Below are positions 1 to 64,000 of a stretch of 64,000 bases of DNA, one piece after another. The position numbers were made by a program, and so were the translations under genes. The notes under the pieces are model-generated. The model saw only the letters and a list, made by a program, of their open reading frames with translations. It did not search any database and was not told the DNA's origin. The stretch lies in assembly GCA_023248155.1 (NCBI GenBank), contig JAHFFE010000008.1, positions 6,515-70,514 of the forward strand, read 5' to 3'. Position 1 is the first letter of the stretch, and the number at the start of each line of letters is the position of its first letter. This DNA comes from Candidatus Omnitrophota bacterium. Its GTDB lineage: Bacteria; Omnitrophota; Gorgyraeia; 1-14-0-20-64-10.

Positions 1-3000
1 GCCAATCAAAACGGACAGGCTATACCGCTTTTTGCCGATCAATATGGTTTTGCGGTTGAAGGATCGGTCCGTCAGGTGGCCGTCCGGTTTGATGATCCGC
101 TCTCCGGCAAATCGCAAACCGAGAATGTTTATCTGCAATATAACCGCGATGCGAAGGGCGATTGGCAGATGGTTACCTACTGGGCCACGGACAAGGTTCG
201 TTGGGATGCCGGCCTGAAAGATAATGTGACCGGTCAGACCGTTGGCGGGTATCGCTATAACGAAACACCGCAAGAGCGCCAGCAGTTCGGAAAAACGCTG
301 GTTCGTGTTGATGGTCTGGTCCGGCGCGATGAAGCCGGCAACCTGAAAATTTTGGCGTTGGGCGGGCTCAATACCGAAAAACTGCCGGCGCTGTCTGTCT
401 TGACCAACAACGGTATGCGGCAATTTGAGGATGTTCGTGTCCGGTTCTATACCGATTCGACATTCCATGAAGTTTCGGCCGGGTCCAAGGTGGGTGGTGT
501 CGGTTATGAAGCGAAGGTCGATGGCAAATGGGTTCCTCTGCATCAGCTGGGTATTGTTCCCGAGGGAATTGATACCGACCGTTCCACGGTGCTGGCGCTG
601 GAATCAACCAAGATCTCTATTGCGGTAGACGCGCAAGGCAACTTCACGCTGGGTAAATCGACCGAGGGGCTTAAAGATCTTAACGGTAAGCCGTTGACCG
701 GTTCGTTAGTCGGCCACCATTCGGAAGGCAACTTTAACCTTTATGTTGGCAAGGGCGGCCAGGTCTTTTATCAGGGTGCCCGAGCAGCAGAAGGTTCTGT
801 CGGTTATCAGCGGGTGGTTCAGCCGTTCATCGCGCAGATTCAATCTCAGGGCAGTTATGGAACCGGTTACCCGGTGCAATATCTGCCGTCTGAAAATCTT
901 GAAGGCTATCGGGATCTGATTGCGCAAGGTTTGGGACTCACTACCGAGCAGATGACTGGACTCTACCCGCAAGGGAAAATTTCAGAAGCTTTCTCCAATC
1001 CGGTTATTTCGTTGGCCGACGCCAATATCCGCGTTACGGTCGATGGCGGCACTTATGGCCGCCAGTTGCCGGGCGAGGGTAACCATCTGGAAATGAACAC
1101 ACAGAATGGATCTTCATTCTTGTTAAGCGGCCAGTCGGGGTTGGATCTGGTTCTCGATCGAACAGAGCAAAGCGTGGGCGCCAACCGCTATACGATTTTG
1201 TCCGAATACAACGGAACAGAGGGTGCCACTGTTAAACTGGAAACGCCGTTGGTCATCCACGAATTTTCGGAGCAAATCCAGATTAACCCGAAGGCTGTCG
1301 CTGAGATTCGGAATTTATTTATTCGCGGCATGGAACGGTTCAAAGGTATGGCTGCCCCTGATTTTGTCAGCGCGATGAAGGACGAATTGCAGAATTCGGT
1401 CAGCCGCTTGACGGCCAGCGGCGTTACACAATCGGTTGAGCCGGTCTACCGCGTTGTTTCGCGGTTTGAACAGCCGGCGCAAGATCCATTGACCAGCCGC
1501 ATGGAATTAACACCGCTCAACGGCCGTATGGTTACGCCGGCCATCCAGGGTGATTCACTCAACCCGGCCTCGTCCATTTCCCTGATGGGAACCAATTACG
1601 CTGTTGGTTCCAAAATTGCGTTTGAAGGCCGGCCTGAGGGGCTGACATTGGCCACATTAGAGGAAGGCCGTGCCTGGAAATCGACCGTGGTTACTAATAC
1701 CGATTTCTTAAAGGCGGTTGGTCTTGAAAAGAACCAGGCGGTCGTAGTGATGCAGCACTATACCTCGGGTAATACGCGCGTGCCACAGGTATTGCGTTCT
1801 ATCAGCGTGGTCAATCCGTCTACCGGCAATAGCGAACTAATGAGCTATCGGTATGATCCAAAATCGGGCGCCGATGTTGGAAGCGGCCAGTTTAGCCTGC
1901 CATTGAACAGCACTCTGGAGTCGCTCCAGAAACAGTTCGGTTCTGTGGATGTTGATGGTTTCGATGCCGGTGCCGGGTTAGAAGTGGTTGGAATGACTGA
2001 TCTGCCGAAGATGACTGCCGTTGCTCTGCGCGAGCAAGGGCAAGAATTAACGCTCGGCATTCAGCGGCAAATGGCTCCGCAATCCGACCAGATGCTCCGG
2101 TTTACGGCTGGCATGGAAGCGGTTCTACCAGGATTGCTTGGCGAACTCGACCGGCAGGGTGTTTCTTTAGAGGCGTTCTTGGGTGCCACTGAGTACGGTC
2201 CAACCTATTCCGGCATGCTAAATCCTGTTTTAGCGGATGCGGCTGACGCTTCCTCCAACAGGGAATTGATCGGCATCGCGGTGCTGGCGCCGGAAGTTAC
2301 GCCGGTTGGCCGGCCGGTTCTGCAGCAAGCGCTGGTTCAACAGCTTTGGCTGGGCCGCAATGGTCAGATCGCTTATGACATCGTTAGCGGACGTGACACG
2401 GCGGTGGAATTGGTTCAATTCTTCGATCCGAAAACCGGCCAGCAGGGCATCGTCACGAACGATCGCACCGGCAACTCCATTTTCTTTGCCAAGGGAACCG
2501 AATGGATCATGCCGATGAAAGATACTCCTACCGTAGATATTGCATGGAAAGCCGAAGCGTTTAAGGTGGAAGGAATTTCTCTAGTGCTCGGCCAGCAAAC
2601 GGCCTGGTTGTTTGATACCAAGAATAACCGGTTTGCCCAGTTGGAAATTAATGGACAAAAAACACAGCCCGACAGTAATGGCTGGGCCCGCATTAATGAG
2701 GGCGATATCTATCAGCTCAGCCGCGACGACGATCCCCGCCGTTTGGAACGGCAGAAAGACGGATCGCTGGCTCCCACCATTGTCTCAACAAACACACTGC
2801 CACCTTCGATGCGCGCCGACACGCTTCCGGTGGCGGAAAAGATAACACCCGAACAACAGTTGGAGCAGTTGAAAGCTTCTGTGAAAAATGTCCGCGACCA
2901 GTTGGGTGAAGCGTTAGGTTCCGAGAGCGCTCCCGGAAAACTGCAAACCCAGACGCGCGAACAGGAAACCCGGCTTGCGCATCTGTATGGACAGACACAG

Positions 3001-6000
3001 GAGCCCGGTGTCCAGCAATCGCGCGACCAGAAACCGCCGGTTAAGCTGGAGGATAAACAGCTGGCTTTGTTGGTTGGTACGGCTGATGAATATGTGAAAC
3101 AGGTCGATGCTTTCCTGAAAGACGGCAAAGCGCTGTCGGAAGACAAAATGAAGGCGCTGTTGGCTTCCGGCAACACGCTGTTGGAGAAAACCAAAGAATA
3201 CCTTGGCAACAAAGATTTCCAGGAACAGTTCGCGGTACTGCAAAAAGCTTCAGGCCAGATGGACAAGCAGCTGACCAAACTCGAGCAGGACTGGAAAGAC
3301 GCCAAGATGTCTCCCGAGCAGAAACAATATCTGGGCGCTCAGCTGCGATTTATGACGGAACAGCAGGCCACGCAGGCGATCCTTTATAGCAAGGCCCAGC
3401 CGCTGGTTGCTTACCAGGAAATGTACCGCGCGGTTACCGAAATCCGGCAAGAACTGGGATTGCGGGGCGAAGGGTTTGCCACGCCGGTCGCCCTGCCCGA
3501 TTCGCTGGCAGAAATCGGTTCCCGGCTTGAAGTACAAGCGCGGGTTATGGATGGTCTGGAAGAACGCCTCCAGGGTTTGCCCATCGCCAAACAAACGGAG
3601 ATTCTGAACGGATTAACCGAACAAACCAAAGCGCTCAATGCCGATCTTGGCAAAGCGTTGGACGACAAAGGAATTCAGGAAAATCTGGGCAAACTGGCTT
3701 CTGATCTTGAAACGATCGTGCCAGATGTTCTTCTTCTTAAGGGCCGCGTCGACAGCTGGGTCAGTTTGGGCCGTCCGGCCAGCTTCACCGTGGACGGCGT
3801 TGATCTGCGTGTTGAGGCCGCGAGTATCGGCTCCAAGCTCGATTCATTGCGCCAGGCTTATCCGGTCACTCGACTGGGCGAACTGGTTGCCAATGTCCAA
3901 CGCAATGCCGGTGATCTTGCGGTCCAATGGAACGAAAAGAACACGCTGTTGGTTCCGATGCTGCAGCAGCAGGCCGCGCAAAGCGCATTCGAATCCAAAT
4001 ATAAGCAAGTAGCTGCTCCGTTGATGGCTATCTACGGCAAAGTCTACGAAGCGGTGGATCGCGTTTATGACAAACAGGCCGAAGGGTACATCCGACGAAT
4101 TGCCGAAAGCACGGCGATATTATTGGAAAAATCAGCAGGAATGGAAAGGGCAGAGGCCACTCTTCGATCGATTGATCAGGCGAAACTTGGAAGTGATCAG
4201 CCCGCTTTCCAGTCCAGTCAGGAAAAGAATCTTGCGCGAACCGCTGATGCGCTAAAACCGGAAATTGCCGTCCTGAAAAAAGAGATCCAGACTGAACAGG
4301 CCGCGTTGCACGCCATTCGAGTGGAACAGCATGCTGCGTGGGACAGAGATGCTCCTCAGCAGGTTCTTTATAAAATTGATGAGAATGGCGAAAAAGTCTA
4401 TTTACGAAAAGATATGGCTGCTACCAATGATGTTGCCAAGCGGACCAATGACACGGTTAATACGCGGGTTTTATACAGCATTCCGAATGAGAAGACGAAG
4501 TCCTGGTTAGAGCTGAATGCCGGCTCTTTAGCGGTCGGTTCCGCGGATGGGAAGATCGCTACGCGCTATGTTTTGCAGCCGGCCAAAATTGATCCGGCAA
4601 ACGAGAATACGGTCTTAGCTCCGGAACGGATGTTGCGCATGACCGATTACGATCCCTCTAAAGATCCACAGCAGCGTGTTCATGTTGAGGAATCGTTGGG
4701 TGAAATCCGGTACGACAGCAATAAAAACTCCAAAGAACTTCCATTTGTCGGAAGTTTCAAAGATCCGGAGAGAGCCGGTCGGAATATCCGGCTGCTTTCA
4801 GAAACGAAATTCCTGAATCCCAGAGAAGCTGTTCGGGTTGAGCGCTTCAGCGGAGAATCCATCTACGAGCAGGCGGCAATTCAGGGAATGGATAAAGAAT
4901 TACAGCAACAGTCGTTTATCGACATTAATAAAATTGACACGAACAAGAATAAATTCCTTGTCAACGCGCGCGCTACCTATATGCGCCTGGCGGAGAATGT
5001 TCCCGGATATGCTGATTTGCGGAACCGCGCCAATATCGCCCAGCAGGAAACCCGCCTCTATTCAAATATAACCGATAATCCTTACCGGGGTACGGTTTTG
5101 GCCAGTGACGCCTACGGCATTTCTCGCGAACGGATCACTCGTGCGGATGATTTTTACGAAGAAACTAAATTTGTTGGACCCGGCGCTACTGAATCGTATC
5201 GGATAGAAAAAGCAACCGGTTTGGCTGATGGAGCCACGCATGTTGCCAAGTATGTTTATACCTATTACGACGGAGAAAAAGCAGTCAGTAATTACATTCG
5301 CGGCTCAGAAACATTTATTAAGGCTCCGGACGGAATCCGTCGCGGAAGCGATGTCCATCCTGATCAGTATGTAACGCCGTTGAATCCGAAACCCGTTGAG
5401 TTGGCAATGATTAAAGCCGGCGACCCCAAGAAGGGGTACACGCTGGACCCGTATGGCACGAGCGCTATGAAAGATTTTGTCGCGGCGCCGGCCAACATTC
5501 CTTTTGGAGGCAGTGAAGGCCGTATCTTGGCGCAGGTCGCCGAGATGCCGCAGTTGAAATTCAAGAGCGAGGCCTCTTTGAAAGAGAATGGCGTAGAGAT
5601 CTATGAAGCGAGAACCAAAGTCGAAAAAGCCGAGCAATTAAAAGTCCGCGACACGGGATTCATGCAGATGGACAGCAGAGTTTATGGCGAATCGGGTGAT
5701 ACCACCGGCAATATCCAATTCGTGGTTCGGAAGGATGATTTCGGAAATCTTCATGTCGATACCAAGGAAAACTACGCGTTTGTAAAAGGCGTTTGGGTGA
5801 ATGCGCGTGTTTTGGCTGTGGGACCGGTGGCGACTTCTATCTGGAACGAAAAACGGTATAACCCCAACCATGTCCAGATTGAAGGCGGAGAGCGATTTAG
5901 CCCTGACCAGCTGAATGCGTCTTATTCACGAATTGAGATTAATAAGGCTGGAGACGCGGAAGAGCGCGTTTATTACGGCAGAACACTGCTCAATTCCGAA

Positions 6001-9000
6001 GAACAGAAATTGAACTATCCCGATAAACCGGACGAACAGGTGATTGCCGGAATTTATAACAAGTTGGATGGAAGCTTTACTGGTAATACCCGAATGATCG
6101 TTCCTTATTTTTCTGATCCGAAGGGCTTTGTTCCTTTCCAGATGCTGTATGGCGCTTTCCATGTCGATCAACTCGGGCGTTGGGCGGCCGGTCCGGATGG
6201 GAAGGTAGATACTTTCATGGGAAATATGACGCCCAACCAGTTTGCCTGGACAACGGCTGTATTTCGCGAGGCGCTTATTTTTGAAGTCGGCGGTTTAGCG
6301 ATGAAAGGTCCTACGCTTGGGGGAGGTATAGGCAGAGGTTATCAGACGGTTGTTGGATGGTCTGCTGGTGCTGCCAGCCGCCGTGCGATTGTAGGACTGG
6401 GAGAGCAAGCTTTTGTTCAAGGTGGTAAAGCATTGTCCGAAGCGGGTATTTTGGTGGGCCGTTCTGCTGCTGCGCAAGTCTATACGCGGGCCTATTCCAA
6501 CGCGGCTGCGCGGCTGTTGTTTAAACCGGTTGGCCAGACGGTGGCAACGCTGGCGGATGACTTGGCCGTAGCGACCGTATCGCGAATCTCGGCGCAGGTG
6601 AGTGTCCATGGCGCCGGGTATCTCTCCGCGAATATTATAGGCCGTACCGGTATGCAGATAGCGACACCGTTCCTGACCCGGCCGGCAATGTCATGGCAGG
6701 CGTTTAGAGAAGGCGCTGGTCAGTTCTTTAGCTCAGGGAAAAATGGATGGGTTTCTCCGGAAAATATAAAAACACTACTTATCCGGACGCCGTTAGATAT
6801 TCAATTCAGGATGAACCCCGCCTTTTCGCTGGCATCAAACCTGGGATTGCTGATTTCTGACCGGATGGGGACTCCGATGGTAAATCAGTATGGGTTGCCG
6901 ACCTCCAACGGATTTTTCTCTACTCATTTCGCTGCCGACCGGCATGGCAGCGAAAATCTCTTTACCGCTGAGAGCTGGAAAAATGCTGTTATGCTGACCC
7001 CGATTATGTTCGCGTCCCAGCCGATTTCCAGAGCGTTGGGCGGATTGATCGGGTTTAACCAGTTGGCTCAGCTTAAATCGGCAGCACATTCTTCAGTGAT
7101 TGCCCAGTATTCGGTCCTCTATATGGATATGAAAGTTCTTTTGCCGGCCGCCGAGGGCGTGATTGTTTCGGGATTGGAAACGGTGGGAATTCCTTCCAAA
7201 GTAGAGGTTTTTGGGTTCTCTTTCAGTCCGTCTGGTTTGATTGCTCAGGTGGTTTCTTTTGGTATCATTGCGCCGCAAATTACACCGAATGCCGGGAAAG
7301 CCGCGTCGGCAGAAGTTTTAAGAACCGAGTCGGCCGATGCCGCGGCGGGCGCTTCCAGAGCGTTGACCGATATCGCCGGCCGTGAAGCCAGAAACCAGCA
7401 GGCCGTACCGCCTGCGACCGAAACTTTGGCCGGAACAGGAGCCGTTCAAGAAACCGTGGCTCGGCAGGTGGATATGGCAGAGCAAACGCAGACGAGCCAG
7501 CAGACGCGGACTGTTGCGGAAACTGAAACACCCGAATTAATCAGACTCAGTGATACGGCGCGGGAGCAGGTACCGGATGCCGAAGGCACCTTGAACCGAT
7601 TGCTCGTTCTTCCGGTGACATCCGGAAGTTCTGCGACCGGAGCGGAATTAGCCGATGTGACAGGATCTTTGCGCGCTTATTCGGGAGAGGCACGCGCCGG
7701 CGCCGGCGATTCCACTTTCCGCGGCGCGCTGCGCCAGGGTGTGGAACATGCCATGGGGATGCTGCAGTCCTGGTTGACAGGCCGTTCTGAACCCGGTAAG
7801 GCGCCAACGGCTACCGAACAATTGGATCTTTTGACTGCCGTGGATAATTTAGCGCAGGCGGTTGAAGCGACAGGTCTTGGGCGAAAACTGGGCGACAAGC
7901 TGGGTGATCTGGCAGGGCAGGCGGCAGGGTTTAAGACTCCGGAATTAAATGCGCTGGCTCCGTCTGCCGCGGCTCCGGCCTCGATTAGAGCGCTTAATTT
8001 GGGTCAATCGTTGCCGCAGAATCTGCAAAACGCCGGTGTTGCTTCTTCACGGGTCGCCGTTGTCGCCGGAAAACTGGGCGAAGTGGTTGCTCGGGTTCCC
8101 GATCAGATCAGACGGATTTCAGGCAGCAGCCCTGAAACCGCGGCTGTAATTACAGTGGCGATAACCCGAAGCGTCGCTTCCTTGGCGCGCTTTGTGCCGG
8201 AAGGGGATGTTCGCTCCCGGCTGGTCCAGGCCCCCAGAGCGGCCGCTGCCGAAATGGCGAAAATAACGCCGCGGCAGGAAACGACCCCGCCAACCGTTAA
8301 AGTTGCCGCTGCTCCGGAGACAACTCCCGCGCAGCCGCAGACTGCGTCAACATCCGACGCGATTCAGATCCGTTCCGTTGAAAACGGAAAAGCGGAAGAG
8401 ATACGGATCAAGCTTGATTCAGACCGTTCGAATGTTTCCTCAGCGACCGATCTTTCCGGGCGGCTTACGCTGACAGTAGACACGAAAGGCAACCTGACCA
8501 TTTCCGCCGAAGGAGAATTGCCGGCCGAATTGCGTAACAGCCGTGTCACCCTCACGCAAGATGGTAAGCCGGTTAACTCAAACGGCCGCGAATTAAACGG
8601 TAAAGTAACGCTCGGGTCTTTGCTCGATAAACCAATTCAGGTCAATACCGATAAAGATTCCGTAAAGATCCGAATCAACAGCGGCAAAGAAGGAACTTTT
8701 GAGGAAACTGCTCAAAAAGCGGCGGATAAGACAGCTGAAACCGCGCGTCCGCGCGAGACCGAGCCGTCCGCTCGTCCGAAAGAATCGTCGTTCCGCGATC
8801 AGGTACGCGCTGTGTTTAACGAAGCCGGCCGCGATTCGGACCAGCAATCATTTGTTACGCAGCAGGATGTTGTTCACAGTACATTCGACGGTGTTCGATC
8901 CGAATTCAACCAGTTAATCGAGCAGGCCGCCAAAGCGGCCACGCCGGAAGCGCGGCAGGCGCTGCTGGAAAAGGCCGTTCAACGGCTGGATCAGATGATC

Positions 9001-12000
9001 ACCGTGGCCGAAGAAGCGCTGGGAGCCATCGGCCGTAAAGGACTCAACGCCGCCGAAACCGGCAAGCTGGTGAACCAGCTGTTTGAAGATGTTTCGAAGG
9101 GGTATGACTTGCTGGCCGATACCGCGCTGGCTGCGGCTGAAGCGCGCGGAGGGAACGCGTCCGGACTGGTGGCTTCGATGGGTCAGTCGTTCAGCCGGAT
9201 GGCCGATTTCGCGGGCAGCGCGGCGCGTCTTCTTCAGCAGGCCGGCGCGAAACCGAGTGAGCTGATCACGCTGATCGGAAAAACAGCGGAACGGCTCATG
9301 GGCGCCGATGGCAAGAGCGGTTCGTTTGGAAAACTGCTGGCAATTTACGATGCCGTTGTAAAAGACGCGAAGGCGACCGCTGCCCAGCGGACCGAAGCCG
9401 TTGTTGGAATTTCCACGGCTGAAGCCAGCCTGGGCCGGTATGTGGAGAGATCATTGCAGACGGCCAAAAATGCCGGAATCAAAGTCAATGCCGAAGCGCT
9501 CGGCAACATGTTCTATGAATCAACCAACGAATACACCAGCCGCATTGAGCAGTTGGATGTCAATAAGTTCGGTGAGTTAACCGCCAATCAGGCCGGTCAA
9601 CTGTTCGGCAATGAACTGGCCGCGATGGAATCGGCGCGCGACGCGTTTGCGGCGGTCCGTTCATCCGGAGGAAAAGTGAACCTTGGGCGGGATGGAAAAC
9701 TGTTCGGCAGAATGGCAACCGCTGTTAGCCGGCAGATCACCGCGGTATTTGCCCAGACGAAAGCCGGCTCCGAACAGTTCTTCGCCGCGGTCGAGGCGTC
9801 GTCGCGGTTGATGGAAGATACCCGGTCGCTGGAGCAGGCCAGATTGTTGGAGAAGGGTGCCGCCGGCGATTTAATCCGTTCTCAGATGAAGACGCTTTCT
9901 ACTGCGTTGGATAAATTGGCTGGAGGCAGTAACGAAATAGTTGCCGCCGGCCAGGAAGCTGAAACATTATTTGTTTGGTTTGAAGCGCTCGTCGGCAGCG
10001 ACGTTTGGTCCGGGTTGGATGCAAACCAGCGCGCTGTTATTCTTGGTTTCTCGATCGAAGCGCAAGCATCGTCTCAGCTGGCTGGTGTTCGCAGTGAGGA
10101 ACAGCATGCCCGCGCGGGTGCTATTTTCCCGCAGCAGGCTACTCGCGGCGCTGGAGCATTCCGCAGCCGGTTGCAGAATGAGGTTCGGAATCTATTCAGC
10201 GATCCCAACCTTTCTGCCGACAGCAAACTTGAGTTGGCTAACCGGGTTGACCGTACTGAGAAGGCGACCCGTTTTGACCGCGCGACCCTTCGCGCCAAGA
10301 ACCAGGCGCGCGCTCAGGCGGCCGATGTGTTTGCTGACCAGGCGCGCGACAATGCGGGAACCGCGGCCGGTACGGCAGCTGCCGTTAAATGGGCAATCGC
10401 TCGCCGGACGCCGGCCGCCGATCGCCTGTTGGAATCGACCGGCGCTACGCGGTCCGATAAATCGCGCGGTTCTCCGGAGGATCTGGCTTCTCGTGCTGCG
10501 CAAGCCAATACCCCCGAATCCCGCCGTGCTGTTTCCGAAATCTGGGCCTCATTAAAACAGGAACTTCGTCAGCGCTCCGACTTTACTTCTGAAAGAGAAC
10601 TGGATCTCGACAGCCGCCTCTCCGGCCGCGCTCCCGAAACTCCGCGCGAATCGCCGCAGGAATTAATCGCGAGAACGGCTCCCGCTCTGAACAAAGCGGC
10701 GCAGGCCAAGTTGCAGAAAGCTCCCGTGGAACCGGTTGAAGTGGTTCGCATCGATAAGGCGGGCCGCAACGCGCTGCCGGGCTTGAAAGAACTTCCCAGC
10801 GGAAAAGACAGAGACACAATCATTGAAAACAGGATCCAGTCGATGTCCGATCAAAAACGGCTGGAAACGCTGACCAAGCAGACTGAGATTGGCACCAAAG
10901 ACGGAACCCCTGTGCTCGCGCTGCAGGTTGTCGAGGGCGATCGCGGATTCTTAATCTCTCTGGATTCCCGCCTCTCCACCGGCGGCACGGTCCGTCAGCG
11001 CGTTGCCACTGAGCTTGTCCGCCGCGCTGAGGTACAGATCCTTAGCAAGAGCCAGTTAGAAACGGTCTTCCGCCAAATGCATGCGGACAATGCCTCCGGG
11101 AAAACGATAGAACTTCCCGGCGGAAAATCACTGCCGAATATTGCGGCGGTTCGCGAAGTGATTGATCAGGTGGTGGAAGGGCCGGTCCGTCGGGTCGTTG
11201 AGGGAGATGGTTTGCAGGCACTGTTTAAATCAGGCTCGGAAATCGACACGCTCTCTAAAAAGATTGGCGAGCAGCTTGACCAGAAATTGCCTGTGGTCGA
11301 GGCCACGATAGTCTTGAACGACCGGCCCACCGATGTTGTGATGACCAACGAACTGGCACGTGAGATAGTGAAAAAACTGTCCGAAATCCGGAAGCCGTTT
11401 TACGCGAAAGAAGCCGAATCGGCCGTGACAACGGTACTGGAAACGGTTGTGATTCCGGAGGGCGCGACACCGCAACAAAGAACCGCCGCGATTGTTTCCG
11501 CATTGACCGGCAAGATTATCGAGCCGATGAAAGCGGCCAAGCCGGATGCGACCAACGGACAGGATATCGTCGTTACGATCACCGCCGATGGAACGGCCCA
11601 TAAGGCTCCCCGCGCAGATTTTGTGAAAGCAATGGCCGGCACTATTGGCGCGGAAGTAGCCGAGCGATTGGCTTATGAAGGAAAATTGGATCAGCTTACT
11701 TCTGATCAGACGAAAGAACTGGTCGGCAAACTTTCTGATACCGTCCGGTCAGTTGAAGCTGAAACGCTCGATGGATTGCGCAAAGGATTATTTAATGACG
11801 AGCAGATCATCCTTAACGACGCGGCCGATAATGCCATCCGCGGTGCCATTGTTCCCGTACTGGCGTCCAGAGCTGAACAATTGGCGAGGGAAGAGTTAGG
11901 GCAGACCGATCGGATTAATTTCCATAAGCCGGCGGAAGGCAAAGATTCATTAACGGCTTTAAAGAATACCGAGACCCGGTTGCTGAATGAAACCGGCACT

Positions 12001-15000
12001 GCCCGCGGCAGCCGCGAACATGCGGTGATTCTGATTGATTCACTGCCGCGTTTATTCGAGCAGAGCCAGCGCAACGGTCTGGCGTTGTCCGGGAAAGCGC
12101 TGTCGGAAGATCTTTCGAAAGAAATTACTGCCTCGGCCGATTTTCATGGCCAGCTAGCCCGCGATGCTCGAACTCAATTGGTTAACAGTTCTGAAAACCA
12201 TACGGCGTTTGGCTCGAACGAGCAGGTCAGTTCGCAGATTGACCGCGGCTGGAATAATATTTCGATTGATCGGACCTCTCTGAAACAGGGACAAGTCGAT
12301 CATTTGACCAGTATTGTCCGGCTGGAAGCGGCCGGTTTGGTGCGCGACGCGCTGGAGCCGTTTGCCGTATCGGGAGCTACGCAGGATCAATTTAATAAGG
12401 CCGGTCTCACGCCCGCGTTTATCGAGCGGTTGGGCTATGACAGCGATGGTTTGAAACTGGAGAGCGGTAAGACGGCCTATGCTCCCGAAACCGTTCAGAC
12501 TGTTCGTGGAAAAGTGGATTCGGAAGCGCGTGTCCGCGTGCGGGCCGAACAAGTTCGGGACCTCAAAGGTTTCCCATCGATTCGGCCTGAGCAGTGGGCC
12601 GCGATCCGCAATATCGCCATGGGCGATAAATATTCCGTAGAAGCGCTCTCGACCGGCGGTGGGAAAAGCTCATTTGTTTCTCCGGTGCTGGCGGCTTTCA
12701 TTTATGACACCACCGGTGAGAAGGTCGTCGTGGTCTTCAGTGATGCCGGATTAATGAAGGCCGGTTATAACGATGCCGCCCGCGTATGGGGTGTCGGAAA
12801 ATATTCAGACAAGCCTGGGTTGACCACCAATGGAAAGAGCGACGGACCAAAATTCGACGTCTATCTCCACGAGACCGGACATATTCCTGAGCGGCTCGAT
12901 CCCGAGCTGGAAAGTGCCAATATCATCTACACGACGCTTGAAGGTCTCAAGTCGGCCTCGTTGGCCGAGAAACTGGGGACTTCTCCTAATGCGTTCGAGC
13001 CGTTCCGGCAGGCCAACTATCTGATTGACGAGTTCGACACGCTGAAGCTTGATCCCGATCTGCAGGGAACGCTGCCCGGCAGCGGCATTACGCTGGCTCA
13101 GTTTGGACATGTGCAGACCCAAGTGGAAACCGTGGTCCGTTATATCCGCGCCACCTACGGTGAATCCGCCGTGGAAAATTTCCGGGAAGGCAAAGGCGGT
13201 AATGGTCTGAGTAATTCCATCGAGCAGTCTCTTACCTATACGGAAACTGAACTGTCGCCAGAGCTTCGCATCGTTGCGAACAGGGGCGATATCCATGAAA
13301 TGTCTGCAATCGGTCTAGAAAGAACAGCCAATGGGAATTATCGCTATACGCCACGGCATGACCAGGTTCATTTCAGCCCTGAATTTAAAGAAGGTTTAGT
13401 GGAGTATCTGCGCGAGAAGAGCGTCAGCCTGGAGTTGAAATTCAATCAGGATACTCAGTTCAGCGATTTTGTCGATTCTCCCGAAGGCCAGCAGTGGATG
13501 GCCGCGGCCGATGAAGTAGCCCGCGCCGTGACGGCGATTCACGGCCGTGATTTCGCGACGGACGCGACGCTGGCCGATGGCACCATCAGCAGCCGCAGCC
13601 CGACGCGGCTGGTTCCGGTCCACGAGGCCAGCGGCGGTACGCAGACCCGCCAGCATTGGAGCAATCCGTATCAGGCGGCTGCCTATAACGAAGTTTTGTC
13701 CGGAGAATTCCTCAAGAGTTCGCCGCTGCCGGCCGGTGAAATCCAACTCGATCCAACCAGTACGCGCGTCAGCACGAACGATGTTTTGGCCGATATCCGT
13801 GCCGGGCATATTGCAGCCCGAGGTGAGAACGGAACGGGTCCGCAGCTTCGTATTCATGGTTATTCCGGAACCGGTATTCAGGGCGGCGGCGGTCGTTTGC
13901 TGGGTCGTCTCTTCGGTGTGACGGTGCCTGATGTTGAGGCGCGCGCGGAGAATCTGGGAAGCTTGGCCGCAGATCAGTTCACCGTTTTACGCGGTCCCGA
14001 TGCGATGCAACAGGCGCTTTCGCAGTCTGCGCGCGTCACGATTGATGTGACCACCGTGCTGGATTCGAAGATCAACGAGACTCTCTGGCGCAGTGAGAAT
14101 CAATCGTCTGCCCATGTTATTCGCGACGGCGAAGGCAATTTCTGGTATTTCGAAAAAGGTTCCAATCAGCCCCGGTCGATTGATTATGCCGACGCGCGCC
14201 TGCTGGCGCTCAATGACAATGTCCGGTTCTTTATTCATCGTGCCGGAAGCCGTGGTCTCGACCTGCCGATTCCGGAAGGCGCCGGCATCCGTGTTCTGGT
14301 CAGTGACAGCACCGGCCTCGACGCGCTGGAACAGGCGCTCGGCCGTTGGCGCGGTGAGTACAATCACCAGCTGTGGGGTGCCGACAACTACAAGCCTGGA
14401 ATCGGGCAAGTCCAAAAAAATCAGGTTGATCTCGTGATGATTGATTCACGGGAAACCGGGCCGAATACAATCTCCAAGGGTGAGTTGGAGAATATGGCGG
14501 TCCAGAACCAGAACCGGGCTGTTGATCCAACGGCCTTAGGCCAGCAGATTCAGACCACTTTCTCAACCCGCGCGCAGTGGCAGTTGGGCAAGATGTTGAC
14601 GATTGTGCAGGCCAGTCCTGGCAGCGAGGCATGGGCGGCTCCTCTGCGGCAGAAACTGAACGATTTGATGGAACATAATGCAGCGGCTGCCAATCATCAG
14701 CAGACCGGAACTGCTTTGCAGTCAGGCGAGCATCAGCTTGTCGAAGCAGTGCGCAACGGCCTGCGGGGTGAAGTTTCAGCCATGGCTGAGGTTCGTTCGT
14801 TGGAAGCTTCCGGTGAGTATGGCCCATTGCCTGCAGAGGCAAAGGCCATTCTGGAAGAAACGTTAAGCAACCGCGTTGCCGATTTTGAAACCGAAGGCCA
14901 TCTGCTGACCCGCAATGAATTGGGACAGATTGCCGCCGGTAAGGGATCTGAATTAACGGCAGACACGCAGGCTGTTTTAATCCGCGGCGGCTACGCGGAG

Positions 15001-18000
15001 AAGGCCGATGCCACCGGCGTTCTGCGATTGACCGAGAAAGGCCAGAGTTCTTTGACTGAACTGGATCGGGCAACGGCAACGGTTCCAATCGTGTCATCTC
15101 TCTCAGAAGCCAGAACCGTCAGCCAGGCAATCCGGTTCGTTCAGTCTGAAGTGGGCCGCGAAGAACTTCCACTGCTGGCGGGCCGTTCCGCACCCGACTC
15201 GGTTCGTACGCTGACATTGCGCGATAATTTGAACGGTCTTCTGGAAAGCGTCGGATTAACGGAAGGCGAGCGAACCAATTTCCTCAACAGTCCGGAACTG
15301 CAGCGGCTTCAGGACGGGCAGGGCCGCTTCATCGGCGAGTCCGGTCGTAATTTTGTCGAGACCTCAGAACAACTGGTTGCCGCTGTGCGGAATGATTCCG
15401 ACCGTGGAGCGCTTTCGACGGCGCTGACATCGCTGGGCCATTCCGATTGGGCCGCGATCGTGACAAATGGAACGCAGCCGGGTAACGGCCTCGCGCTGGC
15501 ACAGACGGCGCTCGGTTTGTCGTCCAGCCCGCTGACCGATCCGCAATCCGGCGGCGTTAAATTCCTAGTTAGCGTCGGGTATCAGCTGCAGTTAGAACAG
15601 ACCCCGGCATCGGTTCAGTTATCGCCGAGCGATTGGGCCCGTTTGCAGACTTCCTCGAATATGGGGCTTGAGCTGAACTCGCTTCTTGGTACCCGTACGA
15701 CGGTTGATCCGGCGCTGATGGCGCGCGCGCAGTCAGGTCAGGAAACCATCCAGCAGGTGCTGCCGATCCGCCAGCAGCTGCATCAGATAGAAAAAGAACT
15801 CGATTCCATTCAGGACAGCCGTATTGAAGAAGCCGTGAAAACTGGCCGCGATAACCCGGTCTCGGTGAAGCGGGGTGATAAGAATGATCCATTGCCGGCC
15901 AACCTGGTTTTGAAGGAAGCGGAATTGACGCGCCGCCGCGATCAGACTCAGACACAGTTGACCAAGGCCGAGAAACCGCTGGACAAAGGTCTTCTAACGG
16001 TGGCCGATCTGGTGACTACGCATGCCGGCGGAGATGTGGACAGAGCCGCATCACTGGCCGTTCGGTTTAACCCGGCGTTGCAGTCGTACTCGCATAGCCA
16101 GTTAACGCAGGCGCTGCGCCGCTTGACCCAGCCGGTCAGGGATAATGGTTTCGGTCTGCAAGGGCGGAGCATCTCGGTCTATGATCTCGACAACTACCTG
16201 CGCGACTCGCGTGAATTCCTGAAAACCGCTGCGCCTTCGCGCGGCCTGTTGTCTGAAGCTTTGACCGAGTTGGATAAAGCGATTGATTTGGAAAAAATAG
16301 AGGGAACCCGGACCAAGGATAAGTCGAAGTCGGAAGTCACCCTGCCGATTATTGAAGCGGCGGCCGCCGCGACGGTTGCCCGTTTATCGGCCGGCCGAGT
16401 TGAAAAAATGGCCGGAGAAAATGAAGACGTGCCCCTCTTGGATGGCGTTCCTCTGACCAACGAAAGGGTTACCCGCTTGTTAATGACCGCGGTTAATCCG
16501 ACTGCTTCCGACAATGATTTATCGGCGGCGGTGACGATCGGCTCTGTGGCAACCGATTTGTCTGAACAGCAAGTCGGCAGTTATCAGACTGATCCGTCCT
16601 TATTAAGAGCGCGCCAGCGCGCCGCACTCGAATCGGCCGCCCGGCGTGTTGCCTACCGCGATGTTTCGAACAAGGCCGAACAGCTGGTGGCCCGTTTTGA
16701 AGCACAGGATAAGTCGTTAACGCCGGCTGACCTGAAAATTATTTATACCGCCTTCGAAGCCCTTGAGAATAAAAAAGACAGGGGTGCCCTTGTGCAGATT
16801 GTCCGCGCGCAATTATCGCAAAACGAGCTTTCTGCCGGGCAGATAATCCAGCAGCATCCGGCGGAAGTTGTATCAGAATACCGCAGCGCGCTGTTGCGCG
16901 ATCCGCTCAGCCTGCTTCCGTCCATCAGCCTGGTTGCTTCGGTCGCGTCCCAGGAAAAGATCAACAATAATTCGTATGCGTCTCTGGCTGCCGGCCGGCG
17001 AACCTTGATCGATCGCCTCGATTCAGTCAACCGGTTGTTTAACCCGGACCTGCAGGAGTCTGCGGCGACCGGGTTGGTAGAGGAGCGGCTGGGTATCGTT
17101 TCTCTGACGGCCGCTTCCAATGTCTCGATCGAACAGTCGTTGCTGCACTTAAATCGCATGGTGGCCAACGGCCGGCAGGAATTCTCCGATCCGGCCGGAA
17201 TCTTTGTCCGGCTCAACCTGAAACTGACCCAGGCTTCTTCCTTGCGGATCGACGAGGCTCGTTCGGCCGCGGCGCGTGTGACGCATCTGTTAGAAAAAGG
17301 ATTGCGGCGTGAAGATTTGGTTCCGCAGATTACGGCTCAGGCCGTTGATCAGTTGCGCGCGAAGGTCGGTCTGCCGCCATTGAACCTAAACCAGGTCCAG
17401 CGCGTGGTCTATGACCGCTACCTGCCGTTTGTGGAACGGGAATTGGGCGGCGTTGCCAATCCGGCGGCCAGCCAGAAACAACTCTCTTCCTATGCGGTCA
17501 ATGAGCTCAAATCAATTTTGACCGATATGGGCAATCCGGTCGCGTCGAACATCGCCCAGCAAATTTCCGATATCACGATTTTGCAGCTGGTTCAGTTAAG
17601 CCATAACTTAAACCAGCAGGTCTTTATCCCGAACAACACGGCGATCGCGATCCATCCGGAAGGGATCACGGCCGGCGCGTTGTCCGATGTGAAAGACCGG
17701 AATATTAACGGCATCACCGTTTTTGATGTCTTGGTCGATCAACCGTTTGAAAATGTGATGGGCAGCACGCCGGGTGCCATGCATTTTGAAAATGTCGGCG
17801 TCGCTATGCCGGAAAAAGGATTCCGCGTTCTGGATGTCGTTTCGATGCTGCGCGCTGGCCAGGTGAATATTCAGGCGCAGAAGATTGCCCGCTTGCTTCG
17901 CGAGAGCGGAGATTCGGCCAGCCTTCAGGTCGCTAATCTGGTTATCAGCTGGGCGCAACAGATTGAAGCTCAGGTTGACCGCTCCCGCATTACGATTGAC

Positions 18001-21000
18001 GGCACCGCGCGGTCTTTGCAGAAAAATCAGCGGATTGAGGAAAGCTGGCACGCTTCCGACCGCGCTTCCGTCGGCCAGCTAGGTGATGTGGCCAGCCAGG
18101 GTTCTCAGGCCATTCCGGCTACTGTCGCGGCGATACTGCGTGAAGACGGCCGGCTAATTCAAGTGGTGGCTGGTTCCGCTGATCCGGCAGCGATGGCCGC
18201 GGCGCGCAGCCAGTTAACCGGAGATGATAATGGTTCCGTCTTCGAGTTGTCGGCGAAACTGGAACGGTTGCGCGCTTCCAGTGACATTAATGAGTTGGCG
18301 ATCGAATTTACCAACACCTTGATTCAGTGGGAAAACGACAGCGGTTTGTATGTGAAGGCGTTCGGCTGGGTTCTGCGGATGATGGACAGCAAGGGTGTTA
18401 CTCTGTCCGGTGCTACCGCTGATGAAGCGATGGCCGGGTTCCGCCGCGGCATGGCCGATATTCAGAACGATACCTTCTACCGCTATGATGAGCGGCTGGA
18501 GCGGCTCGATGGCGACCAGCAGCTGAAGATGCGCTTTATTGGACGGGATACCGCGCAGCAGAGATTCTTTGTTCAAGCATCGGCTGAAAATCGTGCCGCT
18601 TATGTTGCCACACAGCAGGCGCTGGCTCGTTCGGTCGACAGTTATTTAACCCGGGCCGGACTGGAAGAAGGTGGCGGTGAAGAACCGAAGCCGGAAGAAA
18701 TCGCCGCTGCCAAAGCCAAGGAAATCGATACCGCATGGAAACAGCTGACAGCAATTTCCAAAGATGTTCAGGCGCCGATCGTTATCTCAGCGAATATTCG
18801 TCAGGCTAACGGCATCGTGATGCCGGCTGAAGCGGTACTCATTGAGCAGGCAATGGCTCGCCGCGTGGATGCGGCTGTTCAGCGTTTAATCGAACGGATC
18901 AACGGTGCTGCCGTTATCCGCCGCATGAATGTTCAGGAAGCGGCGATGGATGCCGTTGAACGGCAGGTACCGGTCTTCCTGATGAATAACGGGCGGCCTG
19001 AGCGCGTGATGGGTATGGATCGCAGCGGTCTGCTCGTCACGATGGGCGTTGGAAAAGACCAGACGCTTCAGCAAATAACCGCCGATCCTGCTCTGCAGGA
19101 AGCCGATTTCCTGGTCGGTGTTTTCCAGCCGATTGCGTTGGGTGAGCCGGTGACGCTCAAGCGAGGCGGTGTCGATGAACAGGTCCGGTTCGAATTTGTT
19201 TCTAACGGCGCCACAGCTTCTTCTTGGGAAATGCTGGACAAAGACGGTATTACTGATGTCATCCGTTCGCTGGCAAGAGAACCCGGATCATTTGAACGGT
19301 TTGAAGCCAGTTGGAAAACCCAGCATGAGACACCTGGCACAATCCACGCGGTGGCCCGTGACTCTAAGGGCCGCATTGTCGCCTCCATCGTCACTTATCC
19401 CGACTCTGCGGAAGTACATCCGGGTGATTACGCGGCTGCTCAGCAGGCCGGAGCTTCTTATTTAGTCAGCCAGCCGGCTCTTTACATCAAATATTGGGCT
19501 GCTGCCGATGGTGATAAAAAAGTCAGCGGTGCCGGCGATGCGCTCAGAGCCGCGCTGTTAAAAGCTTTGAAGGAAGGGAAGGTTTCTTCAAAGGATCGCA
19601 AGCCGTATCAATTGGTTACCTTCCACGCCAGAGCCGAACAATTCGGACAAGAAGGAACAGCGGCTCCGTCTGTCTTCGATATTTTGTGGAAAGAAAAGCT
19701 TCAGTTATCTGCTGACTCATATGATCTGATTACTCAGAAGGGATATTACCAGGGGTCTCATGGCGAAAGCGTGGATGCTCACTACGCGATTATCAAAACA
19801 GATAAAATTTTCTCAGAACAAACACCGGTTCCGCCGATTCAGAAGAGCGGCGCCGAAGAAGCGGTTATTGAAGAATCGGTAATTAATGAATTCGCCGATG
19901 GCCTGTTAGGCCGCCAGCTGGACGCGGTCATCACCAGCCAGATTGATCAGTTAACGGCCGGTTCAGGACAGGAATTAAGAAAACTGCCGGAAATCCGCCG
20001 GTTATCGGTGACCGATGCTGATATGAACTCGGTGATGGAAGCGCTGAAAGATCCTCGCACGATCGAAGACTTAAACTGCGCCTGTGCGTCGGCGGTCAAC
20101 TACGCGCGCGCGATGGGCCAGCAAGTGACCGCGCCGGATATGGGCAATATTGTCCACCGGTTCGTCGGACTGATGGTCCGGCAGGCGCTGACCGACAACG
20201 GCAGTTCACTGACGCTCTATGAGCGGTTGGGCATGGGCGAGCGTCCGTCGATCCCGGTTCCATTTGAACTGATCCAGACGGTATTGGCCACGCCTGGCCT
20301 GATTGCCGCCGCGCCGCGCGGATTTGTAACGACGCTTTACCAGACCTCCGCGGTTCCGGCAGGGAAAACCGTGACGGTGATGGAACGGACCGAATCGGTT
20401 CCGGTTCCGTCGGCGATTTACAGCCGTTACGCCAGGGAAGGTTTTGTACTGGGGAATCGCAACGGTCCGTTTGTTGCTTATCTGGAAGGGCGCAACATTG
20501 GCGGGCATGCCGCGGTAGTTTCTGCGATGCCGGATGCCGTTACAATCAGCCCGGTGGCGCCGGTTAGCGTGCGCGGATTTATGGTTCGCGGTCCGGCCAT
20601 GTTTGCGATCAAAGACGGCGTTTTGTACGCTGACAGCAAACAGGTAACCGGTCTCGATCAGGCGTTGGCCACGGTTCAAACCAGCCGTTGGCAGAAGGTC
20701 GCGATGGCAGGAATTGGTGGGGCTCCCGGTACGGTCAAGGCTGTTGATGAGATGGCCACCGCGGTCATCGAAGCGGCGAATTCGAATACGAATTCGTCAT
20801 CGCCGGTTGAAGGGCTTCCGCCCGATAATAGAGTACTCTCGGGCAGTCTTAGCAAGGCGAAGAAGCGGCTTGCTCGGCAGGCTGTTGCAAAGAGTAGGTT
20901 TGAAACCTGGCTCAGCAAACTGGCCCGGATTGCCACGCTGGGTGAAGAGCTGGCAAAGTTCCAGGAAGGATTGAATGAATTAAACAAATTGGATGATGGG

Positions 21001-22710
21001 GAATTACCCGATCCAGAACTCCGGTATGACGGTCCTGAAGCGGTTCAAGACTATCTGGAGTCGTCTCTGAGATTGGGACGTTTGGCCGCGATGAGAGCTT
21101 ATGCCGAAGAGGCCAAAGTCAAAGATTTTGAAGCCTGGCTGGCACAGCAGCCGTCCATTGCCGATGCCGCGATTGATTACGCGCGGGAGGCTGCTAAGCG
21201 GGATATTTCAACCGATCGTCCTGTGGCCTGGACTCCCAACGCGCCGCTGCCAGTGGTAGTCGAACAGCCAGTACAGCCGGTGGTTACCCCGGCTGAGAAA
21301 GAAGTTTCCGATCCGAGCTGGCTGGTCAAAGAACTCAGCACGAATGGCGTGGGGGTTCTGACCGCTTCCGGAAAAGTGACGCCCGCCAGCGTTGAGCGGT
21401 TTATGGATCTTTCGCGTACGGTGATGGAAGAACGGTATGGCTGGCAGAACTCGCTCGAAAAAGAAGGTGCCCGTTATTGGTTAGATGAGAAGGGCGATGC
21501 GTTCCTGACCCGGCCTGACGGTAGTTCCTCTGTGGCGTGGGACTGCTTCGATGGCGCGGTGGCGATCGCCAAAGTGCTTGAGTCCGTGGGCTTGCAGCCG
21601 GAACTGCGCGTTGGCCAGACCAACGGCTTCACGCGCGACGTGTTCGTAGAAGTTGAGATTGACGGCCAGACGCTGCGCTTAAGCGCCGTTCCGTCGATGA
21701 AGGCCGTTGAGGTGGTTTCCAATGCGGCCGCGTCGCAGTGGCGCAATATCCAGCCGGTTCCATGGACGGTCGCCAATCAGATGGCGGCGGCGCGCGTTTC
21801 AGTAGTCGGTATGTCGCACATGCGCCCGATGGCGATTCAGGAGCAGAACGGCTCCTATCAACTAATTCTCGGCGGCGTGACGCGCAATAGTGCTGGAAAT
21901 TTGGATATTACCGTCGCTACGCAAAAAATCGGTCCAGATGGAACGGTTACTCCAGTGTCGTTGCACCGCGCCCGGAACATTTCAATCCGCGCGATGCAGG
22001 TTCAGGGCAATGGTTCTGAGTTGTCGGAAGCGCTCAAGAACGCTGGTACGCAGGACCTGCGCGGTGAACTGGAACAGGCGTTGAAGGGAACCGGCGCGAA
22101 CCTCTCGACGCAGGGGAATTCGGAAGGATTGAAAACGCTGGCCGACATGCTGCGTATTCCGGTTGCTCAGAAGCGGCCGGTCCGTTTGCCGGCCTCCGGC
22201 GAAACCGTTCCGCAGGATGCGATGGTTGCCGCGCTGCCGGGTTTTGTCCGCTGGCAGCAGTTTGCCCAGCAGATCCAGAATAACGATGTCGTGGTTCTTC
22301 CGGCGCAGCTGCTTGACCAGGTTGATTCGGCCACGCTCGACGCGCTCTCGGCGCTGCCGCCGGAACTCAAGTCGCGCGTGGTTTTGCTGGGGTCAGGGTG
22401 GCAGCAGCGGTTGGGTAATAAGACCGGCTTCCAATATGCGGCTGGTGCTGAAGAATTGGCAGCGCTGTTCGCCGGCCGGCCCGGCATCCGCGTTCAGGTG
22501 TTCGGCCTGAACCCGGTGGAAGATTCGTTCAAGGCGATCCGCGGCGCGCTCAGCGGCAAGGGAATCACGCTGGTTGTGGTCCGGTTGACCGGCTCTCTCG
22601 AGCAGTTCCTGCTGATGCTGGGCCGGGCACTGTTAACGCCGGAAGCGGTCACGCATACCGAAGCCCAGCGCCTTGCGCAGGAAGTCCGCTCGTTGGGCCG
22701 TCAGGCATAG
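1..22710 (+). CDS. Giant protein, 5'-partial (at least 7,569 aa inside the window, N-terminus lies upstream). Mostly alpha-helical/coiled-coil, with an embedded P-loop NTPase core and a C-terminal ~130 aa domain shared with the next five genes.
   Basis: The reading frame is open from base 1 to a TAG stop at 22708-22710, with no stop in 22.7 kb. Codon usage is uniform and the region is GC-rich. The track ORF 76..22710 begins at a GTG only because the window starts inside the gene. A Walker A motif (LSTGGGKSS, ~12651-12675) and a Walker B DEFD motif (13027-13038) sit within a helicase/SecA-like motif order. Long Ala/Leu/Glu/Gln-rich heptad-like stretches occur at ~2800-4400 and ~8800-10500. The C-terminal ~130 aa align with the C-termini of the following genes. 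Confidence 0.85.
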   Translation, partial: ANQNGQAIPLFADQYGFAVEGSVRQVAVRFDDPLSGKSQTENVYLQYNRDAKGDWQMVTYWATDKVRWDAGLKDNVTGQTVGGYRYNETPQERQQFGKTLVRVDGLVRRDEAGNLKILALGGLNTEKLPALSVLTNNGMRQFEDVRVRFYTDSTFHEVSAGSKVGGVGYEAKVDGKWVPLHQLGIVPEGIDTDRSTVLALESTKISIAVDAQGNFTLGKSTEGLKDLNGKPLTGSLVGHHSEGNFNLYVGKGGQVFYQGARAAEGSVGYQRVVQPFIAQIQSQGSYGTGYPVQYLPSENLEGYRDLIAQGLGLTTEQMTGLYPQGKISEAFSNPVISLADANIRVTVDGGTYGRQLPGEGNHLEMNTQNGSSFLLSGQSGLDLVLDRTEQSVGANRYTILSEYNGTEGATVKLETPLVIHEFSEQIQINPKAVAEIRNLFIRGMERFKGMAAPDFVSAMKDELQNSVSRLTASGVTQSVEPVYRVVSRFEQPAQDPLTSRMELTPLNGRMVTPAIQGDSLNPASSISLMGTNYAVGSKIAFEGRPEGLTLATLEEGRAWKSTVVTNTDFLKAVGLEKNQAVVVMQHYTSGNTRVPQVLRSISVVNPSTGNSELMSYRYDPKSGADVGSGQFSLPLNSTLESLQKQFGSVDVDGFDAGAGLEVVGMTDLPKMTAVALREQGQELTLGIQRQMAPQSDQMLRFTAGMEAVLPGLLGELDRQGVSLEAFLGATEYGPTYSGMLNPVLADAADASSNRELIGIAVLAPEVTPVGRPVLQQALVQQLWLGRNGQIAYDIVSGRDTAVELVQFFDPKTGQQGIVTNDRTGNSIFFAKGTEWIMPMKDTPTVDIAWKAEAFKVEGISLVLGQQTAWLFDTKNNRFAQLEINGQKTQPDSNGWARINEGDIYQLSRDDDPRRLERQKDGSLAPTIVSTNTLPPSMRADTLPVAEKITPEQQLEQLKASVKNVRDQLGEALGSESAPGKLQTQTREQETRLAHLYGQTQEPGVQQSRDQKPPVKLEDKQLALLVGTADEYVKQVDAFLKDGKALSEDKMKALLASGNTLLEKTKEYLGNKDFQEQFAVLQKASGQMDKQLTKLEQDWKDAKMSPEQKQYLGAQLRFMTEQQATQAILYSKAQPLVAYQEMYRAVTEIRQELGLRGEGFATPVALPDSLAEIGSRLEVQARVMDGLEERLQGLPIAKQTEILNGLTEQTKALNADLGKALDDKGIQENLGKLASDLETIVPDVLLLKGRVDSWVSLGRPASFTVDGVDLRVEAASIGSKLDSLRQAYPVTRLGELVANVQRNAGDLAVQWNEKNTLLVPMLQQQAAQSAFESKYKQVAAPLMAIYGKVYEAVDRVYDKQAEGYIRRIAESTAILLEKSAGMERAEATLRSIDQAKLGSDQPAFQSSQEKNLARTADALKPEIAVLKKEIQTEQAALHAIRVEQHAAWDRDAPQQVLYKIDENGEKVYLRKDMAATNDVAKRTNDTVNTRVLYSIPNEKTKSWLELNAGSLAVGSADGKIATRYVLQPAKIDPANENTVLAPERMLRMTDYDPSKDPQQRVHVEESLGEIRYDSNKNSKELPFVGSFKDPERAGRNIRLLSETKFLNPREAVRVERFSGESIYEQAAIQGMDKELQQQSFIDINKIDTNKNKFLVNARATYMRLAENVPGYADLRNRANIAQQETRLYSNITDNPYRGTVLASDAYGISRERITRADDFYEETKFVGPGATESYRIEKATGLADGATHVAKYVYTYYDGEKAVSNYIRGSETFIKAPDGIRRGSDVHPDQYVTPLNPKPVELAMIKAGDPKKGYTLDPYGTSAMKDFVAAPANIPFGGSEGRILAQVAEMPQLKFKSEASLKENGVEIYEARTKVEKAEQLKVRDTGFMQMDSRVYGESGDTTGNIQFVVRKDDFGNLHVDTKENYAFVKGVWVNARVLAVGPVATSIWNEKRYNPNHVQIEGGERFSPDQLNASYSRIEINKAGDAEERVYYGRTLLNSEEQKLNYPDKPDEQVIAGIYNKLDGSFTGNTRMIVPYFSDPKGFVPFQMLYGAFHVDQLGRWAAGPDGKVDTFMGNMTPNQFAWTTAVFREALIFEVGGLAMKGPTLGGGIGRGYQTVVGWSAGAASRRAIVGLGEQAFVQGGKALSEAGILVGRSAAAQVYTRAYSNAAARLLFKPVGQTVATLADDLAVATVSRISAQVSVHGAGYLSANIIGRTGMQIATPFLTRPAMSWQAFREGAGQFFSSGKNGWVSPENIKTLLIRTPLDIQFRMNPAFSLASNLGLLISDRMGTPMVNQYGLPTSNGFFSTHFAADRHGSENLFTAESWKNAVMLTPIMFASQPISRALGGLIGFNQLAQLKSAAHSSVIAQYSVLYMDMKVLLPAAEGVIVSGLETVGIPSKVEVFGFSFSPSGLIAQVVSFGIIAPQITPNAGKAASAEVLRTESADAAAGASRALTDIAGREARNQQAVPPATETLAGTGAVQETVARQVDMAEQTQTSQQTRTVAETETPELIRLSDTAREQVPDAEGTLNRLLVLPVTSGSSATGAELADVTGSLRAYSGEARAGAGDSTFRGALRQGVEHAMGMLQSWLTGRSEPGKAPTATEQLDLLTAVDNLAQAVEATGLGRKLGDKLGDLAGQAAGFKTPELNALAPSAAAPASIRALNLGQSLPQNLQNAGVASSRVAVVAGKLGEVVARVPDQIRRISGSSPETAAVITVAITRSVASLARFVPEGDVRSRLVQAPRAAAAEMAKITPRQETTPPTVKVAAAPETTPAQPQTASTSDAIQIRSVENGKAEEIRIKLDSDRSNVSSATDLSGRLTLTVDTKGNLTISAEGELPAELRNSRVTLTQDGKPVNSNGRELNGKVTLGSLLDKPIQVNTDKDSVKIRINSGKEGTFEETAQKAADKTAETARPRETEPSARPKESSFRDQVRAVFNEAGRDSDQQSFVTQQDVVHSTFDGVRSEFNQLIEQAAKAATPEARQALLEKAVQRLDQMITVAEEALGAIGRKGLNAAETGKLVNQLFEDVSKGYDLLADTALAAAEARGGNASGLVASMGQSFSRMADFAGSAARLLQQAGAKPSELITLIGKTAERLMGADGKSGSFGKLLAIYDAVVKDAKATAAQRTEAVVGISTAEASLGRYVERSLQTAKNAGIKVNAEALGNMFYESTNEYTSRIEQLDVNKFGELTANQAGQLFGNELAAMESARDAFAAVRSSGGKVNLGRDGKLFGRMATAVSRQITAVFAQTKAGSEQFFAAVEASSRLMEDTRSLEQARLLEKGAAGDLIRSQMKTLSTALDKLAGGSNEIVAAGQEAETLFVWFEALVGSDVWSGLDANQRAVILGFSIEAQASSQLAGVRSEEQHARAGAIFPQQATRGAGAFRSRLQNEVRNLFSDPNLSADSKLELANRVDRTEKATRFDRATLRAKNQARAQAADVFADQARDNAGTAAGTAAAVKWAIARRTPAADRLLESTGATRSDKSRGSPEDLASRAAQANTPESRRAVSEIWASLKQELRQRSDFTSERELDLDSRLSGRAPETPRESPQELIARTAPALNKAAQAKLQKAPVEPVEVVRIDKAGRNALPGLKELPSGKDRDTIIENRIQSMSDQKRLETLTKQTEIGTKDGTPVLALQVVEGDRGFLISLDSRLSTGGTVRQRVATELVRRAEVQILSKSQLETVFRQMHADNASGKTIELPGGKSLPNIAAVREVIDQVVEGPVRRVVEGDGLQALFKSGSEIDTLSKKIGEQLDQKLPVVEATIVLNDRPTDVVMTNELAREIVKKLSEIRKPFYAKEAESAVTTVLETVVIPEGATPQQRTAAIVSALTGKIIEPMKAAKPDATNGQDIVVTITADGTAHKAPRADFVKAMAGTIGAEVAERLAYEGKLDQLTSDQTKELVGKLSDTVRSVEAETLDGLRKGLFNDEQIILNDAADNAIRGAIVPVLASRAEQLAREELGQTDRINFHKPAEGKDSLTALKNTETRLLNETGTARGSREHAVILIDSLPRLFEQSQRNGLALSGKALSEDLSKEITASADFHGQLARDARTQLVNSSENHTAFGSNEQVSSQIDRGWNNISIDRTSLKQGQVDHLTSIVRLEAAGLVRDALEPFAVSGATQDQFNKAGLTPAFIERLGYDSDGLKLESGKTAYAPETVQTVRGKVDSEARVRVRAEQVRDLKGFPSIRPEQWAAIRNIAMGDKYSVEALSTGGGKSSFVSPVLAAFIYDTTGEKVVVVFSDAGLMKAGYNDAARVWGVGKYSDKPGLTTNGKSDGPKFDVYLHETGHIPERLDPELESANIIYTTLEGLKSASLAEKLGTSPNAFEPFRQANYLIDEFDTLKLDPDLQGTLPGSGITLAQFGHVQTQVETVVRYIRATYGESAVENFREGKGGNGLSNSIEQSLTYTETELSPELRIVANRGDIHEMSAIGLERTANGNYRYTPRHDQVHFSPEFKEGLVEYLREKSVSLELKFNQDTQFSDFVDSPEGQQWMAAADEVARAVTAIHGRDFATDATLADGTISSRSPTRLVPVHEASGGTQTRQHWSNPYQAAAYNEVLSGEFLKSSPLPAGEIQLDPTSTRVSTNDVLADIRAGHIAARGENGTGPQLRIHGYSGTGIQGGGGRLLGRLFGVTVPDVEARAENLGSLAADQFTVLRGPDAMQQALSQSARVTIDVTTVLDSKINETLWRSENQSSAHVIRDGEGNFWYFEKGSNQPRSIDYADARLLALNDNVRFFIHRAGSRGLDLPIPEGAGIRVLVSDSTGLDALEQALGRWRGEYNHQLWGADNYKPGIGQVQKNQVDLVMIDSRETGPNTISKGELENMAVQNQNRAVDPTALGQQIQTTFSTRAQWQLGKMLTIVQASPGSEAWAAPLRQKLNDLMEHNAAAANHQQTGTALQSGEHQLVEAVRNGLRGEVSAMAEVRSLEASGEYGPLPAEAKAILEETLSNRVADFETEGHLLTRNELGQIAAGKGSELTADTQAVLIRGGYAEKADATGVLRLTEKGQSSLTELDRATATVPIVSSLSEARTVSQAIRFVQSEVGREELPLLAGRSAPDSVRTLTLRDNLNGLLESVGLTEGERTNFLNSPELQRLQDGQGRFIGESGRNFVETSEQLVAAVRNDSDRGALSTALTSLGHSDWAAIVTNGTQPGNGLALAQTALGLSSSPLTDPQSGGVKFLVSVGYQLQLEQTPASVQLSPSDWARLQTSSNMGLELNSLLGTRTTVDPALMARAQSGQETIQQVLPIRQQLHQIEKELDSIQDSRIEEAVKTGRDNPVSVKRGDKNDPLPANLVLKEAELTRRRDQTQTQLTKAEKPLDKGLLTVADLVTTHAGGDVDRAASLAVRFNPALQSYSHSQLTQALRRLTQPVRDNGFGLQGRSISVYDLDNYLRDSREFLKTAAPSRGLLSEALTELDKAIDLEKIEGTRTKDKSKSEVTLPIIEAAAAATVARLSAGRVEKMAGENEDVPLLDGVPLTNERVTRLLMTAVNPTASDNDLSAAVTIGSVATDLSEQQVGSYQTDPSLLRARQRAALESAARRVAYRDVSNKAEQLVARFEAQDKSLTPADLKIIYTAFEALENKKDRGALVQIVRAQLSQNELSAGQIIQQHPAEVVSEYRSALLRDPLSLLPSISLVASVASQEKINNNSYASLAAGRRTLIDRLDSVNRLFNPDLQESAATGLVEERLGIVSLTAASNVSIEQSLLHLNRMVANGRQEFSDPAGIFVRLNLKLTQASSLRIDEARSAAARVTHLLEKGLRREDLVPQITAQAVDQLRAKVGLPPLNLNQVQRVVYDRYLPFVERELGGVANPAASQKQLSSYAVNELKSILTDMGNPVASNIAQQISDITILQLVQLSHNLNQQVFIPNNTAIAIHPEGITAGALSDVKDRNINGITVFDVLVDQPFENVMGSTPGAMHFENVGVAMPEKGFRVLDVVSMLRAGQVNIQAQKIARLLRESGDSASLQVANLVISWAQQIEAQVDRSRITIDGTARSLQKNQRIEESWHASDRASVGQLGDVASQGSQAIPATVAAILREDGRLIQVVAGSADPAAMAAARSQLTGDDNGSVFELSAKLERLRASSDINELAIEFTNTLIQWENDSGLYVKAFGWVLRMMDSKGVTLSGATADEAMAGFRRGMADIQNDTFYRYDERLERLDGDQQLKMRFIGRDTAQQRFFVQASAENRAAYVATQQALARSVDSYLTRAGLEEGGGEEPKPEEIAAAKAKEIDTAWKQLTAISKDVQAPIVISANIRQANGIVMPAEAVLIEQAMARRVDAAVQRLIERINGAAVIRRMNVQEAAMDAVERQVPVFLMNNGRPERVMGMDRSGLLVTMGVGKDQTLQQITADPALQEADFLVGVFQPIALGEPVTLKRGGVDEQVRFEFVSNGATASSWEMLDKDGITDVIRSLAREPGSFERFEASWKTQHETPGTIHAVARDSKGRIVASIVTYPDSAEVHPGDYAAAQQAGASYLVSQPALYIKYWAAADGDKKVSGAGDALRAALLKALKEGKVSSKDRKPYQLVTFHARAEQFGQEGTAAPSVFDILWKEKLQLSADSYDLITQKGYYQGSHGESVDAHYAIIKTDKIFSEQTPVPPIQKSGAEEAVIEESVINEFADGLLGRQLDAVITSQIDQLTAGSGQELRKLPEIRRLSVTDADMNSVMEALKDPRTIEDLNCACASAVNYARAMGQQVTAPDMGNIVHRFVGLMVRQALTDNGSSLTLYERLGMGERPSIPVPFELIQTVLATPGLIAAAPRGFVTTLYQTSAVPAGKTVTVMERTESVPVPSAIYSRYAREGFVLGNRNGPFVAYLEGRNIGGHAAVVSAMPDAVTISPVAPVSVRGFMVRGPAMFAIKDGVLYADSKQVTGLDQALATVQTSRWQKVAMAGIGGAPGTVKAVDEMATAVIEAANSNTNSSSPVEGLPPDNRVLSGSLSKAKKRLARQAVAKSRFETWLSKLARIATLGEELAKFQEGLNELNKLDDGELPDPELRYDGPEAVQDYLESSLRLGRLAAMRAYAEEAKVKDFEAWLAQQPSIADAAIDYAREAAKRDISTDRPVAWTPNAPLPVVVEQPVQPVVTPAEKEVSDPSWLVKELSTNGVGVLTASGKVTPASVERFMDLSRTVMEERYGWQNSLEKEGARYWLDEKGDAFLTRPDGSSSVAWDCFDGAVAIAKVLESVGLQPELRVGQTNGFTRDVFVEVEIDGQTLRLSAVPSMKAVEVVSNAAASQWRNIQPVPWTVANQMAAARVSVVGMSHMRPMAIQEQNGSYQLILGGVTRNSAGNLDITVATQKIGPDGTVTPVSLHRARNISIRAMQVQGNGSELSEALKNAGTQDLRGELEQALKGTGANLSTQGNSEGLKTLADMLRIPVAQKRPVRLPASGETVPQDAMVAALPGFVRWQQFAQQIQNNDVVVLPAQLLDQVDSATLDALSALPPELKSRVVLLGSGWQQRLGNKTGFQYAAGAEELAALFAGRPGIRVQVFGLNPVEDSFKAIRGALSGKGITLVVVRLTGSLEQFLLMLGRALLTPEAVTHTEAQRLAQEVRSLGRQA

Positions 22711-22791
22711 TCAGAAATAGCATAGAAGATTTTTACACAAAAACCGGTTCACGCATGGCATACTTAAAGTAGGTCAAGGGTAAAAACACCT

Positions 22792-22832
22792 TTCGCGGGG
22801 TCGCACCAGCTCTCCCCGCGGAAGTTTTTATT
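22792..22832 (+). terminator. Rho-independent terminator between the two giant genes.
   Basis: A 9-bp GC-rich stem (TTCGCGGGG...CCCCGCGGAA) with a 13-nt loop is followed by GTTTTTATT. It lies 82 nt after the stop of giant gene 1. Confidence 0.6.
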
Positions 22833-22898
22833 ACCCCTCTTTTTCAAGAGATAAGAACTTTTCGATAAAGCGGTTTAGTTGACCCAAAAGGGGGATTC

Positions 22899-25800
22899 AT
22901 GATCGTTCGCTTTAACCGGAAAACAGGGCAATCTTCCGAAGGAACTCCAGTTCCTGGCGAAGGCGTTTTACTTCCGGTCCAGCGCCCGCGGTTAAGACCG
23001 GTTCTGCGTTCGGTCGCGGCAGTCACGCTGGCGGCCTTCACGATCACTTCCATCGTTCCGTCCGTTTTCGCGCAAACCGTTCATTCGAAAGAAACACTGC
23101 GTCCGGTTCAAGAAGCGGAAGGCAATAATAAAGAAAAGGTTGGCGGCCTTGAAGAACGTCTGCGTGCTTCTGGTTCTGAACCGATTTCGGCTGATCCAGT
23201 ACTACTCACCCCGACTCCTTCAGTTTCAGCAGGCGGCCAAGGTGATGGACTCGCCACCACCACTAATTTCTGGGTTAACCGATCTGGAAGCCCTATTGCC
23301 GGGAAGGAAGAAGATTCCGCGGTCCGCGTTGATCGCCGCACTGCGCTGGCGGCAGGTTTATTGGGTACGGCAGCGGTAGCCACGGCGCTGACAGCGCCTG
23401 TTTCACTGCCGGCCCAGGATGTTACGCCACCTCAACCCAAGGTTGTTGCCGCTGCTCCGAAAGCTGCAGCGAAACCAGCCCCACGCCCTGTTCTTGTGGA
23501 ACAGATCACCAGTAATCTTGTCCAGAATGACAAGGGACAAATACAACTCGAAACCGTTTCTCGAGGGACACGGTCAGACCGGGTGATTGCTCCTCCTACG
23601 AAAGAGTCGCGCCATCCCATGATAGCTGCGGTCCAGGCCGTTAAAGCCACTTTGACCCGCGGTCAGGAGCTGGTCCGCTCGTTTCTCACGGGTCCTTCTG
23701 AAGTGATCCGCTGGTTCGCGGTCAAAAACCACGCGCGGTCGATTATTCCAAAAAATCATCCGAATGTCATTCTCTCTCTCAACGATTTCCGGCCGTTTAT
23801 TGATCAAGGCCCGGAGCGGGTTGCAGTGGTATTAAAAGCAATCGGTGCCGCGGCCAAAGCTCAGGGTTCCAAAGTATCGATCGCGCTGGATATTGGTGCT
23901 TTTGTCGATAACCGGGATTTCAGTGATTTGAAAACGCCGATCAGCGCTAACACCACCCGTGATTATCTGGTTCCATTTGTGACCGAAGCAAAACGGCAGG
24001 ACATCAAAGTGCTTCCTTACAGTTCCGACCGCGGCGTGATGCTGGATATCGGAAGTTACAAGCGCGAATTACAGGATGCCCTGCAAATGGGCTTTGACCG
24101 CGAAGCGATCGTGACCGACTGGGAATGGTGGGCGTCGCCTCCCGGTGTTGAGAATCTATGGGAAACACTAACGCTTAATAAACAGGATGACGCGAAGGCG
24201 CAACTGGCGCTTGAGTGGCTGAAAGCTCATCAGCAACTGCTTACCAGTGTGATTTCAGACAAAGAAATTCCGGTTACCGCCAAGCCCACTCAAATCTACG
24301 CATTGGTGAATCAGGATTTTGCGCAGGTGCTCATCAAGGCATTAGACGGTAAACCGTTGCCGTCACGGTTTCATTTGGTGGTGATGGCCTATAACACGCC
24401 TCGCGGCAAAGAGGCCGAGTTTGTTCAAGCAGCGCAGAAGTCTTCGGCCGACTTGACCGGCCAGAAAGCCAGCGGCTACGCGCTCAATTTTGAAAGGGAT
24501 GCCAGCCCGGATCAATCATTAAACGGTTTGGCTGTTGAAGGAAAAGTTGGTGAAACCGTTCAGCAGATTGCCGCGCAGGCCAAAACCGGCGGTGAACCGC
24601 TCTTTATGCATATTCCGTCGCATCGTGATCTGACCAGTTTAATGGAAACCGGCAAGATGGTGCCGGTGTTACCAGCCGATCAGGTTGAGCTGGCTCAAAC
24701 AACGGCTATTGCCTTGGGTAAGATGGTGCTCGGCGGCACACCCAAATCTCCCGAAATTATTCGCCGTTATTTACCAAGACCGGAAGATACCGCCACGGTG
24801 ACGAACCGAATTGCCGTGGAGCCGGTGACCCATGGTATTGGCTTTGGCACCACCGGTGTTGGTACTGTCGGGGCAGTCGGTCGCAATGTGGAAGCATGGA
24901 TGGGCAAGGGCGTCTGGTGGTTCCTGGATCCAGACACATTTATTTTGGGGCCGGAGGCCGGCTTGACCGTTTCTGCCATGAAAAAAATCGTCGGTACTCT
25001 GGTCAGGGGTGAATTGGAAACCGTCAGCATGGAATTGATCGTGACGCCGCTGGGTGAAGACGGCCGACCGTCGGGTCCGGCATTGCCGCCTATTTCAGTG
25101 ATGGGTGTTCCGGATCCGACCCGCGAACTCAAAGGGGCTCGTTACGACGCGCAATTGCGCGTTAAGCTGCGCCGGCCCGGCGAGCGCCTGGCGCAAAATC
25201 CTGAGAGCTGGCCGCTGATTAATGCCTCGATTGAGGCTGAAGTCGCTTTGGGCTATCCCGGCTACGGCCGCACGCCGCTGACCGTGTCGGAAGCGATCCA
25301 TATTCCTCCAGGGCGTGGCAATGAAACCGCTGAGGTGACGATTCCTCTGGGTGAAATTACTCCGACCATCAGCTTTTTTATTTTGCGCAGCCGCGATAGC
25401 CAGGAAAAAATCACCGGTTGGTATGGCCCCGTAAACCCGATGTATATGTCACAGTTCACCGATTATCTGCTCGACCAGAAATACAAAACGAAATGGGCTC
25501 ATCTGGAGACCGTCTGCGCCGATCCCAATACCAGTGCTCAGCTGTTGGCTGAAGCGACCGAAGAGATGAATCGGATGGGCGGGCATGTGACGGCGCTGCA
25601 GCTGGCGGTCGATCACCGGGGTGATCTGATGGTGCCGGTTTCAGTTGAAGAATACAAAGATGCCGCCTCCATGCGCGCACAATTTCAATCGCTGCGGGAG
25701 CATGGCGTAACCCATATTTCCGTGCGGGTTCCTGAGATCGAACAGAATGCCGATAAATATCTGGTTCAATACGCCGAAAAAGATATTTGGGGTGTCGATT

Positions 25801-28800
25801 ATAATGCGGCCCGGGACATCTTGGGAAGACAGGAACAGCAATTTTTGGAATTAATCCGTATTGCTCATGAAGCCGGGTTGAATGTCGGTTTGCAGCTTGA
25901 TGAAGCCGAGATTGACCGCCTCACCGATCCAAATCAGTCGGTTCGCGCAAAGGAGCGGTTGGAAAAGACCGGCTTGAAAGATCAATCGCACGGATTGGAA
26001 ATCATCCGGCTCATCGTCAAGGCCAACGAAGAGTTCCATTTCCAGCTTGATTTTTTTAACTTGAATCTTAAGAAGGGGTCCGGCGAAAGCCGTGTTCGTG
26101 CGGAGATACAAGCGGCCCGGGAACGGCGCGGCTCTCTGCAGTCCGATATGCAAAAGCTGATGGATATGCTCGATACATTGCTGGTTGAAACCGGAGACCG
26201 TGGTGGCCGTCCCACCGAATGGAACCAATATGCCACCCGTGTTTCAGTCAACAGCGTAACGCCTGATACCGCCCGTGAAATTTTGGAGACAAATCATACG
26301 GGTCTGGTTCAACGAGCCCAGCACCGTTATCCCCAGGCCTTGTTCCTGCAGGGAGGTTCTCTAAACGAAATCATTACCACGCTGAATCAGCGATTTCCGT
26401 CGCTGGTCAATTCTCAGGGTCAGGTCGATCCCCAATTACTGGAGGAGCTGATTCAAAGAATCAGGGTGCCTTCAACCACTGCTTTCCGCGCGGTCTCTGT
26501 TCCGGAAAATCGCATTGCTGAGGTACAACAGTGGGCTTCTACGCTGACCGACGAACAGATTCGCCAGTCTATCCAGAAGAAGGAAGATCGTGTCCGGTTT
26601 TTGCTTGCGGCCAGGGCCTGGGAAATTGGCATGGCTCAGGAACCGGTACTGGCGCGGTATCAAAATCCGATTGATCTGGCCTTTTTGGCAGCCCATGAAA
26701 TTCAGATGAACCGGTTGTTGACCGTCGGAGATACCCATCCGAAAGTAGTGATGCGGTCTTTGCCGACTCAGCAGATTACCGCCAGCGGCCAAGCGGTCAT
26801 TGAAGTGGAAATCAAGAACGAAGGCAATTTGCCGGCTCAATATATGACGATTCTCCATTTAATGGGTGAAACTCCTTCCGGGCGCCCTGCATGGCCGTTG
26901 GATGAGCCCCGTTTGGAGCGGTTTACGAAGGAAGTTATTTTAAAACCGGGCGAATCCCAGCGCGTACGGTTTGTCGTTGATGGAAATATCTTGCGCCAGG
27001 AAGGGCATGTCAACTTCCGCGTGCTGGCGCGCGATGTGAACACGCTCTTGCACAAGCCGGGCCAGGGCCTTGATATGGAAGAAGATGAAGAAGCGTTCGC
27101 CCGCGCCGAAGGAACTTTATATGTCACTCTGCCGCAGCGGTTGAAAGCGATCCCGGACCAAGCCCAGCGCGATGAAGCGATACTTGAAAATTCTTTCCAT
27201 GGGCTTCGACGGAGATTTGAGCGCGCGGAGGCACTGCGCCGCGAGCGGACCGGAGAATCATTTAATGATGCTGCCTATGCCCAGGGATACGGGGAGCGTT
27301 ATATGGAGTATATGGCCGTTTTTGCTCCGTATTACACAATGGGGATCAGAAAGGAAGGGACGGGATCCGGAACAATTCTTCGTTTGACATTCCAGCGCAC
27401 GGCCCAAACGCTTCAGGAACATTTGGAAGATGTGCGATCGGAGCAGCGGCAGCAATTGGAAACAATCGCTTTGCTTCCCGATCAGTCAGAACTTGCTACG
27501 GCCCGATGGCTGCGCAAAGGGCTCGAATATGGCATGAAAGCCGGTTTGGTGGCGTTGGCGATTGCGGCATTCAGAAATGTTCGCAGTTCCGCGCGTCGCG
27601 GGTATGAGGGTGCTGCTTTGGAGCAGTCGTTAAGTACAGGGGGTCTCGGGGATGGAACTCCCGTAGGCCGTTTCAGCCAATTTTTGGACATGAACACCGA
27701 ATGGTCCCATCGCGTTGAAGGAATGGGCGCACGCTGGACTCAGGATAGGGCTGGAAATCATCCGGAACAGGGGAAGGTGGCTCGCGCGATGCGCGCGACC
27801 GGCCGGTTTGTGATCGGCCTTCGCGATGATATTCAGGATCAAGCCATGCCGATCGTATCTCGTCAGCAAAGCCGTTTGGAGTGGATTCAGAAAATAGCTC
27901 CTAAGGTGGTTACCGGTGCTTTAGTCGTCATCGGTTCATTGGCGGCGTTGGGAGCCATCACGCTTCCCGCGGCCGGTATCGCGCTGGCTGTTCTTGTGGC
28001 CGCGGTTGTTCTGCTGGCGGTTCCGGTGATTGGACCCGTTCTTCAGCGGCTTATCTCGGTACTCTTTTTCCTTCCGCTTGATTTGGCCGCATGGGCTCCA
28101 GCTAATGGAGCGCTTCTCATACTGGGCCCGATTATTTTCTTCGCGATGGCTGCCATTGGCTTGTCCTTGATCGGCACCTTGTTGGGTGTCGCTGTAACCG
28201 TATTCTCCTGGCAGAGTATTGCAGTGGTTGCGTTAATATGGGCCGCGTTATGGCTCTACGATGGCGTTGGCCGAAGTCCTTACAGCGCGATCAGCTTTAC
28301 CTGGAGGATTGTGGGTGCTTTGGGAATCGGCGCCGTCGCGGCCGTCGTTGTTTTTGCGCTGACTTATATAATCTCGAACGCTTTGTTGTTCTGGTTTTTA
28401 GTCGGCGTTGTTTTCTTTTGGGCGGTTCGGGCTACCCATATTTTTACTTCCAGTCCGGCTCCGTTAATGGCCTATGCCGAATGGGTCTCTTCTTATCGGT
28501 TCCTGGTTCGGTGGGCAATTACCGGCCTGGTTATTTATGCCGGTGTTATGCTGGCGGCCGCCGCTTCGACGGTCATTATGCCGATATTACTAGGCGCGGT
28601 TCCGGTAACGGGTATTGCCGCTTTAGCAACTTCCGGTTTGGGTGTCATCAGCCTGTTGGTGATCGGAACGGTTTTACTGACCTATCTTCTGGGGTCGCAT
28701 TATCAACTTTATGGAACAGTTCCGTTCTTACGCAACCATCCCATTTTATTGTGGACGGCTCGTGTCGCGACAGCCGCGGCGCTGGCGGCAGCGATACCGT

Positions 28801-31800
28801 GGCTGTTGGGAGCGGTTCCGGCATTCTTTGCCTCGATGTTGCCGGCGTTTATGGCCGGGTTATTGTTGCCGGTTACTCCAACGGTCGGGACCTATGTGAT
28901 GGGTCTGGTTATTTTCGGCCGCGCGGCCGGATTAATCTGGAGAGGAATTGATTACGCGACTTTCAGCCGGCCGGCCAACCAGCCGATCAGTGTTACGATT
29001 TTACGCGCGTTGTTCCATGCCGTGGTGCTGGGTGTGGGTGCTGCCATGCTGCTCCCGCTGGGGCTTTTGGCCATCAAGGGAATCAGCATTGCCGGTGCCG
29101 GCTGGATTGTTTTCTGGTTGATGATCGTTCCTAGCGCGGCGCTCATCCTTGCGGCCCTTTGGGATTGGTCTGCCACGCCCCGTTATTGGCTGCAGGAGCA
29201 ATTTGAGCGGGAACGGGTTCAGCAAGCGCAACTGATCGGCGCGATTCAGGTCTTCGAAGGATCCGGCGCACAGCGGGTTTCTGCGGCTAATCTGCATCAG
29301 ATGGCTTTACCGCAACTGCGCGCGGAGTTTGCAACCATGGCCGCTCAGCCGGGGCAAAATCTTTCTGCCTCGGATCGTACCCGTTTGCTTTCCCGATTCC
29401 GTCTGCGCCAGTCGCCCGACCAGCTTCCGCTGGTGAATCCGGATCTGGTTGTTTTGCAGGCCGCCTGGGCCGATGCTGTAGCGGCTACGCATATTGACTG
29501 GCATCACGGCGTGCCGCAGCTTCCTTCATTTATTTCCGGAAATCAGGCCCCCACGCAGATTCAGCAGATGATTCAGCTGACGCCGGACCAACAGCGGGTA
29601 TTGAACTGGTATTATTGGCGGCATTTGGCCGAACGCGATGCCGATACCGAAGTGCGCCGGCTCAGCACCGAGCAAGGATCCGTCGTCGGATTGGCCGATC
29701 TGTCACTGGCCGATCAGGAACTGGCTGTGACGCCCTACTTCAACTGGTATATGAACCGATTCAAAGATACTATTCTTAACCAGGATGAAGGAACCACTCT
29801 GCGTACTTTGGGCGGCTTTTTGTGGACCTCTGATTTGCAGCATTTGGTTGGCCGGTTCCGCCAGGATGACAGTTTGGCAGTGGTTATGCCCGCGCTTATT
29901 TTGAGTTTGGAATACGCGATGGACGGTCCCTCGGTCATCGGCGGCGCGCAGATCCGTAACGCCAACAGAAATTATGGAGTATTCGGCGTGGTTGTTGTGA
30001 CCGTGGTGATGTGGGCCCAGGTCGCGTTGATGAACATTGCTGTTCCGCTGGGTTTTATCGCTTCGATGGTGAACCGATGGGGCCGGTCAAAGGTTCAGGG
30101 CGGCAATGTGCTGCATACGCTGCGTGCTTCCGCGGACGCCGGCATGGAAGGTTATCAAAAAGCGTTCTGGTATGTAATTTTAGTGCTGGGCCGCTGGCTG
30201 CAGGGTCTGCTCTTTACCTTGATGGAAGTGTATCTGGGCCGATGGGTCGGCCGGCGCGATCTTGAAGAGTATCAGGCCACCCGTGTTTTTGAAGGATCGG
30301 CTGATGGCGATGGAACACTCTCGAACCGGGTTCGTACACTTCTGCATGAAAACACACTTAATTCACTGGTCGAGGCGCATTACGCCGGTTTGATTGGCGA
30401 AGACAACTCACTATTCGATATGGGTCGGTTCGCGTTTCCTTCTCAAATGCGAAATGTTCCCTGGCAATTAAGAGGGGATGGTCCCGGCATTCAGGATGCC
30501 GAAGCGTTTGGTGACCGTTCCAACAACCAGCAACTGCCCGGTACCATTGAATGGCGTACCGAGGGCGGTATTGGCGGCGGACATGCCCGCGTGGCGGTCC
30601 GTTTTGAAATTATCGACAGCATCGATTTATCCGGCGCCGGATTAGAGGAAAGTAAAGTAGGTACCCAATCAAAACTGGTTTTGGAGCGGCTGGCTGACGG
30701 TACCGTTCGTATCCGTAAACAGGGTGAATCCCTGCGATATCTGGTCCGCTTAAATAAGGATCAGAAAGCGTCGCTGGATCAGCGGTTGGCGCAGAACAGC
30801 AATAACTGGAAAGCTACGGCCCGCTTTTTTGAAACCGAAAGAGATGCCGCCATTGATCAACTAAAAGCGCGGCAACGAGAGGTTAGGAATCTGGAAAGGG
30901 CAGGCGCTCCTGATATTCAAATCAGAATTGCCAAAGATGCGGTAGAAGCAGCTAACAAACAAGTGAAATTTGTCTCGCCTATTGCGGACGGTCTTATTTC
31001 GGAGAACGGCCGGTATCTCTATGCTTTTCAAGATGGATCTGTGACGCGTGTTTTTGTAAATGGACAAGATCAGGAAACGCTATTGACGAAAAACCGGCAA
31101 CGCCGACTTTCCACCGAGCCGGGTAAAGTCTATGTTCAAGCACCCACCGGACGCACCAAGGGTGAAAATGCCGGTGCTGGCCTTGCGTATGCCATCGGTT
31201 TGGTGGAGCCGCGCCTGCAATTAACGCGGGACGGCAATTCCTACCGCGTCAATCTGCCGTTTAGAACGATGGAGGAGGAGCTTTTCCCGGAATTGGGCGA
31301 GGCGCGGCATGAAATCCAGGATCATGGGGATCGCCAGCACGGCGTGCGCGCTCATCAGGGTGTTGAAGCGGCACGGGTTTTAAATCAGGAAAACGATGAG
31401 CGTCTGCGCAGGCATCGCGGCATCGAGTCGTCGATTTCCGCGCTTCCTCAAGGTGAGTTTGGGCATCACCAGGTGCGCGACCGTATCGGGCAACGCGGGC
31501 AATGGCTTTTAAACGCCGCGGCTACATTGCTGCGTTGGGAGCGCGATCGTGATCTTGATGAAAACAATTACCGGTCTGGGTTAAATCCGCTTCGCTGGAG
31601 TTTTAAGAAAATCGCGTTGTTAATCGTCCAGGTAGCAGCTTTCAGTGCCGTGCTTTGGCTGGTTTTGAACGGTATGGTTGCTTTAACCTCTCTTCAGGTG
31701 ATTGCCGGGGTATTGTTTGGCATCACGTTGCTGGCTACCCAGTTTAACTGGTGGTGGACGCTCAAAATTATTGCTGGTTTCACGGCGCTTTATTTCGCAT

Positions 31801-34800
31801 GGCCCTGGGGATTGGCAATGGCGATTACCGGGCCTACCTTTGCCGCCTTTTTGTGGGGCTACATCAAGCCGATCTCATTTATCGGAAATGTTCAGCATAA
31901 TCGTATTCAGGGTATGCGCGGGCATTACCAATCTGAGATGATCGAGTCGGCATTTGACCGGCTTGAAGCACGGATAGGCTTGGCGCAGATGGGCCCGGTG
32001 CTGGATGCTTCTCAACAGCAGTACGACGCTCAACTGCGTGACGGTTTGGCGCTGATCCAGCAGACCCCGGCACTGCAGACTTTGGCTGAACTCTATCACC
32101 GCGTGATTGGTCCGGAAGAGCTGACTGTTCAGCGGCCCTGGTGGAATCTACTGCGGTATATTCCAATCCCAGGATTTCCACGGCGCCCGATAACCAATAT
32201 ACCGTTTCTGCGGGGCGTAATGCAGGTGGAGCCCACTTTGCGGCGGGTTATCCGGCAGGTAGAAACAGGGCCTTCTGCAGGGCAGGAAGAGTCGGGCGGC
32301 CCAGGTAGTCGTACCGCGGCTCTTGCCGATATCGAACGGCTTTTGGTTCGCGAGATGCGCGATTTTTCGCCGGCTCAGCGGCGCGCTGTTTTTGAAGCGC
32401 TTCGCTGGAACACTGCGTTGCAATTCGCGGCGATTGGCAACCGGGCTATTTCCGATCAATATTCCCGCAGCCGTGATCCGGAAGTAACGCGCATGGGCGA
32501 TGTTAACTCACAGTTCGGCGTGGAAGGGCAGGATCGTTTAACCCGGTTGCAGGCCCAGCAGCAGTTACTGAACGGCCAGTTAATTCAAACGGCCTATCCA
32601 TTTGCGGGCAACCGCTCCTGGACGCGCAGTTCCGACGCGGCCATTTATGGCGGTATTCCGGCACCCTCTTTGACCTACAGTGGCTCATCCAATAATCTGT
32701 TGAATGCGCTGGCACGGGGCGCCCAAAATGGCGGTTTTATTATTGAACGAATGGCAATCAATTCGACGGCCAATGGGGATGTTCTTTATATCGATTCCGC
32801 TCTCTTGGCTAATGATTACGGAAATACAAGCGGCATTGACAAAGGCCGCGGCCTTTTAATTCTGGTCCATGAGGCGGGGCTTATTACCGACGAACAGTAT
32901 GAAACAATGTCCAGCCGTTTGAGCGATATTCAGTTTCAAGGCGGGAATGTGGGTGCCGCGCTTAACACATTTTTAAGAAATGGTTCTGATTTAGCGGGAA
33001 TTGTGGTGGTCGGCACTACCTGGACCTATAATCGCGACAGAGCAACCCAGTGGAAGCCGGAATTAAAGGTCTCCGGTGATTTTAAATATACAGCCCCGTC
33101 TGCCGGTGCAACAGAGCAGCAGAAGCAGGAACAGAAGATCAAAGACGAAGCAGCCCTCAATGAGATTTTTGATAAAGCGTCTCAATCAATTCGCCGGATT
33201 AATCCGCTGCGGGCCGCACTGGATCAGAAATCGGCCGGTCAGACGCTGTCCAATTATCTTCTGGAGAACACCTCGCTTCAGCCCGATCTTGAAGTTTTGC
33301 AGTCTGATTTGAACGCGCAGAGTGAAGAGCTGAATTCAGTAATCAACACCGAGATTTCCGCAGAACAGCTTAATCAATACTATGATGACCGGCAGGCGCG
33401 CGAGGGCGACCGGGAAGTTTTTCGGATCACAGCGCAGAATGTGAATTGGCGGGCGATCGGTTTTTCGGGCAATACGCTGCAGGAAGCGCTGGCCGAATTG
33501 CGGCAATCGATCGCGCACGATGGGACGATTTCTTTGACGCCGCGCCGCAATCTGCTGACCTGGGCAATGGATCTGTTTAATTTGCGAAATCAATCGTACA
33601 GCCGTGAAGTGGTACTGCTGCAGTTGTTGTTTGGCGCCAACCAAGATCAGCTGTTGATGCGCGGCGGCCGCGTGGTTGGTTTGCGCTGGAGCAACCTCGA
33701 CAGCCATTTTGATGCCTCGCAATGGCAGTTTGCCGTCGGACCGTATCTCTGGCCCGGCAGCACGATGGGACGCGTCGCTCTCTGGATGCGGCGCGGCAGA
33801 ATGCATCAGGCGCCGCCGATTCCATTTTTGGAAGCGGTCCGGTTGCTGGAAATGTCTCCCAACGCGGCGGTGGCTTCCGGCTTTAACCGGCTTCCGACCG
33901 ATGCGTTCAGTTTGCCTCAGTTGCTGACCGAGGACGGCCGGCATGGATCGCTGAACCGGTTAACACCGACGCTGAACCCGACGATGAACGCCTGGAATAT
34001 GCACAAAATTCCGTTTATGCAGCTTCAACTGTTGCTGCGCAAAGGGGACAAATCGACCCAGCGTGCCGTGCAATATTTTGCCGGTCTGGCGATTGAACAG
34101 TCATTTCAGCATTTGTTTGATCATCCGTTATTTGCCGGCGTTCACCCCGATTATTTAAATCATCTCTCCAATACGATGAGACAAACATTCGGTTTGCAGG
34201 CAGTCTTGCGCGATGAAGTTTCCACGGCCGGCGCGCATGGCGCCGGAACATTCTCTTACGGTCTGACCGGCTATACCGGCTCCCGCCTCTCCGGTATTCG
34301 GGTGGGGCCGTATCCGCCGGGGCATGTGGCGGCCTACTGGATTTATCGCGAATATCAGGCGCTTGACGAACAGTGGAATGGTTTATTTAATGCAACCACC
34401 CGCCAGCTGCAGCGCGAGGCTGTTTTTGCGCGTACCAACAGTCCGGTTCCGCCCGATTCCTCCGCCGATAGTGTCCCGTTGATTTATCAGGGAGATGTGG
34501 TGGATCCATGGACTGTCTTGGCAACGGCCGGGGCTCAAATCGAACAGACTCGGCGTGCTTCGCGCAGCCCGCATACGCCGGCTGAGAATCCGTTGTTGCT
34601 GGGTCCGTTGGTCAGTCCTGAAGGCCGTTCGAATGCCATTGAAGAAGCCGCGCGACAAGTCAGAGCATCGCTGGCGCAGCCGGTAACCGCGGCGACGGTT
34701 GGAACAATTCGTCTGGCTGAAGAACCGCCGCCAGCTCCTGTGGTTCCGATGACGGGTACTCTTCCGTCGGAATCCGGCCTGGAAGAGCAGACAGCCGTCC

Positions 34801-35396
34801 AGCTGTTTGTTCCGTCTACAGTCACCGCATTACCATCTGAGCTGGTAACAGTGACGGTGGCTCCTGAGACGGTGGCGGAATTGTCCACGAGCACAACCAT
34901 TACCACAGCGCCGTCCTCGACAAGCGTCACCGTGACGGCTCCGGTTGGAACTTTCCAGCCGGGACTGTTTGACAGCTTAAAAGCTTTGTCTGAAATTCGT
35001 GTCGCGGTGATTTCGGCCGAGACCGCGTTGAATTATCCGGAGTTGTCAGGTATTGCCGGAAAATTAAAGCAAATCCGAAACACGAATGCCTACCTGCTGG
35101 TTTTGCCGAATGATCCGAAGCAGTTGGAAGACGCGTTGATGGAACTGATGGAAAAATCCGAGGTCATTGTTCAAAGCTATGGCTCAGCGGACGATTTGTC
35201 GCTGAAAGATTTTAGAGATGCGGTTAGTCCGTTCTCCTCGATTCATTTAGGGAATCCTCAGCCGGTGAATGGCTCCTTCCCGATAGTGTTGAGCCAAATC
35301 TTGGGCGCTCTGGCCGGTATTGCTCCGGAATCGGTTACCGAAGCCGAGCTGGCTGGCGTCGAAGAAGCTGTTTTTGGTACGCTGACCAGCGCGTAA
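22899..35396 (+). CDS. Giant polytopic membrane protein (4,165 aa). N-terminal signal/anchor. Block of about 16 TM helices encoded at ~27900-29200. Second cluster of 4-5 TM helices at ~31600-31880. Large soluble domains on both sides. Shared C-terminal domain.
   Basis: ATG at 22899 is preceded by an AAGGGGGA RBS 5 nt upstream, and there is a single 12.5 kb ORF. The N-terminus LRSVAAVTLAAFTITSIVPSVFAQT is signal-peptide-like. Many 18-25 residue hydrophobic segments occur (VVTGALVVIGSLAALGAITLPAAGIALAVLVAAVVLLAVPVIG, and so on). The C-terminus (AVISAETALNYPELSG...) aligns with the C-termini of neighbouring genes. Confidence 0.85.
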   Translation: MIVRFNRKTGQSSEGTPVPGEGVLLPVQRPRLRPVLRSVAAVTLAAFTITSIVPSVFAQTVHSKETLRPVQEAEGNNKEKVGGLEERLRASGSEPISADPVLLTPTPSVSAGGQGDGLATTTNFWVNRSGSPIAGKEEDSAVRVDRRTALAAGLLGTAAVATALTAPVSLPAQDVTPPQPKVVAAAPKAAAKPAPRPVLVEQITSNLVQNDKGQIQLETVSRGTRSDRVIAPPTKESRHPMIAAVQAVKATLTRGQELVRSFLTGPSEVIRWFAVKNHARSIIPKNHPNVILSLNDFRPFIDQGPERVAVVLKAIGAAAKAQGSKVSIALDIGAFVDNRDFSDLKTPISANTTRDYLVPFVTEAKRQDIKVLPYSSDRGVMLDIGSYKRELQDALQMGFDREAIVTDWEWWASPPGVENLWETLTLNKQDDAKAQLALEWLKAHQQLLTSVISDKEIPVTAKPTQIYALVNQDFAQVLIKALDGKPLPSRFHLVVMAYNTPRGKEAEFVQAAQKSSADLTGQKASGYALNFERDASPDQSLNGLAVEGKVGETVQQIAAQAKTGGEPLFMHIPSHRDLTSLMETGKMVPVLPADQVELAQTTAIALGKMVLGGTPKSPEIIRRYLPRPEDTATVTNRIAVEPVTHGIGFGTTGVGTVGAVGRNVEAWMGKGVWWFLDPDTFILGPEAGLTVSAMKKIVGTLVRGELETVSMELIVTPLGEDGRPSGPALPPISVMGVPDPTRELKGARYDAQLRVKLRRPGERLAQNPESWPLINASIEAEVALGYPGYGRTPLTVSEAIHIPPGRGNETAEVTIPLGEITPTISFFILRSRDSQEKITGWYGPVNPMYMSQFTDYLLDQKYKTKWAHLETVCADPNTSAQLLAEATEEMNRMGGHVTALQLAVDHRGDLMVPVSVEEYKDAASMRAQFQSLREHGVTHISVRVPEIEQNADKYLVQYAEKDIWGVDYNAARDILGRQEQQFLELIRIAHEAGLNVGLQLDEAEIDRLTDPNQSVRAKERLEKTGLKDQSHGLEIIRLIVKANEEFHFQLDFFNLNLKKGSGESRVRAEIQAARERRGSLQSDMQKLMDMLDTLLVETGDRGGRPTEWNQYATRVSVNSVTPDTAREILETNHTGLVQRAQHRYPQALFLQGGSLNEIITTLNQRFPSLVNSQGQVDPQLLEELIQRIRVPSTTAFRAVSVPENRIAEVQQWASTLTDEQIRQSIQKKEDRVRFLLAARAWEIGMAQEPVLARYQNPIDLAFLAAHEIQMNRLLTVGDTHPKVVMRSLPTQQITASGQAVIEVEIKNEGNLPAQYMTILHLMGETPSGRPAWPLDEPRLERFTKEVILKPGESQRVRFVVDGNILRQEGHVNFRVLARDVNTLLHKPGQGLDMEEDEEAFARAEGTLYVTLPQRLKAIPDQAQRDEAILENSFHGLRRRFERAEALRRERTGESFNDAAYAQGYGERYMEYMAVFAPYYTMGIRKEGTGSGTILRLTFQRTAQTLQEHLEDVRSEQRQQLETIALLPDQSELATARWLRKGLEYGMKAGLVALAIAAFRNVRSSARRGYEGAALEQSLSTGGLGDGTPVGRFSQFLDMNTEWSHRVEGMGARWTQDRAGNHPEQGKVARAMRATGRFVIGLRDDIQDQAMPIVSRQQSRLEWIQKIAPKVVTGALVVIGSLAALGAITLPAAGIALAVLVAAVVLLAVPVIGPVLQRLISVLFFLPLDLAAWAPANGALLILGPIIFFAMAAIGLSLIGTLLGVAVTVFSWQSIAVVALIWAALWLYDGVGRSPYSAISFTWRIVGALGIGAVAAVVVFALTYIISNALLFWFLVGVVFFWAVRATHIFTSSPAPLMAYAEWVSSYRFLVRWAITGLVIYAGVMLAAAASTVIMPILLGAVPVTGIAALATSGLGVISLLVIGTVLLTYLLGSHYQLYGTVPFLRNHPILLWTARVATAAALAAAIPWLLGAVPAFFASMLPAFMAGLLLPVTPTVGTYVMGLVIFGRAAGLIWRGIDYATFSRPANQPISVTILRALFHAVVLGVGAAMLLPLGLLAIKGISIAGAGWIVFWLMIVPSAALILAALWDWSATPRYWLQEQFERERVQQAQLIGAIQVFEGSGAQRVSAANLHQMALPQLRAEFATMAAQPGQNLSASDRTRLLSRFRLRQSPDQLPLVNPDLVVLQAAWADAVAATHIDWHHGVPQLPSFISGNQAPTQIQQMIQLTPDQQRVLNWYYWRHLAERDADTEVRRLSTEQGSVVGLADLSLADQELAVTPYFNWYMNRFKDTILNQDEGTTLRTLGGFLWTSDLQHLVGRFRQDDSLAVVMPALILSLEYAMDGPSVIGGAQIRNANRNYGVFGVVVVTVVMWAQVALMNIAVPLGFIASMVNRWGRSKVQGGNVLHTLRASADAGMEGYQKAFWYVILVLGRWLQGLLFTLMEVYLGRWVGRRDLEEYQATRVFEGSADGDGTLSNRVRTLLHENTLNSLVEAHYAGLIGEDNSLFDMGRFAFPSQMRNVPWQLRGDGPGIQDAEAFGDRSNNQQLPGTIEWRTEGGIGGGHARVAVRFEIIDSIDLSGAGLEESKVGTQSKLVLERLADGTVRIRKQGESLRYLVRLNKDQKASLDQRLAQNSNNWKATARFFETERDAAIDQLKARQREVRNLERAGAPDIQIRIAKDAVEAANKQVKFVSPIADGLISENGRYLYAFQDGSVTRVFVNGQDQETLLTKNRQRRLSTEPGKVYVQAPTGRTKGENAGAGLAYAIGLVEPRLQLTRDGNSYRVNLPFRTMEEELFPELGEARHEIQDHGDRQHGVRAHQGVEAARVLNQENDERLRRHRGIESSISALPQGEFGHHQVRDRIGQRGQWLLNAAATLLRWERDRDLDENNYRSGLNPLRWSFKKIALLIVQVAAFSAVLWLVLNGMVALTSLQVIAGVLFGITLLATQFNWWWTLKIIAGFTALYFAWPWGLAMAITGPTFAAFLWGYIKPISFIGNVQHNRIQGMRGHYQSEMIESAFDRLEARIGLAQMGPVLDASQQQYDAQLRDGLALIQQTPALQTLAELYHRVIGPEELTVQRPWWNLLRYIPIPGFPRRPITNIPFLRGVMQVEPTLRRVIRQVETGPSAGQEESGGPGSRTAALADIERLLVREMRDFSPAQRRAVFEALRWNTALQFAAIGNRAISDQYSRSRDPEVTRMGDVNSQFGVEGQDRLTRLQAQQQLLNGQLIQTAYPFAGNRSWTRSSDAAIYGGIPAPSLTYSGSSNNLLNALARGAQNGGFIIERMAINSTANGDVLYIDSALLANDYGNTSGIDKGRGLLILVHEAGLITDEQYETMSSRLSDIQFQGGNVGAALNTFLRNGSDLAGIVVVGTTWTYNRDRATQWKPELKVSGDFKYTAPSAGATEQQKQEQKIKDEAALNEIFDKASQSIRRINPLRAALDQKSAGQTLSNYLLENTSLQPDLEVLQSDLNAQSEELNSVINTEISAEQLNQYYDDRQAREGDREVFRITAQNVNWRAIGFSGNTLQEALAELRQSIAHDGTISLTPRRNLLTWAMDLFNLRNQSYSREVVLLQLLFGANQDQLLMRGGRVVGLRWSNLDSHFDASQWQFAVGPYLWPGSTMGRVALWMRRGRMHQAPPIPFLEAVRLLEMSPNAAVASGFNRLPTDAFSLPQLLTEDGRHGSLNRLTPTLNPTMNAWNMHKIPFMQLQLLLRKGDKSTQRAVQYFAGLAIEQSFQHLFDHPLFAGVHPDYLNHLSNTMRQTFGLQAVLRDEVSTAGAHGAGTFSYGLTGYTGSRLSGIRVGPYPPGHVAAYWIYREYQALDEQWNGLFNATTRQLQREAVFARTNSPVPPDSSADSVPLIYQGDVVDPWTVLATAGAQIEQTRRASRSPHTPAENPLLLGPLVSPEGRSNAIEEAARQVRASLAQPVTAATVGTIRLAEEPPPAPVVPMTGTLPSESGLEEQTAVQLFVPSTVTALPSELVTVTVAPETVAELSTSTTITTAPSSTSVTVTAPVGTFQPGLFDSLKALSEIRVAVISAETALNYPELSGIAGKLKQIRNTNAYLLVLPNDPKQLEDALMELMEKSEVIVQSYGSADDLSLKDFRDAVSPFSSIHLGNPQPVNGSFPIVLSQILGALAGIAPESVTEAELAGVEEAVFGTLTSA

Positions 35397-35564
35397 AAAG
35401 AATTTTTCCTCAAAAAATTTTCCATCCGGTTTTTCTCGCCAGTTGTTTGCTTTCACGCTATAATAAATAAACAAGAACCTGACCCTCATCTCGTCGGCCA
35501 GGAGTACAATCGGCTGCCGGGGTGGGGGAATTTCTTCCGGCGCTTTTAAAACAGATTGCGATTG

Positions 35565-38500
35565 ATGACCTTAAACCGTTTTTTGCGGCAAACCGCCTTA
35601 TTATTACTGCTTTCATTTTTCGCGCAGTCTGGATTTCCTCAGCCGCTGCTTGAGCAGGCGTTACGCGTTCAAAATCCCGCACAGACGGATGTGGCTGCTC
35701 GCCTCAAGCAATCACTGGATGCCGGCGCCGAAGAAAAACCGGTAGATCCGGGGCAACCGGAGGCACCAAAAAGAATTGTTATTAACACTGGAAATCTTAA
35801 TATTCCCGTTTCACCCAATACCGAATTTGTCATTAATGCCGATAATGTAACTTTGGTTCCAGCAGGATCTTCTCAGCCGCCACAAGCTGCTCCACTACCG
35901 TCTGCGCTTCCCGTTGAACCGCCGCGCGCGCTTCCAGCCCCGGAGGCATCTTCCAGTTCAAAAACTGTCGAACCAAAAACTGTCATTCCCGATTCGATCG
36001 GGAATCCGGATCCTCGCTTGCGCGAGGATGACACGCCTCGAGAAACGGTTTCTCGGCCGTCCATTCCATCCGCGCGTTCGGCTCCAAGTTATTCTCCAAC
36101 GCGTCCGTTGAAACGACTCTTCTTAGTTGCGACCGGCAGTCTGTTGTTTATTACCGCACTGACGCTAGTCTTCTCAATCAATCAATCCGGCAAAAGCTGG
36201 AAGGAGTTTTTCTTTCCTTCGGTCACCCAGATTGTCCCAGAACAGATCGAATCGGATATCAACCCGCCGGAACAAATTGATTTCGTGCCGGCTGAATCGG
36301 CATCCGTTTTCCCGGACGAGGGAACATTTTCCGGTGATCGGAAAGTGATTCAGGCCACTTCCGAGCAGGCTGGGGGAGTCGCGCATAATCCGAACGAAAA
36401 ACTTTCGCCGACTGAATTTGAACAGCAGTTTTATGGACACCAGATCGCTCTTTTGCAGGGACTCGCCGACGCGCAAATTCCGCGCCAGCCGGATGTGCAG
36501 GGAATTTTTAGCCGGCTTCGGATCGCGTCGGTTCCCGGCGAAGATTCCGGACGCAACCGGATTAAAGCGGCGCTGGCCCGTGACCAGGCTGAGGTTGATC
36601 AGGCCGCCGCCGCAGTAATCAAAGTGTTGCAGCAGGAGCAGTTTACAAAAACGGCGTCCCGTTTTAACCGGGTTGAAATAACGCCGGCCACTTGGAAGCA
36701 ATACCAGCAAGCGCTCAACAGCTGGTTTGCCGCGCAGCAGCGTCAGCTCAAGCGACTGGTCGAGGTTCTTGCGGAATTTGTCGAGAAAGACAAGCAACTG
36801 CTTCCGGGAGATAATATCCTGCTGAGGGATTATTACCTTGATTTGACGGCGCACCGGCTGGCTGAAATCTCCGTTGAAGAGTTTCAGGAAAGCCGCCGCC
36901 TGCATGATCTAATGATCCGGCTGGGCGTCGAATTGCCGTTTTCAGCGCTGGAATTGCCGGAGGGACTCGGATATGGCCCCTCCATGGTGCCGGCCGGCCC
37001 GGTTCCACCCGATCAGCTTACCCCGGCCGTTGAACGGCCTGAGCTTCTGCAAAAAACATTGGGCTCCATGCATCTTTTGCTGGCGGCCCGCGTGAAGCGG
37101 ATTGAGGCCCGGCTCGCATTTCTTGACTGGGAGATCAAGGCATACCGTGAAATGATTGGCAAAGACCCCCAATCTAGAACCGCCGAATACGACCGTTGGA
37201 ACACGGAACTAAAAATCACATCCCGTCTTTCTTTAGTGGCTCAGCGCCGCCGGATTCTCGCCCAGCAAGATTACCTCGCTGTGACCGGATTCCTTTTACA
37301 AAACCAGGGGCAAACCCGGGTTGACTGGCAGGCCGCTCCGGCTGCCATAAAAAAATTCCGGGATCAATTGCGCAATGAAGGGAAACTTCCGGAGCAGGTT
37401 GCCTCTGTTTTTCAGGTTTTGTTTGAAAGGGCTCAGAGCCGTCTGCGTGATGCCGAAAAAATAGAATTCTACGAACGGGTTTTCTTTTATACCGGCGGCA
37501 CCCGGGATGCCGTTTGGCGTGACGCTTCCGGCAAGCGCGTTTTCGGTTCCTACGCGTTTACCGGCGGAATCGCATACCTCGATTGGAAAGTCCGACAAGA
37601 ACAGCGTAATCAGCAGCAGATTGAGCGTGATCAGGGTAAAGTCGCTGATCAATTTGAATTACGATTGGCCCTGCAGCGCCGGCAATTAGCCCAACTGGAG
37701 TATGAGCAGGCCGTTTCTGATTTTAGCATGGCCGGCCTGCGCCGTGTTTTGGGGATTCCGACCGGTGCTGGGTCGAGCGGATTAACCCGTGCCGCCCCAC
37801 TCGTGCGCGAGCCGGGCACCGTAGCTCTTTTTTCGGAGCTGGGTGATTTAGGTGAAGTTGCCGATGGGCTTGATTTGTCTGACCGGATGTTAACAGCCGC
37901 GGAACGGCAGACGCTGACCGTTTATGGACTGCCGCAAGATTTGCCTGAACCCGCCCGTAAAAAAGCGGCGGCAACGATGGTCGCGCAGTCGCAGAAAGCG
38001 GCGGCGATTGCCATTCGCGCGCTCTGGCAGCAGCGGATTTGGGCCGCGCAAGAGGCCGATATCGCCCGCCGGGTGGAACTGTCGGAGCTGGAAACTGCTT
38101 CTGATAAGTATCTGGACGCGGTCTATCAGGAAGAACTCAACAGCGTCCGCATATTTGAAATGCGCCGGCTGACTGCCGAGCTGTTGATGGAAGGGTCGTT
38201 AACGCTCAATCAACTGTTGGATTTGTTTAGAATACCGCTTGCCTATCGTCAGGACCCCGCTCATTCAAACCGGTGGTTTGTTTTTTCAAACGATGCTGAT
38301 CTTCTTGATTTCTTTGGTTTAAGCCGCTGGGATTTGAAAGCCAGGGTAGGCGCTTCTGATCCGGCAGAGTACCAGCGGTTGAGCCGGCTTCATGATGAGT
38401 CGGTTCAGCTGGCGATCGTGGCTGGCCGGTATACAAACGGCAATCGGATTGATGCCAAGGCGCATCAGACGGAAATTTTCGCGAAATATAAAGCAGGCAC

Positions 38501-39932
38501 CGGTTGGGATTGTGAAAAGAACAGCGCTGAGATTGCGGGACGGCAATGGATCGATGGTTCGATGACAGAACTGTTAAAGAATAACAACCTTCAGCTGGCA
38601 CAGGGGATGCCGTTGTTTCCGGCGAACCGGCCCGTTCCATCGGCGGTACCATCCGTGGAGGATCTGACCGGGCTGTCTTACCGGGGGATTCCGGAATCTC
38701 CGGGTTACGGCGGATCGGTTATTCTGGACGGCGCGAGCGTTTCGCTGACGGGCGGGACTTATCAACTGTCGATGGCCGGTATCGTTTCCGCCCTGCCTGT
38801 ACCGTTGCAGGATTATCAGGTTAAAGAACATCCGCTAGGTCAGCGGTGGGTTCCGCCGGAGCGGCTGCAGCGGGTTGTTGTCCATGACAGCAACAATCCT
38901 CTGGCCGCCGCGCCTTCGGAAACCGTTTTTGTGGTTCAGCAGGGGCCCGCCGGCAGTCCTTTCCTTGGCAACGGGAAGTACACCGTTGTCAGACCCGGTC
39001 TTTTACCGATCGATCCGCGCGTGGCCTCCGCGCCGGTTCCTGGCGTACGTGCTTCATGGGACCCTCAAGCGAAACAATGGATTCTGCCGGATCGGGTTGA
39101 AGATCGCCAGGTGATCTATTTTTATCCGGTACGCGAATTACAGGTCTTGTTTGAAAACGGCAAGTGGATTCCCCGAGTGAATTTAATAGGAATTATTCCA
39201 CAGATGGTTTCGTGGGAAGAGGCGGGCCGGTTGGCTCAAAACCCTGAGAGGGCTTTGGGGCCGAACCGGACCGTTTTGAAAGTGGGAGATTACGTAAGAG
39301 ATCCTCAAACCGGAAAACGATATGTTTCTTCGAATGGGCAGGGAGGTTTTTTCCAATATCAGTTGACGATTCACCGATATTTGAATTCGCAGGGAGCCGC
39401 CGAGCAGGAGATCGATTTTGTTTCTGAGGCTATTCGCGATACGGATCCTCCGATTGCTCTGAAGCCCGAGAGGTTATCTTCCGGTTCGGGACTGGAAGAA
39501 TTTTTAGGACGGCGGATTGCCGAAGCGCCCGGGTTTCAAGCGGTTGTGATTTCTGCCGAGACAGCGGCCGATTGCCCAGAGCTGGCCGGCGCTGAAGAGA
39601 ATACTTATCAATGGGGGAATCTGCAGCTGATAGTTTTGTCGGAGGAGCCTGCTCAATGGTCTTCCGTAATCACCGGATGGTTATCGCAGCCGAACCTAAA
39701 TTTGACGCTTTACGGTCGTGCCGGCGATCAGTCTCTCTCAGTACTTGGACAGATGCTGGCTGGTGCCGAAGAATCGATTGCGATCCAGGGACCGTACCCA
39801 CCGACGGGACAGAGCTTTTCAACCCTCTTTAAGATGATTCTGGCAAATTTGGCTGGCCTGGAAGAAGCAACTATTTCTGATGCTGATTTGAACCAGGCCG
39901 CAGAGCTGCTCGGATTAGGTAAATACGTATAA
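35565..39932 (+). CDS. Large secreted/anchored coiled-coil protein, paralog A (~1,455 aa). Signal peptide, TM anchor, Pro-rich spacer, conserved N-module, beta-rich C-domain, shared C-terminal domain.
   Basis: The ORF runs 35556..39932; the ATG at 35565 gives MTLNRFLRQTALLLLLSFFAQSGFPQP (signal peptide). A second hydrophobic segment is LFLVATGSLLFITALTLVFSI. The module WKQYQQALNSWFAAQQRQ... is shared with the genes at 40086 and 46417. The C-domain VDPRVASAPVPGVRASWDP...YFYPVRELQVLFENGKWIPRVNL is ~55% identical to that of the 46417 gene. Confidence 0.8.
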   Translation: MTLNRFLRQTALLLLLSFFAQSGFPQPLLEQALRVQNPAQTDVAARLKQSLDAGAEEKPVDPGQPEAPKRIVINTGNLNIPVSPNTEFVINADNVTLVPAGSSQPPQAAPLPSALPVEPPRALPAPEASSSSKTVEPKTVIPDSIGNPDPRLREDDTPRETVSRPSIPSARSAPSYSPTRPLKRLFLVATGSLLFITALTLVFSINQSGKSWKEFFFPSVTQIVPEQIESDINPPEQIDFVPAESASVFPDEGTFSGDRKVIQATSEQAGGVAHNPNEKLSPTEFEQQFYGHQIALLQGLADAQIPRQPDVQGIFSRLRIASVPGEDSGRNRIKAALARDQAEVDQAAAAVIKVLQQEQFTKTASRFNRVEITPATWKQYQQALNSWFAAQQRQLKRLVEVLAEFVEKDKQLLPGDNILLRDYYLDLTAHRLAEISVEEFQESRRLHDLMIRLGVELPFSALELPEGLGYGPSMVPAGPVPPDQLTPAVERPELLQKTLGSMHLLLAARVKRIEARLAFLDWEIKAYREMIGKDPQSRTAEYDRWNTELKITSRLSLVAQRRRILAQQDYLAVTGFLLQNQGQTRVDWQAAPAAIKKFRDQLRNEGKLPEQVASVFQVLFERAQSRLRDAEKIEFYERVFFYTGGTRDAVWRDASGKRVFGSYAFTGGIAYLDWKVRQEQRNQQQIERDQGKVADQFELRLALQRRQLAQLEYEQAVSDFSMAGLRRVLGIPTGAGSSGLTRAAPLVREPGTVALFSELGDLGEVADGLDLSDRMLTAAERQTLTVYGLPQDLPEPARKKAAATMVAQSQKAAAIAIRALWQQRIWAAQEADIARRVELSELETASDKYLDAVYQEELNSVRIFEMRRLTAELLMEGSLTLNQLLDLFRIPLAYRQDPAHSNRWFVFSNDADLLDFFGLSRWDLKARVGASDPAEYQRLSRLHDESVQLAIVAGRYTNGNRIDAKAHQTEIFAKYKAGTGWDCEKNSAEIAGRQWIDGSMTELLKNNNLQLAQGMPLFPANRPVPSAVPSVEDLTGLSYRGIPESPGYGGSVILDGASVSLTGGTYQLSMAGIVSALPVPLQDYQVKEHPLGQRWVPPERLQRVVVHDSNNPLAAAPSETVFVVQQGPAGSPFLGNGKYTVVRPGLLPIDPRVASAPVPGVRASWDPQAKQWILPDRVEDRQVIYFYPVRELQVLFENGKWIPRVNLIGIIPQMVSWEEAGRLAQNPERALGPNRTVLKVGDYVRDPQTGKRYVSSNGQGGFFQYQLTIHRYLNSQGAAEQEIDFVSEAIRDTDPPIALKPERLSSGSGLEEFLGRRIAEAPGFQAVVISAETAADCPELAGAEENTYQWGNLQLIVLSEEPAQWSSVITGWLSQPNLNLTLYGRAGDQSLSVLGQMLAGAEESIAIQGPYPPTGQSFSTLFKMILANLAGLEEATISDADLNQAAELLGLGKYV

Positions 39933-40085
39933 AGTCAGATAATTTTTTAATGATATTTTTGAGGCAAAAGCCATCGGTCTATGGCATACTTACACTAGAG
40001 CGATTGAATAAAAAGTTTCGTGGCGGAAGAACGGGTTTCGCCGCGAGATTTTTATTTAGCTCCCTTTTTTCAAAGATCAAAATAG

Positions 40086-43000
40086 ATGAAGAAAATCAGA
40101 TTTCGTCAAACCATCGCGATTGGGCTGCTGATGGCGTTCTCCGTTTCATCGGTGACGCCGGGAGGGGCGGCCGTATCCTCCAGCCGCGCCGACACGCTGC
40201 GCGCGCTGAATGTTTCCGAAGCGGATAACTCTGGTTTGGAAGAATCCCTTAAACGTCCTGATTTTTTGGCGTCGGCGGAGCCGTCCGTCCGTCCAGCCAG
40301 TCTGCCTGGTGCCCAGACAAATCCACCGCAGCGCCGCCGGTGGCCTTTAGTCGTAGCCAGCCTTTTGGCTGTTTCTTTCTTATTTCCCTCTCTGATCGGT
40401 CCTGAAAAGAAAGATCAAAATCCTAAAGTACAACCTCCACCTCCGATCACTCAGCGGGTTGCACGGAAACTCCGTGTGCCGCCGCCCATTCCCGATCGTC
40501 CATTGCCTCCCATCCCTGAGATTGATAAAGAAGATGCTCCTTTGCGTGATTTGCAGGCAGGAATTCTCGAGATTCTCGCCCGTTTCTCAGAACCGGGCGG
40601 AGTGCTTCGCCAGCAGGAAAGAGACCGGACCGAAAAACTATTCGATAAGGGCGCAGTCGGAAAAAACCAGGAACTATTCGCAAACTTCAATACGCTTCGT
40701 GATCGTGTTTTTGTCAGACAAGCCGCTGCCATCCGGATTCTGGAAGAATATATTACCGGTGATGAGAAAACACGGAACAATCTTTGGGACGATTATAAAG
40801 CGGCCATTGATGCCTGGTTTGACGCGCAGCAGGATGAACTCGAAGCGCGGGTTGATCTGACTTCCTATTTGCTTGACCAGGCGCGTAGTTTACATGCCAA
40901 GGGAGTAATTGGCGAACAAGACCTTATTAAAAAAGAAGTAGCTCACGACAGCGCCAGACTGATGGTGCGGGAGTTTTCACTTTACCGTCGATTTTTTGTG
41001 AATTTGAGAAAAATCGGGGTGGCATTGCCGTTTCCAAAAACCCAGCTGCCGGCGGCCGGCGGCAATTTCGTTCCTCAACTGGTTCCGCCAATCCCCAATG
41101 GCGAGCCGTCGCTTTCAGTGTTGGAAAAGCAGGAAATCCTTCTGGAATCGTACGATCTTATACAGGAACTTTTAACGCTCTACCAGGACCGTTTGCGACA
41201 GGGGCAGAAAATCAGGATCGATCATTTGCGCCGCATCGTCGCTCTGCGTGAAAAAAAAGTGGCCACTCAAATAGAGTTAGATCGCGCCCATTTCTTGAAT
41301 CAGCAGGCCGCATTAATGGAAATTCAGATCCGCCGTTTGGAAGACCAGAGGCAGTTTGTCGAGGCCTATAAAATTCTGGTGACGACCGAAGGCCTGGATC
41401 AGCTGCCGTTGAAATATCTGAATCATCCGCTGGTGCGCCGTGCTACCGGCGAAATTGCACTTGAATTGGGTTATGCCAAATCGGCTGGTGAGGCGCTGGA
41501 GTTTGATCCGTCCATAATTCTTTCTGTCATAGGGGACTTAAACCCAATTCGCACACTGATCTTTTTAAATGCGCAGCAAGATTTAACAACGGCCGTGTTG
41601 AAAGAAGCGGATGGTTTGGTTGAAACACTGCAGCTGCCTGAGGGCGCCGGGAGCAGGATGGGATTGGTTGCCTATACCGGAGCCGTGCTGCGGTCCTCAC
41701 TGGTTGCCAATCGCCGATTGCCAAATACCATTACAATACGGGAAATTCTAACTCAGCAGCATCAATACGATCAGGCGAAACTGCAACAGGAAGCCGGCCA
41801 ACTTGTCCGCCAGCAGATTTTACTCCGGATCAAACTGGGGCTTCCAGTCGGCGATGTCGAATCGACGCTTTCTCCGGAGGGCCGCCGTACGCTGGAGTTT
41901 TCTTCAAACGGTGTTCTACAGCCCGGATCTTTGAAAGATTTTGATGAAACGGATGATTTGACTCCCGAGATCGGGCAGGACAATCGCGCGCGCTTACTCG
42001 AGATCGGACAGCTTGTCAGAACGGCATTCGGCACAAGAGATCGGCTTACTCCGTTGCAGATCCGCCAATCGAGCGATGAACTACTGGATGCGGAACAGCG
42101 TCTTATGGCGGTGCGGATTCGCAGTCTTGCCCGGCAGAAAGAGTTAAATTCGGTGCTGACTGCCCAAGTCAGGGAAGGCGTGAAAACTGGCGCCCTCAAT
42201 AAAAGAGAATTGGCCGATGCCGAAGCATGGGAAGAACAGTCACGCGTGGGAGATGCTGAATCGGCCCGTTTGTTGGTTGATTTATTGAGCCGTAAACAGC
42301 TTTCTCGTGAGCAATTGGCGCAACTGCTGGATGTTGCTCCGTCAAAATTAGCCGGTCGTATTCCGGCCGGTGCCAAAGAAGTGATTGAGCGATTGAATGG
42401 CCCTGACTGGTTTGCTCCGGCCGCCGTGATTGGTCCGGAAAATCTCGACGAGTACCCGCTATGGAGAGCCGAGCATAACCGTCTGGTGAATGACGAACGG
42501 CAGATTTTACGGGATGCGCAAGCCAGCCGCACCACGGAGTTGAGTAAGCGTCTTGATCAAGAGAAGGCACTGGTTAAAACAAGGACTTCCACCCTGCAAT
42601 CTGAAGAAGCAGCCCAACATGATTTGACTCAGGGGGGAATGCAGCTGAATTTGCTCGGACGGTCTCGCGAGATGGATGAATGGCTTCGGGATCACGGGAT
42701 CGATCTTCCCAGTCCGATTGATCCGCGGCCTGCCGGATTACCGACGATAGATGATTTAAGAAATGGTTTACGCGGCCGCAACTTACCGCTTCAGCCGGAA
42801 GCTCCATTCTATGTTGCGATTCCCGGCCAGGCCGATAGTAAAGCGCTCAGTGCCGGATTTTATGCGCCCGATGCGGTTGTTTTTCTGTCCGGGCCTCCAA
42901 AAACCTCTCCCGATCATATTCGGGCGCCTGTTTTTGGCGTGGATGACTGGAATGTGCTGAAAGAATTTTTTACGGGTGCTTCAATCACCGATTCAAATGC

Positions 43001-44315
43001 CAACGGTGAGCCGCGGCTCCGGTTAGGCCGTGTTACGGTGAATCAGGTGAATCCCTCTACCGATTTTGATCGGGGCAACGGACGGGCTGTTATCCATCTG
43101 GATGGGTATGAGTTGGTGAGGCGTCCGGCGCAGTTTGCTCCGGGGTTGCTATCGAGTTTGGCGGAAGCGTGGAATCCCCAGCTGGTTCCGGAAGAAAAAG
43201 TAGAAGATCGAAAAATGGTGGTTGGTTATTATGTGCGGGTTGTCGAAATTGGTGATGACGGCGTCGAACGGAAAAGAGTGGTGGGGGTCCTTCCGGCGGA
43301 AATGTCATGGACTCAGGGGGGACGATTGTCTGAGAAAATGTCATTACCCAATCAAAATCCGAATTCATTCCCCAATTATCTTAAAGAAGTTGCTCCAAGG
43401 CACTACGGGTGGATTACGCCGATTGACAGCTTGTTGTCTGATCCGGCGACTGGCGAGCCGCTGGTTTTCAGAAAGGAAGGCAATGAGTTTGTCTATTTGA
43501 GAGTTCGTCTTTATCAGCGGGACCTGGCTGACGGCACCATTGAAGACGAGCTTGGTTTTGATGAAGAGCCGGTGGTTGTTCCGGAGGAGGAAGAAGAAAA
43601 TCTACAACTGCCGGTGCCGGTCGCGCCGCCGGTTAACCCGGCTCCTCAACAACCGAATGCTGCCGCGCCTGTTTTACCGCTGCCGGAGCCGGCTGTCCGC
43701 GAGGTGAAACTGCTTCTGACTCAGCTTCCGTCCGGCGATTTTGCCGTCCATACCTATGCAGGAACCTATCGGATGGATGGCTTATCCATCGGGCAGGCCC
43801 CTAGCAATGCTTTTGATGAATGGCTGGCAAACCACTCCTCTGACGGGGCTCTTCTTGCGAAAGAGCCGTTGAATTTGCTTCCGATCGAGCTGTCATCCAA
43901 CGAACAGATTTTTATTGAAAGCGGATTGATGGCGGAAGCAGACCGAGTTGCTTTGTCGCGGCAATTGGCGATGTCCGGCATCACCAATGTCAACATTCAT
44001 TGGGTCGGCAGCAACCAGGATGAGGTTAGCGCTGTCTCCGATACCGTTCTCGCGCTTCGCCAGACTGGAACGCCGGTTGTGATGATGGTCAGCCCGGCGT
44101 ACCAAGGTGCGCTCGAACGGATGTTTGGTATCGGGGGTATTCATAAAGAACTTCGGCCGACGATCGGTATTGTGAGCGGCCTTGCCAATACAAGGGTTGT
44201 TTTGATGGCGTTGTTGACCAATATGGCGTTTCTTTCCCGCTTAACGGTTTTTGACGGTGTTTCATCCGGTCTTGAAGAGAACGCCACGGCGTCTGTTTTC
44301 CAATTCATGGCGTAA
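40086..44315 (+). CDS. Large secreted/anchored coiled-coil protein, paralog B (1,409 aa). Signal peptide, TM anchor, Pro-rich spacer, conserved N-module, shared-type C-terminus.
   Basis: ATG at 40086 gives MKKIRFRQTIAIGLLMAFSVSSVTPGGAAV (signal). A hydrophobic anchor WPLVVASLLAVSFLFPSLIG follows. There is a Pro-rich stretch, PPPPITQRVARKLRVPPPIPDRPLPPIPE. The N-module WDDYKAAIDAWFDAQQDELEARV...IGVALPFP is paralogous to the genes at 35565 and 46417. A long coiled-coil region is present. Confidence 0.8.
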   Translation: MKKIRFRQTIAIGLLMAFSVSSVTPGGAAVSSSRADTLRALNVSEADNSGLEESLKRPDFLASAEPSVRPASLPGAQTNPPQRRRWPLVVASLLAVSFLFPSLIGPEKKDQNPKVQPPPPITQRVARKLRVPPPIPDRPLPPIPEIDKEDAPLRDLQAGILEILARFSEPGGVLRQQERDRTEKLFDKGAVGKNQELFANFNTLRDRVFVRQAAAIRILEEYITGDEKTRNNLWDDYKAAIDAWFDAQQDELEARVDLTSYLLDQARSLHAKGVIGEQDLIKKEVAHDSARLMVREFSLYRRFFVNLRKIGVALPFPKTQLPAAGGNFVPQLVPPIPNGEPSLSVLEKQEILLESYDLIQELLTLYQDRLRQGQKIRIDHLRRIVALREKKVATQIELDRAHFLNQQAALMEIQIRRLEDQRQFVEAYKILVTTEGLDQLPLKYLNHPLVRRATGEIALELGYAKSAGEALEFDPSIILSVIGDLNPIRTLIFLNAQQDLTTAVLKEADGLVETLQLPEGAGSRMGLVAYTGAVLRSSLVANRRLPNTITIREILTQQHQYDQAKLQQEAGQLVRQQILLRIKLGLPVGDVESTLSPEGRRTLEFSSNGVLQPGSLKDFDETDDLTPEIGQDNRARLLEIGQLVRTAFGTRDRLTPLQIRQSSDELLDAEQRLMAVRIRSLARQKELNSVLTAQVREGVKTGALNKRELADAEAWEEQSRVGDAESARLLVDLLSRKQLSREQLAQLLDVAPSKLAGRIPAGAKEVIERLNGPDWFAPAAVIGPENLDEYPLWRAEHNRLVNDERQILRDAQASRTTELSKRLDQEKALVKTRTSTLQSEEAAQHDLTQGGMQLNLLGRSREMDEWLRDHGIDLPSPIDPRPAGLPTIDDLRNGLRGRNLPLQPEAPFYVAIPGQADSKALSAGFYAPDAVVFLSGPPKTSPDHIRAPVFGVDDWNVLKEFFTGASITDSNANGEPRLRLGRVTVNQVNPSTDFDRGNGRAVIHLDGYELVRRPAQFAPGLLSSLAEAWNPQLVPEEKVEDRKMVVGYYVRVVEIGDDGVERKRVVGVLPAEMSWTQGGRLSEKMSLPNQNPNSFPNYLKEVAPRHYGWITPIDSLLSDPATGEPLVFRKEGNEFVYLRVRLYQRDLADGTIEDELGFDEEPVVVPEEEEENLQLPVPVAPPVNPAPQQPNAAAPVLPLPEPAVREVKLLLTQLPSGDFAVHTYAGTYRMDGLSIGQAPSNAFDEWLANHSSDGALLAKEPLNLLPIELSSNEQIFIESGLMAEADRVALSRQLAMSGITNVNIHWVGSNQDEVSAVSDTVLALRQTGTPVVMMVSPAYQGALERMFGIGGIHKELRPTIGIVSGLANTRVVLMALLTNMAFLSRLTVFDGVSSGLEENATASVFQFMA

Positions 44316-44325
44316 ACGCGCTAAA

Positions 44326-46401
44326 ATGGGCGACATGATCAGAAAAACAATTACGGCGATAGTTGCCGGGTCGATGGCGCTGGTTTCTTCAGCGCCGGCA
44401 TCTCTTTTTATCAATTCTGCTCAGCCAGTTTGTCTGCGTTCCCTCCAGGGCGGTGAATCATTTAGAGTTATTTCGGGTATGGAAGAAAAACTAACTGCTC
44501 AAACAGTTACCGGTGCTTCCGATTCCGGAGCGCTCGATCGGCGTACTGTGCTTAAGGCAGGTGCTCTCAGCATAGGCGCTTCCATTCTAAAGTGGGCTCG
44601 ATTATTGCCCGACGATGCCATTTTTGGACAGGAGGGGAAAGCGGTGCAACCTAAAGGCGCTCTGTCTTTGCTGGCCAAAGAATTGGGTGGTAGAAGCGAT
44701 CTTTCGATCATTGTTTGGGATCCATCCAGCATCGGGGGACTTCCCGGTTTTTTTGATCGGGCAGTTCAGGCCGGCGTGACCCGCGTCTGGGTCAGCGGAT
44801 TCCGGTTCAATCAGATGGACAATGCCCGCCAGAAAGCTTTTTTTAATCAGGCTCGCGTTTCCGGCCTGCGCTCCATCGGGTTCATTGACGGTAATTACGA
44901 TTGGGCTAACAATCCCGCGTTTGTAAAATCACATTACGAAAAACTGATTGTCACACTAACCCAGTTTCACAATGATAAATTATTGGGTCGTCTCAAAATC
45001 GTGTTTGCGGCCGATATTGAGCCTTGGACCGGGCCCAATGGAAAGAATTGGAATGGTGATTTCAAGCCGTCGACCGACTTGGTTTGTAACTGCGTTATTC
45101 CGGAAATCAGCGGATTTGCTCAAAGAACAGGCCGTGTTGATAGAACAAATCTGATTACGCTCGTTATGCCATTCTGGTCTCAGAATGGTACGAAGCTGGA
45201 TAATGACCTCGTGGTTAAAGGAGTTGAAGATCTACCCAATACCACGCTGGCTCTGATGAGTTACCGGAATTCCGCTCTTGAAATCGAAAGTGTTCTTAAT
45301 GACACGCGAAGTCGTTTAAGAACAACACCGGCACGGGATCTCCGCTGGGCGTTCGGAGGAGAGACGCTTCCACCCGGTGAAGTAGGCGGGCAGCACGTCA
45401 CTTTTCACGGAAGATTAAAACGGGTTCCTCTGGAACTGTTGCGTGTGATCCGCCGGCTTTCGGAGAGTGAGCGTAAACAGTTGGATGAGGTTTTTATTCA
45501 TTTTGCAAGTCCTGTTGCCGCCGATAAAGCGATTAAGGAATGGCTGGAGAGTCCTGCTGAGGAACCGGCAAAAGGAAAAGATTTTTCAGTCAGAGGCGGC
45601 CAGGCAAAGATATCCAAAGATGGTTCGCGTCTGGAATTTCAAATGGATCTGGGCGATTTGGCCGATCAATCGTTAGTCGCTGTGGCACTGGTGAGAACCG
45701 ACACCTGGTATCCTCAACCGTATGATAATGCAAGCGCCCAGGTACCGGTGCAGGTGGATAAGGACGGTGTTGGCAATGTGGTCGTGTTTGCGGCCGACCG
45801 GAGCTCGTTTGTCGGAGAACAAACGAAAGGCCGCGCCGTGATCATTCTGACACCCACTGATTTTCAAGCTGTAGTAAAAGACAGACTCAACCCCGCACGG
45901 TTAGAACTCCGCGCTCAGAAAATCATCGTATTCGATAAAGAGGGAAAAGCCTCGGTTGTTAATCGGTTGCCTCGCGGCGGTCTGGAAGAATCGATCCGGC
46001 TTCCGGCGCATGCGACCGATGAACGCGTTATTATTTTGACGCCGGACACCGCTGTCGTCGGCCTGGAACTGCTGCGCGGATTTCGTCCCGAGGCAGGCGA
46101 GAAAATCCCGGTGGCGGTGATTGTGCGCAACGCGGTTCAACATTCCCAATTGCTTGATTTATTGGAGGCCCAGTCGATTCAGCTGCAGTTTCCGGTCGTT
46201 GACCTTTCTGAGACGGGCCAAAATCTTGGGGAGGCCATCGTTGCGCTTCAGGAAGATGCCTGGATTGCCTCTCTCAATCCGTTAGTGATCGACACGATGG
46301 CCGCGTTCCGCCAGCTGGGCACATTCCTCGGTATTCCTGAACTGGACCAGCGCCTGCTGGACAAATGGCTGGACGAACAGGGAGTCGCTTCCGCGGCGTA
46401 A
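44326..46401 (+). CDS. Secreted protein (~691 aa from ATG 44326; alternative start 44479 gives a Tat-type leader). Its C-terminal ~110 aa are nearly identical to the C-terminus of the 46417 gene.
   Basis: The track ORF 44251..46401 overlaps the upstream gene, so an internal ATG is the likely start. ATG 44326 gives MGDMIRKTITAIVAGSMALVSSAPASLF (signal-like). The downstream MEEKLTAQTVTGASDSGALDRRTVLKAGALSIGASIL is a textbook twin-arginine leader if translation starts at 44479. The C-terminal PLVIDTMAAFRQLGTFLGIPELDQRLL is shared with the next gene. Confidence 0.7.
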   Translation: MGDMIRKTITAIVAGSMALVSSAPASLFINSAQPVCLRSLQGGESFRVISGMEEKLTAQTVTGASDSGALDRRTVLKAGALSIGASILKWARLLPDDAIFGQEGKAVQPKGALSLLAKELGGRSDLSIIVWDPSSIGGLPGFFDRAVQAGVTRVWVSGFRFNQMDNARQKAFFNQARVSGLRSIGFIDGNYDWANNPAFVKSHYEKLIVTLTQFHNDKLLGRLKIVFAADIEPWTGPNGKNWNGDFKPSTDLVCNCVIPEISGFAQRTGRVDRTNLITLVMPFWSQNGTKLDNDLVVKGVEDLPNTTLALMSYRNSALEIESVLNDTRSRLRTTPARDLRWAFGGETLPPGEVGGQHVTFHGRLKRVPLELLRVIRRLSESERKQLDEVFIHFASPVAADKAIKEWLESPAEEPAKGKDFSVRGGQAKISKDGSRLEFQMDLGDLADQSLVAVALVRTDTWYPQPYDNASAQVPVQVDKDGVGNVVVFAADRSSFVGEQTKGRAVIILTPTDFQAVVKDRLNPARLELRAQKIIVFDKEGKASVVNRLPRGGLEESIRLPAHATDERVIILTPDTAVVGLELLRGFRPEAGEKIPVAVIVRNAVQHSQLLDLLEAQSIQLQFPVVDLSETGQNLGEAIVALQEDAWIASLNPLVIDTMAAFRQLGTFLGIPELDQRLLDKWLDEQGVASAA

Positions 46402-46416
46402 TGTGGTGATAATCCT

Positions 46417-49400
46417 ATGAAAAAACAATCAGTTTTTTATCCTCGAAAAGTAATCGCTTTTTTTATTTTTTTGGTATTTCTTTCAACCAGCGTCGGAGTC
46501 AACCCATCGTCCAAAAATTTCCCGGATGTTTCGCCTGACGCGCTGCGAGCCGTTAGCGGCGCGGAGTCGGCGGCTCAGCCGGGACTTGAAGAGTCTCTGA
46601 AAGAATCCGCCGGCCTATCTCGCAGCGGATGGTCGCTTAATTGGCTGGCCGGTATTACATTTGCGTTAACGGCAGCGTTGGATTGGGGCGAACCGGTGGC
46701 TGCCCAACAGGCGCAGCCGTCCCCGTTCGTAGCGACCCTCGATAATTTTCCGTCCGGCCCGGAATACAGTCGTTCCTCTGAAACCTTGAACCGTTATTTG
46801 AAAACCCTGGTGCCGGAACTGCCAGGGCCGGTCATTCTGACGCCGGGCGCCACGGTCCGTATCATCGCTATTCATGAGACTAAAGACCAAACAGGAGAAA
46901 TCGACGGCGCCTATGTGACGCTGACGCCTTCGAAGGAAACGATTGTGGTGCGCGCCGGTGACAACCGCTGGCTGGTTCCCGCCGGTGTTTCGTTAAAAGT
47001 CCATATCGACCGCAGGAAAAAAGAAACGCGCGTTTACCGTGAATCGGAAGTCACACGGCTGGCGGTTGAATTATCTGACATTGCCGGGCTTTCTGATCTG
47101 ATGGACCGTTTTGATGTGGAGGGGCCGGTCGTTGGCGCAACGCGGTTTAAATCCAGCGGAAAACTGGTGATGGGAGGAATTATTTATCGCGACGGGGGCG
47201 TTCGCCATTGGAATATTGTGCCGATTGATCCGGGATCTTCCGTTACGGTGATCGCGCCCGATGGCACGGAATCGACGGTGCCGGCCTTAAAACCGTTGCG
47301 TTTGATTATTCAAGACGGACAAGCGCGCATTGATCCGAAACAGCAATACAGTTCGGTGCGAAAGCCGGCATTTTTGCCGCCGGCGGTAACAGGCCGCTTC
47401 GATGCGGTGCCGGTGGTCGAAAACCCGAGCCCGATCGTCCGATCGAGCCGTGCTGCTCAGCCGGTTCCGGCTGCTTCGGTCCGCCGTTTCATTCCGCCGA
47501 AATTGGATCCGGAACTTCCGAAAATTCCGGAGCTGCAACTGGTAGCGGCGATTCCATCCAGTGTGACGGCCCGGCCGGCCGCAGATTCTCAATTCACGGA
47601 CTCTCGCAAAAAAGAGCCGGCTCCAATGCCGATGCCGGCCGATCTGCCGCGGACGGCTCCGGTCATAGCAGCAGACCGCGTCCGTGTCCGGCAAAATCCG
47701 CGCAATCCGGATCTGTCTCCGAATGTTGGACGGAACGATTCGGGTCCCGGCCCGTCCTCTCCGGATATTGCCGTGAAAGATAGAACACCGGTTCCTCCAG
47801 CAGAGGCATCGCCGGTTGCGTTGGCTCCAATTGCAGCGGGGGAGGCTCCCGTTCGCCGTGTTGCACCGGTTCCTCCTGTGGATCTCCCGGTTCCGCCACC
47901 CTCCGTCGTAGCCGGTGGTAATTCTCTGGTCCGTTTGGATCGTTTGCCGCGCGAGCCGGCGGTTTCACCGGTGCCCGCTCGCTCGATTCCAGAAAGTGAG
48001 TTATTTTCGGAGAGTCTTAATTTCGCGGATCGATCGCCGGTGATTGACGCTCCTCAGCCACATCCGAAATTGGCCGAACCGCCGGTAGGTGTCGTTAATA
48101 CCACACGTCGCCGAGCCCCGGCGTCAAAGCCGGCGGAAGAGTTAATCTCTCCGGTGCCATTGTCAGAGCCACTTTCAGCGGAATCGACTGTTGAATTACG
48201 CAAGATTGAAGGGGATATCCTTAACAGCATGGCGCGATTACACCAGTGGGCCGTCGATGCTCTCAACAATCATGCGGCCCGCGTGGCCGAACAGCGGCAA
48301 AAGAAAGCAGGCACCCCGGCGGATAGAAACATTGCCGATTTCAACACGCTGAAAGCCGATGTCGATGCGGCAATGGGACGTGTTATTCTTGTCCTGCGCG
48401 ATTATGTCAGGGCCGATGGCCCGGCGCGCGCCGGTTTTTGGAACCGGTATCAACAGGCAGTCCAGAATTGGTTTGACGCGCGCGAGCGGCAGGTTGGCGC
48501 TTATCTGGAACTGGCCGATGATTTATTACAGCGCGATCGTCAGTCGGCTTCCAACCAAGGCAATACCAGCACGCGTGACCTAGAGCGGTCGCAGGCTGCC
48601 AGCGAAATTGCCGGATTCACGCTTCTGGAATTAACCGCCTTCCGTAATCTGTACGACGACCTCATTGAGCTGGGTGTTCCGGTTCCGTTCCTGAACGCGG
48701 CTATGCCCGATGAAATTGGTTACACGCCCTATTCCGTTCCGGTCATTCCCAGTTTGCAAAAGCCGGCAGCCGCGGCCGACCGTGCCCGTTTTTTAGAGAA
48801 GGCCTTCAATCAAATCGCCGAAATTTTACGGCTGAACAGTCAAAAACTGGGTGTTGATATCCGATTGCGTCTATCGGAATACCAGCGGTTTAAAAACAAT
48901 TTCTATTCCACTCCGCGGGGAGGCACGTTACCTCAAGGCACGAGCAGGGAAGAGATGAACTATGCCAGTTTTCTCAGGGATGAGGCGATTTTTCAGCGGG
49001 CCCAACAGCAGCGCCTTTCGGCTCAAATCAATTTTGTTGAAGCATTACAAGTTTTGTCGCAGACGCAGGGGCAGCCGTTTTTGCCGGCTGACAATGAACA
49101 GGTGCGTGCGGTTGTGGCCAACTATGCCGTTGAACATGGATACCCTCCTGACATTGGTCAGGAGGTGGTTATTTCGGTGGTTGGTTTAAGAACGGTGCGC
49201 GACACGATCTTTATCTCCGCCCAGGAACGGCTTTCGCGGGCGATCTCGGATGAAATGGCGGCGCGGGTTGTTCTGTCTCAAAAATTAATCGTCTACCTCC
49301 AGGATGACTTCAAACGGATGGTTCATGCCAACCTACGTGTTCCCGGCGCCTACCCTGCCTGGGACATTTTCGTTGCCGAATATAAACTCCGGCAGGCTCG

Positions 49401-51615
49401 GCAACAACTCGCGATCACTCAACTTGCGCAGGAAAACGATACGGTCAGAGCTCAGCTTGGTTTACCGCGCAGTAATATTGAGCTGGCTGTGCCGCCAGCA
49501 GTGCGCAGTATTCTGGAAACCAATAGACAGTCGCTTCTGCCGGGTTCTTCCATCACGGAATCAACGGATAGTTTTAAAGAATGGATTAAAGGGGCTGATG
49601 CCAGCGTTTTATCGCCGTTGGATACCGCAGAGAACCTTGCGGCCACTTTTCTGGGATTGGTAAATCCTCCGTCAGAGCCCAAGGCGGATGATTTGGTTCG
49701 CCGGCAGGCCGAAAACGAGCGGAAGATGCTCGAGGCCAAAATCAAGATGCTTGAAAACGAAAACTGGCTGGCCAAGGCGTTGGCCTCTATCCGTGAATCA
49801 ACCGAAGCAACCCATCCCGGATCTGTAACGAAGCCGGAATTGGAAGATGCCCGTAACTGGCGCGCGCAAATTGAACTGAGAAACGCGGAAATAGCCGTAA
49901 TTCGTGCCGATATCGTCCGGCTAGAACCTGGGTTGGATCCGGTCCGGTATGCCGAGCTAAGAGGGGAGTACAATCGGCTCGTTTTAGAGCGGTTGCGTGT
50001 TGCCAGCCGAGTTAATAGAGAGCGGATGGATGTTCTTGATGGCCGCTTGAAGATTGAGGGAATTCTGGAATTGAATGCCGAAGCCTGGAGGAGGTTTGAC
50101 GCCGCTTACGCGGCGGGTACTCCGCAACCTCTTAACCAGATTTTAGGACAACTCAGGAATGCGGGAGCTGTCCGCCGCACTGATTCCATTGACAGAGCGA
50201 TTCAAAGCTGGGGACAGACAAACGATTATGGCAAGCTGTTAGAACAAGCGCTCGCGCGTAATGAAGAACTGGTTCAACGGGGCGCTTCGCTCGATGCTCA
50301 CTCGTCTCGGCCGGCCTTGCCGACGCTTGAAACGGTTCTTTTCGATAATAGTAGTAAGTCGCAAACCTATCCGGATAACCGTTCCGAGGTTTTCACGGTC
50401 ACTTTGGGCAAAGGGGGAGTTCCTCAGCCGCTGCAGATTGCCGGCCCTTTCCGTATGGACGCGCTGGTTATTCCGTCCTATGTTTCTCCGCGTGTCGAGC
50501 CCTATCAGAATGCGCATGATGATCTTCGTCCCCGGGACTGGCAAGCTCCGCGCGATTCACTCGAGAAAGTCGATCTTCTTGACTCGACTGCGCCCACCGC
50601 ATCCGGCCGGTTCGGCGCCGGGTCTTTCTTCCGTTACCGGCAAACGCCCGCTCTTTCTTCCGAAAACACGACCGGCCTGTCGACATTCCTGAGGCCGGGT
50701 GTATTACGCGTCGATCCACGGGTGGCCTCTATGCCGGTTCCGGGCGTTCGCGCTTCATGGGATCCTAATAAGAAACAATGGACTTTGCCTGACAAGGCTG
50801 AAGACCGCCAGGTCGTTTATTTTTATCCGGTGCGTAAATTAGATATTGTGTTTGAAAATGGGAAATGGGTTCCCCGGGTAAATTTATTTGGAATTGTTCC
50901 TCAGCCTGTTTCGTGGAGAGAAGCGGGTCAACTGGCAGAAACACCCCAACGGACTTTAGGTCCGAACCGGAGCGTTTCGAGAGTGGGAGAATATGTAACC
51001 GATCCATTGACGGGGGATCCCTATGTTTCTTTTAATGTGGAGGGTGGTTTTTCCAGATACCGTATTAATGTGACCTCGTATCAAACCCCTGAAGGAAAAG
51101 TTGAGCAGGAGTTCAGTTTTATTTCCGAGACTATTGGCGATACCGATGCGCCGCGTTCTGCCATAATTGGAACCGCGGCCGCCGCATCCGGACAGGAAGA
51201 ATCGATTGTACTTCCGGCCGGCGCGACCAACGGCAATATAATTATTTTCACGCCAGAGACGGTCGAGGCTGGGGTTGAACTGATGCTGAATCGGTTTCGC
51301 TTGGCGGCCGGAGAGAAAATTCCGGTGGCCGTGATCGTGAGCGACGCCGTTCAGCATTCCCATGTTTTGGATTTACTGGAAGGCCAACCTGTTGAATTAC
51401 TGTTTCCAATCATGGACCTTTCCGTGACTGGAGATAGCCTGAAAGAGGCGATTGATGCGCTTGCGGCAGATGCCGAAAGTTACTCGCTAAAACCGCTGGT
51501 CATCGACACGATGGCCGCGTTCCGCCAGCTGGGCACATTCCTCGGTATTCCGGAACTGGACCAGCGTTTGCTGAACGAATGGCTGGATCAGCAGGGAGTT
51601 GTTTCCCAGGCATAA
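46417..51615 (+). CDS. Large secreted/anchored coiled-coil protein, paralog C (1,732 aa). Signal peptide, TM anchor, long Pro-rich low-complexity stalk, conserved N-module, beta-rich C-domain, shared C-terminal domain.
   Basis: ATG at 46417 gives MKKQSVFYPRKVIAFFIFLVFLSTSVGV (signal). An anchor WSLNWLAGITFALTAALDW follows. A Pro-rich stretch is encoded at ~47400-48160. The N-module WNRYQQAVQNWFDARERQV...LGVPVPF and the C-domain VDPRVASMPVPGVRASWDP...YFYPVRKLDIVFENGKWVPRVNL are paralogous to the 35565 gene. The last ~120 aa match the 44326 gene. Confidence 0.85.
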   Translation: MKKQSVFYPRKVIAFFIFLVFLSTSVGVNPSSKNFPDVSPDALRAVSGAESAAQPGLEESLKESAGLSRSGWSLNWLAGITFALTAALDWGEPVAAQQAQPSPFVATLDNFPSGPEYSRSSETLNRYLKTLVPELPGPVILTPGATVRIIAIHETKDQTGEIDGAYVTLTPSKETIVVRAGDNRWLVPAGVSLKVHIDRRKKETRVYRESEVTRLAVELSDIAGLSDLMDRFDVEGPVVGATRFKSSGKLVMGGIIYRDGGVRHWNIVPIDPGSSVTVIAPDGTESTVPALKPLRLIIQDGQARIDPKQQYSSVRKPAFLPPAVTGRFDAVPVVENPSPIVRSSRAAQPVPAASVRRFIPPKLDPELPKIPELQLVAAIPSSVTARPAADSQFTDSRKKEPAPMPMPADLPRTAPVIAADRVRVRQNPRNPDLSPNVGRNDSGPGPSSPDIAVKDRTPVPPAEASPVALAPIAAGEAPVRRVAPVPPVDLPVPPPSVVAGGNSLVRLDRLPREPAVSPVPARSIPESELFSESLNFADRSPVIDAPQPHPKLAEPPVGVVNTTRRRAPASKPAEELISPVPLSEPLSAESTVELRKIEGDILNSMARLHQWAVDALNNHAARVAEQRQKKAGTPADRNIADFNTLKADVDAAMGRVILVLRDYVRADGPARAGFWNRYQQAVQNWFDARERQVGAYLELADDLLQRDRQSASNQGNTSTRDLERSQAASEIAGFTLLELTAFRNLYDDLIELGVPVPFLNAAMPDEIGYTPYSVPVIPSLQKPAAAADRARFLEKAFNQIAEILRLNSQKLGVDIRLRLSEYQRFKNNFYSTPRGGTLPQGTSREEMNYASFLRDEAIFQRAQQQRLSAQINFVEALQVLSQTQGQPFLPADNEQVRAVVANYAVEHGYPPDIGQEVVISVVGLRTVRDTIFISAQERLSRAISDEMAARVVLSQKLIVYLQDDFKRMVHANLRVPGAYPAWDIFVAEYKLRQARQQLAITQLAQENDTVRAQLGLPRSNIELAVPPAVRSILETNRQSLLPGSSITESTDSFKEWIKGADASVLSPLDTAENLAATFLGLVNPPSEPKADDLVRRQAENERKMLEAKIKMLENENWLAKALASIRESTEATHPGSVTKPELEDARNWRAQIELRNAEIAVIRADIVRLEPGLDPVRYAELRGEYNRLVLERLRVASRVNRERMDVLDGRLKIEGILELNAEAWRRFDAAYAAGTPQPLNQILGQLRNAGAVRRTDSIDRAIQSWGQTNDYGKLLEQALARNEELVQRGASLDAHSSRPALPTLETVLFDNSSKSQTYPDNRSEVFTVTLGKGGVPQPLQIAGPFRMDALVIPSYVSPRVEPYQNAHDDLRPRDWQAPRDSLEKVDLLDSTAPTASGRFGAGSFFRYRQTPALSSENTTGLSTFLRPGVLRVDPRVASMPVPGVRASWDPNKKQWTLPDKAEDRQVVYFYPVRKLDIVFENGKWVPRVNLFGIVPQPVSWREAGQLAETPQRTLGPNRSVSRVGEYVTDPLTGDPYVSFNVEGGFSRYRINVTSYQTPEGKVEQEFSFISETIGDTDAPRSAIIGTAAAASGQEESIVLPAGATNGNIIIFTPETVEAGVELMLNRFRLAAGEKIPVAVIVSDAVQHSHVLDLLEGQPVELLFPIMDLSVTGDSLKEAIDALAADAESYSLKPLVIDTMAAFRQLGTFLGIPELDQRLLNEWLDQQGVVSQA

Positions 51616-51668
51616 TCGTTTGTTTAAAGTGCGTTTAGTCCTTGTTTTTGAGATAAAATAGTAATGGA

Positions 51669-54122
51669 ATGCCTAACAAACGGTTTTTTATCGGCCTGAT
51701 TATTTTGGGAGCCGCGGCGCTGACGGTGTCGGCTGCTTCGGCCGCGGAGCCTGATTTTTGGTCCCGCTTGAAACAGGCGGTCCGTTCGACCGTTTCCCCT
51801 CAAAAAACCGAACAGAAAAAGCCCGAAACAGTTGTCCCGGCGCCGCCCGCTCCGATTGTAAAAAAACCGGCGGTCCGCGAACCGCCTCCCAAAATGCTCG
51901 TTGACGATTTTGAAATCGGCGAAACGCACGGCATTTTCAAGGAACGCAAGAACCGCATCGACGCGTTCCAGGGCACCTGGGCCAAGCCGCCTTCCTACGC
52001 GCTGATCACGAAAGTTCCCGATACGCGGCCCGGCTATTCCGGCAACTCACTGCGCATTGAATTCAACAAGCAGGGCGGCTGGTGCGGCTGGTACACGCTG
52101 CTCAACGGCATCGATGTTTCCGGCTGCAACGCGCTGACGTTCTGGGTCAAGGGCGAGCATGGCGGCGAACGGTTCGACATCGGTCTTTCCGACGACCGGA
52201 TGCAGGAGATGGAGGTCGATTCCATTTATCTGGGCGCCGTAAATACCTATCTGCCCGACGGCGTGACGACCGAATGGCAAAAAGTACGCGTGCCGCTGGA
52301 GGCGATCCGCTCCGAAATAAATTTAAAGAAGATGGGCTGTCTGGTTTTCTGGTTCCGCTATGAGAGCCACAGCGCCATTCAGATCGACGATATCGGCTTT
52401 GATAATGATCCCGAGGTTGAACGGATTCAGAAGGAAAATACTCCGCGCGCCGAACCCGATCCGCGCGCGCCGCGTGCTCTCTGGGTATGGAAGTATGACC
52501 TGGTCAACCAGCCGCAAGTGCGCGCCGACTGGTTCCCGTTTTTTGAACAGACGGCGATCCGAACGATTTACCTCTACATGGGCGAGGAGCCGGTCAGCCA
52601 CTGGCCTTCTGACCAGCAGAAAAATCTGGCACAGTTTTTGAAAGAGGCCCACGCCCGCAAATTGGAAGTGCACGCACTGCAGGGCAACCCGCTCTGGGCC
52701 TTAAAAACGATGCACCCGAAAGTGATCGCCTGGATCAGCGGGTTCCTCGATTTTAACGCCGCGCACTCGCCGGAAGAACGGATCGACGGCATCCATATGG
52801 ACATTGAGCCGTACCTCACCCAGGAATGGGAAACCGGCGACCGCGACCGCCTGAAAAAAGAGTTTCTGGAACTGCTCGATCTCTGCCGCCAGTTGATTGA
52901 CAAAAAAGCGGTGGCCACCGACCGCCCCTGGGCCGTCGGGCCGATGGCCAAAAAACCGTTTGTGATGGGGCTGGCCATTCCGCTGTTTTATGATCAGGAA
53001 CCGGAAATGGAAGAAAAACTGCTCAGCTACCTCGATTATGCCGCGCTGATGGATTATTACGATTCGTCCCGCGACATCATTGCCGAGGGTTGGCCGCACA
53101 TTAAGCGCGCTCAAAAAGCCGGCGTTCAGATGGTTGTCGGCGTCGAGACGCAGGACCTGGTCCAGATGAACCAGGGCAAGCGCCGCAACACTTTTTTTGA
53201 AGAAGGCTGGGAAGAGATGGAACGCGACATCGCCCGGACGATCGGCGCGTTCGCCGGTAATCCCAGTTTTGCCGGCATCGCGGTCCATTGCGATTACTCC
53301 TACCGCAGCCTCCAGCGCGGCCGCAATGTTCCGACGCACGAACGGTCCGGGAAAATTCCGCGTATTGCCGCCGATCTGGGCAATAAAAAAATTTCCATCG
53401 ATGGAGATCTGTCCGAATGGGCCGACGCGAAATGGATGAAAGTCGACCAGCGCGAGCAGGTGGTTTACGGCGTCGGCGCTTGGGGCTGGGCGCAGGATAT
53501 GTCGTACAAGGCGGCCGTCCGCTGGGAACCGAAAGCGCTGTTTTTGGCGCTGGATGTGACCGACAACCAGGTTGTTCAGGAGAAAGCGGATAAAGATCTT
53601 TGGGAGGGGGACCATTTCGAGCTCTGGCTTGACGCCGATCTTTATGAGGATTACAGCGAAGCCGTTAACTCCGCCGATGATTTCCAGATCGGCATCAGTC
53701 CGGGTAATTTTAAAAATCTGCCGCCCCAGGTCTATGTCTGGGTGCCGTCCGTTTCACCTGAATCGGCCGCGCTCGTGCAGATTGCCGCCAAGCCGAAATC
53801 GCCCGACGCAAAAAACAAATCGGGCGGCTATACCATCGAACTGCGCATCCCGGTTGCGTTCTTATTCCAGAATATCCAGAAGCGCGTCGGTGTCGATCCG
53901 GGTGAGGTGAGCGCGCCGCGCGGCGTTACGCTCGAGTCAATGGTGCTGAATATCGGCTGTTTGGAGGCCGGCGAGTTGAAGCCCGGTTTCAAACTCGGCA
54001 TGATGATTGACGGGTCCGACACCGATAATCCATCCCAGCCGCAGAAATGTCTGCTCTCCACTTCGGTGGAACGGCAGTGGGGAGACCCGACTACGTTTAA
54101 CATTGTGGAGCTGGAAGAATGA
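51669..54122 (+). CDS. Secreted multidomain carbohydrate-active-like protein (817 aa). Signal peptide, ~110-aa beta-sandwich (CBM-like) module, glycoside-hydrolase-like TIM barrel (DGIHxD motif), CBM9-like domain.
   Basis: The N-terminus MPNKRFFIGLIILGAAALTVSAASAAEP is a signal peptide. The module GGWCGWYTLLNG...LTFWVKGEHGGERFDIGLSDD...YLPDGVTTEWQKVRVPLEAI is paralogous to modules in the next three genes. ALWVWKYD...IYLY...LEVHALQGNPLW...DGIHMDIEPY is paralogous to the 56626 gene and resembles GHL/YngK-type TIM barrels. DGDLSEWADAKW...LWEGDHFELWLDAD matches the CBM9-like family pattern. Confidence 0.7.
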   Translation: MPNKRFFIGLIILGAAALTVSAASAAEPDFWSRLKQAVRSTVSPQKTEQKKPETVVPAPPAPIVKKPAVREPPPKMLVDDFEIGETHGIFKERKNRIDAFQGTWAKPPSYALITKVPDTRPGYSGNSLRIEFNKQGGWCGWYTLLNGIDVSGCNALTFWVKGEHGGERFDIGLSDDRMQEMEVDSIYLGAVNTYLPDGVTTEWQKVRVPLEAIRSEINLKKMGCLVFWFRYESHSAIQIDDIGFDNDPEVERIQKENTPRAEPDPRAPRALWVWKYDLVNQPQVRADWFPFFEQTAIRTIYLYMGEEPVSHWPSDQQKNLAQFLKEAHARKLEVHALQGNPLWALKTMHPKVIAWISGFLDFNAAHSPEERIDGIHMDIEPYLTQEWETGDRDRLKKEFLELLDLCRQLIDKKAVATDRPWAVGPMAKKPFVMGLAIPLFYDQEPEMEEKLLSYLDYAALMDYYDSSRDIIAEGWPHIKRAQKAGVQMVVGVETQDLVQMNQGKRRNTFFEEGWEEMERDIARTIGAFAGNPSFAGIAVHCDYSYRSLQRGRNVPTHERSGKIPRIAADLGNKKISIDGDLSEWADAKWMKVDQREQVVYGVGAWGWAQDMSYKAAVRWEPKALFLALDVTDNQVVQEKADKDLWEGDHFELWLDADLYEDYSEAVNSADDFQIGISPGNFKNLPPQVYVWVPSVSPESAALVQIAAKPKSPDAKNKSGGYTIELRIPVAFLFQNIQKRVGVDPGEVSAPRGVTLESMVLNIGCLEAGELKPGFKLGMMIDGSDTDNPSQPQKCLLSTSVERQWGDPTTFNIVELEE

Positions 54123-55315
54123 ACAAGCAGTCATTGCGCAATGACATGTTCTTCGTTCTCGTTTTATGCTTAATGCTGTGCGCCACCCCTGTTTTTGCCG
54201 CCGAGGTCTCCGTTAGAGACGTCCCGGCATTCCCGGAGGGTACCGCCATTCTTCCGATTGAACAACCGCGCATGCAGCGCGGCCGGTTTGGCGCCTATGC
54301 GATGAGTCCCTCAAAAATGGGTATTTTCCCGGACTTCAAAATAGCAAAACGGCCGGGGTCGTCGGTGGAACCGATGTATGTCCGCTTTCGCAAAGAACCG
54401 GGGCCCTCTTTTTGCGGTTCTTACTGGATTATTGCCGGCGATTTGCGCAAATACGCCACGCTGACCTTCTGGATCCGCGGCGAGCGCGGCGGCGAGAATT
54501 TTGAAATCGGCCTCAATGACTTAATCGCCAGCCGCCGCGAAGATGCGATCATGGGAGGCTCCATTTACCGGTATCTTCCGGGCGGCATCACCAAAGAATG
54601 GCAGCAGGTGAAAATTCCGCTCGAAGATTTTTTCGGCGCCGATTTTTCCCGCATACACAGCCTTGTTTTTTCGTTCTCTGATCCGGGGGAGGGAGCGCTC
54701 TGGATCGACGGCTTTGTTTTCCATGAAGAAGCGCTGGTCCAGCGGGAGGACGAAATCATCCGATCGGGCGAACTGCTGCTGGACAACTTCGACCACAGTG
54801 ATTTGAACCTGCTGGGCCGCAAAACCAACGCTTACAAAAAAACACCGTCGTTTTGCGCGGCCAGCCGTGTTGAGAAACCGCGCCGTGGAAACCAGGGCCG
54901 CTCGTTGCGCCTCGATTATGATAAGCAGTCGACCGGGTGGGCCGGTTATTTTTCGCTGTTTAACCAGATTGACGGCGCTTATTACGATTTAAGCCAATTT
55001 AAGGAGATCCGTTTCTGGGTCCGCGGCGCGCGCGGTAAGGAGGTTTTTGATGTCGGCATGGCCGACCGTTCCTGGTTGACTATTGGTGATTCGGTCAAAT
55101 GTGGTACAATAGATAAATACTTAAAAAAAGGCGTCACAAAAGATTGGCAGGAAGTAGTAATTCCGTTTAAAGATTTTGGCAAATTAGATTGGTCACAAAT
55201 GGGTTCTTTTGTGGTAAATTTCTCTAGGCCGGCAAAAGGAACCCTTTTTGTGGATGATGTCCGGGTGATTCGGAAATCGGACGAAGAACTGCTGAAGGAG
55301 TGGGATAAACAATGA
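54119..55315 (+). CDS. Secreted protein with two tandem beta-sandwich (CBM-like) modules (398 aa).
   Basis: There is an ATGA overlap with the upstream stop. The signal peptide is MNKQSLRNDMFFVLVLCLMLCATPVFAAEV. There are two copies of the FW(I/V)RG..G.E.F.IG(L/M).D ... YL..G.TK.WQ.V.IP motif (CGSYWIIAG...FWIRGERGGENFEIGLND and WAGYFSLFN...FWVRGARGKEVFDVGMAD). Confidence 0.75.
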   Translation: MNKQSLRNDMFFVLVLCLMLCATPVFAAEVSVRDVPAFPEGTAILPIEQPRMQRGRFGAYAMSPSKMGIFPDFKIAKRPGSSVEPMYVRFRKEPGPSFCGSYWIIAGDLRKYATLTFWIRGERGGENFEIGLNDLIASRREDAIMGGSIYRYLPGGITKEWQQVKIPLEDFFGADFSRIHSLVFSFSDPGEGALWIDGFVFHEEALVQREDEIIRSGELLLDNFDHSDLNLLGRKTNAYKKTPSFCAASRVEKPRRGNQGRSLRLDYDKQSTGWAGYFSLFNQIDGAYYDLSQFKEIRFWVRGARGKEVFDVGMADRSWLTIGDSVKCGTIDKYLKKGVTKDWQEVVIPFKDFGKLDWSQMGSFVVNFSRPAKGTLFVDDVRVIRKSDEELLKEWDKQ

Positions 55316-55923
55316 AAATAAAGCGGGTCCTGGTTTTGGTTCTGGTTCTTTTTTTTCTGTCGGGACCTCTTCGCGCGTCGGCCGACTCCGTTTTGGTGGA
55401 TGATTTCGAGCAGGAAGCGGCTAATAAGGTAGGCGGGCGCACCAACAGCTATGTGATGGCGCCCTCGCGCGTGCTGGCGCTGCGCGTCACCGAGAACGCG
55501 CACGGCGGCAAAAAAGCGCTGGTGCTCAAATACGATAAGAAGGGCACCGGCGGTCCGTACGATTCCGGCGGGTGGTGTGGTTATTACACCATGCTGAAAG
55601 TCGGTTCGCGTTATTACGACGCTTCCGGCGCGAAAGCGATTTCGTTCTGGGTGCGCGGCGACCGGGAAGACGAAAATTTCGTGATTGGCCTTTCCGACAA
55701 ACATTGGGATGAGCTGGGTGATTCGGTCAAATCAGAGCCGGTGGTGCAGTATCTTCCGGCCGGAAAGATCACCAAAGAGTGGCAGAAAGCGACGGTTCCG
55801 CTCAGCGCGTTTATGCTGGAAGCCAAGGAACTGGCCTCGATCGCGATCTGTTTTGAAGGATCGATTTATCCCGGCGGTGAATCGCGGGGAACGGTGTACA
55901 TCGACGACTTGATGTTGGAGTAG
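55312..55923 (+). CDS. Secreted single beta-sandwich (CBM-like) module protein (203 aa).
   Basis: There is an ATGA overlap with the upstream gene. The signal peptide is MKIKRVLVLVLVLFFLSGPLRASA. GGWCGYYTMLKVGSRYYDASGAKAISFWVRGDREDENFVIGLSDKHWDELGDSVKSE...YLPAGKITKEWQKATVPLSAF is a clear paralog of the next gene. Confidence 0.8.
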   Translation: MKIKRVLVLVLVLFFLSGPLRASADSVLVDDFEQEAANKVGGRTNSYVMAPSRVLALRVTENAHGGKKALVLKYDKKGTGGPYDSGGWCGYYTMLKVGSRYYDASGAKAISFWVRGDREDENFVIGLSDKHWDELGDSVKSEPVVQYLPAGKITKEWQKATVPLSAFMLEAKELASIAICFEGSIYPGGESRGTVYIDDLMLE

Positions 55924-55966
55924 GGGTTATGGCATATTTAGAGTGGGTCAAGAGGAGGGAACTAAA

Positions 55967-56629
55967 ATGAAGAAAATGATTTGGGCAGTTTCTCTGCTGG
56001 TGCTGACGATGACCGCTTCCGCGTTCGCCGCTCCGGTGCTGGTGGACGATTTCGATCACGAAGATGGAGCCAAGAACTCGCTGGGCAACCGTGCCAATGT
56101 GTTCATAAAAGCTCCGTCCAAGGCAATGGTCACCGCCCGCAAGGAAACGGTGCAGGGCAAGCCGACGCAGGTGTTGATGCTTAAGTATGACAAGCGCAAC
56201 AGCGGCGGCCCGTTTGATTCGGGTGGGTGGTGCGGTTATTACACGCTGCTGAAGTCGGCCGCCGCGCTGGTGGCTCCGACGCCGCAGAATCCGAACCCGC
56301 CTGCCGGTACCGACAAGTACCTCGATGCCAGCGGGTTCAAGGATCTCAGCTTCTGGGTCCGCGGTGAGAAGGGCGATGAGAATTTCGTCGTCGGTGTTTC
56401 TGACCGGCAGTGGGACAAGCTGGGTGATTCGGTCAAGTCCGAGGAGATCGGCAAATATCTGCCGGCCGGCAAATTGACCAAGGATTGGCAAAAGGCGACC
56501 ATTCCGCTGAGTGAGTTCTTCATCGATCACTCGCAGTTGGCCGCGGTCTCCATCGTGTTTGAAGGAGACCTGTTTCCTGAAACCGGACACCAGGGTACGA
56601 TCTACATCGATAACGTCGAGCTCGAGTGA
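55967..56629 (+). CDS. Secreted single beta-sandwich (CBM-like) module protein (~220 aa).
   Basis: The track ORF starts at GTG 55943; ATG 55967 is preferred because it sits 7 nt after AGGAGGG and gives MKKMIWAVSLLVLTMTASAFAAPV (signal). GGWCGYYTLLKS...LSFWVRGEKGDENFVVGVSDRQWDKLGDSVKSEEIGKYLPAGKLTKDWQKATIPLSEF is ~60% identical to the 55312 protein. Confidence 0.8.
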   Translation: MKKMIWAVSLLVLTMTASAFAAPVLVDDFDHEDGAKNSLGNRANVFIKAPSKAMVTARKETVQGKPTQVLMLKYDKRNSGGPFDSGGWCGYYTLLKSAAALVAPTPQNPNPPAGTDKYLDASGFKDLSFWVRGEKGDENFVVGVSDRQWDKLGDSVKSEEIGKYLPAGKLTKDWQKATIPLSEFFIDHSQLAAVSIVFEGDLFPETGHQGTIYIDNVELE

Positions 56630-57606
56630 ATCGTTCTTTAAGAACGGGGGGTTTCTGGTTTAAGAGAGCCCTGACGGCCGTTGTGCTGTCAGGGCTTTTT
56701 TCTTTGTTTGGCATCGGCGCGGTGGGGCCGTCCTTCGTTGGCGCCGAGGAATCCTCCGAGGCCGATGCTGCCGCGGCGCCGAAAGTCAGCGCGATCTGGG
56801 TCTGGGACGCGCGCATCGTGGTGGTCGACGCGGCGCGCGCGGGTCTGCTGGCGTTTTGCCGAAAGCACAAGGTGAATATGATTTATCTTTCGGCGTACGA
56901 TCTGCGTCCGCCGATGGATGAATCGTACCGCACGTTCAACGTCGACGCGCACCGAAACGGAATTACCGTGCAGGCGCTGGCCGGCGATCCGCGCTGGGGA
57001 AAAACGCAGTATCACCATATTCCGATGCAGTGGATCGAATCGGTGCTTCAGTTTAACCGCCAATCCAACCCGCAGCAGCGCTTCGACGGCATTCACGCCG
57101 ACGTCGAGCCCTACTTGCTCTCAAAGAGTTGGAAAGAACAGCCGGCCGCTCTGCTGGGCGGGTACCTCGACCTGCAGTCCAAAGTGATGGGTCAGGTGCG
57201 CGGGCAGGGCGTTTCCTACGGCGTCGATATTCCGTTCTGGTTTGATGATGACACCAATTACCGCATTGAATGGCAGAGCCAGATCAAAACACCGACTCAG
57301 CATATCCTCGACACCGTCGACTCGATTACCGTGATGGCCTACCGCAATTTCGCGGAAGGCGACGATGGCACGGTTCACCTGGTTGCGCTGGAGCTGGAGT
57401 ACGGCGACAAGGTCGGCAAGAAAGTGATCATCGGCCAGGAAACTCAGCCCGACATGTTCCCGGCCTATATTTCTTTCGGCGGTACCTCTTATAAAAAACT
57501 GGTTGAGGAACTGGCCAAGATTGAAGGGGCTGTCGGCGGACGTTCCAGTTTCGGCGGTTTCGCGATCCACCATTACGACAGTTACCGGAAACTCTGCGGT
57601 GAATGA
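56626..57606 (+). CDS. Secreted glycoside-hydrolase-like TIM-barrel protein (326 aa), paralog of the central domain of the 817-aa protein.
   Basis: There is an ATGA overlap with the upstream gene. The N-terminal hydrophobic signal/anchor is ALTAVVLSGLFSLFGIGAVG. AIWVWDARIVV...MIYLSAYD...ALAGDPRWGKTQYHH...FDGIHADVEPYLL aligns with ALWVWKYDLV...IYLY...ALQGNPLWALKTMH...IDGIHMDIEPYL of the 51669 gene. Confidence 0.7.
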   Translation: MNRSLRTGGFWFKRALTAVVLSGLFSLFGIGAVGPSFVGAEESSEADAAAAPKVSAIWVWDARIVVVDAARAGLLAFCRKHKVNMIYLSAYDLRPPMDESYRTFNVDAHRNGITVQALAGDPRWGKTQYHHIPMQWIESVLQFNRQSNPQQRFDGIHADVEPYLLSKSWKEQPAALLGGYLDLQSKVMGQVRGQGVSYGVDIPFWFDDDTNYRIEWQSQIKTPTQHILDTVDSITVMAYRNFAEGDDGTVHLVALELEYGDKVGKKVIIGQETQPDMFPAYISFGGTSYKKLVEELAKIEGAVGGRSSFGGFAIHHYDSYRKLCGE

Positions 57607-57607
57607 G

Positions 57608-58597
57608 ATGAGCAGACACGCCCAGCCACGGGTCCTGCCGCTCGGGGACACTCTCCGCCGTCCGTGCTCGCTTCGCTGCGCGCGTGGCGGCAGAGGCCTC
57701 TCCCGCCCGCGTCACCCCTGGCTTGGGGCTTCGTTGTTTCTTTTTCTTGGTTTTTTTCTGGCTCTTCCGTTGGCGCACGCTGATGTAGTTTACGATGCTC
57801 AGGGCAACAGCATGACCGGCCTTGTGGTTGAAGAACACCGCGACCGTATTCTATTCAACACCGAGCAGGGAGAAAAAACGGTGTTGCGCACGCAGATCGC
57901 CGATATTTTCTATTCCGAACCGGAACGCAACCAGTTTTACCTCGGCAATCAGGCCATTCAGGACGGCGATTACAATTCGGCGCGTGTTTTTTTTATGAAA
58001 GCGCTGCAAATCAACCCGCAATTTTCCGAAGCCGGCGATGCGCTGCAGCGGCTGAAAGACCTTCAGGAAAAAGGAACGCTGTCGCTGGCCGACGCTAATC
58101 CGGTTCGGCTGCTGGAGACCCTCTGGGGCGTCCAACTGCAGGAGGGCGGCACCGGCGCGGTGGTCTTCGCGGTGGAGTCCGGCTCGTTCGGCGATCGGAT
58201 CGGGTTAAAAGCCGGCGACCGTTTAATCGCTTATTGGGGAGAGTCTCTGCTGTATCTGCCGGCCCAGGAAGTGGCGTCGGCCATGCTGGGGAGCGCCGGA
58301 ACAACACTGAAGCTGACGCTTCAGCGCCGCCTGGTGCTTGATCCGGAGCCGGAGCTTGCGATTCCCTGGCCCGGCATGAAGGTCGACATTACGCGGTTGG
58401 GATGGACGGTGCTTTCGATCGATTCCGTCGGGCCGTCGGTGAAAGCCGGGTTTTTAGCCGGCGACCGGATCGTCAAGGTGGATGGCCAGTCAACGCGGTA
58501 TATGCCGCTTTCCAAAATTAATGGGACTATTCAGTCGGCCAAAATCCGCGGTATGAGCGCTTTTATCGAGCGGGATTTAACGGTGGTACGGGAATAA
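57608..58597 (+). CDS. TPR-containing protein with two PDZ domains, N-terminal signal/anchor (~329 aa).
   Basis: The track ORF 57503.. overlaps the upstream gene, while ATG 57608 immediately follows the upstream TGA. LGASLFLFLGFFLALPLAHA is signal-like. A TPR-like helix pair is present (YLGNQAIQDGDYNSARVFFMKALQINPQFSEAGDALQRLK). There are two PDZ signatures (GLKAGDRLIAYWGE and GFLAGDRIVKVDGQ). Confidence 0.65.
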   Translation: MSRHAQPRVLPLGDTLRRPCSLRCARGGRGLSRPRHPWLGASLFLFLGFFLALPLAHADVVYDAQGNSMTGLVVEEHRDRILFNTEQGEKTVLRTQIADIFYSEPERNQFYLGNQAIQDGDYNSARVFFMKALQINPQFSEAGDALQRLKDLQEKGTLSLADANPVRLLETLWGVQLQEGGTGAVVFAVESGSFGDRIGLKAGDRLIAYWGESLLYLPAQEVASAMLGSAGTTLKLTLQRRLVLDPEPELAIPWPGMKVDITRLGWTVLSIDSVGPSVKAGFLAGDRIVKVDGQSTRYMPLSKINGTIQSAKIRGMSAFIERDLTVVRE

Positions 58598-58613
58598 ATG
58601 AGGAGCCTAATTC

Positions 58614-59183
58614 ATGTCCGCCAAATTTAAACGAACGCATTACATCAACGATATCGGGCTTCAATTCCGGTATATGGGCGCTACACTGCTGGTTCTGGTT
58701 TTATTTCTTGCGATCGCGATGGCCGTGGTTTATTTCACCGGCTGGACCGAGCTGGTTCAGCGGCTCTCGGCCATTTATCCGCAGGGGCGCCTGGTCGAAA
58801 TTCTTCAGAAGATCTATCTGCGCCTGTTCGCCGGATTTCTGCTGCTGGTACCGGTGGTGATCATTCTCACGCTCTACCTGTCGCACACGATCGCCGGTCC
58901 GCTGGTGCGGATCAAGCGGTATCTGCGGCTGATGGCCAAGGGTGATTTTGATCTGGCTCCGATCGTGCTTCGTCCCGGAGACGAGTTGAAAGATGTCGCC
59001 GAACTGGTCAACGAAGTGACCGCTAAAATGGGGCCTCGTTCGCAGGAACGAAAGCGGTTGGTGGAATCGCTGAAGGAGACCGCGCAAGCATTGCGCGCCG
59101 ACCTGCAGAAGCTTCCATCGGCGGGGCAGGAGATCCAGCGCAAAATCAATACCCTCAACGATATGCTGAAGATGCTCGAATGA
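58614..59183 (+). CDS. Small membrane protein with two TM helices followed by a HAMP-like linker (189 aa).
   Basis: A GAGGAG RBS lies 9 nt upstream. The two TM helices are LLVLVLFLAIAMAVVYFTGW and FAGFLLLVPVVIILTLYL. Then SHTIAGPLVRIKRYLRLMAKGDFDLAPIVLRPGDELKDVAELVNEV has the HAMP amphipathic pattern. The C-terminus is helical. Confidence 0.6.
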   Translation: MSAKFKRTHYINDIGLQFRYMGATLLVLVLFLAIAMAVVYFTGWTELVQRLSAIYPQGRLVEILQKIYLRLFAGFLLLVPVVIILTLYLSHTIAGPLVRIKRYLRLMAKGDFDLAPIVLRPGDELKDVAELVNEVTAKMGPRSQERKRLVESLKETAQALRADLQKLPSAGQEIQRKINTLNDMLKMLE

Positions 59184-59722
59184 AAAAGAAAATCGCACTG
59201 CTTCTGCTGATGGCGGTTGTCTTTCCGTATTCCGTTGCTGTTGCCGTGCAGTCCCGGGAAGAGGCGAAAGATACCGATTCGGACGGAAAACCCGATGAAT
59301 GGCGCATTTATGATGGGGAAACGCTGGTCCGCATCGAGCGCGACCGCAACCATGACGGCCACCGGGAAGTGGTGGTTTTTATGGAGGGCGGCAAGCCGGT
59401 CCGCTCCGAAGTCGACCGCAACGGAGACGGCAATCCGGACCTGGTCCGGTTTCTTAAGGCCGGCATGCCGGAACGGGAGCAGGCCGACCAGAATTTTGAC
59501 GGAAAACCGGATGCCTGGATCTTCTATAAGGAAGGGATCAAAGACCTATTGATCATGGATAAGAATTTTGACGGCCGGCCGGATGCCTGGTTTTATTACG
59601 GCCAGGCCGGTCTGAAGCTGGTCGCCGGAAAGATCGACGAAAATTTTGACGGAAAAATTGACCGTTCGTTTGGCGCTCTGCCGGCCGACGAATCCCGAAA
59701 GCCCTGGGCAAGCCAGCCATAG
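59180..59722 (+). CDS. Secreted Ca-binding repeat protein (180 aa) with six DxDxDG/TSP3-like repeats.
   Basis: There is an ATGA overlap with the upstream gene. The signal peptide is MKKKIALLLLMAVVFPYSVAVAVQS. The repeats are DTDSDGKPDEW, DRNHDGHREV, DRNGDGNPDL, DQNFDGKPDAW, DKNFDGRPDAW and DENFDGKIDRSF, spaced at ~22 aa. Confidence 0.65.
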   Translation: MKKKIALLLLMAVVFPYSVAVAVQSREEAKDTDSDGKPDEWRIYDGETLVRIERDRNHDGHREVVVFMEGGKPVRSEVDRNGDGNPDLVRFLKAGMPEREQADQNFDGKPDAWIFYKEGIKDLLIMDKNFDGRPDAWFYYGQAGLKLVAGKIDENFDGKIDRSFGALPADESRKPWASQP

Positions 59723-59725
59723 GTA

Positions 59726-59754
59726 TTGACCCTGTTTCCTTGGAGTGATAAAAT
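59726..59754 (+). promoter_or_regulatory. sigma70-type promoter for nagB (TTGACC, 17 nt, TAAAAT).
   Basis: TTGACC lies at 59726-59731. A 17-nt spacer follows, then TAAAAT at 59749-59754. This sits ~58 nt upstream of the nagB ATG, and an AGGAGG RBS is at 59796-59801. Confidence 0.55.
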
Positions 59755-59811
59755 AGCCTTTCTCTCGTAACAACATCTTTGAATTACACATAACAGGAGG
59801 AGTATTTTCCA

Positions 59812-60579
59812 ATGGAAGTTGTAATTAAGTCGTCTGCTGAAGAAATGTCAAAATTATCCGCGGAATTGATCGCCGATGTGGTCCGCCACAAGCCGCGCGC
59901 GATTTTGGGCCTGGCCACCGGTTCGACGCCGCTGGGAACCTACAAGGAACTGATCCGCCTTCACAAAGAAGAAGGACTGGACTTTTCCCGCGTCAGCACC
60001 TTCAACCTCGACGAGTATGTCGGGTTGACGCACGATCATCCGCAGAGCTACCACTACTTCATGTGGGAGAACCTCTTTAAGCATATCAACATCAATCCGA
60101 AGAATGTCCATATTCCGGACGGCACCTCGAAGGATGTTCCGGGCTTCTGCCGCTGGTACGAAGAGCAGATCGTCAAGGCCGGCGGACTCGATGTCCAGTT
60201 GCTCGGCATTGGCAGCAACGGACATATCGCGTTCAACGAGCCCGGCTCGTCCCTCGGATCCCGCACGCGCGTCAAGACGCTCGATGAAGGAACCCGCAAG
60301 GACAACGCCCGGTTCTTCAAGACCATGGAAGAAGTACCCAAATACGCGATCACGATGGGAATCGGCACGATCATGGATTCCCGTCAGTTGATTCTTTTGG
60401 CCACCGGCGCTGGCAAGGCCGACGCGATCGCGAAGACCTGCGAAGGTCCGATCACCGCGTTGGTTCCGGCGACGATTGTTCAGCTCCACCCGAAAGCGAC
60501 TATTGTCGTGGACAAACCGGCTTCGACGAAATTGACCCGGGAATACCCGGCCGAGCCGAGCGTCCTGGTTTTGTCGTAA
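59812..60579 (+). CDS. nagB: Glucosamine-6-phosphate deaminase (255 aa).
   Basis: An AGGAGG RBS is present. The protein carries the hallmark NagB motifs LGLATGSTPLGTYKELI, FNLDEYVGL and LLGIGSNGHIAFNEPGSS, and its length is typical of the family. Confidence 0.9.
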   Translation: MEVVIKSSAEEMSKLSAELIADVVRHKPRAILGLATGSTPLGTYKELIRLHKEEGLDFSRVSTFNLDEYVGLTHDHPQSYHYFMWENLFKHININPKNVHIPDGTSKDVPGFCRWYEEQIVKAGGLDVQLLGIGSNGHIAFNEPGSSLGSRTRVKTLDEGTRKDNARFFKTMEEVPKYAITMGIGTIMDSRQLILLATGAGKADAIAKTCEGPITALVPATIVQLHPKATIVVDKPASTKLTREYPAEPSVLVLS

Positions 60580-60598
60580 GGGAAGGGAGAACAATCCG

Positions 60599-62548
60599 AT
60601 GGCGGTTCCCAACCACGATTTAATCAAGGCGGTTGAGACGGCCCGATCGGCTTCAGAACTGGTGAAGGGAACGAAGGCCGCGAAAGCGGCCTTCGCCCTT
60701 TTATCGGCGAAGCCGGCGGACCTGAAAAAAGCGGGTTACTCCGCATTGACCGCAGCACAGTTAAAAACGCTCAAGGCACAGGGCAACACGGCCGATGACT
60801 GGAAGAAAGTTTTCGCCGGCGCCAAGTTCGATGCCAAGCGCGTTTCCCGCTGCCATTTTTCCGGCACGGTTTTATTGTCGGCTTCGGCCGGCACCGTCGA
60901 AGTGGAGGGGGTTTCTTTCCCGACCGGTCTTTCGCACACCACACTGGTGGATTGTGTCGTCGGCAAAGACGCGTTTGTCCGCAATGTCCGCTTAATCAAC
61001 CGCACGGTGATCGGCGAAGGCGCCGTGTTGTTTGATCTGGGCACCGTCACCAAGGGCAAATCCGATTCGTTCGGCAATGGTTCCGAGATTTTAATCGCGA
61101 TTGAAACGGGCGGGCGCGAGGTTCCGGTTTTCGCGGAACTGACCGTGGATGACGCCTGGCAGCTCTGCCGCAGCCGCTCCAACAAGGCGCTGGTCGATGG
61201 ATATACGGCCGCCGTCGCTGCGTATGTCAAAACAGTTTCAGCGCCGTGCAATGTGATCTCCGCGAAAGCGAAGGTTCTGCACACGCCGTCCTTAAAAGAT
61301 GTTTTCCTCGGCGAAGCGGCCATTGTGAATGCCGCCCAGCAGGTGGAGAATGTCACCGTTCTGTCCAATTCCGATGAGAAGACCGAGATCTCCCACGGCG
61401 CGATCGTCAAGTCGAGCGTGCTGCAGTGGGGATCTGAAGTTACCAGCGGCGCGCTGGTCGACACTTCTTTTCTGACCGAGCATTCCCATGTGGAGCGGGG
61501 CGGGTTTGTCACGCATTCCATTCTGGGACCGAATACCGGTGTGGCCGAAGGCGAAGTCACCAGCGCGTTGCTGGGGCCCTTTGTCGGATTCCATCACCAG
61601 TCGCTGTTGATCGCCGCGCTCTGGCCGGAAGGCAAGGGCAACGTCGGTTACGGCGCCAATGTCGGTTCCAACCATACGGCGAAAGCCCCCGACCAGGAAA
61701 TTTGGCCGGGCGAGGGAACCTTCTTCGGTCTGGGTGTGAACATCAAGTATCCGTCCGATTTGACGCAATCGCCGTACACGATTATTGCCAGCGGTGTCGC
61801 GATGCTTCCGCAGAAAGTCGAATTTCCATTCTCGTTGATCAACACGTCGGCGGGGCACACCCCCGGGATTTCACCGGCCTACAACGAGATCATGCCGGCC
61901 TGGGTGCTCTCGGACAATGTGTATATGGTCAAGCGCAACGAAGGCAAGTACGCGAAGCGCAACAAGGCGAAGCGTTCGAAGTTCGATTTCGAAGTGTTCC
62001 GCCCCGAGATCATCGATATGATGGTCGACGCGCGCAAGCGGCTTTCCGCGGTCAGCGGCAAGGAAGTTTACACGGCCAAAGATGTGGCAGGCTTGGGCAA
62101 GAACTACATGTCCGAGTACAGCCGCAAGAAGGCAGTGGAGACCTACTCGTTCTACATCCGCTATTACGCGGCTCTGGGCTTCAAGCGCGAAGCGGCCAAG
62201 TTGGTGTCTGAGAAAAAGGCTGAGAAGATCAAGCGGCTTTTGCAGACGCCGTGCGACTGCCTGCGCTGGGAGCATGAGCGCAAGTTGCTGGCTTCCGAGT
62301 TTTCCGGGAAATCCGAAAAAGAGATTCTGCAGTTCTTGCTGGAGGCGCAGGACAAGATTGCCGCCCAGGTGCAGAGCTCCAAAGAGAAGGACGACAACCG
62401 CGGCGCCGAGGTAATCGAGGATTACACGGCCGCCCACAAGCCGGCCAAAGACGACTCGTTCGTCAAGGAGACTTGGACCGTGACCGCGAAGATGAAAGAG
62501 GAGATCAACTCTCTGATGAATCGCGTGGAGCAGGTGGCTGTCAGTTAA
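60599..62548 (+). CDS. Hypothetical protein with left-handed beta-helix/hexapeptide-like repeats and a helical C-terminal region (649 aa).
   Basis: A GGGAAGGGAGA RBS is present. Repeated short beta-strand hexad patterns occur (VEVEGVSFPTGLSHTTLVDCVVGKDAFVRNVRLINRTVIGEGAVLFDLGTV and VLSNSDEKTEISHGAIVKSSVLQWGSEVTSGALVDTSFL...). The architecture resembles DUF4954-type proteins, but I recognise no specific family from sequence alone. Confidence 0.5.
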   Translation: MAVPNHDLIKAVETARSASELVKGTKAAKAAFALLSAKPADLKKAGYSALTAAQLKTLKAQGNTADDWKKVFAGAKFDAKRVSRCHFSGTVLLSASAGTVEVEGVSFPTGLSHTTLVDCVVGKDAFVRNVRLINRTVIGEGAVLFDLGTVTKGKSDSFGNGSEILIAIETGGREVPVFAELTVDDAWQLCRSRSNKALVDGYTAAVAAYVKTVSAPCNVISAKAKVLHTPSLKDVFLGEAAIVNAAQQVENVTVLSNSDEKTEISHGAIVKSSVLQWGSEVTSGALVDTSFLTEHSHVERGGFVTHSILGPNTGVAEGEVTSALLGPFVGFHHQSLLIAALWPEGKGNVGYGANVGSNHTAKAPDQEIWPGEGTFFGLGVNIKYPSDLTQSPYTIIASGVAMLPQKVEFPFSLINTSAGHTPGISPAYNEIMPAWVLSDNVYMVKRNEGKYAKRNKAKRSKFDFEVFRPEIIDMMVDARKRLSAVSGKEVYTAKDVAGLGKNYMSEYSRKKAVETYSFYIRYYAALGFKREAAKLVSEKKAEKIKRLLQTPCDCLRWEHERKLLASEFSGKSEKEILQFLLEAQDKIAAQVQSSKEKDDNRGAEVIEDYTAAHKPAKDDSFVKETWTVTAKMKEEINSLMNRVEQVAVS

Positions 62549-62558
62549 TTCAAATGTC

Positions 62559-62621
62559 ATCCCCGCGAAAGCGGGGATCTCATAGGCGGGGATGGCGAAA
62601 GCTGTCCCCGCCTTTTTCTTT
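62559..62621 (+). terminator. Tandem-hairpin rho-independent terminator after the 649-aa gene.
   Basis: ATCCCCGC-GAAA-GCGGGGAT is a perfect 8-bp stem with a GNRA loop. GGCGGGGA-TGGCGAAAGCTG-TCCCCGCC is a second stem, followed by TTTTTCTTT. The gene's stop is at 62546-62548. Confidence 0.7.
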
Positions 62622-63118
62622 CCACTTACTTAAGTTAGCGAGTCGGCCCGGCTCGGTTGTTCGGGAGCCCAAAGGGGTGTTGCTCCCGCATCGTTCGTCT
62701 CGCTCCACCGTGCTCGCCTCACTCCGGGTATCGCCCTCACTCGTCCCGCCAAAGAACTCTGGCGGGACACCATGGCCGTTCGGGCTCTTCACGGTGCGGA
62801 GAGCAAACCCCTTCGTGGCTCTCACTCTAACTCAACGGTTGTATGACTAAGAGGCGGGCCGGGATATGGGGCAAGTGGACCTTGGCGGAGGCCGAATCGA
62901 ATTGTTCTTCGGCAAGGCCGGAGACAGAGCGACGGAATTGGGTGGCAATTCCTAGCGTGTCCACGGCTCCCATACCCGGCCTGACTCGAAACACGCCTTG
63001 CCTGACGGAAGCGTGAACGCAGAGAGGCAACACCCCTTTGCGGCGATCAAGCAAGATTGAATTGGTGGACTGACTCGATAATTAGGAGAGAGTTTTAGTG
63101 TTGCAAGCAGTGCAGGTG

Positions 63119-63619
63119 TTATTTAAAAAATCTTGTAAATAAATAGACAAAAATAAAAAATACAATGCCCATCCAAAAATACTCTGACCATCGAAAGTCA
63201 AAAAGTATCCAAGAATTGCTCTCGAACATTTTCCCTTTACAATAGGATTCAATTTCAAATTTCGCATTTTGAAAAGCCGAACTATTCCCAGAAAAGAAAG
63301 GATCTATGATGAGCCACCAGTTATCATTTGGATACAAGAGTGTTCGGCTATCCAAACAGACACTCTTATCCAGGCATCTTAGTCTCAGTTTATAAAAACG
63401 TTGACGAACTCCAGCAGGTACAAAGGGTTCTATTTGGCGCAATTCAATTTGCACCACATCTTCCCACCGTGTAAATTTTCCATTATGGGTAAAACCATCG
63501 TTTCGTAAACGTATTTTTTCTATAAAAAATAAAAGTCCTAGAAAACGCTCACCTAAAATAGTTTCATGATCCATGATGTTCTTTTTTGGTAAGGCCGAAG
63601 GCAGATCGAAAGAATCCAT
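63119..63619 (-). CDS. Small hypothetical protein (166 aa) with a C-terminal TM helix, encoded in an anomalously AT-rich ~500 bp island.
   Basis: The ORF is on the - strand. Local GC is ~30% against ~57% for the rest of the window. The C-terminus YFWMGIVFFIFVYLFTRFFK is hydrophobic. I recognise no family. Confidence 0.4.
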   Translation of the reverse strand: MDSFDLPSALPKKNIMDHETILGERFLGLLFFIEKIRLRNDGFTHNGKFTRWEDVVQIELRQIEPFVPAGVRQRFYKLRLRCLDKSVCLDSRTLLYPNDNWWLIIDPFFSGNSSAFQNAKFEIESYCKGKMFESNSWILFDFRWSEYFWMGIVFFIFVYLFTRFFK

Positions 63620-63632
63620 TAGGAGGGAGGGG

Positions 63633-64000
63633 CTATTTCCACTGGGCCGTGAGCTGCGTCCAGATGCGGACTTCTTCGCTGTTCACATCGGCCGTTTCGG
63701 AGTCTGCATCCCAGCGGTATTCGCCGGAGACATCGAATTTCCATTGCTTAAAGATTTCATAGCCCATCGTCAGCCGGCTGACAACCAGGTGATGGTTCTC
63801 AAGGTCATTGGAAAGGTTGGTCAGGTGATAGTTCGCGCTCGGCGTGATCGTGAGCCGGCGCGTTTTCTTCCAGGTATGCAGCGTGTACGGCCAGAAAAAC
63901 CCGGCATCGTACGCGCTTCCGGTGTGTGCCGCGAGGTTCGGCGTTCCTTCACGGTTGGCCCAGCGCCCCTTAAAGTAAGTGTAGCCCAGCGTTAAGTTGG
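63633..64000 (-). CDS. 3' end of a - strand gene (partial, continues beyond the window) encoding a beta-strand-rich C-terminus, possibly an outer-membrane beta-barrel protein.
   Basis: The - strand frame is open to the window edge and ends with TAG (complement of 63633-63635). The translation ...NYHLTNLSNDLENHHLVVSRLTMGYEIFKQWKFDVSGEYRWDADSETADVNSEEVRIWTQLTAQWK has alternating hydrophobic/polar residues with an aromatic at the penultimate position. The track shows no ORF here because no in-window Met exists. Confidence 0.4.
   Translation of the reverse strand, partial: NLTLGYTYFKGRWANREGTPNLAAHTGSAYDAGFFWPYTLHTWKKTRRLTITPSANYHLTNLSNDLENHHLVVSRLTMGYEIFKQWKFDVSGEYRWDADSETADVNSEEVRIWTQLTAQWK

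Follow-up and report, generated by a model that had tools for sequence, protein, structure and literature searches.

Long cysteine-poor proteins with shared ends in an Omnitrophota locus: a possible set of tagged, exported cargo

The Omnitrophota encode some very long proteins. Poorly conserved open reading frames (ORFs) of >20 kb in which few domains are found have been described as a trait of this phylum (PMC10066038; bioRxiv 10.1101/2023.11.21.568195; bioRxiv 10.64898/2026.06.07.730766), with the threshold for a giant ORF set either at >20 kb (Seymour 2023, PMC10066038) or at ≥10,000 aa (Nielsen & Lui 2026, bioRxiv 10.64898/2026.06.07.730766). Divergent SecA_DEAD, C39 or S8 domains are present in most giant genes (West-Roberts, bioRxiv 10.1101/2023.11.21.568195). 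In the published catalogue of long Omnitrophota proteins, 137 of 916 are without any Pfam match.

Partial likenesses can be drawn to several secretion and targeting systems. The cargo of the T9SS is diverse and often very large; it has a signal peptide at the N-terminus and, at the C-terminus, a conserved sorting domain of ∼100 aa, which is a beta-sandwich and has NCBIfam models. T1SS adhesins and RTX proteins (LapA, SiiE, HlyA) are multi-thousand-residue, cysteine-poor proteins with C-terminal sorting information, and T1SS substrates have no N-terminal signal peptide. In type V secretion, the ESPR is an extension of ∼25 aa ahead of an otherwise ordinary signal peptide, found specifically on very large secreted proteins. 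Tat substrates carry an N-terminal S/T-R-R-x-F-L-K motif, thylakoid-lumen presequences place two targeting signals in series, and polymorphic toxins (Rhs/CDI) join a conserved N-terminal body to a variable C-terminal toxin, with Rhs/YD or haemagglutinin repeats and an immunity gene next door.

The window, by which we mean the whole 64,000-nucleotide stretch of DNA analysed here, holds six consecutive, co-directional + strand ORFs, G1 to G6, all of them genuine (Table 1). The original prediction had described these six genes correctly as a set and read them as a dedicated trans-envelope machine, in which an NTPase-driven G1 would work with a G2 channel, periplasm-spanning stalks (G3, G4 and G6) and a secreted accessory (G5), the C-terminal domain serving as assembly interface. 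The genes are tightly packed and the three larger gaps (G1/G2, G2/G3 and G3/G4) hold no intrinsic terminator-like site, as would suit such a machine. The NCBI and ENA records of the locus give identical G4 and G6 proteins and a near-identical G2. Scanning the window with Rfam and for tRNAs brought up no RNA gene, and hence no rRNA or tRNA marker. The source is most likely an uncultured Candidatus Omnitrophota bacterium, a placement in the same phylum as the published giant ORFs that is judged from relatives anchored on the downstream gene D1, mostly titled Candidatus Omnitrophota or Omnitrophica.

Table 1. Positions of the genes and sub-features of the locus within the window.
Feature	Position	Strand	Remarks
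G1 giant ORF	1..22710	+	≥7,569 aa; called as 76(1)..22710; frame open to base 1, 5' end outside window
G1 C-terminal ∼87 aa	22447..22707	+	weak match to C-terminal half of shared alpha/beta domain; ends ...GRQA
G2 polytopic giant	22899..35396	+	4,165 aa
G2 bipartite leader	22986..23408	+	signal peptide aa 35-57, ETLRP, GGLEE (aa 83)
G2 block of ∼11 TM-like hydrophobic segments	27894..29168	+	aa 1666-2090
G2 conserved module	31710..34748	+	aa 2938-3950
G2 C-terminal domain, type A	34944..35393	+	ends ...LTSA
G3 paralog	35556..39932	+	1,455-1,458 aa; database-called start 35565
G3 variable head segment	39003..39479	+	aa ∼1150-1308
G3 C-terminal domain, type A	39483..39929	+	SGLEE before domain; ends ...GKYV
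G4 paralog	40086..44315	+	1,409 aa
G4 C-terminal region, type C	43554..44312	+	clusters with L023_3879 and L025 proteins; ends ...QFMA
G5	44326..46401	+	691 aa; 716 aa from first possible start 44251
G5 C-terminal domain, type B	45952..46398	+	GGLEES before domain; ends ...ASAA
G6 paralog	46417..51615	+	1,732 aa
G6 C-terminal domain, type B	51169-51612	+	ends ...VSQA
D1-D5	51669..57606	+	signal-peptide proteins; CBM30, CBM9, CBM11 and unannotated ∼290-aa domain
D6	57812..58597	+	signal-peptide protein; one TPR and two PDZ domains
D7, D8	58614..59722	+	D7 membrane protein, sub-threshold HAMP match; D8 secreted, DxDxDG-type repeats
D10	60599..62548	+	free-standing DUF4954/LbH protein

The six proteins are best explained as members of the giant and long 'dark-matter' proteins of the Omnitrophota. 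G1 spans at least 22.7 kb, above the 20 kb mark (Seymour 2023), and is poorly conserved with few or no annotated domains; G2-G6 have the signal peptide and transmembrane (TM) architectures, and the carbohydrate-active neighbours, known from these proteins; and relatives at the same position are 'multi-enzyme' long proteins as described. The locus departs from the published pattern in protein size, which mostly lies between 0.7 and 7.5 kaa and not at ≥10 kaa, with G2-G6 below both thresholds. None of the six contains a SecA_DEAD, C39, S8 peptidase, dockerin or TSP3 domain (Pfam, E≤0.01), neither G1 nor G2 has detectable internal repeats, and genes with CBM30, CBM9 and CBM11 domains lie directly downstream, with no secretion or pilus genes (T2SS or T4P) in the window or the examined flanks.

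Against Pfam (E≤0.01) and NCBIfam, none of the six proteins scored above threshold, which upholds the original view that they match no named secretion system; nor do they match a named family. PDB sequence searches with G1, with G5 and with a profile of the conserved G2 module returned zero matches. A word-indexed homolog search with G6 found G6 itself and nothing else, the same kind of search with G2 aa 2666-4165 found nothing and missed G2 itself, and a word-indexed search with a family profile recovered G3 and two orthologs, no others. An exhaustive profile search of 1.84 billion representatives yielded 8 matches, comprising four that belong to the window or to an ortholog, one related fragment and three distant family members. 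No relative emerged from a genome-collection scan with the first 1,000 aa of G1 or from a metagenome scan with the type-A C-terminal domain.

The common features of these proteins lie at their ends. The leader consists of a Sec-like signal peptide, the pattern [A/T]LR[P/G] and, 10-26 residues further on, G-L-E-E, and it is found in G2-G6, P0011, P0014-P0016 and P0018. In a census of 554 non-redundant ORFs of ≥200 aa, the pattern occurs in 14; these are without exception large and poor in cysteine, and A or V is the last residue of each complete one. GLEE is present 11 times against 0.5 expected; that it is a DNA-level repeat is ruled out by the codon usage, which differs among the copies. Over its first 58 codons, G3 differs from its ortholog by 19 synonymous-only against 15 nonsynonymous codons, a synonymous excess which indicates that the leader is translated and under selection. 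Together with the amino-acid conservation, this excess rules out that the leader is untranslated sequence upstream of an internal start. The likeness to an ESPR lies in the unusual extension of an ordinary signal peptide on very large proteins. The order is different, since in G2-G6 a complete signal peptide comes first, with LRP...GLEE and then a second signal-like segment behind it, and no Pfam model of any kind matched G1-G6.

This second segment often follows the leader GLEE in this clade, frequently with RR, and is positive on its N side and AxA-like on its C side. Twin-arginine-like motifs are present in G2 (DRRTALAAG), G5 (DRRTVLKAG) and P0016 (TRRDFLKG), each 60-145 aa from the N-terminus, behind the Sec-like signal peptide and ahead of a mildly hydrophobic stretch, with an AxA-like site after that stretch in P0016 and G2. 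The resemblance is to Tat signals and, for two targeting signals in series, to thylakoid-lumen presequences. Unlike in Tat substrates, the RR segment is internal, and G3, G6 and many relatives are without RR; a Tat route for the 4,165-aa polytopic G2 is implausible. The topology is paradoxical, as the segment turns its positive side towards a part of the chain whose export the first signal peptide should by then have achieved. Several relatives (among them L009_683 and L037_6946) have no second hydrophobic segment after the leader.

At the other end of the chain, most members have an alpha/beta domain of ∼150 aa, often entered via another GLEES, with sub-types A (G2 and G3) and B (G5 and G6). 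Pairwise and shallow-profile comparisons of the six C-termini within the window were not significant between types, so that linking A to B required metagenomic intermediates. One of these, L037_6946, joins both types into a single 13-member family whose profile matches the last ∼150 aa of G2, G3, G5 and G6 at 133-186 bits. The same profile matches G1 weakly, at 20.4 bits over the C-terminal half alone, and reveals no detectable link to G4, whose C-terminus belongs to another cluster; the common C-terminal domain predicted for all six therefore holds for four, weakly for G1 and not for G4. Such a domain could be an oligomerisation module, as the machine reading would have it. It is modelled as a Rossmann/flavodoxin-like beta-alpha fold in G3 (pLDDT 70-88) and as alpha/beta in G5 (pLDDT 68-86). 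In contrast with T9SS cargo, the modelled fold is beta-alpha-beta and Rossmann-like, no NCBIfam model matches G1-G6 and no T9SS genes lie nearby.

All six proteins end in -A or -V. Of the large ORFs poor in cysteine, 11 of 11 have this ending, compared with 16 of 165 among the other ORFs, and further cases were seen. The tails read small-x-[A/V], nearly half of those seen having Ser/Thr at position -2, as in class I PDZ ligands, and recall tail recognition by the PDZ proteins Tsp/Prc, CtpA and DegS; the adjacent operon encodes D6, a predicted periplasmic protein that has two PDZ domains and no recognisable protease domain. The six chains contain 9 cysteines in 17,049 aa, compared with 27 in 3,609 aa of neighbouring genes (P∼1e-42). 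D1-D5 have signal peptides yet are not cysteine-poor, so cysteine loss is not simply a mark of export. Great length, lack of cysteine and C-terminal information are traits of T1SS substrates, and tails such as ...LTSA and ...TTAA presumably resemble the end of HlyA. Unlike T1SS substrates, G2-G6 have signal peptides, RTX, Ig-like and cadherin repeats are lacking, and no ABC transporter, MFP or TolC genes are found within the window. The shared leader, C-terminal domain, A/V tail and cysteine avoidance were not found in the cited papers on Omnitrophota giant ORFs (PMC10066038; bioRxiv 10.1101/2023.11.21.568195; bioRxiv 10.64898/2026.06.07.730766).

Between these ends the bodies differ widely. 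G1 has 3 cysteines and no hydrophobic segments in its in-window part, and at most ∼6.8 kb of the 77,498-bp contig would remain upstream of the window for its 5' part. As its N-terminus lies outside the window, its membership of the class rests on the weak C-terminal match, the tail and the low cysteine content. The NTPase core once attributed to G1 is not supported: Pfam, NCBIfam and PDB gave no match, and the Walker-A pattern occurs three times against 0.69 expected (P=0.03), with a Walker-B-like motif downstream of none of the three.

G2 matches the polytopic membrane giant that had been proposed, with a signal-like segment and ∼13 further hydrophobic segments, 11 of which cluster in a block that coincides with a strongly negative AT skew. 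Its leader ends in the Tat-like segment VDRRTALAAG...LPAQD (aa ∼146-170). Collinear homologs are encoded upstream of D1 in L032 and L034, and the conserved module, which has many invariant W/G/P/R/D residues and no PDB relative by profile search, is 47% identical to the L034 homolog and 36% identical to that of L032. Polytopic giants recur in other loci, and among the large genes of this locus the G2 family is, judged by sequence comparison, the only one conserved across relatives. One polytopic giant per cluster and a conserved G2 family, including this module of ∼1,000 aa, would again suit a machine.

G3, G4 and G6 are mutual paralogs (23-49% identity), as had been recognised. G3 runs from its leader (aa 1-58) through a TM segment (aa 188-210), a Pro-rich spacer and a helix-prone body to a beta-rich head, seen with moderate confidence in its AlphaFold model, and the C-terminal domain. 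G4 has the leader DTLRAL...SGLEES, an RRRW-TM segment (aa 87-105) and a Pro-rich spacer, and G6 the leader DALRAV...PGLEES, a TM-like segment (aa ∼70-90), a long Pro-rich spacer, a helix-prone body and a head. The Pro/Gly-rich spacers and the beta-rich head are thus as originally described; the coiled coils are not canonical, since heptad periodicity is patchy in regions that are helix-prone (low in Pro/Gly, rich in E/K/R/Q). A TM anchor, a Pro-rich spacer and a helix-prone body are reminiscent of TonB/TolA or periplasmic adaptors, and G4 has a sub-threshold match to RND_mfp (E=0.039); both count in favour of machine stalks. The variable head segment of G3 is only ∼20% identical to orthologs to which the rest of G3 is 70-85% identical, and it falls inside a stretch that is 49% identical to G6. 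It is best read as swapped relative to the G3 orthologs, which suggests a head module that recombines between paralogs.

G5 begins with a predicted signal peptide and the leader CLRSL...SGMEE, followed by its Tat-like motif, in keeping with its proposed Sec/Tat-type secretion. Its body is modelled, at low confidence, as repeating beta/alpha units. A relationship of G5 to the D5/D1-mid domain was compared and rejected.

The downstream genes bear out the predicted carbohydrate-binding proteins, and D1 is a conserved anchor whose identity across 14 genome loci, the majority labelled Omnitrophota, is 41-66%. In relatives with upstream sequence, mainly the closer ones, one to several leader/tail proteins are encoded directly upstream of the CBM/PDZ operon. 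Of the synteny, this adjacency to the CBM operon is kept; the set of large upstream genes varies in number and identity, with the G2 family alone conserved. The proteins directly upstream of D1 differ between loci in length, body and type of C-terminal domain, and the L008 gene at the G4 position has the leader alone in common with G4. At the stalk position of G3, G4 and G6, relatives have PP2C, nucleotidyltransferase, kinase or acyl-CoA dehydrogenase proteins with the same leader and tail; the enzyme domains in relatives' bodies comprise PP2C, ARMT1-like, CofD, NTP_transferase, UDPGP, GHMP/galactokinase, AA_kinase, methyltransferase and acyl-CoA dehydrogenase. Bodies are replaced or down to ∼25% identity while the adjacent D1 stays 61-66% identical. 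This pattern, with two conserved ends and a variable middle, is unlike that of polymorphic toxins, and Pfam found no Rhs, YD or haemagglutinin-type domains in the six proteins.

The best reading of G1-G6 is that of tagged, fast-evolving exported or envelope cargo. With the leader on G2-G6 and the -A/-V tail on all six, the proteins have the look of substrates of a sorting pathway rather than of machine parts, and we give a rough probability of 0.45 to their being a polymorphic set of cargo proteins with common sorting tags, not parts of one machine. In such a scheme, the signal peptide would take the chain through Sec, the lack of cysteine would leave it without disulfides and so ready for another step of translocation or assembly, and the C-terminal domain and tail would then be recognised for anchoring or assembly at the envelope. 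Co-location of the genes makes the TPR-PDZ protein D6 a candidate periplasmic reader of the -A/-V tails, or of the domain and tail together; the D operons of L013 and L015 likewise encode a protein with a D6-like N-terminus. The cargo would act at the envelope together with the co-encoded, secreted carbohydrate-binding D1-D5. The conserved polytopic G2 may be the membrane platform, and G3, G4 and G6 would be anchored, elongated proteins with an exchangeable head.

Some observations count against the cargo reading. The nucleotide-dependent enzyme domains of relatives normally work in the cytoplasm. The charge orientation of the second segment also weighs against it, as do the weak C-terminal match of G1, the C-terminal region of G4, which lies outside the family, the signal peptides of D1-D5, which are not cysteine-poor, and the D6-like gene of L015, in whose locus no leader-bearing protein is encoded directly upstream of D1.

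[quoted passage not shown] It is also unlikely that the proteins are anchored in the inner membrane and mostly cytoplasmic, the first signal peptide being cleaved, the LRP...GLEE peptide periplasmic, the second segment a stop-transfer anchor and the bodies tethered scaffolds or multi-enzyme assemblies for envelope or glycan metabolism. The PP2C, kinase, nucleotidyltransferase, methyltransferase and acyl-CoA dehydrogenase domains of relatives would fit this arrangement, as would the modelled Rossmann/flavodoxin-like C-terminal fold, one that many cytoplasmic proteins share. The neighbouring D9 and D10 are sugar-metabolism proteins of a cytoplasmic type, and in L018 and L022 the D10 domain is fused into long proteins that bear the leader. 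Published topology predictions, moreover, class 46% of long Omnitrophota proteins as TM-only, there read as membrane-anchored and largely cytoplasmic. However, the charges of the second segment are those of a signal peptide rather than a stop-transfer anchor, the segment is absent from several relatives, cytoplasmic residence leaves the extreme cysteine avoidance unexplained, and the genes adjoin, and are co-directional with, those of secreted CBM proteins.

Improbable, in our estimate, is a role as effectors or contact weapons, in which the two signal-like segments would take the cysteine-free, unfolded chain first across the producer envelope and then into the membrane or cytoplasm of a host or prey cell, where enzyme domains, or unknown domains in the proteins of this window, would act, while the CBM proteins bind glycans on the partner surface. 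For Omnitrophota a host-dependent or predatory lifestyle is described, and a role of giant proteins in attachment and surface degradation has been proposed (PMC10066038). Phosphatases, kinases and nucleotidyltransferases, as found in relatives, are a typical effector repertoire, the rapid turnover of bodies next to a steady D1 and the swapped G3 head would fit an arms race, and cysteine avoidance fits transport in an unfolded state. Against this, there are no T2SS, T4P, T3SS, T4SS or T6SS genes in the window or the examined flanks and no recognisable toxin/immunity pair at the locus, the polytopic G2 is unlikely as a translocated effector, and a bipartite bacterial signal of this type has no known experimental precedent. 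The dedicated machine is the least probable of the readings, because neither an NTPase domain nor a Walker B motif was found in G1, the set of genes is not kept in relatives, which have one or a few different leader/tail proteins in its place, the P0016 family member stands alone in a housekeeping neighbourhood, and one and the same leader on every component from G2 to G6 would be unusual for machine subunits.

For the question of how giant proteins are made, exported and used in Omnitrophota, this locus offers several starting points: the leader is defined by its sequence, the C-terminal domain lends itself to modelling, the A/V tail is invariant, cysteine is strictly avoided and the neighbouring CBM/PDZ operon is conserved. 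Proteins of 0.7-7.5 kaa with very different bodies, enzyme-bearing in relatives, become one tagged class, and the question moves from the role of each giant to the destination of the class.

An unbroken run of forward-strand ORFs crosses the window, with six large genes (G1 to G6) followed by ten smaller ones (D1 to D10). ORFs of 4-22 kb at 55% GC are impossible by chance, so G1-G6 are real genes; the G4 and G6 proteins are identical, and G2 is near-identical, in the NCBI and ENA records of the locus. The gaps G1/G2, G2/G3 and G3/G4 measure 188, 159 and 153 nt, and a scan of them finds no terminator-like site; the G2/G3 gap has one promoter-like site, the total count of such sites being at chance level. 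About 10-15 nt separate G4 from G5 and G5 from G6, and 53 nt separate G6 from D1. Co-transcription is plausible. Gene callers differ at the start of G5: besides the two lengths in the table, a 640-aa call (database protein P0013) begins at the Met of SGMEE, where a Tat-like segment would become N-terminal, and alternative starts could give two forms with different targeting.

Positions of the genes and segments discussed (window coordinates unless a relative's locus, L0xx, is named)
Feature	Position	Strand	Remark
G1	1..22710	+	frame open to base 1; at least 7,569 aa
G2	22899..35396	+	4,165 aa
Drop in AT skew, at G2 TM-like block	28001..30000		-0.29
G3	35556..39932	+	
G3 head segment	39003..39479		residues ~1150-1308
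G4	40086..44315	+	
G5	44326..46401	+	691 aa in the ENA call; 716 aa from first possible start
Region of G5 starts	44251..44480		
G6	46417..51615	+	
G6 counterpart of G3 head stretch	50440..51207		
D1-D10	end at 62548	+	ten smaller genes, co-directional with G1-G6
Shared domain, D1 middle	52430..53310		~290 aa
Shared domain, D5	56626..57606		~290 aa
D8	59180..59722		180 aa
D10	60599..62548	+	free-standing DUF4954/LbH
P0016	L003:10001-15084		GCA_023818695.1
DUF4954 fusion	L018:2255-9022		
DUF4954 fusion	L022:480-5444		
Leader-bearing ORF LRAPQRERRAQTTGLEE	L034:21729-23380		

The six large proteins have zero Pfam matches at E<=0.01 and come nowhere close to threshold in NCBIfam; a PDB sequence search has no meaningful match to G1 or G5, and internal repeats are undetectable in G1 and G2. 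The hydropathy of G1 shows no hydrophobic segment over its length in the window. G2 has a signal-like segment and about 13 further hydrophobic ones, 11 of which cluster at residues 1666-2090; AT skew is strongly negative where this TM-like block sits, which the T-rich codons of hydrophobic residues probably explain. G3, G4 and G6 are paralogs (23-49% identity). The original prediction placed an NTPase core in G1 and coiled coils in the paralogs, and neither is substantiated. G1 contains three Walker-A pattern matches, where shuffling gives an expectation of 0.69 (P=0.03), none followed by a Walker-B-like motif, and P-loop families give no match; the composition of the presumed coiled coils is helix-prone, yet their heptad periodicity is patchy.

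A composite leader opens these chains. It starts with a Sec-type signal peptide in G2-G6 and in all relatives of the paralog family, followed, often right behind the AxA site, by [A/T]LR[P/G/A/V] (...AYA-LRP, AHA-LRP, AFA-LRP) and, 10-26 residues past the LR motif, by G-[L/V/M/A]-E-E. The GLEE-type motif is followed, in this clade, by a second signal-like segment, positive and often Tat-like on its N side (DRRTALAAG in G2, DRRTVLKAG in G5, TRRDFLKG in the database protein P0016), and often with an AxA-like site on its C side. All fetched DNA together has 554 non-redundant ORFs of 200 aa or more, and the leader pattern occurs in 14 of them; each of the 14 is large, cysteine-poor and on the operon strand, and those that are complete all have A or V as their last residue. 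That the leader is translated follows from the first 58 codons of G3 and its ortholog, which differ by 19 synonymous-only and 15 nonsynonymous changes. A DNA repeat was ruled out as the source of the motif, the codons varying from copy to copy. In the relatives' locus L034 a further leader-bearing ORF lies downstream of the D operon, so the tagged class is not restricted to the upstream side. The family member P0016, whose second signal (TRRDFLKG...ANA) is Tat-like in textbook fashion, stands alone among the housekeeping genes tsf, pyrH, frr, serS, dnaX and recR; the gene after it encodes a lipoprotein with a PHP-like HVHSxxSDG motif.

At the other end of the chains, the last residue of every such protein is A or V (GRQA, LTSA, GKYV, QFMA, ASAA, VSQA, TTAA, LVQA, LRSA, GSQV, FTQV, GSGV, GNGV, ESGV, GSLA, LTAA, GESA, RRAA, GAYV, SIGA, FRGA), and position -2 is Ser or Thr in nearly half of these tails. 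When the ORFs are split without bias, A/V is the last residue in 11 of 11 that are large and cysteine-poor, against 16 of 165 others. Cysteine numbers 9 in the 17,049 aa of G1-G6 and 27 in the 3,609 aa of D1-D10 (P~1e-42). The C-terminal domain (CTD) proposed to be common holds for G2, G3, G5 and G6, which fall into one 13-member family, and not for G4, which has no detectable link to it and clusters with L023_3879, L025_3 and L025_4675 from relatives' loci. Within the window alone, only the CTD pairs G2-G3 (type A, 31% identity) and G5-G6 (type B, 68%) are significant; the metagenomic protein L037_6946 joins the two types. AlphaFold models of the CTD are beta-alpha-beta and Rossmann/flavodoxin-like (pLDDT 70-88 in G3, 68-86 in G5), with no Foldseek match in the PDB at E<1e-3; as modelled, the domain is not of the beta-sandwich type carried by T9SS cargo. 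GLEE occurs 11 times (0.5 expected), in the leader and directly before the CTD in G3, G5, G6 and the related protein P0011 (SGMEE in P0018), and a LAG[A/L]EE variant sits inside type-A CTDs.

A word-indexed search of 5.8 billion proteins returns no match to G6 but G6 itself, and an exhaustive search of 1.84 billion representatives with a three-paralog profile finds eight proteins: four that are the window's own or an ortholog, a related fragment, and three distant members (P0014-P0016). D1-, D2- and D3-like genes come next on the P0014 contig; P0015 has a 5,257-aa protein without Pfam matches before it and a D1 ortholog after it. D1, 61% identical (BLAST) in that locus, was chosen as anchor for its conservation, and gave 14 loci from species-representative genomes, mostly titled Candidatus Omnitrophota, and 27 metagenomic loci; an Omnitrophota bacterium is thus the most probable source of the window. 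Synteny is borne out: in the closer relatives (D1 53-66% identical, GC 58-67%, upstream sequence present), one or more cysteine-poor proteins that bear the leader or the tail stand directly upstream of D1. The shortest has 924 aa and the longest more than 3,235 aa, and they vary in body and C-terminal type. In the fetched loci the paralog profile matches just two more proteins, with a strong match to P0015 and a weak one to L023_3879. Pfam finds enzyme domains behind leader and tail in this position, PP2C in five proteins and otherwise ARMT1-like, CofD, UDPGP, NTP_transferase, DUF4954, AA_kinase, GHMP/galactokinase, methyltransferase, NAGPA and acyl-CoA dehydrogenase.

The L008 locus has a G3 ortholog 65% identical (BLAST), a gene at G4's position that shares with G4 only the 57-residue leader, and an upstream giant that shares mainly the CTD with G2. 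The G3 head segment is ~20% identical to its orthologs, against 70-85% elsewhere, and falls inside a stretch that aligns with G6 of the same genome at 49% identity, suggesting that a head module was exchanged between the two paralogs. G2 stands apart from this pattern: its homologs in L032 and L034 are collinear with it and include a ~1,000-aa module, 36-47% identical and rich in invariant residues, that finds no relative in the PDB. Polytopic giants are seen again in other loci. No G1 homolog was found anywhere, the relatives' loci being covered to 10 kb upstream of D1.

The downstream operon encodes CBM30, CBM9 and CBM11 domains after ordinary signal peptides (D1-D4), a protein with one TPR and two PDZ domains (D6), a 6-phosphogluconolactonase/NagB-type protein (D9) and D10. 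In two other Omnitrophota loci, L018 and L022, the long leader-bearing protein immediately before the D1 ortholog contains DUF4954/LbH as a fused domain, accompanied by AA_kinase and, in L018, also by NTP_transferase. D8 is secreted, has no Pfam match and carries four or more repeats of the form D-x-[D/N]-x-D-G-x-x-[D/E] (DTDSDGKPDEW, DRNHDGHRE, DRNGDGNPD, DQNFDGKPD) that look calcium-binding. The domain common to D1 and D5 ('RAMWVWD...') is conserved across Omnitrophota loci; it is unrelated to G5 and matches nothing in Pfam. In L019, L020 and L021, from MAGs labelled Verrucomicrobia or Lentisphaeria, D1 and D2 orthologs are apparently fused (~1,200 aa), with no leader-bearing protein upstream.

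Omnitrophota long proteins usually have signal peptides and/or TM helices and are often 'multi-enzyme' or repeat scaffolds (bioRxiv 10.64898/2026.06.07.730766; bioRxiv 10.1101/2023.11.21.568195), and 137 of 916 catalogued ones lack any Pfam match (bioRxiv 10.64898/2026.06.07.730766). To that extent the locus exemplifies something already described. The enzyme-bearing proteins upstream of D1 match the published multi-enzyme class; a term search of these two preprints and of PMC10066038 did not turn up the leader, CTD, tail or cysteine avoidance. Identical end-tags on bodies that are unrelated and quickly replaced are what substrates of a shared sorting route would show, not subunits of a fixed machine. 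On this basis G1-G6 are tentatively read as cargo that carries sorting tags and belongs to the long-protein type of Omnitrophota (probability roughly 0.45), with G2 possibly a conserved membrane platform and the adjoining CBM/PDZ operon a putative conserved functional partner. Beyond the observed tags, tag specificity, synteny and variability, the cargo chain would be exported through Sec and need to be disulfide-free; its CTD or tail would be recognised, with the D6 PDZ domains as candidate reader, and the cargo would act at the envelope along with the glycan-binding proteins.

Two observations fit the cargo reading poorly: the charges around the second signal-like segment are arranged as in a signal peptide, though the first should have exported it already, and relatives have nucleotide-dependent enzyme domains. 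Both keep two rivals alive. The bodies may be membrane-tethered but cytoplasmic, which is unlikely, or, a decidedly slim prospect, the proteins may be delivered into a host cell. The dedicated trans-envelope machine of motor, channel and stalks originally predicted is the least supported of the readings, its would-be subunits looking like substrates. The locus is unusual and real, and does not reveal a new machine. What makes it valuable is a set of tags defined at the sequence level, through which the sorting and location of giant proteins in Omnitrophota can be tested.

Follow-up and report, generated by a model that had tools for sequence, protein, structure and literature searches.

A giant open reading frame of an Omnitrophota bacterium encodes a non-repetitive protein with a probable, highly divergent SecA-like motor

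Few products of bacterial genomes are as poorly understood as giant proteins without repeats. The stretch of DNA analyzed here, 64,000 nucleotides of contig JAHFFE010000008.1 from Candidatus Omnitrophota bacterium (hereafter, the window), raises the question of what is encoded by a frame that is already open at its first base and does not close for 22.7 kb. Frame 1 of this giant ORF (G1; all features described below lie on the + strand) is stop-free from base 1 to 22707 and ends with a TAG codon at 22708-22710, so that its visible part (1..22710) comprises 7,569 codons plus the stop. This length is a lower bound, because the frame is open at base 1 and the window edge cuts the gene; the earliest possible start codon within the window is a GTG at position 76. 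The source contig measures 77,498 bp and thus extends at most ~13.5 kb beyond the window, which limits G1 to at most ~12,000 aa on the contig. Neither rRNA nor tRNA is encoded in the window.

Is such a frame a gene? Nowhere in the window does the opposite strand stay open for more than 350 codons, compared to 7,569 in G1, which argues against a frame kept open by chance. Frame-specific GC content was steady across all 1.5-kb blocks of G1 (GC1, ~0.62; GC2, ~0.44; GC3, ~0.60), and codon usage of its 4.5-kb segments correlated with that of the ordinary downstream genes at 0.76 to 0.83, the other two frames yielding values of 0.29 or less. A second assembly (ENA ERZ27280021, contig k141_4085768) matches window positions 14532-45396 (30.9 kb) with 99.997% identity and spans the final 2,725 codons of G1 (positions 14532-22710; the last 8.2 kb), its stop, and the following genes. 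Between G1 and the gene that follows lie five further in-frame stops, and TAA, TAG, and TGA all serve as stops within the window, indicating that the standard code applies and that the 3′ end of G1 is real; homologous ORFs on other contigs terminate at the same relative place. Nonetheless, contig k141_4085768 begins inside G1, at position 14532, so the initial 14.5 kb is covered by one assembly only. This break, together with the ~60% of the protein that has no detectable relative, is what speaks for an artefact, be it a chimeric assembly or a noncoding or decayed region that stays open by chance. The uniform in-frame coding signal, the length of the open frame, and the agreement between assemblies all weigh against it, as do the relatives, which are collinear with G1 over aa 3592-6169 and 7118-7510 in the phmmer map. 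Moreover, TRF detected no tandem-repeat DNA of note in G1 (four trivial arrays of 2 copies each) and BLASTP of the protein against itself (E < 1e-4) revealed no internal repeats, which renders repeat-driven misassembly unlikely. We thus regard an artefact as highly improbable and consider it almost certain that G1 is a genuine gene of an uncultivated bacterium, encoding a giant protein of more than 7,569 aa without repeats. The original prediction of a giant gene cut off at the window edge is hence borne out.

G1 had no match in Pfam, PHROGs, NCBIfam, PADLOC, or the PDB sequences. Among 5.8 billion clusters, neither aa 1-1500 nor aa 1501-4500 found a relative and aa 4501-7569 found one, and a GTDB scan with the N-terminus returned no match. 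A profile of the family had only 7 matches among 1.84 billion representatives. A core of ~3,000 aa (aa 3592-6169 and 7118-7510) is common to about eight proteins, and three further loci carry giant truncated ORFs related to G1. One of the relatives, P0013, was encoded in a Candidatus Omnitrophica bacterium CG11 MAG and aligned to aa 4130-5813 with an E value of 1.7e-128. Weak matches to apolipoprotein E (E = 0.01; aa 2485-2592) and RoaM (E = 0.02) were taken as compositional, i.e., due to amphipathic helices. These comparisons divide the visible protein into an orphan N-terminal part without relative, domain, or transmembrane (TM) helix (aa 1-3591; 1..10773); a pre-motor module that phmmer found only at locus L005 (aa 3592-4130; 10774..12390), within an alignment of G1 residues 3592-4933 to L005 residues 2633-3942 (E = 6e-128); the motor described below; a post-motor module without known domain, common to L005, L006, and P0013 (aa 5006-6169; 15016..18507); and a C-terminal module that recurs in L006 (E = 6e-23) and, with weaker similarity, in L005 (aa 7118-7510; 21352..22530). 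A profile of this last module matched no known family in PDB or Pfam, and its single-sequence AF2 model (pLDDT 42) was unusable for fold searches.

Common to all relatives is a putative SecA-like SF2 ATPase motor (aa ~4084-4950; 12250..14850), which hhalign aligned to NBD1 of SecA and which goes entirely undetected by standard annotation (Pfam, NCBIfam, PHROGs, PADLOC). Motif alignment placed its Walker A (motif I), TGGGKS within LSTGGGKS, at aa 4218-4223 (12652..12669) and motif II, DEFD, at aa 4343-4346 (13027..13038); the relatives have DEVD or DEAD at the latter site. As judged from the spacing, motifs II and III are set apart by an insert of ~275 aa (13039..13860) at the position of the SecA preprotein cross-linking domain, which closes with WSNPYQA (aa 4553-4559), the counterpart of WSDGLHQA in SecA. 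Comparison of motifs identified a motif III-like YSGTG at aa 4621-4625 (13861..13875), corresponding to GMTGT of SecA, and alignment placed the stretch from motif V, SRGLD (aa 4750), to motif VI, GRWRG (aa 4781-4785), within the second RecA-like domain (14248..14355). The order of these landmarks (Walker A, II, insert, WSxxxQA, III, V, VI) is identical in G1 and SecA, and the catalytic motifs are all intact and kept across relatives at 25 to 37% identity. The internal NTPase that had been predicted is therefore present, although as an SF2/SecA-type motor and not in the classical GxxxxGK[ST] form; regular-expression matches to the latter at aa 213, 3695, and 4273 were judged not to be P-loops.

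Which SF2 lineage does the motor belong to? Motifs II and III are 278 aa apart in G1, compared to 180 in SecA and 31 in the DEAD-box helicase RhlE. The alignment to Escherichia coli SecA by hhalign had a score of 54.9 (E = 6e-6) over 130 columns, restricted to NBD1 from Walker A to motif II. SecA was thereby the best of seven E. coli SF2 ATPases, the controls scoring 39 (RecQ), 30 (UvrB), 27 (RhlE), and 23 or less (HsdR, RapA, and DinG) over 44 to 64 columns. Between the insert and the preprotein domain of SecA, the alignment was collinear but nonsignificant (E = 0.29). In Pfam, DEAD was matched by four of five family members and SecA_DEAD by two of the five, and the DEAD and ResIII matches of the relatives equalled those to SecA_DEAD in quality. 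The relative P0015 clears the SecA_DEAD gathering score (25.5 versus 24.6 bits), whereas G1 alone remains below every Pfam threshold (DEAD, E = 0.11), with no match to SecA_DEAD, SecA_PP_bind, or SecA_SW; the assignment of G1 to SecA_DEAD is thus transitive. No canonical SecA appeared among the family-profile matches in the 1.84 billion representatives, and no equivalent of the SecA scaffold, wing, or C-terminal linker was found in G1. The best PDB sequence matches of the family profile were the DEAD-box helicase Spb4 and Thermus thermophilus SecA. The AF2 model of the motor was poor (pLDDT 53), and fold searches with it were not discriminating.

Part of this evidence would also suit a nucleic acid-dependent SF2 helicase or translocase, making G1 a giant multi-domain "conflict" protein that acts on DNA or RNA, comparable to the polyvalent proteins of mobile elements and to defense helicases. 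The relatives score no worse against DEAD and ResIII than against SecA_DEAD, RecQ ranks second among the hhalign results, motifs V and VI are 31 aa apart as in DEAD-box proteins and unlike in E. coli SecA, and individual relatives carry a methyltransferase domain or a weak GNAT domain. However, the lead of SecA over the other SF2 proteins, in score as well as in aligned columns, and the long insert at the SecA position with its WSxxxQA motif point away from a helicase, and so do the membrane and secreted proteins encoded next to G1. The lack of PADLOC and PHROG matches, the absence of any G1 relative from 2.9 million viral contigs, and a window without integrase, tRNA, or another mobile-element hallmark further count against this alternative, which we consider unlikely. 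Viral, defense-system, and mobile-element readings of the locus were discarded for want of a PHROG or PADLOC match, a viral-contig relative, and a tRNA. By landmark order, the 278-aa insert, and profile comparisons, the predicted motor is closest to SecA; the insert itself appears to resemble the SecA preprotein domain only in its position and one short motif. G1 probably belongs to a class, described only recently, of giant proteins from Omnitrophota-like bacteria with a highly divergent SecA-like DEAD motor.

Outside the motor, G1 shows an extreme depletion of cysteine, with 3 residues observed versus ~100 expected, all at conserved positions and one of them invariant. Sequence comparison identified a CxC at aa 6693-6695 (LNCACAS; 20077..20085), which reads LNCVCAS in L006. 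The invariant residue, Cys7182 of the C-terminal module (nt 21544-21546), is also the sole cysteine of the 6,002-aa L005 relative and a candidate catalytic or processing residue. This pattern singles out three residues for mutagenesis. Cysteine depletion is commoner in exported than in cytoplasmic proteins. A Kyte-Doolittle scan of the visible 7,569 aa revealed no segment that would convincingly span a membrane (maximum of 1.6, with charged residues present), and the N-terminal region is beta-rich with abundant Gly, Tyr, and Val. The protein had been anticipated to be predominantly alpha-helical or coiled-coil; this finds no support in a crude composition test, with a Gly+Pro content of 8 to 18% per 200-aa window throughout and heptad-like periodicity elevated solely at aa ~2600-3400, or in the mixed alpha/beta secondary structure of both low-confidence AF2 models (motor and C-terminal module).

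The adhesin or toxin class implied by the original prediction would make G1 an exported giant surface protein, secreted unfolded through a dedicated system, with an ATPase-like region that is degenerate or repurposed. In its size and very low cysteine content, the latter typical of proteins exported unfolded, G1 does resemble repeat adhesins and RTX toxins (LapA/MpIBP-type, MARTX), and both the beta-rich N-terminal region and the nearby secreted CBM proteins would agree with export. Unlike them, it contains neither repeats, whether tandem or internal, nor any adhesin domain such as RTX, Ig, or cadherin, just as had been predicted for beta repeats of these types, and no T1SS genes occur within 41 kb downstream. 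The ATPase motifs, intact and conserved at such low overall identity, argue for an active, ATP-using, and therefore probably cytoplasmic motor. Given this motor and a visible protein devoid of TM segments and repeats, the class is a poor fit, and we deem an exported adhesin or toxin quite improbable.

The genes downstream of G1 suggest where a motor of this kind may operate. The stop codon is followed by a terminator-like GC-rich hairpin with an A-tract and a U-run (22778..22836; fold z = -5.4), which is preceded by the motif ATGGCATACTTA at 22755; this motif occurs 3 times versus 0.06 expected. Next comes G2 (22899..35396), a 4,165-aa polytopic membrane protein according to a TM scan, with ~10 strong TM helices at aa 1693-2923 and, as Pfam and PDB searches were negative, without known domain. 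In L005 and L006, too, the homologue of G1 is followed by one of G2, and the pairing is thus conserved. The neighbors of G1 are membrane and secreted proteins, including the secreted CBM proteins, and N-terminal signals or anchors are found in G3-G6 and O7-O14. Among the relatives of G1, P0016 and L007 possess N-terminal TM clusters.

Taken together, these observations lead us to favor, with moderate confidence, a real giant gene whose product combines a divergent SecA-like motor with a role at the cell envelope. The visible part of G1 would reside on the cytoplasmic side of the membrane because the motor needs ATP, and an N-terminal TM cluster beyond the window edge, of the sort present in P0016 and L007, may tether it to the membrane, as may G2, or both together. 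There, the motor would spend ATP to thread or remodel polypeptides, with segments of the giants or the signal-anchored proteins encoded downstream (G3-G6 and the CBM proteins) as substrates, and the outcome of this work could be a cell-envelope apparatus. A role in protein translocation, exerted by G1 together with G2, can be put forward only tentatively. Bolder still, and in our opinion unlikely, would be that G1 and G2 constitute a self-contained, Sec-independent giant machine for translocation or assembly, in which a cytoplasmic G1 motor-scaffold of >0.8 MDa docks on G2 and builds a surface organelle by exporting or assembling the signal-anchored giants G3-G6 together with the CBM proteins, with the invariant Cys of the otherwise cysteine-free C-terminal module serving as a nucleophile (e.g., for autoprocessing or covalent attachment). 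If this were true, the conserved linkage of G1 with G2, the distribution of cysteines, and a motor protein lacking TM helices would define a distinct subclass absent from the giant-gene literature. The locus is in any case a compact and unusually clean example: a protein of >0.8 MDa, in which a putatively SecA-derived motor is the only recognizable element, and a conserved gene for a giant membrane-protein partner. If the motor moves polypeptides, G1-G2 would be a tractable model, far smaller than the proteins of 30,000 to 85,000 aa, for how giants are inserted, exported, or assembled.

How, then, does G1 relate to known systems? With canonical SecA it shares an NBD1 with Walker A and B and an NBD2 with motifs V and VI; the series Walker A, DE[VF]D, III (xxGTG), V (RGxD), and VI (GRxGR-like) in the same order; and a big insert that follows motif II, ends in WSxxxQA, and precedes motif III. 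It departs from SecA in scoring below the SecA_DEAD threshold and lacking SecA_PP_bind and SecA_SW matches, in having no detectable helical scaffold, wing, or C-terminal linker, in the shorter spacing between motifs V and VI, and in the placement of the motor at least ~4,200 aa from the N-terminus, embedded in a giant protein. Likeness to DEAD-box RNA helicases (RhlE, Spb4) lies in a Q-motif-like segment, Walker A, and DExD, in the DEAD matches of four of the five family members and Spb4 as top PDB sequence match, and in the SRGLD of motif V and its distance to motif VI. In contrast, motifs II and III of these helicases are only ~31 aa apart, their motif III is SAT instead of YSGTG, and the hhalign match to them is limited to the P-loop region (46 columns, probability 3%).

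The closest parallels are the giant proteins of Omnitrophota ("Archaeovorin-type" and related), most of which carry divergent SecA_DEAD and preprotein-binding domains without scaffold and wing (West-Roberts et al. 2023, bioRxiv 10.1101/2023.11.21.568195). A cluster of SecA_DEAD-only architecture also exists, and 15% of the long proteins are Pfam-dark (bioRxiv 10.64898/2026.06.07.730766). Like these giants, G1 is a very long, largely unannotatable single ORF with an internal, fast-evolving, predicted SecA-like DEAD motor whose insert occupies the preprotein-domain position and which lacks scaffold and wing; its relatives occasionally contain methyltransferase or GNAT domains, the homologue P0013 stems from an Omnitrophica MAG, and genes for carbohydrate-binding proteins lie close by. 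That giant proteins of Omnitrophota can contain divergent SecA-like domains has thus been reported before (West-Roberts et al. 2023), and G1 is not unprecedented. It differs from the published giants in that its visible 7,569 aa (at most ~12,000 on the contig) lie under the thresholds of >30,000 aa (bioRxiv 10.1101/2023.11.21.568195) and, as far as the visible part goes, ≥10,000 aa (bioRxiv 10.64898/2026.06.07.730766), in the lack of any detectable Pfam domain, and in the absence of pilZ, solute-binding, and T2SS-like neighbors from the 41 kb downstream. Published giants carry numerous TM helices (bioRxiv 10.1101/2023.11.21.568195), whereas here the TM-rich protein is encoded by a separate downstream gene, G2. 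Neither cysteine depletion with three conserved Cys nor the G1-G2 pairing is mentioned in bioRxiv 10.1101/2023.11.21.568195 and 10.64898/2026.06.07.730766, in both of which the word "cysteine" occurs 0 times. What is particular to G1 is therefore a visible protein of 7,569 aa free of TM helices, its extreme cysteine depletion, and its conserved pairing with G2.

G1, the giant ORF cut at its 5′ end by the window edge (window 1-22710, + strand), is a genuine giant gene, as the original prediction held. Its reading frame runs from base 1 through 7,569 stop-free codons to a TAG at 22708-22710, which is followed by five further in-frame stops. All three standard stop codons are in use within the window, and the longest open stretch on the opposite strand covers 350 codons. 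Frame-specific GC is steady across all 1.5-kb blocks, and codon usage in each 4.5-kb segment correlates at 0.76 to 0.83 with that of the ordinary genes near the opposite end of the window, the other two frames reaching ≤0.29. An independent contig (ENA ERZ27280021 k141_4085768; 41,151 bp) matches window 14532-45396 at 99.997% identity; the first 14.5 kb of G1 are supported by one assembly. With this uniform coding signal and a second assembly over the 3′ part, it is very unlikely that the long ORF is an artefact. The earliest candidate start codon in the window, a GTG at 76, bears no sign of being genuine. The 5′ end lies beyond the window, and the source contig (77,498 bp) holds at most ∼13.5 kb more. 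The second assembly starts within G1, at window 14532, a place devoid of repeats, and the sister MAG GCA_964607585.1 carries only the region of the downstream genes O15-O16, on a 4.8-kb contig. Both observations indicate that the locus assembles poorly in short-read MAGs, so databases probably hold fewer relatives of G1 than exist.

Word-indexed searches of 5.8 billion clusters returned no match to G1 aa 1-1500 or 1501-4500 and one protein for aa 4501-7569, namely, P0013, an incomplete hypothetical protein (3,404 aa) from Candidatus Omnitrophica bacterium CG11 that aligns with G1 aa 4130-5813 (28.7% identity, E = 1.7e-128). When 1.84 billion representatives were searched exhaustively with a HMMER profile, only seven matched, and none of them was a canonical SecA. 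Scanning GTDB genomes recovered the P0013 contig again, a scan of viral contigs for G1 relatives found nothing, and JGI/ENA metagenome contigs provided three further loci with contig-truncated giant ORFs: L005 (at least 6,002 aa, 69% GC), L006 (at least 4,939 aa, 58% GC), and L007 (at least 4,026 aa, 40% GC). A phmmer map divided G1 into an orphan part (aa 1-3591), a segment common to G1 and L005 only (aa 3592-4130), a segment common to all relatives (aa ∼4084-4950), one common to L005, L006, and P0013 (aa 5006-6169), an essentially orphan stretch (aa 6170-7117), and a C-terminal segment common to L006 (E = 6e-23) and, weakly, L005 (aa 7118-7510). L005 encodes a class I methyltransferase near the ORF C terminus (16000-18008; Methyltransf_25, E = 3e-6), and L007 shows a weak GNAT acetyltransferase match (∼10000-10320). 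Both domains are absent from G1 and resemble the published "Archaeovorin-type" domain content.

The segment common to all relatives contains a full SF2 ATPase motif set, kept at only 25 to 37% identity, which bears out the originally predicted internal NTPase. In G1, this set comprises Walker A (LSTGGGKS, aa 4218), motif II (DEFD, aa 4343; DEVD or DEAD in relatives), YSGTG (aa 4621), motif V (SRGLD, aa 4750), and motif VI (GRWRG, aa 4781). Strict GxxxxGK[ST] matches in G1 were considered as the P-loop and rejected, Walker A being the aa 4218 motif. Member by member, Pfam recognized DEAD in four of five proteins and SecA_DEAD in two of five; the relative P0015 exceeded the gathering thresholds of both families, and G1 alone fell below both. 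The top matches of the family profile to PDB sequences were the DEAD-box helicase Spb4 (E = 0.026, P-loop region only) and Thermus thermophilus SecA (E = 0.05, Walker A to DEVD), in whose alignment GYSGTG falls on GMTGTA. When an 8-member profile was compared by hhalign with seven Escherichia coli SF2 ATPases, SecA scored 54.9 (E = 6e-6, 130 columns, probability 85%), versus 39 for RecQ, 30 for UvrB, 27 for RhlE, 23 for HsdR, 17 for RapA, and 16 for DinG. SecA also shares the landmark order of G1, i.e., Walker A, II, a long insert, WS-x3-QA (WSDGLHQA at 349 in SecA, WSNPYQA at 4553 in G1), III, V, and VI, and the 278 aa that separate motifs II and III of G1 compare with 180 aa for SecA and 31 aa for a DEAD-box helicase. 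Several tests (Pfam, PDB profile, hhalign, and landmark order) thus point to SecA as the nearest SF2 type. A nucleic-acid helicase within a conflict-type polyvalent protein would accommodate the DEAD and ResIII matches, which roughly equal the SecA_DEAD ones in strength, and the methyltransferase or GNAT domains of relatives, but it is disfavoured by the hhalign controls, the insert, the gene context, and the absence of mobile-element and defence signatures. The second RecA-like domain (G1 aa 4677-4828) has stand-alone relatives in P0017 (aa 773-917), at the C terminus of a 934-aa repeat-rich protein whose repeats look WD40-like by eye, and in P0019 (aa 31-178), a 195-aa protein. Motif V is degenerate in both (e.g., NRGLLDL), suggesting that this domain circulates on its own as well.

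Searches of Pfam, PHROGs, NCBIfam, PADLOC, and PDB sequences with G1 returned no more than two weak compositional hits. Its composition is unremarkable (Ala 11.5%, Leu 9.5%, Gly 8.1%, Pro 4.2%). The predicted predominance of coiled coil found no support in a crude composition-based test: Gly plus Pro amount to 8 to 18% in each 200-aa window, and helical periodicity is elevated around aa 2600-3400 only. The predicted lack of Ig/cadherin/RTX-type repeats did hold: self-BLASTP (E < 1e-4) detected no internal protein repeats, and Tandem Repeats Finder reported only trivial two-copy arrays. An exported adhesin or toxin, the class that the original prediction named as usual for genes of this size, is disfavoured by both the absence of repeats and the intact ATPase. 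Cysteine is scarce, with 3 residues versus ∼100 codons expected from position-specific base composition, and all three occupy conserved positions. C7182 belongs to an invariant "DC" (WDCFDGA, SDCFTSA, FDCASGA), and its equivalent is the sole cysteine in the 6,002 aa of L005; C6693 and C6695 (LNCACAS) correspond to LNCVCAS in L006. The C-terminal module matched no known family, and its single-sequence AF2 model was of unusable quality.

Downstream of G1 on the same strand lie five large ORFs, G2 to G6 (window 22899-51615, +), with no Pfam or PDB match, an N-terminal signal or anchor in each, and likewise little cysteine (0 to 0.4%, versus 0.4 to 1.3% in most ordinary neighbours). G2 (4,165 aa) has ∼10 strong TM helices and shares a C-terminal stretch of ∼120 aa with G3. 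G3, G4, and G6 (1,458, 1,409, and 1,732 aa) are paralogues (23 to 49% identity), and G5 (716 aa) and G6 have their C-terminal 142 aa in common (68% identity; ∼77% in DNA over 313 nt). The G5 start is ambiguous (window 44251-44326): the longest ORF begins at a TTG at 44251, overlapping the G4 end by 65 nt, and the product called on the ENA contig (691 aa) starts ∼75 nt further downstream. As in the window, a G2 homologue follows the G1 homologue in both L005 and L006, there after ∼110 to 180 bp; the pairing thus persists in lineages whose GC content differs widely. Beyond G6 are four secreted CBM30/CBM9/CBM11 proteins, a TPR-PDZ protein, a HAMP protein, a 6-phosphogluconolactonase, and a DUF4954 protein, indicating a chromosomal setting. 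O7-O11 (window 51669-57606, +), right after the giant-gene cluster, form a tandem family of mutual paralogues with CBM30, CBM9, and CBM11 carbohydrate-binding modules and a signal peptide on each. No tRNAs or Rfam families were found in the window. The motif ATGGCATACTTA occurs in three copies versus 0.06 expected by chance, after G1, after G3, and just before O10 (in window regions 22755-22836, 39981-40062, and 55929-55940). Next to the first two copies comes a strong GC-rich hairpin (fold z = -5.4 and -3.4) with an A-tract on one side and a U-run on the other, and after it CCCT(C)TTTTTCAA(G)AGAT; the arrangement is reminiscent of intrinsic terminators or of a regulatory leader common to both. 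ATGGCATACTTA is not sigma-70-like and, judged by eye, is no clean sigma-54 promoter either.

G1 combines a rare conserved core, an intact SecA-like SF2 motor, a conserved gene pair with G2, and a cysteine pattern. Its visible 7,569 aa most likely reside on the cytoplasmic side, because the motor depends on ATP and is separated from the remaining visible protein by no TM helix; no convincing transmembrane segment was detected in the 7,569 aa. The relatives with a visible N-terminal region (P0016 and L007) have a TM cluster ∼1,300 to 1,450 aa upstream of the motor; such a cluster in the missing N-terminal part of G1, or G2, or both may serve as tether. The G1 motor would have polypeptide as its substrate, as proposed for the SecA-like domains that giant Omnitrophota proteins bear. 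Most of those proteins contain divergent, fast-evolving SecA_DEAD and preprotein-binding domains, without scaffold and wing domains and with many TM helices, and a part in exporting the giant protein itself was proposed (West-Roberts et al., bioRxiv 10.1101/2023.11.21.568195). Of the Omnitrophota proteins with 10,000 aa or more, 15% are Pfam-dark, 80% of sequence clusters are singletons, and SecA_DEAD is the only domain in one architecture cluster of 20 proteins (2026 preprint, 10.64898/2026.06.07.730766). Neither study mentions cysteine or the G1-G2 pair. The published giants are longer than visible G1 and rich in TM helices, whereas visible G1 has none, the TM helices residing in a separate protein encoded by a conserved neighbour; G1 also differs in lacking any detectable Pfam domain and in its cysteine pattern. 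Still, G1 fits with these already described giants bearing SecA-like domains, and does not found a class of its own; within their poorly understood class, it offers a clean and fairly tractable case.

Follow-up and report, generated by a model that had tools for sequence, protein, structure and literature searches.

Introduction

Most of the giant proteins encoded by Omnitrophota contain divergent SecA_DEAD and preprotein-binding domains, without the SecA scaffold and wing (West-Roberts et al. 2023, bioRxiv 10.1101/2023.11.21.568195). The same study reports numerous transmembrane helices in all full-length Omnitrophota giants as well as a normal SecA in the same genomes, and proposes a role in export for the SecA-like domains of the giant proteins (bioRxiv 10.1101/2023.11.21.568195). 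SecA_DEAD-bearing giant proteins of Omnitrophota have also been described in a second report, as the PF07517 cluster (bioRxiv 10.64898/2026.06.07.730766). The interest of these domains is that they are the only obvious clue to the making, export and assembly of bacterial proteins of 10,000-85,000 residues.

Here we analyze a motor module within a giant open reading frame, G1, encoded in a window of 64,000 nucleotides (the whole stretch of DNA that was analyzed, from contig JAHFFE010000008.1 of a Candidatus Omnitrophota bacterium). Judging from its sequence, the module belongs to the class already described in Omnitrophota giants, the one with SecA_DEAD and preprotein-binding domains. Because such motors have been reported in these giants before, G1 represents a new, unusually divergent member of the class, and the result is a confirmation rather than a discovery. 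The locus adds a very divergent subfamily, invisible to Pfam in G1, in which every catalytic residue is kept. On balance, we consider it probable that the module is a divergent SecA-type superfamily 2 ATPase, predicted to be catalytically intact, that acts in polypeptide export or insertion.

Results

The host gene and its neighborhood

G1 might be longer than the 7,544 amino acids listed because its frame is free of stop codons back to window position 1. The SecA-type module occupies amino acids ~4110-4790 (nucleotides ~12400-14450; Table 1) and lies within a conserved stretch of over 2,000 amino acids that is common to G1 and three of its relatives, L001, L002 and P0001. Specifically, residues 3566-6140 of G1 are collinear with the giant open reading frame of L001, and residues 4105-5788 with P0001, which is an open reading frame on the L006 contig (PCVW01000047.1) from a Candidatus Omnitrophica metagenome-assembled genome. 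A Pfam search over the entire G1 yielded nothing significant, the best match being DUF1912 (E=0.086). Comparison of the G1 sequence itself with the PDB using phmmer returned only a chance match to WASP (E=0.3), and the C-terminal 1,195 amino acids had no match in the PDB. Within the window, which does not include the N-terminus of G1, Kyte-Doolittle analysis detected no convincing transmembrane helix in this protein, only one marginal segment with a score of 1.61. The same scan did not confirm an initial impression that the central part of G1 contains a Gly/Ala-rich, hydrophobic membrane region.

The next gene, G2, encodes at least 12 strong hydrophobic segments, most of them between amino acids 1693 and 2088. 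G2-like sequence also follows the motor-bearing giant open reading frame in L001 (19620-21236) and L002 (15187-17409). The location of the motor and the polytopic region on adjacent, syntenic genes, a 'split' arrangement, suggests a defined partner pair, which makes G2 a candidate for the motor's partner in the membrane. No match was found for the transmembrane region of G2 in the PDB or, in an exact-match look-up, for G2 on record, and Pfam searches with G2-G6 gave only two sub-threshold matches, both in G3 (E ~0.04). In G3-G6, the N-terminal region of every protein includes a hydrophobic segment. The window further encodes the housekeeping neighbors nagB and a DUF4954 protein. All named homologs of the latter at 58-66% identity come from Candidatus Omnitrophica, and those from other phyla reach at most 57%. 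Because the window contains no marker gene, this evidence on the host phylum is indirect. The genes secY, secE and secG are absent from the window.

Table 1. Coordinates of the features discussed in the text, numbered from the first nucleotide of the window
Feature	Position	Strand	Remarks
Giant ORF G1	76..22710	+	Encodes the motor module; listed length 7,544 aa
Family-specific leader motif AGLTPAFIERLGY	12400..12438	+	Directly upstream of the motor; kept in relatives (alignments A1, A2)
Q-motif-like GFPSIRPEQW	12568..12597	+	aa 4165-4174; Gln4173
Walker A / motif I LSTGGGKSS	12646..12672	+	aa 4191-4199; Lys4197
Motif Ia-like VVVVFSDAGLM	12724..12756	+	Conserved; aligned with SecA VHVVTVNDYLA
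Motif Ib/Ic-like ANIIYTTLEGL	12916..12948	+	Aligned with SecA ADITYGTNNEYGFDYL
Walker B / motif II YLIDEFDTL	13018..13044	+	aa 4315-4323; Asp4318, Glu4319, Asp4321
Insertion of ~260 aa	13063..13845	+	Position, and apparently part of the sequence, of the SecA preprotein cross-linking domain (PPXD)
SecA 'return-stem' signature RLVPVHEASGGTQTRQHWSNPYQAAAY	13606..13686	+	Corresponds to SecA 330-356
Motif III HGYSGTG	13855..13875	+	G-x-S-G invariant; SecA counterpart GMTGT
Second RecA-like domain, NBD2	13876..14445	+	Invariant Asn4626 (= SecA PTN); motif IV-like strand RVTIDV
Family-specific hairpin motif (V/I)RDGEGNFW in NBD2	14113..14151	+	Asp4684, Gly4687 invariant
Motif V HRAGSRGLDL	14236..14265	+	R-G-L-D invariant in 8/8; SecA counterpart MAGRGTDI
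Motif VI EQALGRWRG	14329..14355	+	Q..GR.RG invariant in 8/8; candidate arginine fingers Arg4757, Arg4759
G2, polytopic membrane protein	22899..35396	+	4,165 aa; directly downstream of G1; hydropathy
Carbohydrate-binding modules	51669-56629		Downstream gene

Motifs of the motor module

The first RecA-like domain displays the superfamily 2 P-loop signature, with Walker A and Walker B motifs that are both invariant in the relatives. Gln4173 of the Q-motif is conserved in all seven sequences that cover this position, and the surrounding region of G1 aligns with the Q-motif of the DEAD-box proteins Spb4, Mss116 and MJ0669 and also with SecA. The Walker A pattern TGxGK[ST] does not vary among the module sequences and aligns with TGEGKT of SecA. 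Alignments to the T. thermophilus and E. coli SecA proteins assign motifs Ia and Ib to the SecA type (VNDYLA-like and TNNEFGFDYL-like, respectively), and in motif Ib/Ic, A4281, T4287 and L4291 are invariant. The D-E-x-D of Walker B is present in 8/8 sequences, in alignment with SecA DEVD, and in L001 it reads literally DEAD. No known counterpart was found for the leader motif AGLTPAFIERLGY that precedes the domain.

The Q-like, Walker A, VVVVFSDAG, IIYTTLEGL and YLIDEFDTL strings that an earlier note on this DNA had quoted in support of an embedded P-loop NTPase all occur exactly in the G1 translation, and the spacing of ~125 residues that it gave for the two Walker motifs proved to be 121 (K4197 to D4318). 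The range assigned to the motor in that note, 12580-13100, falls inside the module and takes in no more than the N-terminal half of the first RecA-like domain. A lack of motif VI or of its arginine finger had been named there as evidence against the proposal; motifs III, V and VI were all found beyond this range, and in V and VI, Arg4726, Arg4757 and Arg4759 are invariant.

The insertion between motifs II and III is the part of the module that appears to correspond to the PPXD. In the hhalign comparison, the alignment with SecA runs across the insertion as far as SecA residue 356, and the V, P, Y and A of the return-stem signature are invariant in 8/8 sequences. When the PPXD-like part including the return-stem was scored alone, the probabilities were only P=0.02-0.14, and none of the 8 module sequences matched Pfam SecA_PP_bind. 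In the AF2 model, the insertion is predicted with pLDDT ~67-90 from module residue 250 onward, and no fold match was obtained with Foldseek.

Motif III is located 276 residues past Walker B and, in the C-terminal profile, aligns with GMTGTA of M. tuberculosis SecA2. The second RecA-like domain that follows is identified by its motifs, among them motif V and the putative arginine finger of motif VI that are typical of superfamily 2, along with a weak SecA2 match (residues 378-458) and a low-confidence model, in which the secondary structure alternates between beta and alpha with pLDDT ~67-82 at module residues 570-620. Pfam Helicase_C was not matched by any of the 8 module sequences. Comparison of NBD2 with the single sequence of E. 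coli SecA produced no correct alignment; an extension past residue 422 obtained with hhalign -mact 0.1 was out of register and was discarded; and a weak match of RDGEGNFW to an SH2 strand was judged to be due to chance.

Relatives and conservation

An exhaustive HMMER search of 1.84 billion representative proteins retrieved 4 relatives (E=2e-88 to 2e-25), and 3 further relatives are metagenome loci. All seven are giant or truncated open reading frames that are 24-38% identical to G1 overall and keep the motifs wherever these are covered. Across the 7-8 sequences, the catalytic positions are invariant, namely the Walker A Lys, the Walker B Asp-Glu, Ser-Gly of motif III, Arg-Gly-x-Asp of motif V and Gln..Gly-Arg-x-Arg-Gly of motif VI. 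The ordered chain G.GK[ST] ... DE.D ... RG.D ... GR.{1,2}R at the observed spacings was not reproduced in any of 2,000 shuffles of the G1 residues. The retention of every catalytic residue despite such divergence argues that the predicted ATPase is functional and under selection.

The family is hard to reach by simpler searches: a word-indexed homolog search found no match, whether the query was the module or alignment A1, nor did a scan of GTDB genomes with a single sequence, and the same scan with the alignment yielded one locus, which is the same open reading frame as P0001. Relatives carry methyltransferase or GNAT domains. In P0004 and L003, the motors reside on polypeptides with N-terminal transmembrane helices. 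P0003 and P0004 lie on short contigs, and their gene context is uninformative.

Relationship to SecA

Among the 8 module sequences, Pfam DEAD matches 5 and SecA_DEAD matches 4, the best E-value being 1.3e-7. P0003 exceeds the curated cut-offs of both families (DEAD, 28.4 bits with a cut-off of 26; SecA_DEAD, 25.5 bits with a cut-off of 24.6), and P0004 that of ResIII (24.2 bits with a cut-off of 22.5). For G1 itself, the DEAD match is below significance (E=0.12), and an NCBIfam search with the module found no match. Thus, the Pfam comparison suggested in the earlier note fails for G1 and succeeds for its relatives, which, along with the invariant motifs, upholds the identification of a P-loop NTPase.

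The closest correspondence is with SecA. The A2 family profile aligns with residues 74-356 of E. coli SecA over 272 columns (hhalign probability 85%, E=6e-6), covering Walker A, Ia, Ib, Walker B and the insertion, and the sub-block from Walker A to Walker B is similarly significant by itself (E=4.6e-6). In PDB-wide profile searches, in which every match was sub-threshold (E ~0.03-1), the top match was T. thermophilus SecA (PDB 2ipc, E=0.026) for the whole module and M. tuberculosis SecA2 (PDB 4uaq, E=0.041) for the C-terminal half, with the SecA2 alignment spanning GMTGT...PTN and the first NBD2 strand. The module is, accordingly, homologous to the SecA/DEAD ATPases and has a SecA-like topology.

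The similarity was not found to extend past motif VI. A 450-residue profile of 7 sequences compared to SecA 600-901 yielded hhalign P=0.8 for the scaffold and wing, and SecA_SW had no Pfam match in G1 or in the module sequences. AF2 gave no usable fold, with pLDDT 34 from one sequence and 51 from five; in the five-sequence model, confidence was confined to the insertion (250-390) and a portion of NBD2. The two-helix finger of SecA is thought to push the substrate into SecY. Because the scaffold that bears this finger was not detected, the canonical SecA mechanism is not simply transferable to the module. The SecA-like order of NBD1, inserted region, motif III and NBD2, with the scaffold missing, narrows the range of possible mechanisms.

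Discussion

A model for the motor module

Under the model that we favor, ATP would be bound and hydrolyzed in the cleft that separates the two RecA-like domains, with the participation of Lys4197, Asp4318/Glu4319 and Arg4757/Arg4759. Hydrolysis would open and close a PPXD-like clamp on an unfolded polypeptide, and the module would thereby help to export or insert parts of a giant-protein surface apparatus, the candidate substrates being G1 itself, G2 or the downstream products G3-G6. Given that G1 has no convincing transmembrane helix, the module probably acts at the membrane via G2 or SecYEG. The motifs, their conservation, the homology to SecA/DEAD ATPases, the SecA-like topology and the G1-G2 neighborhood are observed; that the module hydrolyzes ATP, acts on polypeptides, takes part in export and works in partnership with G2 is what we infer. 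The energy-dependent translocation envisaged in the earlier note is, by analogy, plausible and in line with the published hypothesis, and its description of G1 as a structural protein is neither favored nor contradicted by these results.

A more daring version of this model would make G1 and G2 a conserved two-gene export device that is independent of SecYEG, in which a SecA-derived motor that lacks both scaffold and two-helix finger, borne on a giant protein free of transmembrane helices, feeds unfolded polypeptide, either parts of the giant proteins or G3-G6, into a new channel formed by ~14 helices of G2. We consider this version a long shot. If true, it would represent a previously undescribed translocation system dedicated to surface proteins of great length in ultra-small, predatory bacteria.

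Alternative interpretations

The module could, instead, be a SecA-derived unfoldase, holdase or remodeler that functions in the cytoplasm without any role in export, maintaining the giant protein or its partners in an unfolded state, aiding assembly or feeding processing peptidases. The position of the motor inside the conserved block of G1 suggests work within a larger cytoplasmic machine, and both the apparent lack of a transmembrane helix in the part of G1 that was seen and the failure to detect the scaffold with its two-helix finger are in accord with this possibility. However, the adjoining, conserved G2 is strongly polytopic, the hydrophobic segments of G3-G6 and the carbohydrate-binding modules point to a surface apparatus that needs export, and the motors of P0004 and L003 are joined to N-terminal transmembrane helices. 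We therefore regard a purely cytoplasmic role as unlikely.

A nucleic-acid helicase of the DEAD-box or RecQ type, or an RNA chaperone acting, for example, on its own very long mRNA, would account for some of the same observations. Pfam DEAD matches as many members of the family as SecA_DEAD, with similar E-values; one relative contains a literal DEAD box; and the Q-motif and Walker A align with Spb4, Mss116 and MJ0669 as well as with RecQ. The DExD box and, in outline, motifs III, V and VI are also common to the module and the DEAD-box helicases (Spb4, Mss116, RhlE; PF00270). Nevertheless, the detailed comparison runs against this interpretation. In a panel of reference families, SecA scored 55.5, RecQ 38.8, RhlE 26.9 and RapA 18.4, and RapA gave no alignment with the family profile. 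The alignments with RecQ and RhlE stop after the Q-motif and Walker A, at ~45 columns (46 for RhlE, P=0.02, against the 272 for SecA), whereas SecA alone continues past Walker A through Ia, Ib and II and beyond.

The intervening motifs differ as well. FSDAGLM (Ia) and TLEGL (Ib) of the module resemble VNDYLA and TNNEFGFDYL of SecA, not the RNA-binding PTRELA and TPGR of DEAD-box proteins. Motif III, which in DEAD-box helicases is the SAT located ~30 residues after DEAD, is separated here from motif II by the 260-residue insertion with its return-stem signature, which is not a feature of DEAD-box or RecQ proteins. Finally, the C-terminal half retrieves SecA2 and no helicase. Hence, of the two halves of the 'helicase/SecA-like' description in the earlier note, SecA fits the module better, and we deem a helicase function quite unlikely.

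It is highly improbable that the module is a degenerate SecA/DEAD relic, no longer able to hydrolyze ATP, whose only role is in structure or binding. The extreme divergence of the module, on which Pfam fails in G1, and the very long branches of such domains in published trees (bioRxiv 10.1101/2023.11.21.568195) could be taken to indicate decay, but the invariance of all catalytic positions at 24-38% identity is what selection for catalysis would be expected to produce.

Plasmids and phages are known to encode giant 'polyvalent' proteins of many domains that include superfamily 2 ATPases. The ResIII match in one relative and the methyltransferase or GNAT domains in relatives might seem to point to a mobile-element helicase, for instance a polyvalent protein carried by a phage or conjugative element, or to a superfamily 2 ATPase of an anti-phage defense island. 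Such an origin of the module is scarcely credible and was rejected, given that nothing matched in the PADLOC models, 72,556 plasmids, 50,697 phage records (tblastn) or IMG/VR contigs, that the neighbors are housekeeping genes, and that no mobility genes were found among the open reading frames scanned.

Comparison with known systems

The preferred reading of the module, as a SecA-type ATPase acting in export or insertion, can be set against the described systems that it most resembles. Among these, SecA2 is the top PDB match of the C-terminal half, although with E=0.041 only. By analogy, the module would be a second, specialized SecA paralog dedicated to particular substrates. SecA2 differs in that it keeps the scaffold and is a free-standing protein of ~800 amino acids.

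With canonical SecA, the module shares the order of elements, that is, Q, I, Ia, Ib, II, insertion, return-stem, III, the PTN-like Asn, IV-like, V and VI. The differences are substantial: no helical scaffold, two-helix finger, wing or C-terminal tail could be detected in the module; the insertion comprises ~260 amino acids, compared to ~150 in SecA; motif VI is GRxRG rather than GRxGRQG; and the module is internal to a giant polypeptide, with ~19% identity to SecA in the aligned region.

Compared to the giant proteins of Omnitrophota, G1, with at least 7,544 amino acids, is below the class of more than 30,000 amino acids that was the focus of West-Roberts et al. 2023. Its motor domain is missed by Pfam, with only four relatives among the representative proteins searched, and numerous transmembrane helices near the motor were not found in G1 as seen, the polytopic region being instead on G2. 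The locus otherwise resembles that class: a divergent SecA_DEAD domain is combined with an insertion that may correspond to the preprotein-binding domain, without a detected scaffold or wing, in a very long protein of an Omnitrophota host, with carbohydrate-binding genes nearby.

The ATPase motifs of G1

The ATPase module (about amino acids 4110-4790) is embedded in G1, a giant plus-strand ORF that runs as a single frame and is listed as 76-22710 (7,544 aa). Because the G1 frame contains no stop across window positions 1-75, that is, back to the first base (ANQNGQAIPLFADQYGFAVEGSVRQV...), the protein may be longer than 7,544 aa and extend upstream. The earlier note had placed a helicase- or SecA-like P-loop NTPase at 12580-13100, and its Q-motif-like, Walker A, Ia/Ib-like and Walker B strings are each found in the translation exactly as quoted. 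The C-terminal helicase motifs that it proposed to seek downstream are present as well, motifs III, V and VI lying beyond that range, and the full module (about 12400-14450) is several times longer. When G1 was shuffled 2,000 times, no shuffle contained Walker A, DExD, RGxD and GRx(x)R in this order and with the spacings seen here. The embedded P-loop NTPase is confirmed.

Motifs of the ATPase module, read from the translation of G1
Motif	Sequence	Window position	Strand
Q-like motif	GFPSIRPEQW	12568-12597	+
Walker A	LSTGGGKSS (Lys4197)	12646-12672	+
Ia-like motif	VVVVFSDAGLM	12724-12756	+
Ib-like motif	ANIIYTTLEGL	12916-12948	+
Walker B	YLIDEFDTL (Asp4318, Glu4319)	13018-13044	+
Motif III	HGYSGTG	13855-13875	+
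Motif V	HRAGSRGLDL	14236-14265	+
Motif VI	EQALGRWRG	14329-14355	+

Two further motifs are peculiar to the family. A AGLTPEFIEAAGY-like leader (12400-12438), with no known counterpart, is conserved ahead of the motor wherever the relatives cover this stretch, and a near-invariant (V/I)RDGEGNFW (14113-14151; G1 aa 4680-4692), for which SecA has no equivalent, lies within the second RecA-like domain. The latter motif weakly matches an SH2 strand (GRB2-related adaptor protein, E=0.11), a similarity probably due to chance.

Relatives and family assignment

No Pfam or NCBIfam model gave a meaningful match in any part of G1, and the module sequence itself retrieved nothing from PDB sequences, from a word-indexed search of 5.8 billion proteins or from a single-sequence scan of GTDB. 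Four relatives, P0001-P0004 (E=2e-88 to 2e-25; 558-3,968 aa), came from an exhaustive HMMER search covering 1.84 billion representative proteins, and a metagenome scan with the relatives' alignment added three giant ORFs, at loci L001 (5,937 aa), L002 (4,925 aa) and L003 (4,012 aa). Across the eight module sequences (relatives 24-38% identical to G1; family alignments A1-A3), the catalytic motifs vary little or not at all; the Walker B of L001 reads D-E-A-D.

The Pfam check suggested in the earlier note failed for G1 itself, which reached DEAD at E=0.12 only in a module-by-module scan, but succeeded for its relatives. P0003 scores above the curated Pfam cut-offs for DEAD (28.4 bits vs 26) and for SecA_DEAD (25.5 vs 24.6), P0004 above that for ResIII (24.2 vs 22.5), and L003 just below that for DEAD; overall, DEAD was detected in five of the eight modules and SecA_DEAD in four (best E 1.3e-7). 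Given these Pfam-annotated relatives, the assignment of the G1 module to P-loop, superfamily-2 (SF2) proteins holds by transitive homology.

The similarity between the giant ORFs extends well past the motor. More than 1,300 residues of G1 (about 14450-18500; aa about 4800-6140), matching no known family, are collinear with L001, L002 and P0001 at 26-31% identity, so that the motor belongs to a much larger conserved block. According to Pfam, the L001 ORF (198-18011) additionally carries a SAM-dependent methyltransferase (aa about 5280-5410), and the L003 ORF (43-12081) a GNAT acetyltransferase and DUF1771, all lacking in G1; such extra domains resemble the assortment of enzymes reported from giant proteins of Omnitrophota.

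Resemblance to SecA

The A2 profile aligned with E. coli SecA over 272 columns (probability 85%, E=6e-6), module positions 59-422 corresponding to SecA 74-356. This alignment continues past Walker B through an insertion of ~260 residues, in which GNYRY...HFSPEFKEGLVEYL is paired with a SecA stretch, and ends with RLVPVHEASGGTQTRQHWSNPYQAA against the stem that returns from the SecA preprotein cross-linking domain (PPXD) to the first RecA-like domain (NBD1). On its own, the PPXD stem of the module gave P=0.02-0.14. In profile searches across the PDB (177,635 sequences), the top matches were sub-threshold yet one-sided toward SecA: for the whole module T. thermophilus SecA (E=0.026, spanning Walker A to Walker B), and for its C-terminal half M. 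tuberculosis SecA2 (E=0.041). In the latter match, GYSGTG lies opposite GMTGTA of SecA2, the invariant Asn4626 opposite the Asn of SecA2's PPNKPN, and the RVTIDV strand opposite the first strand of the second RecA-like domain (NBD2).

The module is homologous to SecA/DEAD ATPases and shows a SecA-like order of elements. Its NBD2 did not align with single-sequence E. coli SecA, and the 450 residues after motif VI, conserved in the family, show no similarity to the SecA scaffold, wing or tail (P=0.8), scaffold and wing being undetectable. The mean pLDDT of AF2 models was 34 with one sequence and 51 with five; in the latter, confidence was confined to the insertion (starting at module residue 250; block means about 67-90) and to a part of NBD2 in which beta and alpha elements alternate (about 67-82). 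Judged from these comparisons, the module appears to combine a SecA-type NBD1, a PPXD-like insertion and NBD2 without the C-terminal half of SecA, making it a relative of SecA and not itself a SecA. We consider it very probably a SecA-type SF2 ATPase.

Genomic neighbourhood and host

The gene following G1 encodes another giant protein, G2 (22899-35396; 4,165 aa), with at least 12 strongly hydrophobic segments, mostly at aa 1693-2088, in the interval (28001-30000) where the AT skew drops sharply (-0.29). In the metagenome contigs L001 (19620-21236) and L002 (15187-17409), G2-like sequence also comes directly after the ORF with the motor, so the G1-G2 pair is conserved. Downstream lie four mutually paralogous large ORFs, G3-G6 (35556-51615; 716-1,732 aa), whose N-terminal regions each contain a hydrophobic segment; G3 and G6 share 49% identity over 256 aa, the C-termini of G5 and G6 share 68%, and the listed start of G5 (44251) overlaps the end of G4 (44315). 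There was no meaningful Pfam match to G2, G4, G5 or G6 and no meaningful PDB match to G2, while G3 had two sub-threshold Pfam matches only (E of about 0.04). A tandem row of five paralogous genes follows (51669-57606), four with carbohydrate-binding modules (CBM30, CBM9, CBM11, CIA30-like) and the fifth (56626-57606) without a Pfam match, in keeping with reports of a carbohydrate-binding theme around the giant genes of Omnitrophota, and then a PDZ-TPR protein, nagB and DUF4954.

Named relatives of the DUF4954/NDP-sugar-pyrophosphorylase-like gene (60599-62548) with 58-66% identity all belong to Candidatus Omnitrophica, those in other phyla (Hydrogenedentota, Latescibacteria and others) reaching 57% at most; this gene is the one taxonomic clue within the window. 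An identical copy of it lies on ERZ27280021, a 15-kb ENA metagenome contig overlapping the window at its right end, and a relative in NCBI is 96% identical. P0001 is the ORF on PCVW01000047.1, a contig of 'Candidatus Omnitrophica bacterium CG11_big_fil_rev_8_21_14_0_20_64_10'. From these two lines, Omnitrophota is the most probable source of the window.

Putative function and alternatives

We propose that ATP turnover between the two RecA-like domains would drive a PPXD-like clamp on unfolded polypeptide, that this action could serve export or membrane insertion of surface-apparatus components, and that the motor may be anchored via G2 or SecYEG. With no two-helix finger detectable, the canonical SecA push mechanism cannot be assumed, and a role as clamp or ratchet is easier to defend for the putative motor. 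The substrate is probably a polypeptide; the chances of a role specifically in export appear evenly balanced, and it is very unlikely that G1 and G2 together make up a two-gene export device independent of SecYEG.

The alternative that survives best, a cytoplasmic unfoldase or assembly factor, is unlikely. In its favour, a hydropathy scan of the listed G1 ORF, whose true N-terminus may lie beyond the window, found no convincing transmembrane helix; against it, the neighbourhood with the polytopic G2 is conserved. A nucleic-acid helicase is quite unlikely: in a panel of E. coli SF2 proteins, RecQ (P=6e-4) and RhlE (P=0.02) aligned over ~45 columns only, in the region of the Q-motif and Walker A, and RapA did not align with the module profile; of the two names in the original helicase/SecA-like label, SecA, with its far longer alignment, is the better fit. 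An inactive relic is highly improbable, the ATPase motif set being intact and under conservation. A mobile-element or defence helicase is scarcely credible, no match of the module having been found in plasmids, phages, IMG/VR or PADLOC.

Comparison with published giant-protein SecA domains

The interpretation of the module as a SecA-like ATPase is thus supported, and SecA-like motors in giant proteins are an already published phenomenon. According to West-Roberts et al. (bioRxiv 10.1101/2023.11.21.568195), giant proteins are commonest in Omnitrophota, and all full-length ones have numerous transmembrane regions. Most of those in Omnitrophota carry divergent SecA_DEAD and preprotein-binding domains that lack scaffold and wing; these form a long-branched clade distinct from the canonical SecA that the genomes also encode, and their role may be to export either the giant protein or accessory proteins. 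Among long Omnitrophota proteins, a 2026 preprint (10.64898/2026.06.07.730766) groups 20 into one PF07517 architecture cluster. The module agrees with the domains of West-Roberts et al. in every feature tested but one, the transmembrane region being on the neighbouring gene, and this agreement places it within the published kind, as an unusually divergent member.
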